This document shows, one piece after another, positions 1 through 64,000 of a DNA stretch of 64,000 nucleotides. Each line of letters starts with the position of its first letter. Within the stretch, counting starts at the first letter, position 1. The DNA is from Mytilus trossulus (lineage: Eukaryota). Location: the NCBI RefSeq assembly GCF_036588685.1, contig NC_086376.1, positions 22,568,001-22,632,000 on the forward strand. Direction: 5' to 3'. Below the pieces are notes generated by a model. The model searched no databases and had not been told where the DNA came from. It saw only the letters and a list, made by a program, of their open reading frames with translations. Both the position numbers and the translations under genes were made by a program.

Positions 1-1173
1 TGATTAATTCATAGAAAGTTTCACTATAAAATTCATAATAAAATATGAATGGTTTCAAAACAATATTTTTGCATTCAAACAACATTCTATCAATATATTT
101 TTCTAATTACAATCCCCTTGATACAATAAACAATATAAATTATTTGACCTATAAATGGAAATAACCTTTCAGCAAATATCAGGAAATAAGGCGCATAAAA
201 CTAATAATTAAAATGAATCACATTAAAATGTTGTATTCGAAGAGAATATGGTAAAATATAAAGGACTTTGTCATTTTCAACATTTAATAATATTTTGTTT
301 AAGTTATACTTTTTAAACAATTGACATAAAAGGATGTGATATGATGACCAATGAGACAGCTCTAAACCAAAGACCAAACGACGTAAAGGAATGAAACTAT
401 ATGTCACTCGAAATTTGAAAGTGTTTAAATAATATACTAGTTTGTTTTTCACGTAAAAAAAATTGTAGTCGCACGCTTCCTTGAATTTGAATTGCATTAT
501 GGGTACATTGTTTTGTAATTCCGGATGATGTACATAGAATGTGTTAGGTGTATGGTACAAAGATGTAACGTTAAATGACACGTGGTGTATTGTGTAATGT
601 TGTTGATGTGTGGTGAATGGTATGAATTAGTGTGGTGTAGAAAGAAGCTTACACATTTCAAGGACTGTAAAGCAACGGGCTAAGTTCACCTTATATTTAG
701 TTTTAAATTATTATCAAAAGGCCTTATATTTATATGAATAAGTTAAGACTCATTAATGATGATGATATGAAATGTCAAAAATACCTTTCCTCTATATAAG
801 ACACCTCAGTTGAAATCGTATCAAACCAATTAAACTTAAAAATAATAACAAAGTTGATGAGTCACTGTTTTATAATCAAACATTGCGAAAAGTTGTATAA
901 AAATTGTGCAAGTTTTTGCTATAAGCTATTTATGCAAATGTGTATGTGTCCATATCTGTATAACCTTTTGCTCTGAATAAATATATGCAGTAAATTGTAA
1001 GTTTTATTTAAAGCTACGCATTGAAAGCAAATTTATATTCATTTTGTGTGAAGCTATTAAAATTTTAAAAGTTAATTTAAAATGAGCCAAGAATACGATA
1101 GGCTTAAATAACTTATCAGTGTCAATGATTATGCACAGAGAATCATATTAAAAAGGTGGCTTCATAGAATAAA

Positions 1174-1281
1174 TAAAATCATCATAGATACCAGGGCTAA
1201 ATTAAGTATACGCCAGACGCGCGTTTCGTCTACAAAAGACTCATTAGTGACGCTCGAAACCAAAAAAGTTTAAAAGGCCAA
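1174..1281 (-). mobile_element. Retrozyme fragment with a mutated minimal hammerhead ribozyme
   Basis: The minus strand reads CGTCA CTAATGA GTC TTTTGTA GAC GAAA CGCGCG TC TGGCG (about 1252-1211). It is absent from the paralogous sites near 8725 and 32075. Confidence 0.75.
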
Positions 1282-2030
1282 AGAGAACACAGTAAAAGAT
1301 ACTTTATCATTTCAACGTTTAATAAAAAAAAAGTCTTGAAAACCATTAAACAATAAATCATATGTTGTACCATTTAATTCTGAAACAAATAAGATAAAAA
1401 AAAAGATGTGTTATTATTGTAAATGAGACGACTATCAATCAACAACAAACGACGTAAAAGTAAGACACTATAGGTCATTTTATGGCCTTCGTGCTAAATT
1501 TTTTAAATTATTGTTCAATACTTCTCGTCAACATATTGTTGAAGGAGTTATGAAGGGATAATTACAAATCAACAGCAGTTTAAGGCATTTGAATGTCACT
1601 TGACTTTCTAAAAATGTCAGCGGCTGTCATATATAAATAGACTTCATCATTATTATGACTTACATTTGTCATCAGTCACAAATGAATAAGAATATGATTA
1701 TTTATTACTTTGGGTTCACTATGACATCACTAATCCAAAATAGTGACGTTATGAAATGAACATAAGTAGTGACTAACTGTAGACATGTCCTTGCACAGTC
1801 TGTAGTAACTTTCATGATCGAAATGAGTATCTCGTACAAGTAAATGATGTTTCGTTTAATTTCACAAGCAGTTTTTTTTTGTCGTAAAAAAAGTCCAATT
1901 TTAGCACTTCTCCTCCAAGTATCCGTTATCAAGACCCTCTGTTGACTCAAGCCCATTTTTTTACCACTAAAATGTTTTCCATATATATTTTTATGTACAT
2001 GAATTATAAGATGTTTAAGGATAATTTTTT

Positions 2031-2872
2031 AAACGAAAGACGAAAGATACAAGAGGTACAGTCAAACTCGTATATGGAAAACAAACTGACAATGCCATGG
2101 CTAAAAATGAAAAGGACAAAAAGACAGACAATATCACACATGACACAACAAAGAAATCTAAAGAATATACAACACGAACCTCACCAAAAACTAAGGGTGA
2201 TCTTAAGTGCTCCGGAAGGGTAAGCAGATCCTACTCCACATGTGGCACCCGTCGTGTTGCTTTTCAAACCCGGTCAATAGTCTTCTTCGGTAGGTCACAT
2301 TTATGAAAGGGAAGGGGATTGTAGTTACGACGTAAGGAACATATCCGATATCATTTGTGAAACGGTTATTCCATAACGGTCAACCAACTCGTGATGGCGT
2401 ACGTAAAATTTACGAAGAGATGATCTCATCTTCACCATTTGGAACTCTTGATTTGATAGCTTCCTTGTGAGCAACAACCCTCAGTCAAGAAAATCATGAT
2501 AGGAAATATAAGCACGGGAATGTCGTATCAATTGGGAGATATATACACCGTATGCAGGTGCTGCTGGAATGTTGCTACTTATAAATGGAGAGTTCTCTCT
2601 CTCTTTTGTCGCCGAGTTTTGTTTTCAATCGACCCTCACTGTCAATTTCTAGATGTAAGTCAAGATATGAGGCCGGGTTTACTGTATCTGTTGTATCCTT
2701 TATCTCTAGTTCAATGGGATAGATGCATTCGACAAAATCACCAAATTTTGAATTATTTAGTGAAAGAACTTCATCTTTATAGCCGGGCTACAATTCGCTC
2801 CCATTGGAATGTCGATATTCTGTTGAAAAACACGTCCTCCGAACGTTCAGATATGTTGTCAATTAAAGTATG
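2031..2872 (-). mobile_element. Decayed Penelope-like retroelement 3' part (RT relic)
   Basis: Homologous to 32773-33720 with internal deletions. The minus strand encodes remnants of SNIPAAPAYGVYISQLIR. Confidence 0.65.
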
Positions 2873-4395
2873 AAAAGCTTCTTATTGTATTAGGGTTGGC
2901 TTGGCCAAATGCTGAGTTAGTACTTATGCCTCCCTGGTTTGATGATATGAACATTCCTGTAGCAAATGAATCCCAAAAACGCTTTAACGAACAAAATTAA
3001 AAAGTGTTCATTTCAATTAAGAATTGTGAAAATATACCATTGCATCTTAAGCAAAACCTGTGTTGCAGTTAATTTCCCACACTATTTCATTAATGTATCA
3101 ATGGTGATTCCATAAATATTCATGCATATCAAAATCTTATCTCTTAAACTGCATTGAAATACAATGTTTTAAAATCAATATAAAACTGGGGCCTTGCGGA
3201 TTGGCTATGTTCATTGATGAAGACCGTACGGTTACCTATACATGAATAAAGTCAAATCCATAAAACTCCGACGAAAATTCAAGTCTCTTATCAAAAGTAA
3301 ATTTCTATGGAATTTGGTCTTTTGAAGATAGCGGTCTCAATATCTAATATACCACATCTTCTTTGTTATTTGTAATTGATATCTCCTTCATAAATGTCAT
3401 ACGATTGAAAGGCATTTAAAAATCAATTCTAAGGCATCGGCTATTTCATAGAAATATTATCTAAAACTCATAACTAGATAGAACGGGTCAAAATATATTT
3501 TTCTATATAGGTAAATTTCATTTATATATTTTCGAGCTTATTATCACCTTAGTACATTCAGCAATTTAATTACATGAACTGTTATCAGTAAGTTTATAAA
3601 GCCAAAGTAAAGGTTACAATAAAAATGTATAAACATGTATGTCTGAAAAATGATAATGTGTGATAACAGTAACCTTTTCAGCTTTTAAAATTAAAATTAG
3701 GACTGTCTTTGATTATTTCATGAGAAATAAAACTTACAAAATACTTTTTTTTTCAATCACAAAAATTAATAAATGGATCATACCACAAATTCCAACCAAT
3801 TATGCATGTGTATTTGTGTGACCTCATAGCTGTACACAATAAATTATATACCCTTCTTAAATTCCCGCTCCATGTGCACATTAAACAGTAATTTTAATTG
3901 CACTTTTAAATGATCCTTAGATTGATAACAATACTCATAAGTTGAAAAAAAAACCTGATATTGCCCTTGGAAAAAAACATCCAAAAGACTCCGTAGAAAT
4001 TAAAATAAAAAGCAACAAAAATGCAAATGTAATCAATTGTGTTTAATAATTTTATAGACAGTTGTAGAAACGGTGCCAAGTACCAGAGTATCTGTCCTGA
4101 TATCAGCTAAATGTCAATACTACTTTTTGACCTTAAACTCAAGAATTCTATACATAAACTGTTACTATATAGTCTTATCACTCAAGTACAATTGTCTCCT
4201 TTCACGATGCAGTTTTGTAGGTATAATTCCTAACCAAAAATTCTTTAGTTCGTCAAAACAAATATGATAGTCTACGCTGATGACGTATACAAATTGTCTA
4301 ACATCTTTACTACTATCAGCAAAGCATTGCATTCAATTTGACAATTTTCAATCATTCAAAAGCTACAATTTTTCGTAAAGTGAGATAGATTGAAA

Positions 4396-5536
4396 TCACC
4401 AAGCAGAAAACCCTCTCTGTATTTTACAAGATGAATAAAAAGCTGAATTCGTTGTAGGTTTAAATGATGACGACGTACAGTATGTTGCTGGAGCAATAAA
4501 TGATTGTCCTGATAACGATTGTGAGACTGGAAAGAGTGAATCGCTTCCATATGACTGCATGGCTGCAGGAAATTGCGTTCTTGTCATTCCGAATGTTGAC
4601 ACAGGAGACAAAGAAATTTGATGTGAGAAGTGAGGTTTTGTATGCATAAGGGATCCTTTCATTGAGTATGGATATAATACAGTTGGCGATGATGTCATAG
4701 GTACATATTCATTATTATGTCGTGCGTAGAATTGATTAGATGAGCCATCGACAGTTTTTACAGAACTTTTTCTTGCTCTTCGTCTTGCATTTCGACGCCT
4801 GAAGTCTCCTTTTGCAAAATCCATGCAATACATGCTAAGTGAATTGACCAGTAGTTGCCTTTGCCGTTATCAGACCGGCCACTTTTCACGAAACATTCGT
4901 TGAGAGAAAGATTATGTCGTATGCTGTTCCTCCATGCTTTTTCTTTGTTATTGTAGAAGGGGAAATTATCCATTATGTATTGATATATATCATTTAGTAA
5001 TAGTTTCTTACTCGGTTTACTCAGTATTGCCATCGAAATCATAGCGATGTACGAGTGTGATGGCTTCTTTTCGGTGGTACTTGAAGACAAGATATCCTTG
5101 ATTGATCTGTCTAACGATATCTGAACCTACAAAAATAAACAGAAATGTTATAGAAAATTACCAAATACAAAATATATAAGAAATAAAAAGAAAGGGATAA
5201 ATATTAAAAATAACGATGATATTAATGAGTATCATTATCAATATTGACATTTTGCAACAAATAAACTTGAGCCGTTGATTTGCTTATTGTTCAATTCATA
5301 AACTTCTTTTTTTTAATATAGTAAAAGATTCCTCAAACAATTTAAAGATATTTTCATTTAAAAATATAACATACCTGTGCAATAGATTCATCACTGTCAC
5401 TGTGGTTACTTTCGCTTTCACTTGTATATAGTGACGGTGTCCACAATTCATCCCCATCGCTGGAGAAAGAATCTCTTTTTACTCTTTCTGTTCGTCCACT
5501 GTTCAAGAAGTGAATGCTTAAATGTGAATTATTCAT
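4396..5536 (-). pseudogene. FoxQ2: FoxQ2-class forkhead gene copy 1, frameshifted (exon 1 5536-5375, exon 2 5126-4396)
   Basis: Exon 2 is 731 nt against 729 in intact copies. At 4823-4825 the sense strand reads ATTGCATGGAT instead of ATTGAGGAT (net +2), shifting frame after ..WSIHLACI, with a stop at 4758-4760. This is the most divergent C-terminus in the array. Confidence 0.85.
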
Positions 5537-5579
5537 GACTCTAAAATTTATTGTAGCAATCGTGTTGAGAAAAGATTAC

Positions 5580-5676
5580 AGAATGATTTATACTGTTGGC
5601 GTTACAGAATATATACCAGCAAACCTGTTATTTTTCACAGTTTTGAGTCACGTGAACTTATTCAAATGGCATTGTT
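5580..5676 (-). promoter_or_regulatory. Core promoter of copy 1, repeated upstream of all 13 copies
   Basis: On the minus strand, TATATATT starts at 5615, 31 nt before the A of an Inr-consensus TCATTC (5584). Also GTCACGTGA E-box (5647-5655) overlapping TGAGTCA, and CATTGT Sox-like site (5670-5675). The same arrangement and spacing occur in every copy. Confidence 0.7.
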
Positions 5677-7580
5677 TTTAAATTAACGGGTCATTTTGTT
5701 GAATGAAAAATATGTTGACAGTTGGGAGTACAATTAGTATTTATAATTATCTAAAATATTTTGTTTGAAAATATTAATACATATAATACCAAAAGTAACG
5801 TCATCAAGAGCACAAAATGGAAGAAGAATCTATAAAATATAAAAAAAGGGAAAAAAAAACACAGAAAAAAATTAGCCACCTCACAAATAGTGGCATAAAC
5901 GAACGACCTAAGGTTGACGAACTTGCAAGAACTTTAAAGGAATTATGCAGAACACATTTACATTGCCAGACACATCTTTTACATTATGGACCTTTTATCT
6001 TAACCTAGTCAGCAATACTGCATGATTATTAGTCAATTAGTGTATTATCCGCCCAATATCTCAGTTTCAGTAGACTATGTTCCTGCTTTTTTTCAGTGTC
6101 AGTTTTAATGTACTTATTACAGAATTAAGGTTGCAAGACCTTAATTAAAGTTGTCCTTTTGATGATTTTGTAATCTCTTTTTTTTTTTATCATTACTGTC
6201 AAATGTTTCATATCAATTTGCTCCTAAAAATGTATTGATGATTGTTTCTGATGGATTTATTCAGAGAACACATGATGTGGACATAAACACAATATCATTC
6301 GTTTTTATACCTCATACTCATTTACGTTTGTGGTGATGTCTGATACCATATGTAGAATTCTATTACCTTTATTTAGTAAGGAATTATAAATGTGATTAAG
6401 AACTAACCAACTGATAACGACCCACCATTATTGTATAAATAGGTGTTGCTCGTTTGTAATCTTATCAACCGAAACTAACGTTCTCCGATGAGTATATATA
6501 TGAATATATATTAATAGGAAATTACAAATCTGTCCATAATAGTATTTGCACTGATTAATTCATAGCAATTTTCACTATCAAATTCCTATTGAAATATGAA
6601 TGGGTTCAAAACAATATTGTTTCCTTCAAACAACATTCCAAAAATATATTTTTCTGTTTACGATCATTTTTAAACAATTAACAATGTAAGCAATTTGCAA
6701 GCCCTATAGATATAAATGACCTTTCGACAAATACAAGGTATTAAGGCTCTCTAAATTTACTGATTTGATGTTCCTCTCAACTAATATTACATGCAGTGAA
6801 CGACAAAACACAGTATAACTTAAATGATATTAAAAAGTGCAAAAAATCAAATAAATAGTCAGATGGTAATGTTTTAACTTGCTTAGTTTGTCAGTAATTT
6901 TTAGTGAATTTGTTTTTTTAAATTCTTGCGGAAGGTATAACGTGTTGTTTACGCAATACTTAATCAATTCTGTATTGTGGTTTTATCATACGTCGTTGTC
7001 CTGGTAAAAATGGTGCGTTCGGCAATCATATATTTTGAAAATTAGAAAACAATCGATATACACTGTAAAGAAAAGTGCAATATCAAGAGAAGAATTTAAT
7101 TCGTGTGTTGAACTTTTCAGTTATTAAGACTAATTTGAGAGAAGAAGAGAATATATTTTAGGACTATTTTTAAAATGTTGCCTTATAAGGGTGTATATTG
7201 ACAATCCTACCACATCTTCTTTTTTATATACAGCTCAGGTAATGTAATATTTAAAAAGAAATGTGTTATACATTTAACAATTGTGTTTTGTAGCAGGAAA
7301 AACTAATCCCGTGACCCCTTATTTTGTTTATATTTTCGTAAATCACTTTAAAAAGGTTTACATTTTAAATTTTGTATTTAGATTTTGTTCTTTTTCACAT
7401 ATTTGTGTTTTTCGTGTTTCATCTATTCAAGTTATATAGATATAAATACAGACCTCTCTCTTATTCAATATAACTCAGAAGTAAACTGACTGATAACATA
7501 TAGCTGCAAAAAATATGTTTAAAAAATTCCAACCTTATTGTTCTTTTTTTAACTTTGGAACTGGAAAGTTTTATGTCCAA

Positions 7581-7900
7581 AAAGTAAAATCACAAAAATA
7601 CTGAACTCAGAGGAAAATCAATTAGGAAAGTCTATAATCACACGGCAAAATAAAATAACAAAACGCATCAAAAACGAATGGACAAGAACTGTCATATTCC
7701 TGACTTGGTACAGGCTTTTTCAAATGTAGAAAATGGTATATTAAAATCTATAGCGCTAATCCTCTCACTTTAATAACAATCTCATCAAATTCCGTTATAT
7801 TTACATGATGCGTTAAATAAACAGTCACAATTAATAAAATAGTCAAAATATGGGTACATCAGTCATCATCGTATAACAATTTTAAAAGGGGACAATTTAA
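7581..7900. mobile_element. 320-bp interspersed-repeat insertion with a probable 5-bp TSD
   Basis: Flanked by TCCAA at 7576-7580 and 7901-7905. The paralogous empty site near 31255 has a single TCCAA. Confidence 0.6.
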
Positions 7901-9469
7901 TCCAAGCGACACCTGTCTTATCCATGAAATGTTCATGCTCTCCGGCATTTGAATGTGTTTAAATGATATACTTGTTTGTTTTTCAAGTAAATAAATAATT
8001 TTATAGTCGCACACTTTCTTTGAATTTATATTGCATTATGGGTAATTCCAGATGATGTATATAGAATGTGTAAGGTGTATGGTACAAAGGTGTAACGTTA
8101 AATGACACAGGGTATACGGTGTAATGTTTTTGTGGTATGTGGTGAATGGTATGCATGGGTATGGTGATAGTAAAAAGTTTAAACACTCCAAGGACTGTAA
8201 AACCACAGACTACGTTCACCTTATATTTCATTCTTAAATGTTGAATAAAAGACACTATATTTATTTTTAATAAGTTGAAACTCATTTTAGGTTTATGATT
8301 TGAAATGTCAAAAATATCTTTCCTCTATATAAGACACATCAGTTGAAATCGTATCAAACCAGTTAAATCCAAAAATAATAACAAAGTTGACGAGTCACTG
8401 TTTTATGATCAAACATTGCGAAAAGTTGCATCAAAATTGTGCAAGATTTTGCTTTAAGCACTTTATGCAAATGTGTATGTGTCCATTTCTGTTTAACCTT
8501 TTGATCTGAATAAATATATGCAGTTAATTGTAAGTTTTATTTAAAGGTACGCATTGAAAGCAAATGTATATTCATTTTGTGTGAAGCAATTAAAATTTTA
8601 ACAAGTTTATTTAAAATGAGCCAGAAATACGTTAGGCTTTAATTACAAATATGTGCCAATGATTATGCACAGAGAATAAATTACTTAAAACGAATCATAT
8701 TAAAATGTTGGATTCATAGAATAAAGGGAGCATAGACAAAAATACTTATCATTTCAACGTTTAATAAAAAAGGTCGTGAAAACCATTAAACAATAAGTCA
8801 TATGTTGTACCATTTAACACTGAAACAAAGAAGATAAAAACGATGTGATATTTTTGCAAATAACACAACTATCAACCAAAACCAAACGACGTAACAGTAA
8901 GAAACTACAGGTCACTCTTTGGCCTTCGTGCTAATTTTTTAAATTTTTGTTCAATACTACTCGTCAACATATTGTTGAAGGTGTTATGAAGTGATAAAGT
9001 ACAAATCAACAGTAATTTGAGGCATTTGAATGTCACTCGACTTTCTCAGAATGTCAGCGGCTGCCATATATATATAGACTTCATCATCATTATGACTTAC
9101 ATTTGTCATCAGTCACAAATGATTAAGAATATAATTATTTATTACATTGGTTCACTATGACACCACTAGTTGAAAATAGTGACGTTATGAAATGAACATT
9201 AGTAGTGAATAGTTGTAGACATGTACGTATGCAGTGTGTAGTAATTTCATGATCAAAATGAGTGTCTCGTACAAGTAAATACTGTTTCGTTTACTTTCAC
9301 AAGTTTAATTCTGTTGTAAAAAATAGTGCAATTTTAGCACTTCTCCTCCAAGTATCCATTATCAAGACCCTCTGTTGACTCAAGCCCATTATTGTTTAGT
9401 ACCACTAAAATGTTTTCCCTAAGTGTTTTTATGTACATGTGAATTATGAGAAGTATAAGGGTAATTCTT

Positions 9470-10685
9470 TAATAGAGGTACGAAAGATACAAGAGGGACA
9501 GTCAAACTTGTAAATCGAAAATAAACTGATAACGCCACGGCTAGTATGAAAAGGACAATCACGCAAACAAATAGCACACATGACACAACATTGAAAACTA
9601 TAGAATATACAACAAGAACCCCACCAAAAACTAGGGTGATTTCAGGTGTTCAGGAAGGGTACGCAGATCATGTTCCACATGTGGCACCCGTCGTGTTGCT
9701 TATAAAATCCGGTAAATAGTCAAATTCGGTAGGTCACATTTATGAAATGGAAGGGGGATTGTAGTTACGACGTAAGGAAAATATCCGATATCATTTGTGA
9801 AACGGTTATTCCATTACGGTCAATCAACTCTTGATGGCGTCCGTAAATTTTACAAAGAGATGATTTCAACTTCACCATTTGGAACTCTTGATTTAATAGC
9901 TTCCTTGTGAGCAACAACCATCTATCAAGAAAATCGTGATAGGAAATACAAGCACAGTAATATCGTATCAATTTGGAGATATAAACACCATATGCAGGTG
10001 CTGCTAAAATGTTGCTACTTAGAAATGGAAATTTCACAATAGAAAATCATTTCTTTTGTCGTAGAGTTTTGTTTTCAATCTCCCCTCATTGTCAATTTCT
10101 AGATGTAAGCCAAGATCTAATGCCGACTTTACTGTATCTGTTGTATCCTTTATCTCTAGTTCAATGGGATAGATGCATTCGACATAGTCACCAAATTTTG
10201 AATTATTTAGTAAAAGAACATCATCTAAATAGTGTAAAGAAGAATTTTTGACCTACCAAATTAGACTTTTTACCGGATTTGTAATCACATAAGCAACACG
10301 ACGGGTGCCGCATGTGGAACAGGATCTGCTAACCCTTCCGGAGCACCTCATATCACCCCTAGTTTTTGGTGGGGTTCGTGTTGTTTATTCTTTAGTTTTC
10401 TATGTTTTGTCATGTGTACTATTGTTTTTCTGTTTGTCTTTTTCATTTTTAGCCATGGCGTTGTCAGTTTGTTTTAGATTTATGAGTTTGACTGTCCCTT
10501 TGGCATCTTTTGTCCCTCTTTTAAAGGATATTGCTAACTTTTTATCTTTCTTTCTTATAATTTCCTATATGGAGCCAGCCTCATAATAATAAAGAAATAA
10601 GTCGGTAAGAAGAGGGGCACCATTTTTTCCCATTGGAATGCCGATAGTCCTCCGAACATAACAAATATGTTGTCAATTAAAGAAT
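9470..10685 (-). mobile_element. Decayed Penelope-like retroelement with a nested inverted copy of its own 3' tail (10250-10524)
   Basis: ORF 9765-10037 reads FPFLSSNILAAPAYGVYISKLIRY. 10250-10524 is the reverse complement of about 9470-9738. Confidence 0.68.
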
Positions 10686-12194
10686 GTTTAGTTTCACATT
10701 GTAATAGGGTTGGCTTGGCCAAATGCTACGTTAGTATGTATGCCTCCCTGGTTTGATGATATGAGCATTCCTGTAGCAAAAGAATCCCGAAAACTCTTTA
10801 ACGTACAAAACTAAGAAAGAGTTAATTTTAATTAAAAATTGTGAAAATATACCATTGCATCTTAAGCAAAACCTTTGTTGCAGCTAATTTCTCACACTAT
10901 TTCGTTGATGAATCAATGATGATTCCATAAGTATCCATGCATATCAAAACCTAATCTCTTAAGCAGCATTAAAATACAATGCTTTAAAAGCAATATAAAA
11001 CTGGGGCCTTGCGGATTGGCTCTGTTCATTGATGAAGGCCGTACGGTGACTTGTACATGAATAAAATAAAACCACAAAAAACTCCGACGAAAATTCAAGC
11101 TTAAGTCCCTAATCAAATGCAATTTCTGTGTCATTTGGTCTTTTGAAGATAGCGGTCTCAATGTCTATTATACCACATCTTTTTTTGCTATTTGTAATTA
11201 ATATCTCCTTAATAAATGTCATACGATTGATAGGCATTTAAAAATCAATTATAAAGCATCAGCTATTTCATAACAAGCTAGAACGGGTCAAAATATATTT
11301 TTCTATAAAACTAAATTTCATAAATATATTTTCAAGCTTATTATCACCTGAATACAGTTAGCAATTTAATAACATGAACTGTTATTAGTAAGTTTATAAA
11401 GCCAAATTAAAGGTTACAATAAAAATGTATAAACATGTATGTCTGAAAAATGATAATGTGTGATAACAGTAACCTTTTCAGCTTTTAAAATTAAAATTAG
11501 GGCTGTCTTTGATTATTTCATGAGAAATAAAACCTATAAAATACTTTTATTTTTCAATCACAAAATTCAATAAATGAATCATACCACAAATTCCAACCAA
11601 TTATTCATGTTTATTTTCATGCCCTTATAGCTGTACACAATAAAGTGTATGCCCTTTTAAAATTCCCGCTCCATGTGCACACTAAATAGTAATTTTAATT
11701 GCACTTTTAAATGAACCTTAGATTGATAACAATACTCATCAGTTGAAAAAAAACTGATATTGCCCTTGGAAAAAAACATCCAAAAGACTCCGTAGAAATC
11801 AAAATAAAAAGCAACAAAAATGCAAATGTAATCAATTGTGTTTAATAATTTTATAGACAGTTGTAGAAACGGTGCCAGGTACCAGAGTATCTGTTCTGAT
11901 ATCAGCTTAATATCAATACCATGTATTGACCTTAAACTCAAGAATTCTATACATAAACTGTTACTATATAGTCATATCACTCAAGTACAATTGTGTCCTT
12001 TCACGATGCAGTTTTGTAGGTATAATTCCAAAACAAAAAGTCTTTAGTTCGTCAAAACAAATATGTTAGTCTACGCTGATGACGTATACAAATTGTATAG
12101 TATCTTCACTAAGCTTTATCAAACACTTAATTTTCAATTATTCAAAAGCAGCAAAATCTTAAACCAACACTTGGTAATGTGGGATAAGATTTAA

Positions 12195-13373
12195 TCACCA
12201 AGAAGAAAACTCTTTCTGTATCTGACAAGATGAATAAAAAACATTAGAGTTCGGTTTGAATGATGACGATGTACTGTATGTGCATGGAGCAATACATGAT
12301 TGTTCTCCTGATAACGATTGCGAAACCGGAAATAGTGAATCGCTTCCAAATGATTGCACGGTTGCTGGAAATTGCATTCTTGTTATTCCGAATGTAGATA
12401 CAGGAGACTGAGTTATTGGATGTGAGTAGTGAGGTTTTGTGTGCATCGGTGATCCTTTCATTGAGTATGGACAGAATCCAGTTGGTGATGATGTCATAGG
12501 TACATATCCATTATTATGTCGTGCGTAGAATTGATTAGATGAACCATCGACAGTTTTTACAGAACTTTTTCTTGCTCTTCGCCTTGCATTTTGACGCCTG
12601 AAGTCTCCTTTTGAAAAATCCTCAATACATGCTAAGTGAACAGACCAATAGTTGCCTTTGCCGTTATCAGACGGGCCATTTTTCACGAAACATTCGTTGA
12701 GAGAAAGATTATGTCGTATGCTGTTCCTCCATGCTTTTTCTTTGTTATTGTAGAAGGGAAAATTATCCATTATGTATTGATATATATCAATCAGTACTAA
12801 TTTCTTGCTCGGTTTACTCAGTATTGCCATTGAAATCATAGCGATGTACGAGTGTGATGGCTTCTTGTTGGTGTTACTTGTACATAATATATTCTTAATT
12901 GATCTGTCTAACGATAACTGAACCTACAAAAATAAACAGAAATGTTATAGAAAATTACCAAATACAAAATATATAAGAAATAAAAAGAAAGGGATAAATA
13001 TTTAGAAATAAAGATGATATGTATTAATATCATTATCAATATTGACATTTTGCAACAAAAAAAAGCTGTTGGTTTGCTTATTATTGAATACGTGTATAAA
13101 TGTAAATATATTTCGCCCTTTATTTAAGATAATAAATATCTCGTTTCCTTTAATATAGCATAAGATTCCTCTACCAATTTAAAGACATTTTCATTTAAAA
13201 ATACAACATACCTGTGCAATAGATTCATCACTGTCACTGTGGTTACTTTCACTTTCACTTGTACATAGAGACGGTGTCCACAACTCATCCCCATCGCTTG
13301 AGAAAGAATCTCGTTTGACTCTTTCTGTATCTGTGTTGTTCAAATAATAAATGCTTAAATGTGAATTATTCAT
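12195..13373 (-). CDS. FoxQ2: FoxQ2-class forkhead transcription factor copy 2, intact, 296 aa (exon 1 13373-13212, exon 2 12923-12195)
   Basis: Forkhead domain [41 protein letters not shown] with the FoxQ2-type wing 2. Donor CAG|GTATGT, acceptor TTTTTGTAG|GTT, phase 0, no stops. Confidence 0.88.
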
Positions 13374-14366
13374 AATTCCTAAATTTAGTTGTGCAATCGT
13401 GTTGAGAAAAGATCACAGAATGACTTATTTTGTTTGAGTTACAGAATATATACCAGACAAACCTGTTATTTTTCACAGTTTTGAGTCACGTGATCTAACT
13501 CAAATGGCATTGTTTTTAAAATTAACAGGTCGTTTAGTTGAATAAAAAATATGTTGACAGTTGAAGTACAAATAGTACTTATAATTTACAAAAATATTAT
13601 GTTTGAAAATATTAATATAGATAATACCAAAAGTCACGTCACCACATAAAGAATGAAAAATATGAAGACATGAAAAAAGGATAAATACGACACAGAAAGA
13701 GATGAGTCACCTCACAAAAAGTGGACTAAACGAACACACTGAGGTTGACAAACTAGTGATAACTGTAAAGGACCTATATATTCAGAACACTTTGCCATAG
13801 ACACATCTTTTGTGCTTTTGTGCTTTTGGCCTTTTTGTTCAACTGGGTCACCAGCAATACTGGGTGACTATAATTTTACCGAGAGTATCTCGTGTTTCTG
13901 TGATATACCGGTATTCTGGTTGCATTTTTCCAGTGTCAGTGTTGGCGTACTTATTACAGAATTAATGTTGGAAAACAAAGTTGTCCTTTTGCTCTTTTTG
14001 TTGATTACTATCACACGTTTAATATAATTTTCCTTCCAAAGATATATAGATGATTGTTTCTGATGGACTTATTCTTGGTACACATGTTGTAGACGTGACC
14101 ATTAAATCACTTGTTTTCATACCTCATACTCTATTTATACGACACTAATAAGTATATATCATCAACACATACATAACCAATGCATTTCAAACAGCTTAAC
14201 GGTTGGTTTGTGATGTTTGAAACCATATGCTATATTCTATACTAAGGCTTTTCTACCTCAGGAATAGATTACCTTAGCTGGATTTGGCAAAACTTTTAGG
14301 AATTTTGGTCCTCAATGATCTTCAACTTCGTACTTTATTTGGCCTTTTGGCTTTTTTGGATTCGAG

Positions 14367-14408
14367 TGTCACTGATGAGTCTTTTGTAGACGAAACGCGC
14401 GTCTGGCG
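14367..14408 (+). ncRNA. Minimal type I hammerhead ribozyme within a retrozyme/Penelope-associated repeat (about 14243-14445)
   Basis: TGTCA CTGATGA GTC-TTTTGTA-GAC GAAA CGCGCG TC/TGGCG: intact core, helix II, palindromic helix III, GUC cleavage site after 14403, and helix I TGTCA pairing with TGGCG. Confidence 0.85.
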
Positions 14409-17400
14409 TATGTACTAAATTTAGTCCTGGTATCTATGATGAGTGTATCGTGTATCTATTACCTGTAGTTGATATTGAATTGTATATATGATTTAGAACT
14501 TTCCAACTGGCAAAGACCCTACAATATTGAATAACTATGTGTTGCTCCGTTAGTTGTCTTATCAAAGTAAACTAACTTTCTCCGTCAAATATGAATATAT
14601 CTTTATTACAAATTGGCATATAATAGTATTTGCACTGGTTAATTCATAGAAAGTTTCACTATAAAACTCATAATAAAATATGAATGGTTTCAAAGCAATA
14701 TTTTTGCATTCAAACAATATTCCATAAATATATTTTTCTGTTTACAATCACCTTGATACAATAAACAATATAAATAATTTGACCTTTAAATGGAAATAAC
14801 CTTTCAGCAAATATCAGGAAATAAAGCGCATAAAACTAATAAATTATAATGAATCATATTAAAAAGTTGTATTCGAAGACAAAAGGAAATATGGTAAATG
14901 ATAAAGGACTTTGTCACTTTCAACGTTTAATAAAATTAAAGTTATACTTTCATCAAAACCATCAAATAATAAGCCATATTTTGTACCATGACTGAAACAA
15001 TTGACATAAAAAAGATGTGATATAAGTACCAAATGAAACAGCTCTAAACCAAAGACCAAACGACGTAAAGGGATGAAACTATGTGTCACTCCAAGGCGTT
15101 GATGCTAATTTTTGAAATTATTGCTCAATACCACTCGTCAACATATTGCTGAATGTGTTACAAAGTAAAGAGGTCCAAATCAACAATAATGTGTGGCATT
15201 TAAAATGTCACTTGACTTTCTCCTAATGTCAGCAGCTGTTATAAATATAGAGACTTTATTATTATTATGACTTACATTTTGTTATCAGTCACATAAGATT
15301 AGACTACAAATTAATTATCACTCTAGTTTAATAAGGATAATCATGGTAAAAAAAATGTACGTAACAATTGGAACTTGTGGTGGGTCTAGTTGTCTAACGA
15401 CACGTTCTAACTCAGCCTCTAGTAAATCTGATGACCGGAATGAGTATCTAAAACATGTGAAAACTGTTTCCTTTCATATCAAAAGCAATTTAATTTCTTG
15501 ACAAAATGTCGTGCCATTTTTGCACTTCTCCACAAAAAATCTGTTATGAGAACCTCTACTCAAGCATATTTCTTTTAATCACCACAGAAATGTTTTATTA
15601 TCTGTTTTTAAATCTTCCGTTTTTATTTATATAATTTATTTGGTAAACAAGGGTCGTAATCATATCACAGATTACTCTATATTGTATTAGAGTTGGCTCC
15701 TGAAGTGATTTGAATATGCATGTAGTCATTGAATCTAGAAAATGCTTGAAACGTTTAGAAATTTAGAAATATTCATGTTAAACCTTCCGGTCTGTTTAAT
15801 AATCTTATCCTATAATGTTACCAATTCAACACTGTAAGTACATCTTGGAATATTGTTTTCATTGGTATTAAGATTATTTGTATATCCATTCGCACATTCA
15901 TGACGCTAAAATCTGTCGATACCTGTATCTAACATTGAACAAGGTCTGGTAGTTCTTTGAATTTAATGACGTCTTAACACTAAATCGGTTGCATTTTGGA
16001 TGTGTCCTAATTAATGGTTTAGTATTAGATGAATGATTGCTTATATTAATTGTTCTTTGGTCAGTAACTGCGAGTTCTCTCAAGTCTGACGAGTAGAGCC
16101 TTTTTCAACTACTTTTAACAGTTTTTTATCATGTTGTTCTGTTACAAAACTGTCATAGTTATTGGGAGGTTGAACTCGTCAAGCTAGTTAACAACGCCAC
16201 ATTCTGTATGTGCCAGTTCTAAGTCAGTGTATGCTGTTATTTAGTTGTTATTGTTTGTCGCTGTGTTTGCATATTTGTTTATCGCTTATTATTTTGTACA
16301 TTAATTACGCCAATAGTTTTCTCGCTTGAATTGTTTTATATTTCTCATATATATATAACATTTATAGGCGACTATATGGTATGGTCTTTGCTAATTGTTG
16401 AAGGCCTAACGGTGAACTATAGATATTAATTTCTATGTCATTTTAGTATCTTTTGTTGAGATGTCTCATTAGCAAACATACCACATCTTCTTTTTATTTG
16501 TACTAAACATCTACATCAAGTGTATTAAAGAAATAATATGAAATTAAAAATCCATCCTTAGCATGAAATAATTCATATGTCATAGAAATATTTATTGTAA
16601 AATTCATAATAAGCTAGAAATGGGCCAAAAAATAATTTTTCTATTAAACTAAATGTCATAAATAAATTTGTCTGATTATTATCACCTCAGTACTGTAAGC
16701 AATGTAATAGTATGTACTGTTATCAGTAAGTGTTTACAAAGTAAAGGTTACAACGACAATATGTGAACCTGTATGCTTCATAACAAATAATGTGTAATAA
16801 CAGTGCCCTCTTCAGTTTTATAAGATCAAAATTATGGCTGTCTTTCATTACTTCATGAGAAATAAAAAATACAGAAAAATGTTGAATTGTATTATAGATA
16901 ATTACAAATCGGTCGACAATAGTCTTAATACTCATTTGTTTATAGATAATTTTTTTTTTAAATCACAAAAATCTATCAATGAATCATATTAATTTATTTT
17001 TCTATTCATGATGACCTAATAGCTGTATACAATAAAAGTGTATGCAGCTATGGAAATCACTGCTCCATGAAAATACTAAACAGTAACGTTAAAATTGCAC
17101 CTTGGAATGATCCTAAGATTGCTAAATAAGGGCAAATTATAAACGAGCTAATTGAAGTAATTGTAATCAAGATCAGACACAGTGCATGAACATGTACAGA
17201 GAGCCAAAAGATACCAAAGCATTAACATAACTCATAAGTCGAAAACAAACTACTAATGTCATGGGAAAAAACAACCAAAGGACTCTGTAAAAATATAAAT
17301 AAAACAACAACAAAACTTCAAATGATATAAATTCTTTTTTTATTAATTGTATATACAGTTGTAGGAACGGTGTAATGTTCCAGAGTATCCGTCATGATAA

Positions 17401-17694
17401 CAGCCAAATGTCAATATTCCTTATTGACTTCAAACTCAAGAGTTCTATGCATAAACTGTAACTATAGTCTAATCCCTCAAATACAATTGAGTCTTTTCAC
17501 GATGCCGTTTTGCAGGTATCATATAAAACAAAATAGTCCTTAGTTCGTCAAAACAATTATGTAAGTCAACGCTGCTGACGTATACACATTGTCTAGTATC
17601 TTTACTTAGTTCGGCCATACTGCATGATAATTTTCAATTATTCAAAACCAGCAAAATTTTAAACTCACACTTGGTATTGTGAGATAAATTAAAA

Positions 17695-18879
17695 TCACCA
17701 AGCAGAAAACTCTTTCTGTATCTGACAAGATGAATAAAAAACATTAGAGCTCGGTTTGAATGATGGCAATGTACAGTATGTGGATGGTACAATGAATGAG
17801 TGCCCTCCCGATAAGGATTGAGAAACTGGAAACAGTGGATCGCTTCCGAATGACTGCATGACTGCTGGCAATTGCGTTCTTGTCGTTCCGAATGTAGATA
17901 TAGGAGACTGAGTATTTTGATGTGAGTTGTAAGGTTTAGTATGCATAAAGGATCCTTTCATTGAGTATGGATGGAATCCAATTGGAGATGATGTCATTGG
18001 TACATATCCGTTATTACTACGTGTGTAGAAATGATTAGATGAGCCATCGACAGTTTTTACAGAACTTTTTCTTGCTGTTCGCCTTGCATTTCGACGCCTG
18101 AAGTCTCCTTTTGCAAAATCCTCAATACATGCTAAGTGAACAGACCAATAGTTGCCTATGCCGTTATCAGACCGGCCATTTTTCACGAAACATTCGTTGA
18201 GAGAAAGATTATGCCGTATGCTGTTCCTCCATGCTTTTTCTTTGTTATTGTAGAAGGGAAAATTATCCATTATGTATTGATTTATATTTCATTCAGCAAT
18301 AGTTTCTTGCTCGGTTTACTCAGTATTGCCATTGAAATCATAGCGATGTACGAGTGAGAAGGTTTCTTGGCGGTGGTACTTGAAGACAAGATATCCTTGA
18401 TTGATCTGTCTAACGATATCTGAACCTACGAAAATAAACAGAAATGTTATAGAAAATAAACCAAACAAAAAATTTAGAAATAAAAAGAGAGGGATCGATA
18501 TTTAAAAATAATGATGATATTAATTAGTATCATTATCAATATTGACACTTTGCAACATATAAAATGTAATTATTGGTTTGCATATAGTTGAAAACCTGTA
18601 TATGATATATACATAAACTTCTTCGCCCTTTATTTATTCTAATTTTTTATCAAAGAAATAAATATCTTTTCTTTTAAAATAGCATCAAAAAAATCCTCTA
18701 CCAATTTACCAACATACCTGTGCAATAGATTCATCACTGTCACTGTGGCTACTTTCACTTTCACTTGTGCAAAGAGACGGTGTCCAAACTTCATCACCTT
18801 CGCTTGAGAAAGAATCTCTTTTGACTCTTTCTGTTCGTCCCCTGTTCAAATAATAGATGCTTAAATGTGTATTATTCAT
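17695..18879 (-). pseudogene. FoxQ2: FoxQ2-class copy 3, frameshift plus premature stop (exon 1 18879-18718, exon 2 18425-17695)
   Basis: Exon 2 is 731 nt. The sense strand reads AAT GAA ATA TAA (stop at 18282-18284) instead of AAT GAT ATA TAT. It also has GKG>GIG in the forkhead wing. Confidence 0.85.
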
Positions 18880-19544
18880 GATTCCTAAAATTATAGGAGC
18901 AATCTTGTTGGGAGAAAATTACAGAATGACTTATACTGTTTGCGTTACAGAATATATACCAGACAAACCTGTTATTTTTCACAGTTCTGAGTCACGTGAT
19001 CTGATTCAAATGGCATTGTTTCTAAATTAACGGGTCATACTGTTGAATAAAAATATATTGACAATACAAATTGTATTCATAGTTATAAAAAATATTTTGT
19101 TCGAAAATATAGATATTGATAATACCAAAATTAACGTCATGAAGAGCACAAAACTAATCAAAAATAAAGGCAACAGTATACCGCGATAAAGATAGAGAAA
19201 AAAAACCAAATCCGGGTTTCAAACTCAAACTGAGGGAAACACATCATATATAAGAGAACTATGACACAACAGAACCACAACATCTTAATCTTGAATGTTT
19301 TAGAAATGCCCTAGATTTATTGGTACCAAAAAAAACTCACTGAGGCTTATGCTTTGAAACGTCAAAACTACCTTAGGAGGAGTATTATAAGCAAACTTTC
19401 GAATAGTTTTGTCAAAATTGTGTGTGTGTTTGTAAGGTTGTTTTTTTTTTGGGGGGGGGGGGGGGTTAAACACAACTTTATGACACTGTGTATGTGTCAT
19501 TGAGTATAACCTTCCACTCTGAATAAAATTTCAATTGATAGATA

Positions 19545-19627
19545 GAGGTCTCGGTGGCCAAGTGGTCTAAGTGGTTACTACTTTAATCACAATTCAGTCA
19601 ACATTAAAGTTGCTGGTTCGAAACTCG
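19545..19627 (+). mobile_element. Truncated SINE head, A+B box only (also about 22652-22734, 56760-56842, 59876-59957)
   Basis: Same head as 42389, cut immediately after the B-box and fused to GGCATATTGTG, which lies about 490 bp downstream in the longer units. Confidence 0.65.
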
Positions 19628-20803
19628 GCATATTGTGTATCATTTAACACTGAAACAATGAACATAAAAGATGTGATATGATTGCCTATGATACAAGTCT
19701 CAACCAAAGACCAAACGACGTAAAGGGAAAAAAACTATATTATAACTCTATGGCCTTCAGGCTTATTTTTCAATTATTGTTCAATACTACTCGTCAACAT
19801 ATTGTTGAAGGTGTACCAGAGTAATGTAGTACAAATCAACACCAATTTGTGGCTTTTAAATGTCACTTGTCTTTCTCAAAATGTCAGCAGGTGTCATATA
19901 TAGACTTTATTATTATGATGACTTACATTTTGTTATAAGTAACATGATTAAAGATATGAGTGTGTTATCAATCTAGATTTGTTACGACACCACTTGTATA
20001 AAATGTTGTCGTCATTAACAGATTTGACTGTAGACCTAGTTGTCAAACGACACGTTCGTACACAGCCTGCAGAAACCCTGAGGATCAAAACAAATATGTT
20101 AAACACTAGAATACTGTTTCGAATAATATTACAAACAACTGAATTTTTTTTTCATAAACAAAATATATTTTTTGCACTTCTCTATTAGTTTGCCTATTTG
20201 TCTAAAGATTGGTTTGGCCATGAAGCTCAAGAAGCATTACATTCGCTTTCAAATTATAAACGTGCTAAGTGAAGTTATTGTAATCAAGATCAGACACAGT
20301 GCATGGACATCTACAAAGAACCAAAAGATGCTAAAGTATTAACATAACTCATAAGTCGAAAACAAAATACTAATGCCATGGGTAAAAACAACCAAAAGAC
20401 GCTGTAAAAAAATCAGCAACAAAACTTCAAATGTTATAAATTCTTGTTTTATTAATTGTATATACAGTTGTAGGAACGGTGTAATGTTCCAGAGTATCTG
20501 TCATGATAACAGCCAAATGTCAATATTCCTTATTGACTCCAAACTCAAGAATTATATACATAAACTGTTATTATAGTCTAATCCCTCAAATACAATTGAG
20601 TCTTTTCACGATGCCGTTTTGCAGGTATCATTTAAAACAAAATAGTCCTTAGTTCGTCAAAACAATTATGTAAGTCAACGCTGCTGACGTATACCAATTG
20701 TCTAGTATCTTTACTTAGTTCGGCCATACTGCATGATAATTTTCAATTATTCAAAACCAGCAAAATTTTAAACTCACACTTGGTATTGTGAGATAAATTA
20801 AAT

Positions 20804-21986
20804 TCACCAAGCAGAAAACTCTTTCTGTATCTGACAAGATGAACAACAAACATTAGAGCTCGGTTTGAATGATGGCAATGTACAGTATGTGGATGGTACA
20901 ATGAATGAGTGCCCTCCTGATAAGGATTGAGAAACTGGAAACAGTGGATCGCTTCCGAATGACTGCATGACTGCTGGCAATTGCGTTCTTGTCGTTCCGA
21001 ATGTAGATATAGGAGACTGAGTATTTTGATGTGAGTTGTAAGGTTTTGTATGCATAAGAGATCCTTTCATTGAGTATGGATAAAATCCAATTGGAGATGA
21101 TGTCATTGGTACATATCCATTATTACTACGTGTGTAGAATTGATTGGATGAGCCCTCGACGGTTTTTACAGAACTTTTTCTTGCTCTTCGCCTTGCATTT
21201 CGACGCCTGAAGTCTCCTTTTGCAAAATCCTCAATACATGCTAAGTGAACAGACCAATAGTTGCCTTTGCCGTTATCAGACCGGCCATTTTTCACGAAAC
21301 ATTCGTTGAGAGAAAGATTATGCCGTATGCTGTTCCTCCATGCTTTTTCTTTGTTATTGTAGAAGGGAAAATTATCCATTATGTATTGATATATATCAAT
21401 CAGCAATAGTTTCTTGCTCGGTTTACTCAGTATTGCCATTGAAATCATAGCAATGTACGAGTGCGAAGGTTTCTTGGCGGTGGTACTTGAAGACAAGATA
21501 TCCTAGATTGATCTGTCTAACGATATCTGAACCTACGAAAATAAACAGAAATGTTATAGAAAACAAACCAAACAAAAAATTTAGAAATAAAAAGAGAGGG
21601 ATCGATATTTAAAAATAATGATGATATTAATTAGTATCATTATCAATATTGACACTTTGCAACATATAAAATGTAATTATTGGTTTGCATATAGTTGAAA
21701 ACCTGTATATGATATATACATAAACTTCTTAGCCCTTTATTTATTCTAATTTTTTATCAAAGAAATAAATATCTTTTCTTTTAAAATAGCATCAAAAAAA
21801 TCCTCTACCAATTTACCAACATACCTGTGCAATAGATTCATCACTGTCACTGTGGCTACTTTCACTTTCACTTGTGCAAAGAGACGGTGTCCAAACTTCA
21901 TCACCTTCGCTTGAGAAAGAATCTCTTTTGACTCTTTCTGTATCTCCCCTGTTCGAATAATAGATGCTTAAATGTGTATTATTCAT
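20804..21986 (-). pseudogene. FoxQ2: FoxQ2-class copy 4, nonsense mutation before the forkhead domain (exon 1 21986-21825, exon 2 21532-20804)
   Basis: Codon 10 of exon 2 is TAG (21505-21503) where all other copies have AAG (Lys). The rest of the exon is open. Confidence 0.8.
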
Positions 21987-23809
21987 GACTCCTAAAATTA
22001 TTGGAACAATCTTGTTGGGAGAAAATTACAGAATGACTTATACTGTTTGCGTTACAGAATATATACCAGACAAACCTGTTATTTTTCACAGTTCTGAGTC
22101 ACGTGATCTGATTCAAATGGCATTGTTTCTAAATTAACGGGTCATACTGTTGAATAAAAATATATTGACAATACAAATTGTATTCATAGTTATAAAAAAT
22201 ATTTTGTTCGAAAATATAGATATTGATAATACCAAAATTAACGTCATGAAGAGCACAAAACTAATCAAAAATAAAGGCAACAGTATACCGCGATAAAGAT
22301 AGAGAAAAAAAACCAAATCCGGGTTTCAAACTCAAACTGAGGGAAACACATCATATATAAGAGAACTATGACACAACAGAACCACAACATCTTAATCTTG
22401 AATGTTTTAGAAATGCCCTAGATTTATTGGTACCAAAAAAAACTCACTGAGGCTTATGCTTTGAAACGTCAAAACTACCTTAGGAGGAGTATTATAAGCA
22501 AACTTTCGAATAGTTTTGTCAAAATTGTGTGTGTGTTTGTAAGGTTGTTTTTTTTTTTGGGGGGGGGGGGGGTTAAACACAACTTTATGACACTGTGTAT
22601 GTGTCATTGAGTATAACCTTCCACTCTGAATAAAATTTCAATTGATAGATAGAGGTATCGGTGGCCAAGTGGTCTAAGTGGTTACTACTTTAATCACAAT
22701 TCAGTCAACATTAAAGTTGCTGGTTCGAAACTCGGCATATTGTGTATCATTTAACACTGAAACAATGAACATAAAAGATGTGATATGATTGCCTATGATA
22801 CAAGTCTCAACCAAAGACCAAACGACGTAAAGGGAAAAAAACTATATTATAACTCTATGGCCTTCATGTTTATTTTTCAATTATTGTTCAATACTACTCG
22901 TCAACATATTGTTGAAGGTGTACCAGAGTAATGTAGTACAAATCAACACCAATTTGTGGCTTTTAAATGTCACTTGTCTTTCTCAAAATGTCAGCAGGTG
23001 TCATATATAGACTTTATTATTATGATGACTTACATTTTGTTATAAGTAACATGATTAAAGATATGAGTGTGTTATCAATCTAGATTTGTTACGACACCAC
23101 TTGTATAAAATGTTGTCGTCATTAACAGATTTGACTGTAGACCTAGTTGTCAAACGACACGTTCGTACACAGCCTGCAGAAACCCTGAGGATCAAAACAA
23201 ATATGTTAAACACTAGAATACTGTTTCGAATAATATTACAAACAACTGAATTTTTTTTTCTTAAACAAAATATATTTTTTGCACTTCTCTATTAGTTTGC
23301 CTATTTGTCTAAAGATTGGTTTGGCCATGAAGCTCAAGAAGCATTACATTCGCTTTCAAATTATAAACGTGCTAAGTGAAGTTATTGTAATCAAGATCAG
23401 ACACAGTGCATGGACATCTACAAAGAACCAAAAGATGCTAAAGTATTAACATAACTCATAAGTCGAAAACAAAATACTAATGCCATGGGTAAAAACAACC
23501 AAAAGACGCTGTAAAAAAATCAGCAACAAAACTTCAAATGTTATTAATTCTTGTTTTATTAATTGACAGTTGTAGGAACGGTGTAATATTCCAGAGTATC
23601 TGTCATGATAACAGCCAAATGTCAATATTCCTTATTGACTCCAAACTCAAGAATTATATACATAAACTGTTACTATAGTCTAATCCCTCAAATACAATTG
23701 AGTCTTTTCACGATGCCGTTTTGCAGGTATCATTTAAAACAAAATAGTCCTTAGTTCGTCGAAACAATTATGTAAGTCAACGCTGCTGACGTATACAAAT
23801 TGTCTAGTA

Positions 23810-24026
23810 CCGTATAGCGGGTTATTTTCGCGGGGGTAAAATTTCGCGATTTTCATTGAATAAGGTATACGAAAAATTTTGGCAGTTATTATTTTGACGG
23901 ATTCAACATTTTTAACATTACCTTTGCATGTACACTTTTAAATTGGTGGAATTTATTTTGGCGATTTTGTTCTATCCGCGAAAATAAGCGAAAATTTACA
24001 CCCCGCGAAAATAACCCGCTATACGG
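23810..24026. mobile_element. 217-bp MITE, Tc1/mariner/pogo type (TA TSD)
   Basis: TIRs CCGTATAGCGGGTTATTTTCGCGGGG / CCCCGCGAAAATAACCCGCTATACGG, with TA on both sides. The empty site TGTCTAGTATCTTTAC is present in sibling units. Confidence 0.92.
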
Positions 24027-24124
24027 TATCTTTACTTAGTTCGGCCATACTGCATGATAATTTTCAATTATTCAAAACCAGCAAAATTTTAAACTCACAC
24101 TTGGTATTGTGAGATAAATTAAAA

Positions 24125-25307
24125 TCACCAAGCAGAATACTCTTTCTGTATCTGACAAGATGAATAACAAACATTAGAGCTCGGTTTGAATGATGACAAT
24201 GTACAGTATGTGGATGGTACAATGAATGAGTGCCCTCCTGATAAGGATTGAGAAACTGGAAACAGTGGATCGCTTCCGAATGACTGCATGACTGCTGGCA
24301 ATTGCGTTCTTGTCGTTCCGAATGTAGATATAGGAGACTGAGTATTTTGATGTGAGTTGTAAGGTTTTGTATGCATAAGGGATCCTTTCATTGAGTATGG
24401 ATGAAATCCAATTGGAGATGATGTCATTGGTACATATCCGTTATTACTACGTGTGTAGAATTGATTGGATGAGCCATCGACGGTTTTTACAGAACTTTTT
24501 CTTGCTCTTCGCCTTGCATTTCGACGCCTGAAGTCTCCTTTTGCAAAATCCTCAATACATGCTAAGTGAACAGACCAATAGTTGCCTTTGCCGTTATCAG
24601 ACCGGCCATTTTTCACGAAACATTCGTTGAGAGAAAGATTATGCCGTATGCTGTTCCTCCATGCTTTTTCTTTGTTATTGTAGAAGGGAAAATTATCCAT
24701 TATGTATTGATATATATCATTCAGCAATAGTTTCTTGCTCGGTTTACTCAGTATTGCCATTGAAATCATAGCGATGTACGAGTGCGAAGGTTTCTTGTCG
24801 GTGGTACTTGAAGACAAGATATCCTTGATTGATCTGTCTAACGATATCTGAACCTACGAAAATAAACAGAAATGTTATAGAAAACAAACCAAACAAAAAA
24901 TTAAGAAATAAAAAGAGAGGGATCGATATTTAAAAATAATGATGATATTAATTAGTATCATTATCAATATTGACACTTTGCAACAAATTAAATGTAATTA
25001 TTGGTTTGCATATAGTTGAAAACCTGTATATGATATATACATAAACTTCTTCGCCCTTTATGTATGCTAATTTTTTATCAAAGAAATAAATATCTTTTCT
25101 TTTAAAATAGCATAAAAAAAATCCTCTACCAATTTACCAACATACCTGTGCAATAGATTCATCACTGTCACTGTGGCTACTTTCACTTTCACTTGTGCAA
25201 AGAGACGGTGTCCAAACTTCATCACCTTCGCTGGAGAAAGAATCTCTTTTGACTCTTTCTGTTTGTCCCCTGTTCAAGAAATTAATGCTTAAATGTGTAT
25301 TATTCAT
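24125..25307 (-). CDS. FoxQ2: FoxQ2-class copy 5, intact (exon 1 25307-25146, exon 2 24853-24125)
   Basis: Complete two-exon ORF, canonical splice sites, full forkhead domain. Confidence 0.9.
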
Positions 25308-26274
25308 GATTCCTAAATTTATTGTAGCAATCGTGTTGAGAAAAGATTACAGAATGACTTATACTGTTTGCCTTACAGAAAATATACCAGGCAAACCTGT
25401 TATTTTTTACAGTTTTTAGTCACGTGAACTTATTCAAATGGCATTGTGTTTTGAATTAACGGGTCATATTGTTGAATAAGAAAATATGTTGACAATTGAG
25501 AGTACATATTGTTTTTATAATTATCAAAACATTTTGTTTGAAAATATTAATGATTATAATACCAAAAGTAACGCCATTAAGAGCACAAAAAGGAAGAAGA
25601 ACCTTTAAAATATAAAAAAAAAGCGAAAACAAAACACAGAAAAAAATGAGCCACCTCACAAATAGTAGCCTAAACGAATGCCTAAGATTGACGAACTTGC
25701 AAGAACTTTAAGGAATTATGCAGAACACATGTACATTGCCAAACACATCTTTTATATGGTGGAACTTTTATCTTAACCGGGTGGGCAGCAATACTGCATG
25801 ATTATTAGTCAACTAGAGTATTATCCGCCCGCTATCTCGGGTTTCAATAATATGTTCTTGCTGTATTTTTTCGGAGTCCGTTTTAATCTACTTATTACAG
25901 AATTAAGGTTGCAAAACCTTAATAAAAGTTGACCTTCTGACAATTTGGTAAGCTTTTTTTTTTGTTGATTACTATAGAAAGTTTCATATAACTTTGCTTC
26001 TAAAAATGTATGGATGATTGTTTCTGTTGGATTTATTCAAATAACACATGATGTGGACATTAACAAAATATCAGTCGTTTTTATACCTCATACTCATTTA
26101 TGTTTGTGGTGATGTCTGATACCATATGTAGAATTCTATTGCCTGTATTTAGTATGGAATTGTCTATGTGATTAAGAACTAACCAACTGATAACGACCCA
26201 CCATTATTGTATAGATATGTGTTGCTCGTTTGTTATCTTATCAACCGAAACTAAAGTTCTCCGATGAGTATATA

Positions 26275-27948
26275 TGTAACACTCAGAAACGTGTCCTTCC
26301 CCCCAAACGTGTCCGATTCCTCAAAAAACATGTCTAGTTGAAAACTGCGCCAAAGCGTGTCATTTGTATAAACGCACAAACATGTCCATTTCTCAACTAA
26401 CCCCCAAACGTGTCCAATCCCCAAAACGTGTCCAATCCCCAAAACGTGTCCAATCCCCAAAACGTGTCCATATCAAGCGTTATTTGGTTATTGCTATTTC
26501 ATTAACGTATACTTATTTTACAATTTCATTAAAAATATACCTAAGGCACGTAAGTACTTTTTCCAACCGGAAGAATTAAACTGGGTTAAAGTGGGGGCGT
26601 CATTTCGGCTATATCGTTTGTAAATTGTAAGCAAACATGTTGAGTTAAACTGTACAATTAACGGGTCAAAGTGTCCCTTTCTCTGCGCGTAAAAACTTTA
26701 ATATTCTCTTTAATTATGCATGAAATACTGACAACTGGACAATTCGCAATCAACAGTCTAAATTTAATTTATTCAGTAGAACTAAAAAAAACATTAAAAC
26801 TTGTATGTTTTCTCTAATTTGCATGAAATACTTGCAACTGGACAATACGCAACCAGCAGTATAAAGTTTATTTTAACAATAGAACAGTTAAAACATTAAA
26901 ACATGTATGTTCAAATGTAAAAATAAAATAAAAACAGGTAGCCTACGTTCTCTCTAAATATAACTGCAAAAACATTAAAACTTGTATGTTCTCTCTAAAT
27001 ATGCATGACATACTTGCAACTGGACAAAACGCGATCATCAGTTTAAAGTTCATTTGTACAGTACAACTGTAAAAACATTAAAACTTGCAAAACTATTGTG
27101 CGCTCTAAATATGCATAAAGTACTTGCAACTGGACAATACGTAATCAACAGTCTAAAGTTTATTTATACACTACAAAATAAAGTTGCGTTGATCACATAA
27201 CAGCCATATTCATAAAGAAAAAGAATCTATAAATCTTATGCATGAACTATTTGGCACTGGACGTTATGTATGTTTCTTATCTGGTGTGTCTTTAGTGATG
27301 GTGGAAACCTAGAATTTATTAAAAAAAACGGATAACCAGTTTATGATTTGATGAGCTTTTCAAATACACACAAACTATTGACAACTGAGATTGACAACAG
27401 TGAAAGAAAATGCTGTTAAAAGCCCGCCATGCAATATTCGGATAAATATAAAAGGCATCGATCATCGGAGTTAATAAGTACAAAATAATAAACAAAGTTA
27501 ACGATTAATTCAACTCCAGAACTATGTGTAATGTTCGCTCTAAATGAATATGAAATACTTGCAACTGGACAATAAACAACTACAGTCAAAATTTTTTTAT
27601 AATAACAGATTTATTTTGCAATTATTATAATTATTAAAAACCTACATCGAACTAACTTAATCTGCTAAATGACAACTTCATCACGTGTGTCTCCTATCAT
27701 ATAATTGCCGTTAACGTTATCAGCGATTTTATTAAGAAGATACATATATTAGCGCTAAAAGACGTGTGACGTTTTGGCGTTAAATATTGGACACGTTTTG
27801 GCGAATAACAATTATCGGACACGTTTGAGGGTTATGAAATCGGACACGTTTGGGGAATATTGTTCATTTCGGACACGTTTAGGGAAAAAAGACACGTTTG
27901 GGAGAATCGGACACGTTTGGGGGAAAGGACACGTTTTGGAGTGTTACA
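26275..27948. mobile_element. 1.67-kb non-autonomous foldback DNA transposon (TGT..ACA ends, 4-bp TATA TSD; Ginger-like candidate)
   Basis: Ends TGTAACACTC..GAGTGTTACA. Arrays of AAACGTGTCC on the left and GGACACGTTT on the right. The empty site near 6493 has 8 nt of (TA)n against 6+6 here. Degenerate ~100-bp internal repeats at about 26700-27580. No transposase ORF. Confidence 0.82.
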
Positions 27949-28084
27949 TATATATGAATATATATTAAAAGGCAATTACAAATCTGTCCATAATAGCATT
28001 TGGACTGATTAATTCATAGCAATTTTCACTATCAAACTCATAATAAAATATGAATGGGTTCAAAACAATATTTTTTCATTCAAA

Positions 28085-28358
28085 TAAAATTGAGAATGGA
28101 AATGGGGAATGTGATAAAGAGACAACAACCCGATCAAATAAAAAACAACAGCAGAAGGTCACCAACGGGTCTTCTACGTAGCGAGAAATTCCCGCACCCG
28201 GAGGCGTCCTTCAGCTGGCCCCTAAACAAATATATACTAGTTCAGTGATAATGAACGCCATACTAATTTCCAAATTGTACACAAGAAACTTAAATTAAAA
28301 TAATACAAGACTAACAAAGGCCAGAGGCTCCTGACTTTGGACAGGCGCAAAAATGCGG
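28085..28358. mobile_element. ~275-bp interspersed-repeat fragment
   Basis: Absent from the paralogous site near 6630 (TTCAAA|CAACATTCC). It begins TAAAATTGAGAATGGAAATGGGGAATG, which recurs near 34094. Confidence 0.6.
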
Positions 28359-28958
28359 CAACATTCCGTAAATATATTTTTCTGCTCCGATCATTTTGAT
28401 ACAATAAACAATATAAGTAATTAGCAAGCCCTATAGATGTGAATGACCTTTCGACAAATACTAGGTATTAAAGCTCTCTAAAATTACTGATTTGATGTTC
28501 CTTTAAACTAATATTACATGCAGTGAACGAACAAAGACAGTTTAACTTAAATGATATCAAAAAGTGCAAAAACATTTTGGTGAATTTGGTTTTTTTTAAT
28601 ACTTGCAGAAGAATTAACGTGTTGTATACGCAATACTTAATCAATTCTGTATTGTGGTTTTATCATACTTCTTTGTCCTAGTGAAAAGGGTGCTTTTGGC
28701 TATCAAAAATCTTGAAAAGTAGAAAACAATCGATATACACTATAAAGAAAAGTGCAATATCAAGAGAAGAATGTAATTCGTGTGTTAAACATTTCAGTTA
28801 TTAGGACTAATATGAGAGAAGAAGAGAATATATTTTAGGACTATTTTTAAATTGTTGCCTTATAAGGGTGTATATTGACAATCCCTTTGTGTTTTGTAGA
28901 AGGACAACTAGTCCCGTGACCCCTTATTGTGTTTCTATTTTATTAAATCATTTTAAAA

Positions 28959-30900
28959 GTTTGGAAATCAAGAGATCTCACATTTACGTGAAAAGTTTAA
29001 ATTATTAAATCCTTTGTACTGTCCGTCATTGGATACGAAATTGAAATGAGAGGTATCCCGGATATATACGAAAAACAAATAAATAATATTATATGGTCCT
29101 TTATATGGGATGGGAAAACAAACCAAATCGCTAGAACAGTGTGCTGTTTACCGAAAGAAAAAGGGCGGATAGGAATGATAAACTTAAGAGACTTTATTAA
29201 ATCAAAACAAGTGAAAAGTATGTACAGTATTGTCAACTCAAAAACACAAAAATGGAATGCAATAGGAAAATACTGGTTAACGTCACTAGACGAAAAATAT
29301 GATACAGATTGTTTTATATGTTCTTGTTCGGACACTACATGTTTTAGGCAAATACAAATGTCCAAATATTATAAAGAACTCTTAATTTCCTGGACCGACT
29401 TACAGAAAATCCAAAATTCGGTCACGAAAGAGGACCTTTTAGAAGAAAATATTTTCGGCAATTGTAAATTTAAGTTCAAGGGACATGCATTATATTATGC
29501 AAACTTTGCCTCCAGTGGAATAAAAAAAATTAAAGATATATGGGACTTAAACAATAAATCCTTTGAAACTTCTTTTGATATTTTTAAAGTCTTAAAGATA
29601 AAAGGAATTGGATTGCACAATATAGTCGCATTAAATCTTCGTTAACACCTCAACAAATTGACGTTTGAAAAACAGATTCTAGCATACAAAGTCATTCTGA
29701 TAGACCTATAAAAATAATAAATTCTTGTCGATTTATAAAAAAATGGAGTTGTCGTTGATGCCAAAAAATTATGCCTAAAAGATATTAGATACTTTTATGA
29801 GAATAAAACAGCTCCAAATAGTCAGTTGAAGTGGAATTTACATTTTGGGAAGGAACTACCATGGGTTTACATTTGGGAAACTTTGAATAACAATTTAGGT
29901 AACAGGAAAATTAAACAATTTCAATGGAAGTTACTACAAAATATAATTTATACTGAAGAAAAATTACAAAAAATGAATCGCTCAAACGGGAAGTGTCACT
30001 TTTGCAATGAAAAATAATCACTATTTCATCTTTTTATTTATTGTAAACTGGTGGAACACGTTTGGCTGGAAATTTTTGAGAAAATAAAGGAATTTTGTTC
30101 AAAATTAAATATCCAAAAATTACAAAAATCGGAAATAAGTATAATTTTTGGGGTCATTAATGCAGATGCATCTTATACCCAAATTTTAGATACGGTGCTT
30201 ATAATCACGAAATGGGTTATCTGGAAAACTAGAAATATCGCAAAATATCAAAAGAAAGGGATAAGTAAAGCGATGATTTTAAATATGATAAAACATGAAA
30301 TGCAGTTTTTGCACAAATATCTTAAAACGAATACGAAGATAGAAGCCTTTTCCACTATGTGTGACATTTTTTGTATATAAATATATATTTTGCGTGGTCA
30401 GGTCAGTGCAATGACCTCTTTGATACTGATTGAACAATAATATGTACACTGCTTTCAACTCCCTACATGTTATTTCTGTTGTGTATGTATTCATGTATAT
30501 CATCTAATTGTAACAAGACATGATGTATCATATTATAAACAAATATTTACTCACCATATCTTTGAAATTAATCCTTATTGGGAATCAAAATCATTAATCC
30601 ATTTTATTTATGAATGAACTACACATCCCTTTAACAAATCGCACGTGGTAAATGATCACCCGACCAGAAATTTAATGTAATTGAAATTAACATAACAAAA
30701 GACGTGATGTACGATAAAATTGAAACTGCTTAATAAATACAGGTAGCCTTTGTGAGAAATAAATAATGATAAAAACATACTTTATTCAAATAATTATATA
30801 TGGTGAGAGGTATAGATATATAGATCGATAAGGACTACATGTATAGGTACATTTGTACAAGGATAGATAATATTTATAAAGGTGGATGTTAATAAAAAAA
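28959..30900 (+). mobile_element. 5'-truncated L1/Tx1-type LINE (ORF2 C-terminal part, 3' UTR, poly(A))
   Basis: ORF2 remnants SFIWDGK..CLPKEKGRIG, FQWKLL and a CCHC finger KCHFC..HLFYYC. Ends AATAAAAAAA. 14-bp TSD AAATCATTTTAAAA at 28945-28958 and 30901-30914. Empty site near 7340. Confidence 0.88.
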
Positions 30901-32772
30901 AAATCATTTTAAAAAGGTTTCCATTTTAAATTTTGTCTTTATTTTTTGTTCTTTTTCACATATTTGTGTTTTTCGTGAATCATCTATACAGAATCTGAAA
31001 ATATTGACCTGTATTTAGCTAGACAAAAACCATCTGATCCATACATTGTATTTTATGTTCGAAAAAAAACATGCTATACATGTACGTTACGTTTTGGAAA
31101 GTTAACACAAAGTTTTATCGATATGAATACAGACCTCTCTCTCATGCAATATAACTCGAAAGTAAACTGCCTGTTAACATATAGTTGTATAAAATATGTT
31201 TTAAAAAATTGTCAACCTTATTGTTCTTTTTTTTTACCCTAGGAACTGAAAATGTCCAATCTACACCTGGCTTATCAATGAAATGTTCATGCACTCCGGC
31301 ATTTGAAAGTGTTTAAATAATATACTAGTTTGCTTTTCAAGTAAATTAAACATTTTGTAGTCGCACGCTTTCTTGAATTTAAATTGCATTATGGGTAATT
31401 CCGGATGATGTATATAAAATGTGTAAGGTATATGGTACAAAGGTGTAACGTTAAATGACACAAGGTGTATGGTGTAATATTGTTGGTGTGTGGTGAATGG
31501 TATGAATGTGTATGGTGTTAGTAAGAAGTTAACAAACTCTAAGGACTGTAAATCCACAGGCTAAGTTCACCTTATATTTTAGTCTTAAATGTTTTTAAAA
31601 AAAGGCCTTGTATTTATTTGAACAAGTTTAGACTCATTAATGTTGGTGATATGAAATGTCAAAAACACCTTTCCTCTATATGAGACACCTCAGTTGAAAT
31701 CGTTTCAAACCAATTAAACCTAAAAATAATAACAAAGTTGATCAGTCACTGTTTTATAATAAAACATTGCGAAAAGTTGTATCAAAATTGTGCAAATCTT
31801 TGCTATAAGCTCTTTATACAAATGTGTATGTGTCCATATCTGTATAACCTTTTGCTCTGAATAAATAAATGCAGTAAATTGTAAGTTTTATTTAAAGCTA
31901 CGCATTGGAAGCAAATTCATATTCATTTTGTGTGAAGCAATTAATGTTTTAACAAGTTTATTTAAAATGAGCCAGGAATACGTAAGGCTTAAATTACTAA
32001 TCTTTGTTAATGATTATGCACAGAGAATCAATTACTTAAAACGAATCATATTAAAAAGTTGGCTTCATAGAATAAAAAGAGCATGGTAAAATATACTTTA
32101 TCATTTCAACGTTTAATAAAAAAAATCTTGAAAACCATCAAACAATAAGTCATATGTTGTACCATTTAACACTGAAACAACATGAGACAACTATCAACCA
32201 ACACAAAACGACGTTAAAGTAAGAAACTATAGGTCTCTCTATGGCCTTCGTGCTAATTTGTAAAATTATTGTTCAATACTACTCATCAACATATTGTTGA
32301 AGGTGTTATGAAGTGATAAAGTACAAATCAACAGTAATTTGAGGCATTTGAATGTCACTTGACTTTCTCAAAATGTCAGCGGCTGCCATATACATATATA
32401 GACTTCATCATCATTATGACTTACATTTGTCATCAGTCACAAATGATTAAGAATATAATTATTTATTACTTTTGGTTCACTATGACACCACTAGTTGAAA
32501 ATAGTGACGTTATGAAATGATCATAAGTAGTGACTAATTGTAGACATGTCCGTACGCAGTCTATAGTAAATTTCATGATCGAAAAGTAAATACTGTTTCG
32601 TTAAATTTTACAAACAGTTTAATTCTGTTATAAAAATAGTGCACTTCTCTTCCAAGTATTCGTTATCAAGACCCTCTGTTAAATCAAGCCCATTATTTTT
32701 TATAACCACTAAAATGTTTTCCCTATGTATTTTTATGAACTTATGAATTATAAGAAGTATAAGGGTAATTCT

Positions 32773-33720
32773 CTAAAAGTGGGACGAAAGATATCACAGG
32801 GACAGTCAAACTCATAAATCAAAAATAAACTGACAACGCCATGGCTAAAAATGAAAAGGACAAACAGAAAAACAATAGCACACATGACACAACATAGCAA
32901 ACTAAAGAATAAACAACACGAACCCTACCTAAACCTATACGGAGCTCAGGTGCTCCGAAAGGGTAAGCAGATCCTGCTCCACATGTGGCACCTGTCGTGT
33001 TGGTCATCAAATCCGGTAAGTAGTCTTACTCGGTAGGTCACATTTATGAAAGGGAAGAGGATTGTAGTTACGACGTATGAAACATATCCGATATCATTTG
33101 TGAAACAGTTATTCCATAACGGTCAAACAAATCGTGATTCTTCCGTAAAATTTACAAAGAGATGATTTCAACTTCATCATTTGGAAATCTTGATGTAATA
33201 GCCTCTTTGTGAGCAACAAACCTCTATCAAGAAAATCATGATATGAAATACAAGCAAGGGAATATCGTATCAATTGGGAGATATATACACCGTATGCAGG
33301 TGCTGCTAGAATGTTGCTACTTAAAAATGGAAAGTTCACAATAGGAAAGCTGAACTCATTTCTTTTGTCGTAAAGATTTGTTTTCAATCGACCCTCATTG
33401 TCAATTTTTAGATGTAAGTCAAGATATGAGGCCGATTTAACTTTATCTCTAGTTCAATGGGATAGACGCATTCGACATAGTCACCAAATTTTGAATTATT
33501 TAGTGAAAGAACATCATCTATATAGCGGAAAGTAGAGTTAAAGAATATTGCTAACTTCTTATCTATCTTCCTAACAAGTTCATTGTATGACGTCAGCCTC
33601 ATTATACTAAAGAAGCAAGTCGTCAAGAAGAGGGGCACAATTCGTTCCCACTGGAATACCAATAGTCTATCGATAAACAAGTCCTCCGAACGTAAAAAAT
33701 ATGTTGTCAATTAAAGTATG
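32773..33720 (-). mobile_element. Decayed Penelope-like retroelement (RT relic, most complete of the three)
   Basis: RT catalytic motif FRYIDDVLSLNN (ORF 33408-33710), followed by LYDKRNEFSFPIVNFPFLSSNI..AYGVYISQLIRY (33109-33387). Frameshifted. Superfamily assigned from recalled motif similarity. Confidence 0.7.
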
Positions 33721-35293
33721 TTTAGTTTCATATTGTATTAGGGCTGGTTTGGCCAAATGCTGAGTAAGTATTTATGCCTCCTTGGTTTGATTATTTAAGT
33801 ATTCCTGTATCAAATAAACCTCGTAGACGCTTTTACGTACAAAAATAAGAAAGTGTTAATTCCAATTACGAATTGTGAAACTATACCATTGCATCTTAAG
33901 CAAAACCTGTGTTGCAGCTAATTTCCCACACTATTTCATTAATGAATCAATGGTGATTCCATAAGTATTTATGCATATCAAAACATAATCTCTTAAACTG
34001 CATTGAATTACAATGTTTTAAAGCAATATAAAACTGGGGCCTTGCGGATTGGCTATGTTCATTGATGAACACCATACGGTAACATATAAAATATAAAATT
34101 GAGAATGGAAATGGGGAATGGGTTTTGTTCATTGATGAAGACCGTACGGTTACCTATACATGAATAAATTCAAACCACAAAAAACTCCGACGAAAATTCA
34201 AGTCCCTTATCAAAGTAAATTTCTATGGAATTTAGTCTTTTGAGAATAGCGGTATCAATATCTAATATACCACATCTTCTTTGTTATTTGTAATTGATAT
34301 CTCCTTAATAAATGTCATACGATTGATAGGCATTTAAAAATCGATTATAAAGCATCAGCTATTTCATAGAAATAGTATCTAAAATTCATAACAAGCTAGA
34401 ACGGGACAAAATATATTTTTCTATAAAACTAAATTTCATATATATATTTTCAAACTTATTATCACCTGAATACAGTTAGCAAGTTAATTACATGAACTGT
34501 TATTAGTAAGTTTATAAAGCCAAAGTAAAGGTTACAATAAAAATGTATAAACATGTATGTCTGAAAAATGATAATGTGTGATAACAGTAACCTTTTCAGC
34601 TTTTAAAATTAAAATTAGGGCTGTCTTTGATTATTACAAAATACTTTTTTTTTCAATCACAAAAATCAATAAATAAATCATACCACAGAATCCAACCAAT
34701 TATTCATGTTTATTTTTATGCCCTCATAGCTGTACACAATAAAGTGTATGCCCTTTTGAAATTCCCGCTCCATGTGCACACTAAACAGTAATGTTAATTG
34801 CACTTTAAATGATCCTCAGATTGATAACAATACTCATCAATTGAAAAAAAAAACTGATATTGCCCTTGGAAAAAAACATCCAAAAGACTCCGTAGAAATC
34901 AAAATAAAAAAGCAACAAAATGCAAATGTAATCAATTGTGTTTAATAATTTTATAGACAGTTGTAGAAACGGTGCCAAGTACCAGAGTATCTGTCCTGAT
35001 ATCAGCTAAATGTCAATACAACTTATTGACCTTAAACTCAAGAATTCTATACATAAACTGTTACTATATAGTCTTATCACCCAAGTACAATTGTGTCCTT
35101 TCACGATGCAGTTTTGTAGGTATAATTCCAAAACAAAAAGTCTTTAGTTCGTCAAACTAAATCTGTTAGTCTACGCTGATGACGTATACAAATTGTATAG
35201 AACTTCACTAAGCTTAATCAAACACTTAATTATCAATTATTCAAAAGCAGCAAAATCTTAAACCAACAATTGGTAATGTTGGATAAATCTTAA

Positions 35294-36454
35294 TCACCAA
35301 GTAGAAAACTCTTTGTGTTTCTGACAAGATGAATAAAAAACATTAGAGTTCGGTTTGAATGATGACGATGTACTGTATGTGGATGGTGCAATAAATGATT
35401 GTCCTCCTGGTAACAATTGCGAAACCGGAAATAGTGAATCGCTTCCGAATGATTTTAGGGTTGCTGGAAATTGCATTCTTGTTATTCCGAATGTAGATAC
35501 AGGAGACTGAGTTATTGGATGTGAGAAGTGAGGTTTTGTATGCATAGGTGATTCTTTCATTGAGTATGGATAGAATCCAGTTGGTGATGATGTCATAGGT
35601 ACATATCCATTATTATGTCGTGCGTAGAATTGATTAGATGAACCATCGACAGTTTTTACAGAACTTTTTCTTGCTCTTCGCCTTGCATTTCGACGCCTGA
35701 AGTCTCCTTTTGCAAAATCCTCAATACATGCTAAGTGAATAGACCAATAAATGCCTTTGCCGTTATCAGACCGGCCATTTTTCACGAAACATTCGTTGAG
35801 AGAAAGATTATGTCGTATGCTGTTCCTCCATGCTTTTTCTTTGTTATTGTAGAAGGGAAAATTATCCATTATGTATTGATATATATCATTCAGCAATAGT
35901 TTCTTGCTCGGTTTACTCAGTATTGCCATTGAAATCATAGCGATGTACGAGTGTGATGGCTTCTTGTTGGTGTTACTTGAAGATAATATATTCTTGATTG
36001 ATCTGTCTAACGATAACTGAACCTACAAAAATAAACAGAAATGTTAAAGAAAATAAACCAAATAAAAAATATATAAGAAATAAAAAGGAAATATTTAGAA
36101 ATAACGATGATATTATTTAATATCATTATCAATATTGACATTTTGCAACAAAACAAAGCTGTTGGTTTGCTTATTATTAAATACATTTATAAATATAAAT
36201 ATATTTCGCCCTTTATTTAAGATAATAAATATCTCGTTTGTTTTATATAGCATAAGATTCCTCTACCAATTTCATTTAGAAATATAACATACCTGTGCAA
36301 TAGATTCATCACTGTCACTGTGGTTACTTTCACTTTCACTTGTACATAGAGACGGTGTCCACAACTCATCCCCATCGCTTGAGAAAGAATCTCGTTTGAC
36401 TCTTTCTGTATCTGTGTTGTTCAAATAATAAATGCTTAAATGTGAATTATTCAT
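35294..36454 (-). CDS. FoxQ2: FoxQ2-class copy 6, intact, copy-2 subtype (exon 1 36454-36293, exon 2 36022-35294)
   Basis: Complete two-exon ORF. The exon 1 protein is identical to copy 2 (MNNSHLSIYYLNNTDTERV..IAQ). Confidence 0.88.
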
Positions 36455-37459
36455 AATTCCTGAATTTAGTTGAGCACTCGTGTTGAGAAAAGATTACAGA
36501 ATGATTTATACTGTTGCCGTTACAGAATATATACCAGGCAAACCTGTTATTTTTCACAGTTTTGAGTCACGTGATCTAACTCAAATGGCATTGTTTTTAA
36601 AATTAACAGGTCATTTTGTTGAATAAAAAATATGTTGACAGTTGAAGTACAAATTTTACTTATTTTTTACAAAAATATTATGTTTAAAATTATTTAAATT
36701 GGATAATACCAAAAGTTACGTCATCACATAAAGAAGGAAAAATGTGAAGACATAAAAAAAAGGATAAATACGACACAGAAAGAGATGAGTCACCTCACAA
36801 AAAGTGGACTAAACGAACAAACTGAGGTTGACAAACTAGTGATAACTGTAAAGGACCTATATATTCAGAACACTTTGCCATAGACACATCTTTTGTGCTT
36901 TTGTGCTTTTGTGCTTTTGTGCTTTTGGCCTTTTTGTTCAACTGGGTCACCAGCAATACTGGGTGACTATAATTTTACCGAGAGTATCTCGTGTTTCTGT
37001 GATACATTCTGGTTGCATTTTTCCGGTGTCAGTGTTGGCGTACTTATTACAGAATTAATGTTGGAAAACAAAGTTGTCCTTTTGCTCTTTTTGTTGATTA
37101 CTATCACACGTTTAATATTAATTTCCTTCCAAAGATATATAGATGATTGTTTCTGATAGACTTATTCTTGGTACACATATTGTAGACGTGACCATCAAAT
37201 CACTTGTTTTCATACCTCATACTCTATTTATACGACACTAATAAGTATATATCATCAACACATACATAACCAATGCATTTCAAACAGCTTAACGGGTGGT
37301 TTGTGATGTTTGAAACCATATGCTATATTCTATACTAAGGCTTTTCTACCTCAGAAATATATTACCTTAGCTGGATTTGGCAAAACTTTTAGGAATTTTG
37401 GTCCTCAATGATCTTCAACTTCGTACTTTATTTGGCCTTTTGGCTTTTTTGGATTCGAG

Positions 37460-37501
37460 TGTCACTGATGAGTCTTTTGTAGACGAAACGCGCGTCTGGC
37501 G
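37460..37501 (+). ncRNA. Minimal type I hammerhead ribozyme, duplicate of 14367-14408 (repeat about 37336-37537)
   Basis: Identical motif with intact core, at the same position relative to copy 6. Confidence 0.85.
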
Positions 37502-40484
37502 TATGTACTAAATTTAGTCCTGGTATCTATGATGAGTGTATCGTGTATCTATTACCTGTAGTTGATATTGAATTGTATATATGATTTAGAACTTTCCAAC
37601 TGGCAAAGACCCTACAATATTGAATAACTATGTGTTGCTCCGTTAGTTGTCTTATCAAAGTAAACTAACTTTCTCCGTCAAATATGAATATATCTTTATT
37701 ACAAATTGGCATATAATAGTATTTGCACTGGTTAATTCATAGAAAGTTTCACTATAAAACTCATAATAAAATATGAATGGTTTCAAAACAATATTTTTGC
37801 ATTCAAACAATATTCCATAAATATATTTTTCTGTTTACAATCACCTTGATACAATAAACAATATAAATAATTTGACCTATAAATGGAAATAACCTTTCAG
37901 CAAATATCAGGAAATAAAGCGCATAAAACTAATAAATTATAATGAATCACATTAAAAAGTTGTATTCGAAGACAAAAGGAAATATGGTAAATGATAAAGG
38001 ACTTTGTCACTTTCAACGTTTAATAAAATTAAAGTTATACTTTCCTCAAAACCATCAAATAATAAGCCATATTTTGTACCATGACTGAAACAATTGACAT
38101 AAAAAAGATGTGATATAAGTACCAAATGAAACAGCTCTAAACCAAAGACCAAACTACGTAAAGGGATGAAACTATTTGTCACTCCAAGGCGTTGATGCTA
38201 ATTTTTGAAATTATTGTTCAATACCACTCGTCAACATATTGCTGAATGTGTTACAAAGTAAAGAGGTCCAAATCAACAATAATTTGTGGCATTTAAAATG
38301 TCACTTGACTTTCTCCTAATGTCAGCAGCTGTTATATATATAGAGACTTTATTATTATTATGACTTACATTTTGTTATCAGTCACATAAGATTAGAATAC
38401 AAATTAATTATCACTCTAGTTTAATAATGATAATCATGGTAAAAAAAATGTACGTAACAATTGGAACTTGTGGTGGGTCTAGTTGTCTAACGACACGTTC
38501 TAACTCAGCCTCTAGTAAATCTGATGACCGGAATGAGTATCTAAAACATGTGAAAACTGTTTCCTTCCATATCAAAAGCAATTTAATTTCTTGACAAAAT
38601 GTCGTGCCATTTTTGCACTTCTCCACAAAAAATCTGTTATGAGAACCTCTACTCAAGCATATTTCTTTTGATCACCACAAAAATGTTTTATTATCTGTTT
38701 TTAAATCTTCCGTTTTTATTTATATAATTTATTTGGTAAACAAGGGTCGTAATTATATCACAGATTACTCTATATTGTATTAGAGTTGGCTCCTGAAGTG
38801 ATTTGAATATGCATGTAGTCATTGAATCTAGAAAATGCTTGAAACGTTTAGAAATTTAGAAATATTCATGTTAAACCTTCCGGTCTGTTTAATAATCTAC
38901 TTAAACTACTTTTAACAGTTTTTTATCATGGTGTTCTGTTACAAAACTGTCATAGTTATTGGGAGGTTGAACTCGTCAAGCTAGTTAACAACGCCACCTT
39001 CTGTATGTGCCAGTTCTAAGTCAGTGTATGCTGTTATTTAGTTGTTATGGTTTGTCGCTGTGTTTGCATATTTGTTTATCGCTTATTTTTTTGTACATTA
39101 ATTACGCCAATAGTTTTCTCGCTTGAATTGTTTTATATTTCTCATATATATATAACATTTATAGCCGACTATATGGTATGGTCTTTGCTAATTGTTGAAG
39201 GCCTAACGGTGTACTATAGATATTAATGTCTATGTCATTTTAGTATCTTTTGTCGAGATGTCTCATTAGCAAACATACCACATCTTCTTTTTATTTGTAC
39301 TAAACATCTACATCAAGTGTATTTAAGAAATAGTATGCAATTAAAAATCCATCCTTAGCATGACATAATTCATATTTCATAGAAATATTTATTGTAAAAT
39401 TCATAATAAGCTAGAAATGGGCCAACAAATAATTTTTCTATTAAACTAAATGTCATCAATAAATTTGTCTGATTATTATCACCTCAGTACTGTAAGCAAT
39501 GTTATAGAATGTACTGTTATCAGTACGTGTAAAAAGCCAAAGTAAAGGTTACAACGACAATGTGTGAACATGTATGCTTCATAACAAATAATGTGTAATA
39601 ACAGTAACCTCTTCAGTTTTATAAGATCAAAATTATGGCTGTTTTTCATTACTTCATGAGAAATAAACAATACAGAAAAATGTTTAATTGTGTTATGGAC
39701 AATTACAAATCGGTCCACAATAGTCTTAATGCTCATTTGTTTATAGATATCGTCTTTTTTTTAAATCACAAAAATCTATCAATGAATCAGATTGATTTAT
39801 GTTTCTATTCGTGATGACCTAATAGCTGTATAAAAGTGTATTCACTTAGAAAATCACTGCTCCATGAAAATACTAAACAGTAACGTTTAAATTGCATCTT
39901 TGAATGATCCTAAGATAGATAAATAAGAGCAAATTATAAACGAGCTAATTGAAGTAATTGTAATCAAGATCAGACATAGTGCATGGACATCTACAAAGAA
40001 CCAAAAGATGCTAAAGTATTAACATAACTCATAAGTCGAAAACAAAATACTAATGCCATGGGTAAAAACAACCAAAAGACGCTGTAAAAAAACAGCAACA
40101 AAACTTCAAATGTTATAAATTCTTTTATTATTAATTGTATATACAGTTGTAGGAACGGTGTAATGTTCGAGAGTATCTGTCATGATAACAGCCTAATGTC
40201 AATATTCCTTATTGACTCCAAACTCAAGAATTATATACATAAACTGTTACTATAGTATAATCCCTCAAATACAATTGAGTCTTTTCACGATGCCGTTTTG
40301 CAGGTATCATTTAAAACAAAATAGTCCTTAGTTCGTCAAAACAATTATGTAAGTCAACGCTGCTGACGTATACAAAGTGTCTAGGATCTTTACTTAGTTC
40401 GGCCAAACACTGCATGATAATTTTTAATTGTTCAAAACCAGCAAAATTTTAAACTCACACTTGGTATTGTGAGATAAATTAAAA

Positions 40485-41673
40485 TCACCAAGCAGAAAAC
40501 TCTTTCTGTATCTGACAAGATGAATAAAAAACATTAGAGCTCGGTTTGAATGATGACAATGTACAGTATGTGGATGGTACAATGAATGAGTGCCCTCCTG
40601 ATAAGGATTGAGAAACTGGAAACAGTGGATCGCTTCCGAATGACTGCATGACTGCTGGCAATTGCGTTCTTGTCGTTCCGAATGTAGATATAGGAGACTG
40701 AGTATTTTGATGTGAGTTGTAAGGTTTTGTATGCATAAAGGATCCTTTCATTGAGTATGGATGAAATCCAATTGGCGATGATGTCATTGGTACATATCCG
40801 TTATTACTTCGTGCGTAGAATTGATTAGATAAGCCATCGACTGTTTTTGCAGAACTTTTTCTTGCTCTTCGCCTTGCATTTCGACGCCTGAAGTCTCCTT
40901 TTTCAAAATCCTCAATACATGCTAAGTGAACAGACCAATAGTTGCCTTTCCCGTTATTAGACCGGCCATTTTTCACGAAACATTCGTTGAGAGAAAGATT
41001 ATGCCGTATGCTGTTCCTCCATGCTTTTTCCTTGTTATTGTAGAGAGGAAAATTATCCATTATGTATTGATATATATCATTGAGTAATAGTTTCTTGCTC
41101 GGTTTACTCAGAATTGCCATTGAAATCATAGCGATGTACGACTGTGATGGCTTCTTGTTGGTGTTACTTGAAGACAAGATATCCTTGATTGATCTGTCAA
41201 ACGATATCTGAACCTACGAAAATAAACAGAAATGTTATAGAAAATAAACCAAACAAAAAATTTAGAAATAAAAAGAGAGGGATCGATATTTAAAAATAAT
41301 GATGATATTAATTAGTATCATTATGAATATTGACACTTTGTAACAAATAAAATGTAATTGTTGGTTTGCATATTATTGAAAACATGTATCTGATATATAC
41401 ATGAAATTCTTCGCCCTTATATATTCTTATTTTCTATCAAAGAAATAAATATCTTTTCTTTTTAAATAGCATTAAAAAAAATAATATTCCTCTACCAATT
41501 TACCAACATACCTGTGCAATAGATTCATCACTGTCACTGTGGCTACTTTCACTCTCACTTGTACAAAGAGACGGTGTCCAAACTTCATCACCTTCGCTTG
41601 AGAAAGAATCTCGTTTGACTCTTTCTGTATTTCCCCTGTTCAAATAATAACTGCTTATATGTGAATTATTCAT
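40485..41673 (-). CDS. FoxQ2: FoxQ2-class copy 7, intact (exon 1 41673-41512, exon 2 41213-40485)
   Basis: Complete two-exon ORF, canonical splice sites, forkhead domain. Confidence 0.9.
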
Positions 41674-42388
41674 GATTCCTAAATTTATTGGAACAATCTT
41701 GTTGAGAGAAGATTACAGAATGACTTATACTGTTTGCGTTACAGAATATATACCAGACAAACCTGTTATTTTTCACAGTTCTAAGTCACGTGATCTGATT
41801 CAAATGGCATTGTTTCTAGATTAACGGGTCATAATGTTGAATAAAAATATGTTGACAATACAAATTGTATTCATAGTTATAAAAAATATTTCGTTGGAAA
41901 ATATAGATATTGATAATACCAACATTAACGTCATGTAGAGCACAAAACGAATCCAAAATAAAGGCAACAGTAGTATACCGCGATAAAGATAGAGAAAAAA
42001 ACAAATCCGGGTTGCAAACTCAAACTGAGGGAAATGCATCATATATAAGAGAACTATAACACAACAGAACCACAACATCTTAATTTTGAATGTTTTAGAA
42101 ATGCCCTAGATTTATTGGTACAAAAAAGAACTCACTGAGGCTTAAGCTTTGAAACTTCAAAACTACCTTTCGTCTACGTGAGACACATAAGTTAAAATCG
42201 AATCAAACCAGTTAAACCCCAAATTAATATCGAAAATGAGGAGTATTATAAGCAAACTTTTCGAATAGTTTTGTCAAAATTGTGTGTGTGTTTGTAAGTT
42301 TTTTTGGGGGGTATACACAACTTAATGACACTGTGTATGTGTCATTGAGTATATCTTCCACTCTGAATAAAATTTCAATTGATAGATA

Positions 42389-42640
42389 GAGGTCTCGGTG
42401 GCCAAGTTGTCTAAGTGGTTACTACGTTAATCACAATTCAGTCAACATTAAAGTTGCTGGTTCGAAACTCGCCCGTATGTGTTAACTCGACTCAAATCTT
42501 AATTGACTAGGATTGTCAGTTTCCAAACGAAGATCTGTAGTTTTCCCTTGTTCAATGGCACCCTCCAGCAATAAAATATGGTCGCCAAGAAATAGCCCAA
42601 AAGTGGCGCTTAAAAATGGCACTTAAACACCAACAATAAT
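42389..42640 (+). mobile_element. tRNA-derived SINE, full-length form (also about 45981-46232, 49594-49845, 53186-53437, 63029-63277)
   Basis: A-box TGGCCAAGT(G/T)G, B-box GGTTCGAAAC, and a body ending AAAATGGCRCTWAAACACCAACAAT, resembling mollusc SINE tails. Confidence 0.65.
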
Positions 42641-44085
42641 TCCATCTGAAGCTTTGTTTTTGCATAACCTTTTTTTTTTAAATCTGTGCAGTTAATAGAA
42701 AGTTTTATTATTTCAACTGCGCATTAAAAGAAAATTCATGTGCATTTTGTGTGAAGCTATTCGAATTTTTACAATTTTATCTATAATTGTAATAGAGTAC
42801 AATAGACTCGATTAACTTATATGTGCCCTTGAATATTGCGCACATAAAACTTATAAGGTAAAATGAATCATATTCATAGATACAACAGTAAACGTTCAAT
42901 GAATTAATAGGTATAAATATACGTTATACTTTTTCTTGAAAACCATCAAACAATACGGCATATTGTGTATCATTTAACACTGAAACAATGAACATAAAAG
43001 ATGTGTTATGATTGCCTATGATACAAGTCTCAACCAAAGACCAACGACGTAAAGGGAAAAATAATATAACTCTATGGCCTTCATGCTAATTTTTAAATTA
43101 TTGTTCAATACTTCTCGTCAATATATTGTTGAAGGTGTACCAAAGTAATGAAGTACAAATCAACACCAATTTGTGGCTTTTAAATGTCACTTGTCTTTCT
43201 CAAAATGTCAGCAGGTGTCAATTATATATATATAAAGACTTTCTTATTATTTTGCCTTACATTTGCTATAAGGCACATAAGATTGAAAATATGAGTGTGT
43301 TATCAATCTAGATTTGTTACGACACCACTTGTATAAAATGTTGTCGTCATTAACATATTTGACTGTGGACCTAGTTGTCAAACGACACGTTCGTACACAG
43401 CCTGCAGAAATCCTGAGGATCAAAACGAATATGTTAAACACTAGAATACTGTTTCGAATAATATTACAAACAACTTAATTTTTTTTTCATAAAAAAAATA
43501 TATTTTTTGCACTTCTCTATTAGTTTGCCTATTTGTCTAAAGATTGGTTTGGCCATGAAGCTCAAGAAGCATTACAGTCCCTCCCAAATTATAAACGAGC
43601 TAAGAACCAAAAGATGCTAAAGTATTAACATAACTCATAAGTCGAAAACAAAATAATAATGCAACCAAAAAACAACCAAAAGACGCTGTAAAAAAAAAGC
43701 AACAAAACTTCAAATGTTATAAAAAAAAAATTATTAATTGTATATACAGTTGTAGGAACGGTGTAATGTTCCAGAGTATCTGTCATTATAACAGCCAAAT
43801 GTCAATATTCCTTATTGACTCCAAACCCAAGAATTATATACATAAACTGTTACTATAGTCTAATCCCTCAAATACAATTGAGTCTTTTCACGATGCCGTT
43901 TTGCAGGTATAAATTAAAACAAAAAAGTCCTTAGTTCGTCAAAACAATTATGTAAGTCAACGCTGCTGACGAATACAAATTGTCTAGTATCTTTACTTAG
44001 TTCGGCCATACTCCATGATAATTTTCAATTATTCAAAACCAGCAAAAATTTAAACTCACACTTGGTATTGTGAGATAAATTAAAA

Positions 44086-45268
44086 TCACCAAGCAGAAAA
44101 CTCTTTCTGTATCTGACAAGATGAATAAAAAACATTAGAGCTCGGTTTGAATGATGACAATGTACAGTATGTGGATGGTACAATGAATGAGTGCCCTCCT
44201 GATAAGGATTGAGAAACTGGAAACTGTGGATCGCTTCCGAATGACTGCATGACTGCTGGCAATTGCGTTCTTGTCGTTCCGAATGTAGATATAGGAGACT
44301 GAGTATTTTGATGTGAGTTGTAAGGTTTTGTATGCATAAAGGATCCTTTCATTGAGTATGGATGAAATCCAATTGGAGATGATGTCATTGGTACATATCC
44401 GTTATTACTACGTGTGTAGAATTGATTAGATGAGCCATCGACAGTTTTTGCAGAACTTTTTCTTGCTCTTCGCCTTGCATTTCGACGCCTGAAGTCTCCT
44501 TTTGCAAAATCCTCAATACTTGCTAAGTGAACAGACCAATAGTTGCCTTTACCGTTATCAGACCGGCCATTTTTCACGAAACATTCGTTGAGAGAAAGAT
44601 TATGCCGTATGCTGTTCCTCCATGCTTTTTCTTTGTTATTGTAGAAGGGAAAGTTATCCATTATGTATTGATATATATCATTGAGTAATAGTTTTTTGCT
44701 CGGTTTACTCAGTATTGCCATTGAAATCATAGCGATGTACGAGTGCGAAGGTTTCTTGTCGGTGGTACATGAAGACAAGATATCCTTGATTGATCTGTCT
44801 AACGATAATTGAACCTACGAAAATAAACAGAAATGTTATAAAAAATAAACCAAACAAAAATTTAGAAATAAAAAGTGAGGGATCGATATTTAAAAATAAT
44901 GATGATATTAATTAGTATCATTATCAATATTGACACTTTGCAACAAATAAAATGTAATTATTGTTTTGCATATAGTTGAAAACCTGTATATGATATATAC
45001 ATAAACTTCTTCGCCTTTTAATACTGCTAATTTTTTTATCAAAGAAATAAATATCTTTTCTTTTAAAAAAGCATAAAAAAAATCCTCTACCAATTTACCA
45101 ACATACCTGTGCAATAGATTCATCACTGTCACTGTGGCTACTTTCACTTTCACTTGTGCAAAGAGACGGTGTCCAAACTTCATCACCTTCGCTTGAGAAA
45201 GAATCTCTTTTGACTCTATCTGTATCTCCCCTGTTCAAATAATAGATGCTTAATTGTGTATTATTCAT
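44086..45268 (-). CDS. FoxQ2: FoxQ2-class copy 8, intact (exon 1 45268-45107, exon 2 44814-44086)
   Basis: Complete two-exon ORF, canonical splice sites, forkhead domain. Confidence 0.9.
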
Positions 45269-47688
45269 GATTCCTAAAATAGTTAGAACAATCTTGTTGA
45301 GAGAAAATTACAGAATGACTTCTACTGTTTGCGTTACAGAATATATACCAGACAAACCTGTTATTTTTCACAGTTCTGAGTCACGTGATCTGATTCAAAT
45401 GGCATTGTTACTAAATTAACGGGTCATATTGTTGAATAAAAATATGTTGACAGTACAAATTGTATTCATAGTTATAAAAAATATTTTGTTCGAAAATATA
45501 GATATTGATAATACCAAAATTAACGTCAAGTAGAGCACAAAACGAATCAAAAATAAAGGCAACAGTAGTATACCGCGATAAAGATAGAGAAAAAAACAAA
45601 TCCGGGTTGCAAACTCAAACTGAGGTAAATGCATCATATATAAGAGAACTATGACACAACAGAACCACAGCATCTTAATCTTGAATGTTTTAGAAATGCC
45701 CTAGATTTATTGGTACAAAAAAGAACTCACTGAGGCTTAAGCTTTGAAACTTCAAAACTACCTTTCGTCTACATGAGACACATAAGTTAAAATCGAATCA
45801 AACCAGTTAAACCCCCAATTAATATCGAAGTTGAGGAGTATTATAAGCAAACTTTTCGAATAGTTTCGTCAAAATTGTGTGTGTGTTTGTAAGGTTTTTT
45901 TGGGGGTATACACAACTTTATGACACTGTGTATGTGTCATTGAGTATAACCTTCCACTCTGAATAAAATTTCAAATGATAGAGGTCTCGGTGGCCAAGTG
46001 GTCTAAGTGGTTACTTCTTTAATCACAATTCTGTCAACATTAAAGTTGCTGGTTCGAAACTCGCTCGTATGTGTTAACTCGACTCAAATCTTAATTGACT
46101 AGGATTGTCAGTTTCCAAACGAAGATCTGTAGTTTTCTCTTGGTTCAATGGCACCCTCCAGCAATAAAATATGGTCGCCAAGAAATAGCCCAAAAGTCGC
46201 TTTTAAAAATGGCGCTAAAACACCAACAATTAATCCATCTTAAGCTTTGTTTTTACATAACCTTTTTTTTTAAATATGTGCAGTGAATAGAAAGTTTTAT
46301 TTTTTCAACTGCGCATTAAAAGAAAATTCATATGCATTTAGTGTGAAGCTATTAGAATTTTTGCAATTTTATCTATAATTGTAATAGAGTACAATAGACT
46401 CGATTAACTTATATGTGCCCTTGAATATTGCGCACATAAAACTTATACAGTAAAATGAATCATAATAGAAAGCAGTATTCATAGATAAAACAGTAAACGT
46501 TCAATGAATTAATAGGTATAAATATACGTTATACTTTTTCTTGAAAACCATCAAACAATACGGCATATTGTGTATCATTTAACACTGAAACAATGAACAT
46601 AAAAGATGTGTTATGATTGCCTATGATACAAGTTTCAACCAAAGACCAACCGACGTAAAGGGAAAAATAATATAACTCTATGGCCTTCATGCTAATTTTT
46701 AAATTATTGTTCAATACTTCTCGTCAACATATTGTTGAAGGTGTACCAAAGTAATGTAGTACAAATCAACACCAATTTGTGGCTTTTAAATGTCACTTGT
46801 CTTTCTCAAAATGTCAGCAGGTGTCATATATATAGACTTTATTATTATTATGACTTACATTTTGTTATAAGGCACATAAGATAAAAAAATATGAGTGCGT
46901 TATCAATCTAGATTTGTTACGACACCACTTGTATAAAATGTTGTCGTCATTAACAGATTTGACTGTGGACCTAGTTGTCAAACGACACGTTCGTGCACAG
47001 CCTGCAGAAACCCCTGAGGATCAAAACGAAAATTTTAAACACTAGAATACTGTTTCGAATAATATTACAAACAACTTAATTTTTTTTTTATAAACAAAAT
47101 ATATTTTTTGCACTTCTCTATTAGTTTGCCTATTTGTGTAAAGATTGGTTTGGCCATGAAGCTCAAGAAGCATTACAGTCCCTCCCAAATTATAAACGAG
47201 CTAAGAACCAAAAGATGCTAAAGTATTAACATAACTCATAAGTCGAAAACAAAATACTAATGCAACCAAAAAACAACCAAAAGACGCTGTAAAAATACCA
47301 GCAACAAAACTTCAAACGTTTTAAATTCTTTTTTTATTAATTGTATATACAGTTGTAGGAACGGTGTAATGTTCCAGAGTATCTGTCATGATAACAGCCA
47401 AATGTCAATATTCCTTATTGACTCTAACCTCAAGAATTATATACATAAACTGTTACTATAGTATAATCCCTCAAATACAATTGAGTCTTTTCATGATGCC
47501 GTTTTGCAGGTATCATTTAAAACAAAATAGTCCTTAGTTCGTCAAAATAATTATGTAAGTCAACGCTGCTGACGTATACAAATTGTCTAGTATCTTTACT
47601 TCGTTCGGCCATACTGCATGATAATTTTCAATTATTCAAAACCAGCAAAATTTTAAACTCACACTTGGTATTGTGAGATAAATTAAAA

Positions 47689-48878
47689 TCACCAAGCAGA
47701 AAACTCTTTCTGTATCTGACAAGATGAATAAAAAACATTAGAACTCGGTTTGAATGATGACAATGTACAGTATGTGGATGGTACAATGAATGAGTGCCCT
47801 CCTGATAAGGATTGAGAAACTGGAAACAGTGGATCGCTTCCGAATGACTGCATGACTGCTGGCAATTGCGTTCTTGTCGTTCCGAATGTAGATATAGGAG
47901 ACTGAGTATTTTGATGTGAGTTGTAAGGTTTTGTATGCATAAAGGATCCTTTCATTGAGTATGGATGAAATCCAATTGGCGATGATGTCATTGGTACATA
48001 TCCGTTATTACTTCGTGCGTAGAATTGATTAGATAAGCCATCGACTGTTTTTGCAGAACTTTTTCTTGCTCTTCGCCTTGCATTTCGACGCCTGAAGTCT
48101 CCTTTTGCAAAATCCTCAATACATGCTAAGTGAACAGACCAATAGTTGCCTTTCCCGTTATTAGACCGGCCATTTTTCACGAAACATTCGTTGAGAGAAA
48201 GATTATGCCGTATGCTGTTCCTCCATGCTTTTTCCTTGTTATTGTAGAGAGGAAAATTATCCATTATGTATTGATATATATCATTGAGTAATAGTTTCTT
48301 GCTCGGTTTACTCAGAATTGCCATTGAAATCATAGCGATGTACGACTGTGATGGCTTCTTGTTGGTGTTACTTGAAGACAAGATATCCTTGATTGATCTG
48401 TCTAACGATATCTGAACCTACGAAAATAAACAGAAATGTTATAGAAAATAAACCAAACAAAAAATTTAGAAATAAAAAGAGAGGGATCGATATTTAAAAA
48501 TAATGATGATATTAATTAGTATCATTATGAATATTGACACTTTGTAACAAATAAAATGTAATTGTTGGTTTGCATATTATTGAAAACATGTATCTGATAT
48601 ATACATGAAATTCTTCGCCCTTATATATTCTTATTTTCTATCAAAGAAATAAATATCTTTTCTTTTTAAATAGCATTAAAAAAAAATAATATTCCTCTAC
48701 CAATTTACCAACATACCTGTGCAATAGATTCATCACTGTCACTGTGGCTACTTTCACTTTCACTTGTACAAAGAGACGGTGTCCAAACTTCATCACCTTT
48801 GCTTGAGAAAGAATCTCGTTTGACTCTTTCTGTATTTCCCCTGTTCAAATAATAACTGCTTAAATGTGAATTATTCAT
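47689..48878 (-). CDS. FoxQ2: FoxQ2-class copy 9, intact (exon 1 48878-48717, exon 2 48417-47689)
   Basis: Complete two-exon ORF, nearly identical to copy 7 at an offset of 7204. Confidence 0.9.
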
Positions 48879-51290
48879 GATTCCTAAATTTATTGGAACA
48901 ATCTTGTTGAGAGAAGATTACAGAATGACTTATACTGTTTGCGTTACAGAATATATACCAGACAAACCTGTTATTTTTCACAGTTCTAAGTCACGTGATC
49001 TGATTCAAATGGCATTGTTTCTAGATTAACGGGTCATAATGTTGAATAAAAATATGTTGACAATACAAATTGTATTCATAGTTATAAAAAATATTTCGTT
49101 GGAAAATATAGATATTGATAATACCAACATTAACGTCATGTAGAGCACAAAACGAATCCAAAATAAAGGCAACAGTAGTATACCGCGATAAAGATAGAGA
49201 AAAAAACAAATCCGGGTTGCAAACTCAAACTGAGGGAAATGCATCATATATAAGAGAACTATAACACAACAGAACCACAACATCTTAATTTTGAATGTTT
49301 TAGAAATGCCCTAGATTTATTGGTACAAAAAAGAACTCACTGAGGCTTAAGCTTTGAAACTTCAAAACTACCTTTCGTCTACGTGAGACACATAAGTTAA
49401 AATCGAATCAAACCAGTTAAACCCCAAATTAATATCGAAAATGAGGAGTATTATAAGCAAACTTTTCGAATAGTTTTGTCAAAATTGTGTGTGTGTTTGT
49501 AAGTTTTTTTGGGGGGTATACACAACTTAATGACACTGTGTATGTGTCATTGAGTACATCTTCCACTCTGAATAAAATTTCAATTGATAGATAGAGGTCT
49601 CGGTGGCCAAGTTGTCTAAGTGGTTACTACGTTAATCACAATTCAGTCAACATTAAAGTTGCTGGTTCGAAACTCGCTCGTATGTGTTAACTCGACTCAA
49701 ATCTTAATTGACTAGGATTGTCAGTTTCCAAACGAAGATCTGTAGTTTTCCCTTGTTCAATGGCACCCTCCAGCAATAAAATATGGTCGCCAAGAAATAG
49801 CCCAAAAGTGGCGCTTAAAAATAGCACTTAACCACCAACAATTATTCCATCTGAAGCTTTGTTTTTGCATAACCTTTTTTTTTTAAATCTGTGCAGTTAA
49901 TAGAAAGTTTTATTATTTCAACTGCGCATTAAAAGAAAATTCATGTGCATTTTGTGTGAAGCTATTCGAATTTTTACAATTTTATCTATAATTGTAATAG
50001 AGTACAATAGACTCGATTAACTTATATGTGCCCTTGAATATTGCGCACATAAAACTTATAAGGTAAAATGAATCATATTCATAGATACAACAGTAAACGT
50101 TCAATGAATTAATAGGTATAAATATACGTTATACTTTTTCTTCAAAACCGTCAAACAATACGTCATATTGTGTATCATTTAACACTGAAACAATGAACAT
50201 AAAAGATGTGTTATGATTGCCTATGATACAAGTCTCAACCAAAGACCAACGACGTAAAGGGAAAAATAATATAACTCTATGGCCTTCATGCTAATTTTTA
50301 AATTATTGTTCAATACTTCTCGTCAATATATTGTTGAAGGTGTACCAAAGTAATGAAGTACAAATCAACACCAATTTGTGGCTTTTAAATGTCACTTGTC
50401 TTTCTCAAAATGTCAGCAGGTGTCAATTATATATATATAAAGACTTTCTTATTATTTTGCCTTACATTTGCTATAAGGCACATAAGATTGAAAATATGAG
50501 TGTGTTATCAATCTAGATTTGTTACGACACCACTTGTATAAAATGTTGTCGTCATTAACATATTTGACTGTGGACCTAGTTGTCAAACGACACGTTCGTA
50601 CACAGCCTGCAGAAATCCTGAGGATCAAAACGAATATGTTAAACACTAGAATACTGTTTCGAATAATATTACAAACAACTTAATTTTTTTTTCATAAAAA
50701 AAATATATTTTTTGCACTTCTCTATTAGTTTGCCTATTTGTCTAAAGATTGGTTTGGCCATGAAGCTCAAGAAGCATTACAGTCCCTCCCAAATTATAAA
50801 CGAGCTAAGAACCAAAAGATGCTAAAGTATTAACATAACTCATAAGTCGAAAACAAAATAATAATGCAACCAAAAAACAACCAAAAGACGCTGTAAAAAA
50901 AAAGCAACAAAACTTCAAATGTTATAAAAAAAAAATTATTAATTGTATATACAGTTGTAGGAACGGTGTAATGTGCCAGAGTATCTGTCATTATAACAGC
51001 CAAATGTCAATATTCCTTATTGACTCCAAACCCAAGAATTATATACATAAACTGTTACTATAGTCTAATCCCTCAAATACAATTGAGTCTTTTCACGATG
51101 CCGTTTTGCAGGTATAAATTAAAACAAAATAGTCCTTAGTTCGTCAAAACAATTATGTAAGTCAACGCTGCTGACGAATACAAATTGTCTAGTATCTTTA
51201 CTTAGTTCGGCCATACTCCATGATAATTTTCAATTATTCAAAACCAGCAAAAATTTAAACTCACACTTGGTATTGTGAGATAAATTAAAA

Positions 51291-52473
51291 TCACCAAGCA
51301 GAAAACTCTTTCTGTATCTGACAAGATGAATAAAAAACATTAGAGCTCGGTTTGAATGATGACAATGTACAGTATGTGGATGGTACAATGAATGAGTGCC
51401 CTCCTGATAAGGATTGAGAAACTGGAAACTGTGGATCGCTTCCGAATGACTGCATGACTGCTGGCAATTGCGTTCTTGTCGTTCCGAATGTAGATATAGG
51501 AGACTGAGTATTTTGATGTGAGTTGTAAGGTTTTGTATGCATAAAGGATCCTTTCATTGAGTATGGATGAAATCCAATTGGAGATGATGTCATTGGTACA
51601 TATCCGTTATTACTACGTGTGTAGAATTGATTAGATGAGCCATCGACAGTTTTTGCAGAACTTTTTCTTGCTCTTCGCCTTGCATTTCGACGCCTGAAGT
51701 CTCCTTTTGCAAAATCCTCAATACTTGCTAAGTGAACAGACCAATAGTTGCCTTTACCGTTATCAGACCGGCCATTTTTCACGAAACATTCGTTGAGAGA
51801 AAGATTATGCCGTATGCTGTTCCTCCATGCTTTTTCTTTGTTATTGTAGAAGGGAAAGTTATCCATTATGTATTGATATATATCATTGAGTAATAGTTTT
51901 TTGCTCGGTTTACTCAGTATTGCCATTGAAATCATAGCGATGTACGAGTGCGAAGGTTTCTTGTCGGTGGTACATGAAGACAAGATATCCTTGATTGATC
52001 TGTCTAACGATAATTGAACCTACGAAAATAAACAGAAATGTTATAGAAAATAAACCAAACAAAAATTTAGAAATAAAAAGTGAGGGATCGATATTTAAAA
52101 ATAATGATGATATTAATTAGTATCATTACCAATATTGACACTTTGCAACAAATAAAATGTAATTATTGTTTTGCATATAGTTGAAAACCTGTATATGATA
52201 TATACATAAACTTCTTCGCCTTTTAATACTGCTAATTTTTTTATCAAAGAAATAAATATCTTTTCTTTTAAAATAGCATAAAAAAAATCCTCTACCAATT
52301 TACCAACATACCTGTGCAATAGATTCATCACTGTCACTGTGGCTACTTTCACTTTCACTTGTGCAAAGAGACGGTGTCCAAACTTCATCACCTTCGCTTG
52401 AGAAAGAATCTCTTTTGACTCTATCTGTATCTCCCCTGTTCAAATAATAGATGCTTAATTGTGTATTATTCAT
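51291..52473 (-). CDS. FoxQ2: FoxQ2-class copy 10, intact (exon 1 52473-52312, exon 2 52019-51291)
   Basis: Complete two-exon ORF. The exon 2 protein is identical to copy 8 (offset 7205). Confidence 0.9.
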
Positions 52474-54892
52474 GATTCCTAAAATAGTTAGAACAATCTT
52501 GTTGAGAGAAAATTACAGAATGACTTCTACTGTTTGCGTTACAGAATATATACCAGACAAACCTGTTATTTTTCACAGTTCTGAGTCACGTGATCTGATT
52601 CAAATGGCATTGTTACTAAATTAACGGGTCATATTGTTGAATAAAAATATGTTGACAGTACAAATTGTATTCATAGTTATAAAAAATATTTTGTTCGAAA
52701 ATATAGATATTGATAATACCAAAATTAACGTCAAGTAGAGCACAAAACGAATCAAAAATAAAGGCAACAGTAGTATACCGCGATAAAGATAGAGAAAAAA
52801 ACAAATCCGGGTTGCAAACTCAAACTGAGGTAAATGCATCATATATAAGAGAACTATGACACAACAGAACCACAGCATCTTAATCTTGAATGTTTTAGAA
52901 ATGCCCTAGATTTATTGGTACAAAAAAGAACTCACTGAGGCTTAAGCTTTGAAACTTCAAAACTACCTTTCGTCTACATGAGACACATAAGTTAAAATCG
53001 AATCAAACCAGTTAAACCCCCAATTAATATCGAAGTTGAGGAGTATTATAAGCAAACTTTTCGAATAGTTTTGTCAAAATTGTGTGTGTGTTTGTAAGGT
53101 TTTTTTGGGGGTATACACAACTTTATGACACTGTGTATGTGTCATTGAGTATAACCTTCCACTCTGAATAAAATTTCAAATGATAGAGGTCTCGGTGGCC
53201 AAGTGGTCTAAGTGGTTACTTCTTTAATCACAATTCTGTCAACATTAAAGTTGCTGGTTCGAAACTCGCTCGTATGTGTTAACTCGACTCAAATCTTAAT
53301 TGACTAGGATTGTCAGTTTCCAAACGAAGATCTGTAGTTTTCTCTTGGTTCAATGGCACCCTCCAGCAATAAAATATGGTCGCCAAGAAATAGCCCAAAA
53401 GTCGCTTTTAAAAATGGCGCTAAAACACCAACAATTAATCCATCTTAAGCTTTGTTTTTACATAACCTTTTTTTTTAAATATGTGCAGTGAATAGAAAGT
53501 TTTATTTTTTCAACTGCGCATTAAAAGAAAATTCATATGCATTTAGTGTGAAGCTATTAGAATTTTTGCAATTTTATCTATAATTGTAATAGAGTACAAT
53601 AGACTCGATTAACTTATATGTGCCCTTGAATATTGCGCACATAAAACTTATACAGTAAAATGAATCATAATAGAAAGCAGTATTCATAGATAAAACAGTA
53701 AACGTTCAATGAATTAATAGGTATAAATATACGTTATACTTTTTCTTGAAAACCATCAAACAATACGGCATATTGTGTATCATTTAACACTGAAACAATG
53801 AACATAAAAGATGTGTTATGATTGCCTATGATACAAGTTTCAACCAAAGACCAACCGACGTAAAGGGAAAAATAATATAACTCTATGGCCTTCATGCTAA
53901 TTTTTAAATTATTGTTCAATACTTCTCGTCAACATATTGTTGAAGGTGTACCAAAGTAATGTAGTACAAATCAACACCAATTTGTGGCTTTTAAATGTCA
54001 CTTGTCTTTCTCAAAATGTCAGCAGGTGTCATATATATAGACTTTATTATTATTATGACTTACATTTTGTTATAAGGCACATAAGATTAAAAATATGAGT
54101 GCGTTATCAATCTAGATTTGTTACGACACCACTTGTATAAAATGTTGTCGTCATTAACAGATTTGACTGTGGACCTAGTTGTCAAACGACACCTTCGTGC
54201 ACAGCCTGCAGAAACCCCTGAGGATCAAAACGAAAATTTTAAACACTAGAATACTGTTTCGAATAATATTACAAACAACTTAATTTTTTTTTTATAAACA
54301 AAATATATTTTTTGCACTTCTCTATTAGTTTGCCTATTTGTCTAAAGATTGGTTTGGCCATGAAGCTCAAGAAGCATTACAGTCCCTCCCAAATTATAAA
54401 CGAGCTAAGAACCAAAAGATGCTAAAGTATTAACATAACTCATAAGTCGAAAACAAAATACTAATGCAACCAAAAAACAACCAAAAGACGCTGTAAAAAA
54501 ACCAGCAACAAAACTTCAAACGTTTTAAATTCTTTTTTTATTAATTGTATATACAGTTGTAGGAACGGTGTAATGTTCCAGAGTATCTGTCATGATAACA
54601 GCCAAATGTCAATATTCCTTATTGACTCTAACCTCAAGAATTATATACATAAACTGTTACTATAGTATAATCCCTCAAATACAATTGAGTCTTTTCATGA
54701 TGCCGTTTTGCAGGTATCATTTAAAACAAAATAGTCCTTAGTTCGTCAAAATAATTATGTAAGTCAACGCTGCTGACGTATACAAATTGTCTAGTATCTT
54801 TACTTCGTTCGGCCATACTGCATGATAATTTTCAATTATTCAAAACCAGCAAAATTTTAAACTCACACTTGGTATTGTGAGATAAATTAAAA

Positions 54893-56074
54893 TCACCAAG
54901 CAGAAAACTCTTTCTGTATCTGACAAGATGAATAAAAAACATTAGAACTCGGTTTGAATGATGACAATGTACAGTATGTGGATGGTACAATGAATGAGTG
55001 CCCTCCTGATAAGGATTGAGAAACTGGAAACAGTGGATCGCTTCCGAATGACTGCATGACTGCTGGCAATTGCGTTCTTGTCGTTCCGAATGTAGATATA
55101 GGAGACTGAGTATTTTGATGTGAGTTGTAAGGTTTTGTATGCATAAAGGATCCTTTCATTGAGTATGGATGAAATCCAATTGGAGATGATGTCATTGGTA
55201 CATATCCGTTATTACTACGTGTGTAGAATTGATTAGATGAGCCATCGACGGTTTTTACAGAACTTTTTCTTGCTCTTCGCCTTGCATTTCGACGCCTGAA
55301 GTCTCCTTTTGCAAAATCCTCAATACATGCTAAGTGAACAGACCAATAGTTGCCTTTGCCGTTATCAGACCGGCCATTTTTCACGAAACATTCGTTGAGA
55401 GAAAGATTATGCCGTATGCTGTTCCTCCATGCTTTTTCTTTGTTATTGTAGAAGGGAAAATTATCCATTATGTATTGATATATATCATTGAGTAATAGTT
55501 TCTTGCTCGGTTTATTCAGTATTGCCATTGAAATCATAGCGATGTACGAGTGCGAAGGTTTCTTTTCGGTGGTACTTGAAGACAAGATATCCTTGACTGA
55601 TCTGTCTAACGATATCTGAACCTACGAAAATAAACAGAAATGTTATAGAAAATAAACCAAACAAACAATTTAGACATAAAAAGAGAGGGATCGATATTTA
55701 AAAATAATGATGATATTAATTAGTATCATTATCAATATTGACACTTTGCAACAAATAAAATGTAATTATTGGTGTGCATATAGTTGAAAACATGTATATG
55801 ATATATACATAAACTTCTTCGCCCTTTATTTATGCTAATTTTTTATCAAAGAAATAAATATCTTTTCTTTTAAAATAGCATAAAAAAATCCTCTACCAAT
55901 TTACCAACATACCTGTGCAATAGATTCATCACTGTCACTGTGGCTACTTTCACTTTCACTTGTGCAAAGAGACGGTGTCCAAACGTCATCACCTTCGCTT
56001 GAGAAAGAATCTCTTTTGACTCTATCTGTATCTCCCCTGTTCAAATAATAGATGCTTAAATGTGTATTATTCAT
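54893..56074 (-). CDS. FoxQ2: FoxQ2-class copy 11, intact (exon 1 56074-55913, exon 2 55621-54893)
   Basis: Complete two-exon ORF, canonical splice sites, forkhead domain. Confidence 0.9.
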
Positions 56075-58024
56075 GATTCCTAAAATTATTAGAACAATCT
56101 TGTTGAGAGAAAATTACAGAATGACTTCTACTGTTTGCGTTACAGAATATATACCAGACAAACCTGTTATTTTTCACAGTTCTGAGTCACGTGATCTGAT
56201 TCAAATGGCATTGTTTCTAAATTAACGGGTCATATTGTTGAATAAAAATATGTTGACAATACAAATTGTATTCATAGTTATAAAAAATATATTGTTCGAG
56301 AATATAGATATTGATAATACCAAAATTAACGTCATGAAGAGCACAAAACGAATCAAAAATAAAGGCAACAGTGGTATACCGCGATAAAGATAGAGAAAAA
56401 TAATAATCCGGGTTGCAAACTCAAACGGAGGGAAACGCATCATATATAAGAGAACTATGACACAACAGAACCACAACATCTTAATCTTGAATGTTTTAGA
56501 AATACCCTAGATTTATTGGTACAAAAAAGAACTCACTGCGGCTTAAGCTTTGAAACTTCAAATTAATATCGAAGTTGAGGAGTATTATAAGCAAACTTTT
56601 CGAATAGTTTTGTCAAAATTGTGTGTGTGTTTGTAAGGTTGGTTTTGTTTTTTGTTTTTTTTTTTTGGGGGGGGGGGGGGGTAAACACAACTTTATGACA
56701 CTGTGTATGTGTCATTGAGTATAACCTTCCACTCTGAATAAAATTTTAGTTGATAGATAGCGGTCTCGGTGGCCAAGTGGTCTAAGTGGTTACTACTTTA
56801 ATCACAATTCAGTCAACATTAAAGTTGCTGGTTCGAAACTCGGCATATTGTGTATTATTTAACACTGAAACAATGAACATAAAAGATGCGATATGATTGC
56901 CTATGATACAAGTCTCAACCAAAGACCAAACTACGTAAAGGGAAAAGAACTATATTATAACTCTATGGCCTTCATGCTTATTTTTAAATTATTGTTCAAT
57001 ACTACTCGTCAACATATTGTTGAAGGTGTACCAAAGTAATGTAGTACAAATCAACACCAATTTGTGGCTTTTAAATGTCACTTGTCTTTCTCAAAATGTC
57101 AGCAGGTGTCATATATAGACTTTATTATTATTATGACTTACATTTTGTTATAAGTAACATGATTAAAGATATGAGTGTGTTATCAAGCTAGATTTGTTAC
57201 GACACCACTAGTACTTGTATAAAATGTTGTCGTCATTAACAGATTTGACTGTAGACCTAGTTGTCAAACGACACGTTCGTACACAGCCTGCAGAAACCCT
57301 GAGTATCAAAACAAATATGTTAAACACTAGAATACTGTTTCGAATAATATTACAAACAACTTAATTTTTTTTTATAAACAAAATATATTTTTTGCACTTC
57401 TCTATTAGTTTGCCTATTTGTCTAAAGATTGGTTTGGCCATGAAGCTCAAGAAGCATTACAGTCGCTTTCAAATTATAAACGTGCTAAGTGAAGTTAATG
57501 TAATCAAGATCAGACACAGTGCATGGACATCTACAAAGAACCAAAAGATGCTAAAGTATTAACATAACTCATAAGTCGAAAACAAAATACTAATGCCATG
57601 GGTTAAAACAACCAAAAGACGCTGTAAAAAAATCAGCAACAAAACTTCAAATGTTAGAAATTCTTTTTTTAATTAATTGTATATACAGTTGTAGGAACGG
57701 TGTAATGTTCCAGAGTATCTGTCATGATAACAGCCAAATGTCAATATTCCTTATTGACTCCAAACTCAAGAATTATATACATAAACTGTTACTATAGTCT
57801 AATCCCTCAAATACAATTGAGTCTTTTCACAATGCCGTTTTGCAGGTATCATTTAAAACAAAATAGTCCTTAGTTCGTCGAAACAATTATGTAAGTCAAC
57901 GCTGCTGACGTATACAAATTGTCTAGTATCTTTACTTGGCTCGGCCATACTGCATGATAATTTTCAATTATTCAAAACCAGCAAAATTTTAAACTCACAC
58001 TTGGTATTGTGAGATAAATTAAAA

Positions 58025-59207
58025 TCACCAAGCAGAAAACTCTTTCTGTATCTGACAAGATGAATAAAAAACATTAGAGCTCGGTTTGAATGATGACAAT
58101 GTACAGTATGTGGATGGTACAATGAATGAGTGCCCTCCTGATAAGGATTGAGAAACTGGAAACAGTGGATCGCTTCCGAATGACTGCATGACTGCTGGCA
58201 ATTGCGTTCTTGTCGTTCCGAATGTAGATATAGGAGACTGAGTATTTTGATGTGAGTTGTAAGGTTTTGTATGCATAAGGGATCCTTTCATTGAGTATGG
58301 ATGAAATCCAATTGGAGATGATGTCATTGGTACATATCCGTTATTACTACGTGTGTAGAATTGATTGGATGAGCCATCGACGGTTTTTACAGAACTTTTT
58401 CTTGCTCTTCGCCTTGCATTTCGACGCCTGAAGTCTCCTTTTGCAAAATCCTCAATACATGCTAAGTGAACAGACCAATAGTTGCCTTTGCCGTTATCAG
58501 ACCGGCCATTTTTCACGAAACATTCGTTGAGAGAAAGATTATGACGTATGCTGTTCCTCCATGCTTTTTCTTTGTTATTGTAGAAGGGAAAATTATCCAT
58601 TATGTATTGATATATATCATTCAGCAATTTTTTCTTGCTCGGTTTACTCAGTATTGCCATTGAAATCATAGCGATGTACGAGTGCGAAGGTTTCTTGTCG
58701 GTGGTACTTGAAGACAAGATATCCTTGATTGATCTGTCTAACGATATCTGAACCTACGAAAATAAACAGAAATGTTATAGAAAACAAACCAAACAAAAAA
58801 TTTAGAAATAAAAAGAGAGGGATCGATATTTAAAAATAATGATGATATTAATTAGTATCATTATCAATATTGAGACTTTGCAACAAATAAAATGTAATTA
58901 TTGGTTTGCATATAGTTGAAAACCTGTATATGATATATACATAAACTTCTTCGCCCTTTATTTATGCTAATTTTTTATCAAAGAAATAAATATCTTTTCT
59001 TTTAAAATAGCATAAAAAAAATCCTCTACCAATTTACCAACATACCTGTGCAATAGATTCATCACTGTCACTGTGGCTACTTTCACTTTCACTTGTGCAA
59101 AGAGACGGTGTCCAAACTTCATCACCTTCGCTTGAGAAAGAATCTCTTTTGACTCTTTCTGTATCTCCCCTGTTTAAATAATAGATGCTTAAATGTGTAT
59201 TATTCAT
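58025..59207 (-). CDS. FoxQ2: FoxQ2-class copy 12, intact (exon 1 59207-59046, exon 2 58753-58025)
   Basis: Complete two-exon ORF, canonical splice sites, forkhead domain. Confidence 0.9.
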
Positions 59208-61132
59208 GATTCCTAAAATTATTGGAACAATCTTGTTGAGAGAAAATTACAGAATGACTTATACTGTTTGCGTTACAGAATATATACCAGACAAACCTGT
59301 TATTTTTCACAGTTCTGAGTCACGTGATCTGATTCAAATGGCATTGTTTCTAAATTAACGGGTCATACTGTTGAATAAAAATATATTGACAATACAAATT
59401 GTATTCATAGTTATAAAAAATATTTTGTTCGAAAATATAGATATTGATAATACCAAAATTAACGTCATGAAGAGCACAAAACTAATCAAAAATAAAGGCA
59501 ACAGTATACCGCGATAAAGATAGAGAAAAAAAACCAAATCCGGGTTTCAAACTCAAACTGAGGGAAACACATCATATATAAGAGAACTATGACACAACAG
59601 AACCACAACATCTTAATCTTGAATGTTTTAGAAATGCCCTAGATTTATTGGTACCAAAAAAAACTCACTGAGGCTTATGCTTTGAAACGTCAAAACTACC
59701 TTAGGAGGAGTATTATAAGCAAACTTTTGAATAGTTTTGTCAAAATTGTGTGTGTGTTTGTAAGGTTTTGTTTGTTGTTTTTTTTGGGGGGGGGGGGAAA
59801 CACAACTTTATGACACTGTGTATGTGTCATTGAGTATAACCTTCCACTCTGAATAAAATTTCAATTGATAGATAGAGGTCTCGGTGGCCATGTGGTCTAA
59901 GTGGTTACTACTTTAATCACAATTCAGTCAACATTAAAGTTGCTGGTTCGAAACTCGGCATATTGTGTTTCATTTAACACTAAAACAATGAACATAAAAG
60001 ATGTGATATGATTGCCTATGATACAAGTCTCAACCAAAGACCAAACGACGTAAAGGGAAAAAAACTATATTATAACTATATGGCCTTCATGCTAATTTTT
60101 AAATTATTGTTCAATACTACTCGTCAACATATTGTTGAAGGTCTACCAAAGTAATGTAGTACAAATCAACACCAATTTGTGGCTTTTAAATGTCACTTGT
60201 CTTTCTCAAAATGTCAGCAGGTGTCATATATAGACTTTATTATTATTATGACTTACATTTTGTTATAAGTAACATGATTAAAGATATGAGTGTGTTATCA
60301 ATCTAGATTTGTTACGACACCACTTGTATAAAATGTTGTCGTCATTAACAGATTTGACTGTAGACCTAGTTGTCAAAAGACACGTTCGTACACAGCCTGT
60401 AGAAACCCTGAGGATCAAAACAAATATGTTAAACACTAGAATACTGTTTCGAATAATATTACAAACAACTTAATTTTTTTTCATAAACAAAATATATTTT
60501 TTGCACTTCTCTATTAGTTTGCCTATTTGTCTAAAGATTGGTTTGGCCATGAAACTCAAGAAGCATTACAGTCGCTTTCAAATTATAAACGTGCTTAGTG
60601 AAGTTATTGTAATCAAGATCAGACACAGTGCATGGACATCTACAAAGAACCAAAAGATGCTAAAGTATTAACATAACTCATAAGTCGAAAACAAAATACT
60701 AATGCCATGGGTAAAAACAACCAAAAGACGCTGTAAAAAAATCAGCAACAAAACTTCAAATGTTATAAATTCTTTTTTTATTAATTGTATATACAGTTGT
60801 AGGAACGGTGTAATGTTCCAGAGTATCTGTCATGATAACAGCCAAATGTCAATATTCCTTATTGACTCCAAACTCAAGAATTATATACATAAACTGTTAC
60901 TATAGTCTAATCCCTCAAATACAATTGAGTCTTTTCACGATGCCGTTTTGCAAGTATCATTTAAAACAAAATAGTCCTTAGTTCGTCAAAACAATTTTGT
61001 AAGTCAACGCTGCTGACGTATACAAATTGTCTAGTATCTTTACTTAGTTCGGCCATACTGCATGATAATTTTCAATTATTCAAAACCAGCAAAATTTTAA
61101 ACTCACACTTGGTATTGTGAGATTAATTAAAA

Positions 61133-62315
61133 TCACCAAGCAGAAAACTCTTTCTGTATCTGACAAGATGAATAAAAAACATTAGAGCTCGGTTTGAATG
61201 ATGACAATGTACAGTATGTGGATGGTACAATGAATGGGTGCCCTCCTGATAAGGATTGAGAAACTGGAAACAGTGGATCGCTTCCGAATGACTGCATGAC
61301 TGCTGGCAATTGCGTTCTTGTCGTTCCGAATGTAGATATAGGAGACTGAGTATTTTGATGTGAGTTGTAAGGTTTTGTATGCATAAGGGATCCTTTCATT
61401 GAGTATGGATGAAATCCAATTGGAGATGATGTCATTGGTACATATCCGTTATTACTACGTGTGTAGAATTGATTGGATGAGCCATCGACGGTTTTTACAG
61501 AACTTTTTCTTGCTCTTCGCCTTGCATTTCGACGCCTATAGTCTCCTTTTGCAAAATCCTCAATACATGCTAAGTGAACAGACCAATAGTTGCCTTTGCC
61601 GTTATCAGACCGGCCATTTTTCACGAAACATTCGTTGAGAGAAAGATTATGCCGTATGCTGTTCCTCCATGCTTTTTCTTTGTTATTGTAGAAGGGAAAA
61701 TTATCCATTATGTATTGATATATATCATTCAGCAATAGTTTCTTGCTCGGTTTACTCAGTATTGCCATTGAAATCATAGCGATGTACGAGTGCGAAGGTT
61801 TCTTGTCGGTGGTACTTGAAGACAAGATATCCTTGACTGATCTGTCTAACGATATCTGAACCTACGAAAATAAACAGAAATGTTATAGAAAACAAACCAA
61901 ACAAAAAATTTAGAAATAAAAAGAGAGGGATCGATATTTAAAAATAATGATGATATTAATTAGTATCATTATCGATATTGACACTTTGCAACAAATAAAA
62001 TGTAATTATTGGTTTGCATATAGTTGAAAACCTGTATATGATATATACATAAACTTCTTCGCCCTTTATTTATGCTATTTTTTTATCAAAGAAATAAATA
62101 TCTTTTCTTTTAAAATAGCATAAAAAAAATCCTCTACCAATTTACCAACATACCTGTGCAATAGATTCATCACTGTCACTGTGGCTACTTTCACTTTCAC
62201 TTGTGCAAAGAGACGGTGTCCAAACTTCATCACCTTCGCTTGAGAAAGAATCTCTTTTGACTCTTTCTGTATCTCCCCTGTTCAAATAATAGATGCTTAA
62301 ATGTGTATTATTCAT
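61133..62315 (-). CDS. FoxQ2: FoxQ2-class copy 13, intact (exon 1 62315-62154, exon 2 61861-61133)
   Basis: Complete two-exon ORF, canonical splice sites, forkhead domain. Confidence 0.9.
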
Positions 62316-64000
62316 GATTCCTAAAATTATAGGAGCAATCTTGTTGGGAGAAAATTACAGAATGACTTATACTGTTTGCGTTACAGAATATATACCAGAC
62401 AAACCTGTTATTTTTCACAGTTCTGAGTCACGTGATCTGATTCAAATGGCATTGTTTCTAAATTAACGGGTCATATTGTTGAATAAAAATATGTTGACAA
62501 TAAAAATTGTATTCATAGTTATAAAAAATATCTTGTTGGAAAATATAGATATTGATAATACCAAAATTAACGTCATGTAGAGCACAAAACGAATAAAAAA
62601 TAAAGGCAACAGTAGTATACCGCGATAAAGATAGAGAAAAAAACAAATCCGGGTTGCAAACTCAAACTGAGGTAAATGCATCATATATAAGAGAACTATG
62701 ACACAACAGAACCACAGCATCTTAATCTTGAATGTTTTAGAAATGCCCTAGATTTATTGGTACAAAAAAGAACTCACTGAGGCTTAAGCTTTGAAACTTC
62801 AAAACTACCTTTCGTCTACATGAGACACATAAGTTAAAATCGAATCAAACCAGTTAAACCCCCAATTAATATCGAAGTTGAGGAGTATTATAAGCAAACT
62901 TTTCGAATAGTTTTGTCAAAATTGTGTGTGTGTTTGTAAGGTTTTTTTGGGGGTATACACAACTTTATGACACTGTGTATGTGTCATTGAGTATAACCTT
63001 CCACTCTGAATAAAATTTCAAATGATAGAGGTCTCGGTGGCCAAGTTGTCTAAGTGGTTACTTCTTTAATCACAATTCAGTCAACATAAAAGTTGCTGGT
63101 TCGAAACTCGCTCGTATGTGTTCACTCGACTCAAATCTTAATTGACTAGGATTGTCAGTTTCTAAACAAAGATCTCTAGTTTCCCTTGGTTCAATGGCAC
63201 CCTCCAGCAATAAAATATGGTCGCCACGAAATAGCCCGAAAGTCGCTTTTAAAAATGGCGCTAAAACACCAACAATTAATCCATCTTAAGCTTTGTTTTT
63301 GCATAACCTTTTTTTTTTAAATCTGTGCAGTTAATAGAAAGTTTATTTTTTTCAACTGCGCATTAAAAGAAAATGTATGTGCATTTTGTGTGAAGCTATT
63401 AGAATTTTTAAAGACCAAACGACGTAAAGGGCAAAAAACTATATATAACTCTATGGCCTTCATGCTAATTTTTAAATTATTGTTCAATACTACTCGTCAA
63501 CATATTGTTGAAGGTCTACCAAAGTAATGTAGTACAAATCAACACCAATTTGTGGCTTTTAAATGTCACTTGTCTTTCTCAAAATGTCAGCAGGTGTCAT
63601 ATATATAGAGACTTTATTATTATTATGCCTTACATTTTGTTATAAGGCACATACGATTAAAAATATGAAGGTGTTATCAATCTAGATTTGTTACGACACC
63701 ACTTGTATAAAATGTTGTCGTCATTAACAGATTTGACTGTGGACCTAATTGTCAAACGATACGTCCGTGCACAGCCTGCAGTAACCCTGATGATCGGAAT
63801 GAGTATGGTAAACACTAGAATGCTGTTTCGATTAATATAACAAACAACTTAATTTTGTTTTCATAAACAAAATGTAATTTTGGCACTTCTCTATTAGTTT
63901 GCCTATTTGTCTAAAGATTGGTTTGGCCATGAAGCTCAAAAAGCACTACAGCCGCTTTCATCAAGTGCGTTAGACAAAGATAATATCTTTATTTAGCTTG

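Follow-up and report, generated by a model that had tools for sequence, protein, structure and literature searches.

Searching the window (the whole 64-kb stretch of Mytilus trossulus DNA that was analysed) with both exons by tblastn and blastn, we found 13 two-exon forkhead genes, all on the minus strand and arranged head-to-tail. The preliminary description had counted 13 co-oriented two-exon forkhead genes with 10 of them intact, and the reading frames bear this out: 10 of the 13 copies are open, copies 1 and 3 are frameshifted, and copy 4 has a premature stop. Position 4396 is the stop of the first copy and position 62315 the ATG of the last. The stop-to-stop spacing of 3.1-11.2 kb likewise agrees with the 3.1-11 kb units noticed before. 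There are no runs of N in the window. The copies are listed here, with coordinates running from the stop codon to the ATG.

Copy 1: 4396..5536, minus strand; FoxQ2I pseudogene, older lineage, +2 frameshift in exon 2 near codon 100
Copy 2: 12195..13373, minus strand; intact, older lineage, 84% amino acid identity to copy 8 (exon 2)
Copy 3: 17695..18879, minus strand; pseudogene, young lineage, +2 frameshift in exon 2 near codon 46
Copy 4: 20804..21986, minus strand; pseudogene, young lineage, TAG at exon 2 codon 10
Copy 5: 24125..25307, minus strand; intact, RefSeq model P0124, variant TATA (TATATTT), TGACTCA site lost
Copy 6: 35294..36454, minus strand; intact, older lineage, RefSeq model P0193
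Copy 7: 40485..41673, minus strand; intact, B-type 3.6-kb unit, RefSeq model P0126
Copy 8: 44086..45268, minus strand; intact, A-type 3.6-kb unit, RefSeq model P0123
Copy 8 parts: exon 1 45107-45268, intron 44815-45106, exon 2 44086-44814, minus strand
Copy 9: 47689..48878, minus strand; intact, B-type unit, RefSeq model P0125
Copy 10: 51291..52473, minus strand; intact, A-type unit, coding sequence identical to copy 8
Copy 11: 54893..56074, minus strand; intact, RefSeq model P0001
Copy 12: 58025..59207, minus strand; intact, 3.1-kb unit, RefSeq model P0121
Copy 13: 61133..62315, minus strand; intact, 3.1-kb unit, RefSeq model P0122

Exon 1 (162 nt, 54 codons, phase 0) and an intron of 248-299 nt, with a GTATGT donor and a pyrimidine-rich acceptor ending in TAG, are present in 13/13 copies, and exon 2 has 729 nt (242 codons) in every copy. 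The intact copies encode 296-aa proteins. Checking exon by exon, we found RefSeq protein models identical to nine intact copies (5-13); P0123, which represents copies 8 and 10, corresponds to two RefSeq accessions. The array holds 12 distinct coding sequences.

We also inspected the regions flanking the genes, for which one example each is given.

45269..45400, minus strand: proximal promoter of copy 8 (example for all copies)
47203..47688, minus strand: conserved 3′ flank of copy 9, probable 3′ UTR (example)

The copy 8 promoter carries a composite CACGTGACTCAG at -119 and TATATAT at -79; 31 nt past this TATA box comes the A (-48) of an initiator-like TCATTC. The pair of TATATAT at -79 and TCATTC at -48 makes up the conserved proximal promoter of each copy, so that the TATA-type promoter attributed to every copy is indeed found, in copy 5 as the variant TATATTT. 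Most cluster paralogs that have exon 1 keep both elements, which may serve as the core promoter of each copy. In copy 9, a polyA hexamer is located about 351 nt past the stop. A canonical hexamer occurs at +348 to +356 in 10/13 copies, old and young alike, and was not found in the 3′ flanks of copies 5, 8, and 10. Even copy pairs with a dS of about 0.2 have kept their promoter, splice donor and acceptor, and polyA signal. In public assemblies, two short contigs (1141 and 1524 bp) carry 297-aa products of a founder-like paralog; an unspliced form would not fit in them, so the transcript of this paralog is spliced. Other public contigs of the founder-like paralog give separate 63-aa (exon 1) and 242-aa (exon 2) products.

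Gene class and conserved protein blocks

The Pfam Forkhead profile (PF00250) matches at E = 5.2e-33 over profile positions 1-87 of 88, and the best solved structural relatives are the FOXC2, FOXL2, and FOXA domains. The genes had been called FoxQ2 beforehand, and our forkhead-domain phylogeny agrees: the cluster falls inside a 100/100 FoxQ2 clade (branch length 0.67), in a tree of 91 columns that separates neither the three FoxQ2 subfamilies nor FoxQ2I as a monophyletic group. The clade includes a curated FoxQ2-like protein of Saccoglossus (NP_001161546.1, Sko_FoxQ2I-2), the Fox-Q2c proteins of oyster, Mya, and Dreissena, and cnidarian sequences. The mussel FoxQ2 loci L017 and L018 are inside it, and 12 other mussel Fox loci are outside. 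Residues that define the FoxQ2 class are KPxHSY, WRNS, and a short wing-1 loop. All three are seen in the array, as KPxHSY (versus KPPYSY), WRNS (versus WQNS), and GR(S/A)xNGKG (versus VPRxxxxPGKG), and they also appear in the alignment in the supplement of PMC9539403.

Two published classifications name the subfamily. In the portion of Table S6 of Nicolini 2025 (PMC12530298) that was covered, the congeneric orthologs are given as 'Forkhead domain Q2 (410809)' (CDD cd20035, FH_FOXQ2-like), and ten of our matches carry accessions given there as Fox-Q2c. Of the sequences in Gattoni 2025, Cgi_FoxQ2I is our oyster match P0032 and Sko_FoxQ2I-2 is P0148. Taken with the forkhead tree, these accession matches support placing the array genes in the FoxQ2 class, subfamily FoxQ2I (Gattoni 2025), equivalent to Fox-Q2c (Nicolini 2025).

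The array and the FoxQ2I orthologs also have blocks in common outside the forkhead domain, and the intact copies keep all blocks that are conserved from bivalves to hemichordates: an N-terminal EH1-like motif, ESIAxVxLSLD, the forkhead with an intact recognition helix (10/10 open copies), a basic RRRxARRRARK, GYVPMTSS, and a terminal W. The EH1-like motif of the array is degenerate and varies between copies (LSIYYL, LSIHFL, LSINFL or ISSYYL), and the founder paralog and other bivalves have FSID(Y/F)L at this N-terminal position. The encoded proteins are putative sequence-specific DNA-binding factors, and they are probably Groucho-linked repressors, as proposed for FoxQ2.

Repeat structure, turnover, and selection

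Comparing the units with each other, we delineated the following features.

39996..56562: higher-order repeat, a 7.2-kb two-unit (B-A) block, duplicated
17200..23809: two 3.1-kb units, segmental copy of 54408-61036 (96.8% over 6.6 kb)
46682..46876: non-coding block of about 200 bp, one per unit (example)
28958..30897, plus strand: transposon-like dispersed repeat of about 1.94 kb in the spacer between copies 5 and 6

Of the units, nine are regular, with lengths of 3.6 kb (four units) or 3.1-3.3 kb (five units) and 94-99.8% identity; older, irregular units of 5.2-11.2 kb interrupt them. The intervals 39996-49366 and 47203-56562 are 98.6% identical over 9.4 kb, and 11023-15805 matches 34126-38898 at 94.7% identity. 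The two A units are 99.75% identical, which indicates very recent turnover. Units of 3.1-3.6 kb, and among these duplications the 7.2-kb block, were multiplied repeatedly by unequal crossing-over and segmental duplication to build the array. The block of about 200 bp has 14 copies in the window (e.g., 1484-1690), about 1.4 kb upstream of each ATG, and its pairwise conservation is 79-92% versus 70-74% in the flanking spacer. The dispersed repeat has many copies on other chromosomes at 96-98% identity, and its 199-aa ORF had no Pfam match.

Such high identities raised the question of whether an assembly error, e.g., haplotypes laid in tandem, inflates the copy number of a much smaller true array, as both the 98.6% over 9.4 kb and the 99.75% of the A units are within the allelic divergence of a very heterozygous bivalve. 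However, two alleles of one to three loci could not give rise to 12 distinct coding sequences together with three separate inactivating lesions and units of two lengths. The window is also gap-free, and the other contigs in the assembly gave no further unit copies. The most that could be artefactual is the A-B/A-B duplication, and at least 11 copies would then remain. We therefore regard such an error as very improbable; the array is real and functional-looking.

The window is part of a cluster of about 210 kb and about 35 loci on one M. trossulus chromosome, with the founder paralog at C4:22,636,657. The eight intact young copies form an M. trossulus-only clade (support 100/100), and M. edulis and M. 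galloprovincialis each have a single gene in the related lineages. Proteins of the young and the older lineage differ by about 16%. The ten-unit young clade (at least 94% identity) has no member at 90% or higher identity in the proteins of other Mytilus species. Together with the near-identical units, this species-only clade substantiates the recent amplification proposed in the preliminary description.

Are the copies maintained? For the same copy pairs, the synonymous divergence is 0.19 in the forkhead region versus 0.04 in the C-terminal part, which suggests gene conversion between copies. Using the IQ-TREE codon model, whose tree assumption would be violated by such conversion, we obtained an omega of 0.20 for the forkhead domain, 0.32 for exon 1, and 0.56 for the C-terminal part. 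For the forkhead domain, omega = 1 was rejected (2dlnL 22.1, p = 2.6e-6); dN/dS is not near 1 there, and the domain is under purifying selection. Outside it, the omega of 0.3-0.56 and the degenerate, variable EH1-like motif fit relaxed constraint.

These values bear on a neutral birth-and-death process, in which unequal crossing-over in a duplication-prone genome yields redundant young copies that drift and are being lost, and dosage is not selected. The relaxed parts of the protein agree with it, as do the 3/13 copies already broken, the singleton changes in the forkhead domain (6 non-synonymous versus 5 synonymous), and about a dozen fragments and pseudogenes across the wider cluster. Furthermore, the 90% protein cluster of the young copies (P0001) contains RefSeq models only and no public read-assembly sequence, whereas the founder paralog's cluster does include such sequences. 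However, neutrality does not sit well with the constrained forkhead domain, the recognition helix intact in every open copy, or the gene signals kept at a dS of about 0.2, and we consider it a doubtful account. Our preferred reading is that the window represents the youngest, M. trossulus-specific sub-array of a FoxQ2I (= Fox-Q2c) cluster of about 35 genes; taken as a whole, with the expression and dosage part considered below, we judge it likely. Counting against it are the three broken copies, the relaxed constraint outside the forkhead domain, the hexamer missing from copies 8 and 10, the suggested gene conversion, and the RefSeq-only protein cluster of the young copies.

Possible dosage role and comparison with known systems

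FoxQ2 has a core function in anterior and apical patterning. Each unit contains a complete gene: a TATA box and initiator are followed by exon 1, an intron (about 290 nt), exon 2, and some 350 nt of 3′ flank, closed by a canonical polyA signal in 10/13 copies. Many near-identical promoters could then supply more transcript in oocytes or in cleavage-to-blastula embryos. Expression of relatives provides the analogy. The oyster foxQ2-1 is expressed maternally and in early cleavage (PMC9539403). Oyster Cg06159, whose best match is NP_001161546.1, peaks in oocytes and then declines (PMC4232546); the CGI number of the FoxQ2I gene differs between these two sources. In Owenia, foxQ2-1, -4, -5, -6, -9, and -10 have the same forkhead signature as the array. 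Their expression is highest at 4 hpf, at the animal pole (PMC9539403), and they belong to the set of genes that rise at zygotic genome activation (PMC12550047). By analogy with these oyster and Owenia genes, it is a tentative proposal, at somewhat under even chances, that the array raises transcript output at these stages.

A dosage-amplified, DUX4-like burst in early cleavage is plausible by the same analogy only. A more far-reaching reading would be a selected dosage device, in which at least 10 near-identical FoxQ2I genes, driven by compact TATA-and-initiator promoters, fire together at the animal pole from cleavage to blastula, with copy number varying between individuals and relative to M. 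edulis and M. galloprovincialis; we think this quite unlikely. If true, the array and the Owenia foxQ2 expansion would be a case of convergence, which would extend, in logic, to vertebrate multicopy early-embryo genes, and copy number could matter for early development in Mytilus hybrids. The locus is of interest because its amplification is very recent and can be dated: units reach 99.75% identity, the clade is species-specific, and the regulatory signals are intact. Mytilus also offers tractable embryos and natural hybrid zones. The locus thereby lets us ask whether dosage, sub-functionalisation, or neutral turnover drives the repeated FoxQ2 expansions in spiralians.

The human DUX4/D4Z4 array consists of kilobase tandem units, each with a short transcription-factor gene that has a role in cleavage-stage genome activation. 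DUX4 is an intronless homeobox gene in a GC-rich 3.3-kb unit; D4Z4 is uniform, and a polyA signal is gained by the last unit only. One could suppose that the mussel locus is likewise an epigenetically controlled, copy-variable macrosatellite whose product, as a master regulator, drives a burst of zygotic genome activation. The 3.1-3.6-kb units, each with a short TATA-promoter transcription-factor gene and up to 99.75% identical, resemble D4Z4, and the related Owenia paralogs rise at genome activation. However, the array is non-uniform (units of 3.1-11.2 kb, two lineages about 16% apart in protein, a transposon insertion), the genes show no homology to DUX, and in place of intronless genes with a distal polyA signal only, we find an intron in 13/13 copies and the hexamer at about +350 in 10/13. 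Kilobase tandem units with a short transcription-factor gene are the likeness, by analogy only, and identity with the D4Z4 type of system appears quite improbable. The 'macrosatellite' of 'DUX4/D4Z4 architecture' in the preliminary description was therefore overstated: it suits about nine regular units and not the older, irregular remainder with its transposon insertion, nor the intron and the polyA signals.

The nearest known system is the Mytilus Fox-Q2c expansion of Nicolini 2025 (Mol Ecol, PMC12530298), which covers this gene family and this very cluster. Its Table S6, in the portion covered, lists 16 Fox-Q2c genes in M. edulis, 9 in M. galloprovincialis, 11 in M. coruscus, and 2 in M. californianus, with accessions shared with our matches, many of them consecutive on one scaffold; this portion has no M. 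trossulus rows. That paper gives gene counts and a tree, not array anatomy. The expansion itself is thus already published, and the array genes are annotated in RefSeq; new here are the young core of the cluster, its M. trossulus-only clade, the higher-order repeat, and the purifying selection on the forkhead domain.

For spiralians, Gattoni 2025 (Commun Biol, PMC12828049) describes FoxQ2I as 'often in high copy number'. That study did not recover FoxQ2I in gastropods and nemerteans, whereas in Patella, Haliotis, and Lineus we find closely related sequences that carry the same forkhead signature. The Crassostrea gigas ortholog (XP_011435457.2 / EKC20378.1) shares FSIDxL, ESIAxVLLSLD, the forkhead, GYVPMTSS, and the terminal W, and its expression is reported as maternal and early-cleavage, but it is a single gene with a canonical EH1-like motif. 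The foxQ2 genes of Owenia fusiformis (Seudre 2022, PMC9539403) are likewise a lineage-specific, genomically linked expansion with the same forkhead signature. That expansion is independent, in another phylum, and comprises 11 mostly intronless genes, and no tandem units at 95-100% identity are described for it. On present evidence, the M. trossulus locus is an extension of the published Mytilus expansion rather than a new kind of system.

Gene content of the array

Open reading frames listed in all six frames, together with a scan against Pfam, revealed a series of forkhead domains on the minus strand (PF00250, E = 5e-33). Performing tblastn and blastn of the window with one copy as the query, we found 13 co-oriented copies of a two-exon gene, numbered here from left to right. 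In every copy, exon 1 starts with ATG and spans 162 nt (54 codons, phase 0), the intron of 248-299 nt has a GTATGT donor and a pyrimidine-rich acceptor ending in TAG, and exon 2 is 729 nt long. Ten of the 13 copies are open and three are dead: exon 2 carries a +2 frameshift in copies 1 and 3, and in copy 4 it is interrupted by a TAG at its codon 10. The window contains no N runs, and an Rfam scan of its entire length gave no match. As 13 copies of the same layout were found, ten of them open, the preliminary description had the copy number, the coordinates (4396-62315), the exon structure and the number of intact genes right.

We also compared the copies exon by exon with RefSeq models, asking for exon 1 as the prefix and exon 2 as the suffix of the model. 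The translations of copies 5-13 were identical to 296-aa models. Using exon 2 as the query for protein searches, the closest matches were Mytilus proteins.

RefSeq models identical to the array copies (minus strand)
Copy 5: P0124
Copy 6: P0193
Copy 7: P0126
Copies 8 and 10: P0123 (model matched twice)
Copy 9: P0125
Copy 11: P0001
Copy 12: P0121
Copy 13: P0122

For splicing at the homologous junction, the only direct evidence concerns a more distantly related paralog in the cluster, in public read assemblies. Its 297-aa products are encoded on contigs 1141 and 1524 bp long, in which the unspliced gene would not fit. Other contigs of this paralog gave a 63-aa product running through the donor and a 242-aa product corresponding to exon 2 alone.

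FoxQ2I identity and the larger cluster

The array genes are FoxQ2, of the subfamily FoxQ2I (Fox-Q2c), since the forkhead-domain tree, the accession matches and the sequence identity to named members all agree. Besides the cluster, the tree took in 14 further forkhead loci of this genome and relatives belonging to other phyla. It placed the cluster in a 100/100 clade on a long stem (0.67), together with the curated Saccoglossus "forkhead box Q2-like" protein P0148 (NP_001161546.1), cnidarian sequences and two mussel loci, L017 and L018; the 12 remaining mussel Fox loci fell outside the FoxQ2 clade. The FoxQ2 call made at the outset is right. The class signature is also readable in the sequence (KPxHSY, WRNS and a short GRSxNGKG wing loop). 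A PDB search returned FOXC2, FOXL2 and FOXA domains as the top matches, which are uninformative on the Fox class because, to our knowledge, no FoxQ2 structure exists. The automatic NCBI names (fkh-2-like, unc-130-like, I3-like, L1, D2-like, etc.) and the protein atlas name "Forkhead box protein L1" contradict each other and the tree; we rejected them as evidence of class. Ten matches bear accessions given as Fox-Q2c in Table S6 of Nicolini et al. 2025 (PMC12530298), and the sequences of the oyster match P0032 and of P0148 are Cgi_FoxQ2I and Sko_FoxQ2I-2, respectively, of Gattoni et al. 2025 (PMC12828049).

By forkhead sequence, L017 (C4:66,474,886-66,475,806) is of FoxQ2II type and L018 (C1:46,542,349-46,543,335) of FoxQ2III type, each single-copy. 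With these two beside the FoxQ2I cluster, the mussel genome appears to have all three FoxQ2 subfamilies, FoxQ2I alone being amplified.

Aligning full-length relatives, we find that the array proteins retain every block common to bivalves through hemichordates.

Conserved protein blocks
N-terminal EH1-like motif
ESIAxVxLSLD, across the exon junction
Forkhead domain
RRRxARRRARK
GYVPMTSS
Terminal W

Among the array copies, the EH1-like motif takes degenerate forms, LSIYYL and its variants; the founder-like paralog, a cluster gene to the right of the window, and other bivalves have FSIDYL.

In the 1.30-Gb assembly, the window corresponds to C4:22,568,001-22,632,000; a search of the entire assembly placed all close relatives on this contig, at 22,443,000-22,652,400. 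Mapping both exons in the window and its flanks gave about 35 loci on both strands. In nineteen of them, exon 2 is open and its alignment exceeds 200 residues; a few further, more divergent members are also open, and another dozen or so are fragments or pseudogenes. The minus-strand series is extended on the left of the window by one older copy at 22,565,607 and on the right by the founder-like paralog at 22,636,657, which has one-to-one orthologs with at least 90% identity in five Mytilus species. Outside the window (C4:22,443,000-22,568,000 and 22,632,000-22,652,400; L001-L016) lie about 22 more FoxQ2I loci on both strands, with 45-82% protein identity to copy 8; several are pseudogenes. The cluster also includes three divergent genes, nearly identical to one another, at 22,443,069, 22,451,058 and 22,459,567.

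Building a tree of exon-2-equivalent proteins of five Mytilus species, we find that the eight distinct intact young copies form a clade (100/100) of M. trossulus only. This clade is nested in a group (100/98); in each of the group's other lineages, M. edulis and M. galloprovincialis have one gene. The young copies' 90% cluster holds M. trossulus RefSeq proteins only. Other assemblies easily collapse near-identical copies in tandem or fail to annotate them, so neither result proves that the young copies are absent elsewhere.

Construction, constraint and regulatory signals of the array

The window contains four units of 3.6 kb and five of 3.1-3.3 kb, the latter lacking about 500 bp of spacer. 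The genes of the older copies 1, 2 and 6 have about 84% nucleotide identity to the young ones. Several larger blocks are repeated within the array.

Duplicated segments (window positions)
39,996-49,366 and 47,203-56,562: 98.6% identity over 9.4 kb, duplication of a 7.2-kb two-unit block
The two A-type units (copies 8 and 10): 99.75% identity over 3.6 kb, coding sequences identical
17,200-23,809 and 54,408-61,036: 96.8% identity over 6.6 kb, segmental copy of two short units
11,023-15,805 and 34,126-38,898: 94.7% identity over 4.8 kb, segmental copy of an older unit

Such a pattern indicates that unequal crossing-over and segmental duplication occurred repeatedly. Identity between A-type units and B-type units (copies 7 and 9) ranges from 86% to 99% along the unit. 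In exon 2, synonymous divergence of copies 7/9 from copies 8/10 is about 0.19 in the forkhead part and about 0.04 in the C-terminal part, and this unevenness within the same copy pairs suggests that copies recombined or underwent gene conversion with one another; for the mosaic, a more distant paralog is suggested as the donor of the converted sequence. Synonymous differences that tell A-type from B-type copies lie at exon 2 codons 21-23, 34, 56, 61 and 88. Between copies 5 and 6, the 6-kb spacer contains a dispersed repeat (28958-30897, about 1.94 kb). Its many copies on other chromosomes, 96-98% identical, give it the look of a recently active mobile element; its 199-aa ORF (29046-29645) had no Pfam match.

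A dN/dS near 1 in the forkhead domain, which the preliminary description took as a sign against its reading, is not what we observed. By pairwise Nei-Gojobori estimation, omega was 0.2-0.5 over the complete coding sequence, and in the forkhead domain most values lay at 0.05-0.3. We also estimated omega by region with an IQ-TREE codon model on the maximum-likelihood tree.

Omega by region, with test of omega = 1
Forkhead domain: 0.20, omega = 1 rejected (2dlnL = 22.1, p = 2.6e-6)
Exon 1: 0.32 (p = 0.007)
C-terminal part: 0.56 (p = 0.02)

Inside the young clade, the forkhead domain carries 14 synonymous and 9 non-synonymous variants. Outside this domain, constraint is weak.

The 130 nt upstream of the ATG show almost no variation among the young copies. 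They include CACGTGACTCAG at -119, an E-box overlapping a TGACTCA site, TATATAT at -79, and an initiator-like TCATTC whose A lies at -48, 31 nt downstream of the TATA box. Most exon-1-bearing paralogs of the cluster, down to 64-72% protein identity, share the TATA box, the initiator and a AACTGTGAA...CAACAG element; in the founder-like paralog, the TATA box and the AACTGTGAA element are retained, and the initiator position reads TTATTC. Read from the sequence, the promoter would be TATA-driven, and we infer that it is active. The predicted mRNA is about 1.3 kb; its start would lie some 48 nt 5′ of the ATG and its polyA site roughly 370 nt past the stop. Ten of the 13 copies, old and young, have a polyA hexamer at +348 to +356 from the stop, and the canonical hexamer is absent from copies 5, 8 and 10. 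In copies 8 and 10 it is mutated (window ~43,735 and ~50,940), and these copies may be processed differently if the hexamer is used.

Each unit also contains one non-coding block, about 200 bp long, at a distance of about 1.4 kb 5′ of the ATG.

Window positions of the ~200-bp block
1484-1690, 8921, 15095, 19752, 22859, 32243, 38188
43076, 46682, 50281, 53887, 56967, 60082, 63455

Its identity is 79-92% pairwise and 0.90-0.96 to the majority, against a lower 0.7-0.8 in the surrounding spacer. As its plus strand carries TATATAAATAG and then TCATCA, the block may act as an enhancer or as a second promoter in antisense orientation. No such block was found around the outer cluster paralogs. The conserved intergenic sequence was also considered as a transposon, a reading that we rejected because an 848-bp block is confined to the array, except for a 50-60-bp piece repeated genome-wide.

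Comparison with published FoxQ2 genes

The novelty of the genes themselves is limited, since the family, its class and its Mytilus expansion are already published and the array genes are annotated. New here are the array anatomy, its place within a cluster of about 35 loci, the young clade of M. trossulus only, the higher-order repeat, the conserved compact promoter and the selection test. In the gastropod Patella caerulea, four consecutively numbered genes on one contig, SNE40_005055-005058 (P0048, P0049, P0063 and P0070), belong to the same FoxQ2I-like family as the array genes, whereas FoxQ2I has been reported absent in gastropods (Gattoni et al. 2025, PMC12828049). This set may be another independent tandem expansion.

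The preliminary description had likened the array to DUX4/D4Z4, as a burst regulator of early cleavage or gametes. This is an analogy, and one defining feature fails: DUX4 is an intronless gene needing a distal polyA signal, whereas each copy here has one intron and ten of the 13 have a polyA hexamer of their own.

Oyster foxQ2-1, whose forkhead domain spans residues 76-168 like that of P0032, is reported to be maternal, with expression in early cleavage (Seudre et al. 2022, PMC9539403). Oyster Cg06159, whose best match is NP_001161546.1 (P0148), has its maximum in oocytes and declines through development (Zhang et al. 2014, PMC4232546). The number of the oyster FoxQ2I gene differs between the two papers: CGI_10003726 for the residues 76-168 gene (PMC9539403 Table S5) and Cg06159/10006159 (PMC4232546 Table 4). 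Probably, two rows are swapped in one of these tables. Despite the differing numbers, the FoxQ2I-type gene is the maternal one in both papers. Searching the literature on the oyster gene number and for forkhead data on Mytilus genome activation, we found nothing relevant.

From the expression of these oyster genes and of the Owenia relatives, a role in oocytes or early embryos, in which higher dosage is of benefit, would be a reasonable reading of the array rather than a result, and we give it slightly less than an even chance. In Owenia, foxQ2-1, -4, -5, -6, -9 and -10 peak at the animal pole at 4 hpf (PMC9539403), and the expanded foxQ2 genes are among those upregulated at zygotic genome activation (2025 study, PMC12550047). 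The forkhead domains of these six Owenia genes have a signature in common with the mussel array.
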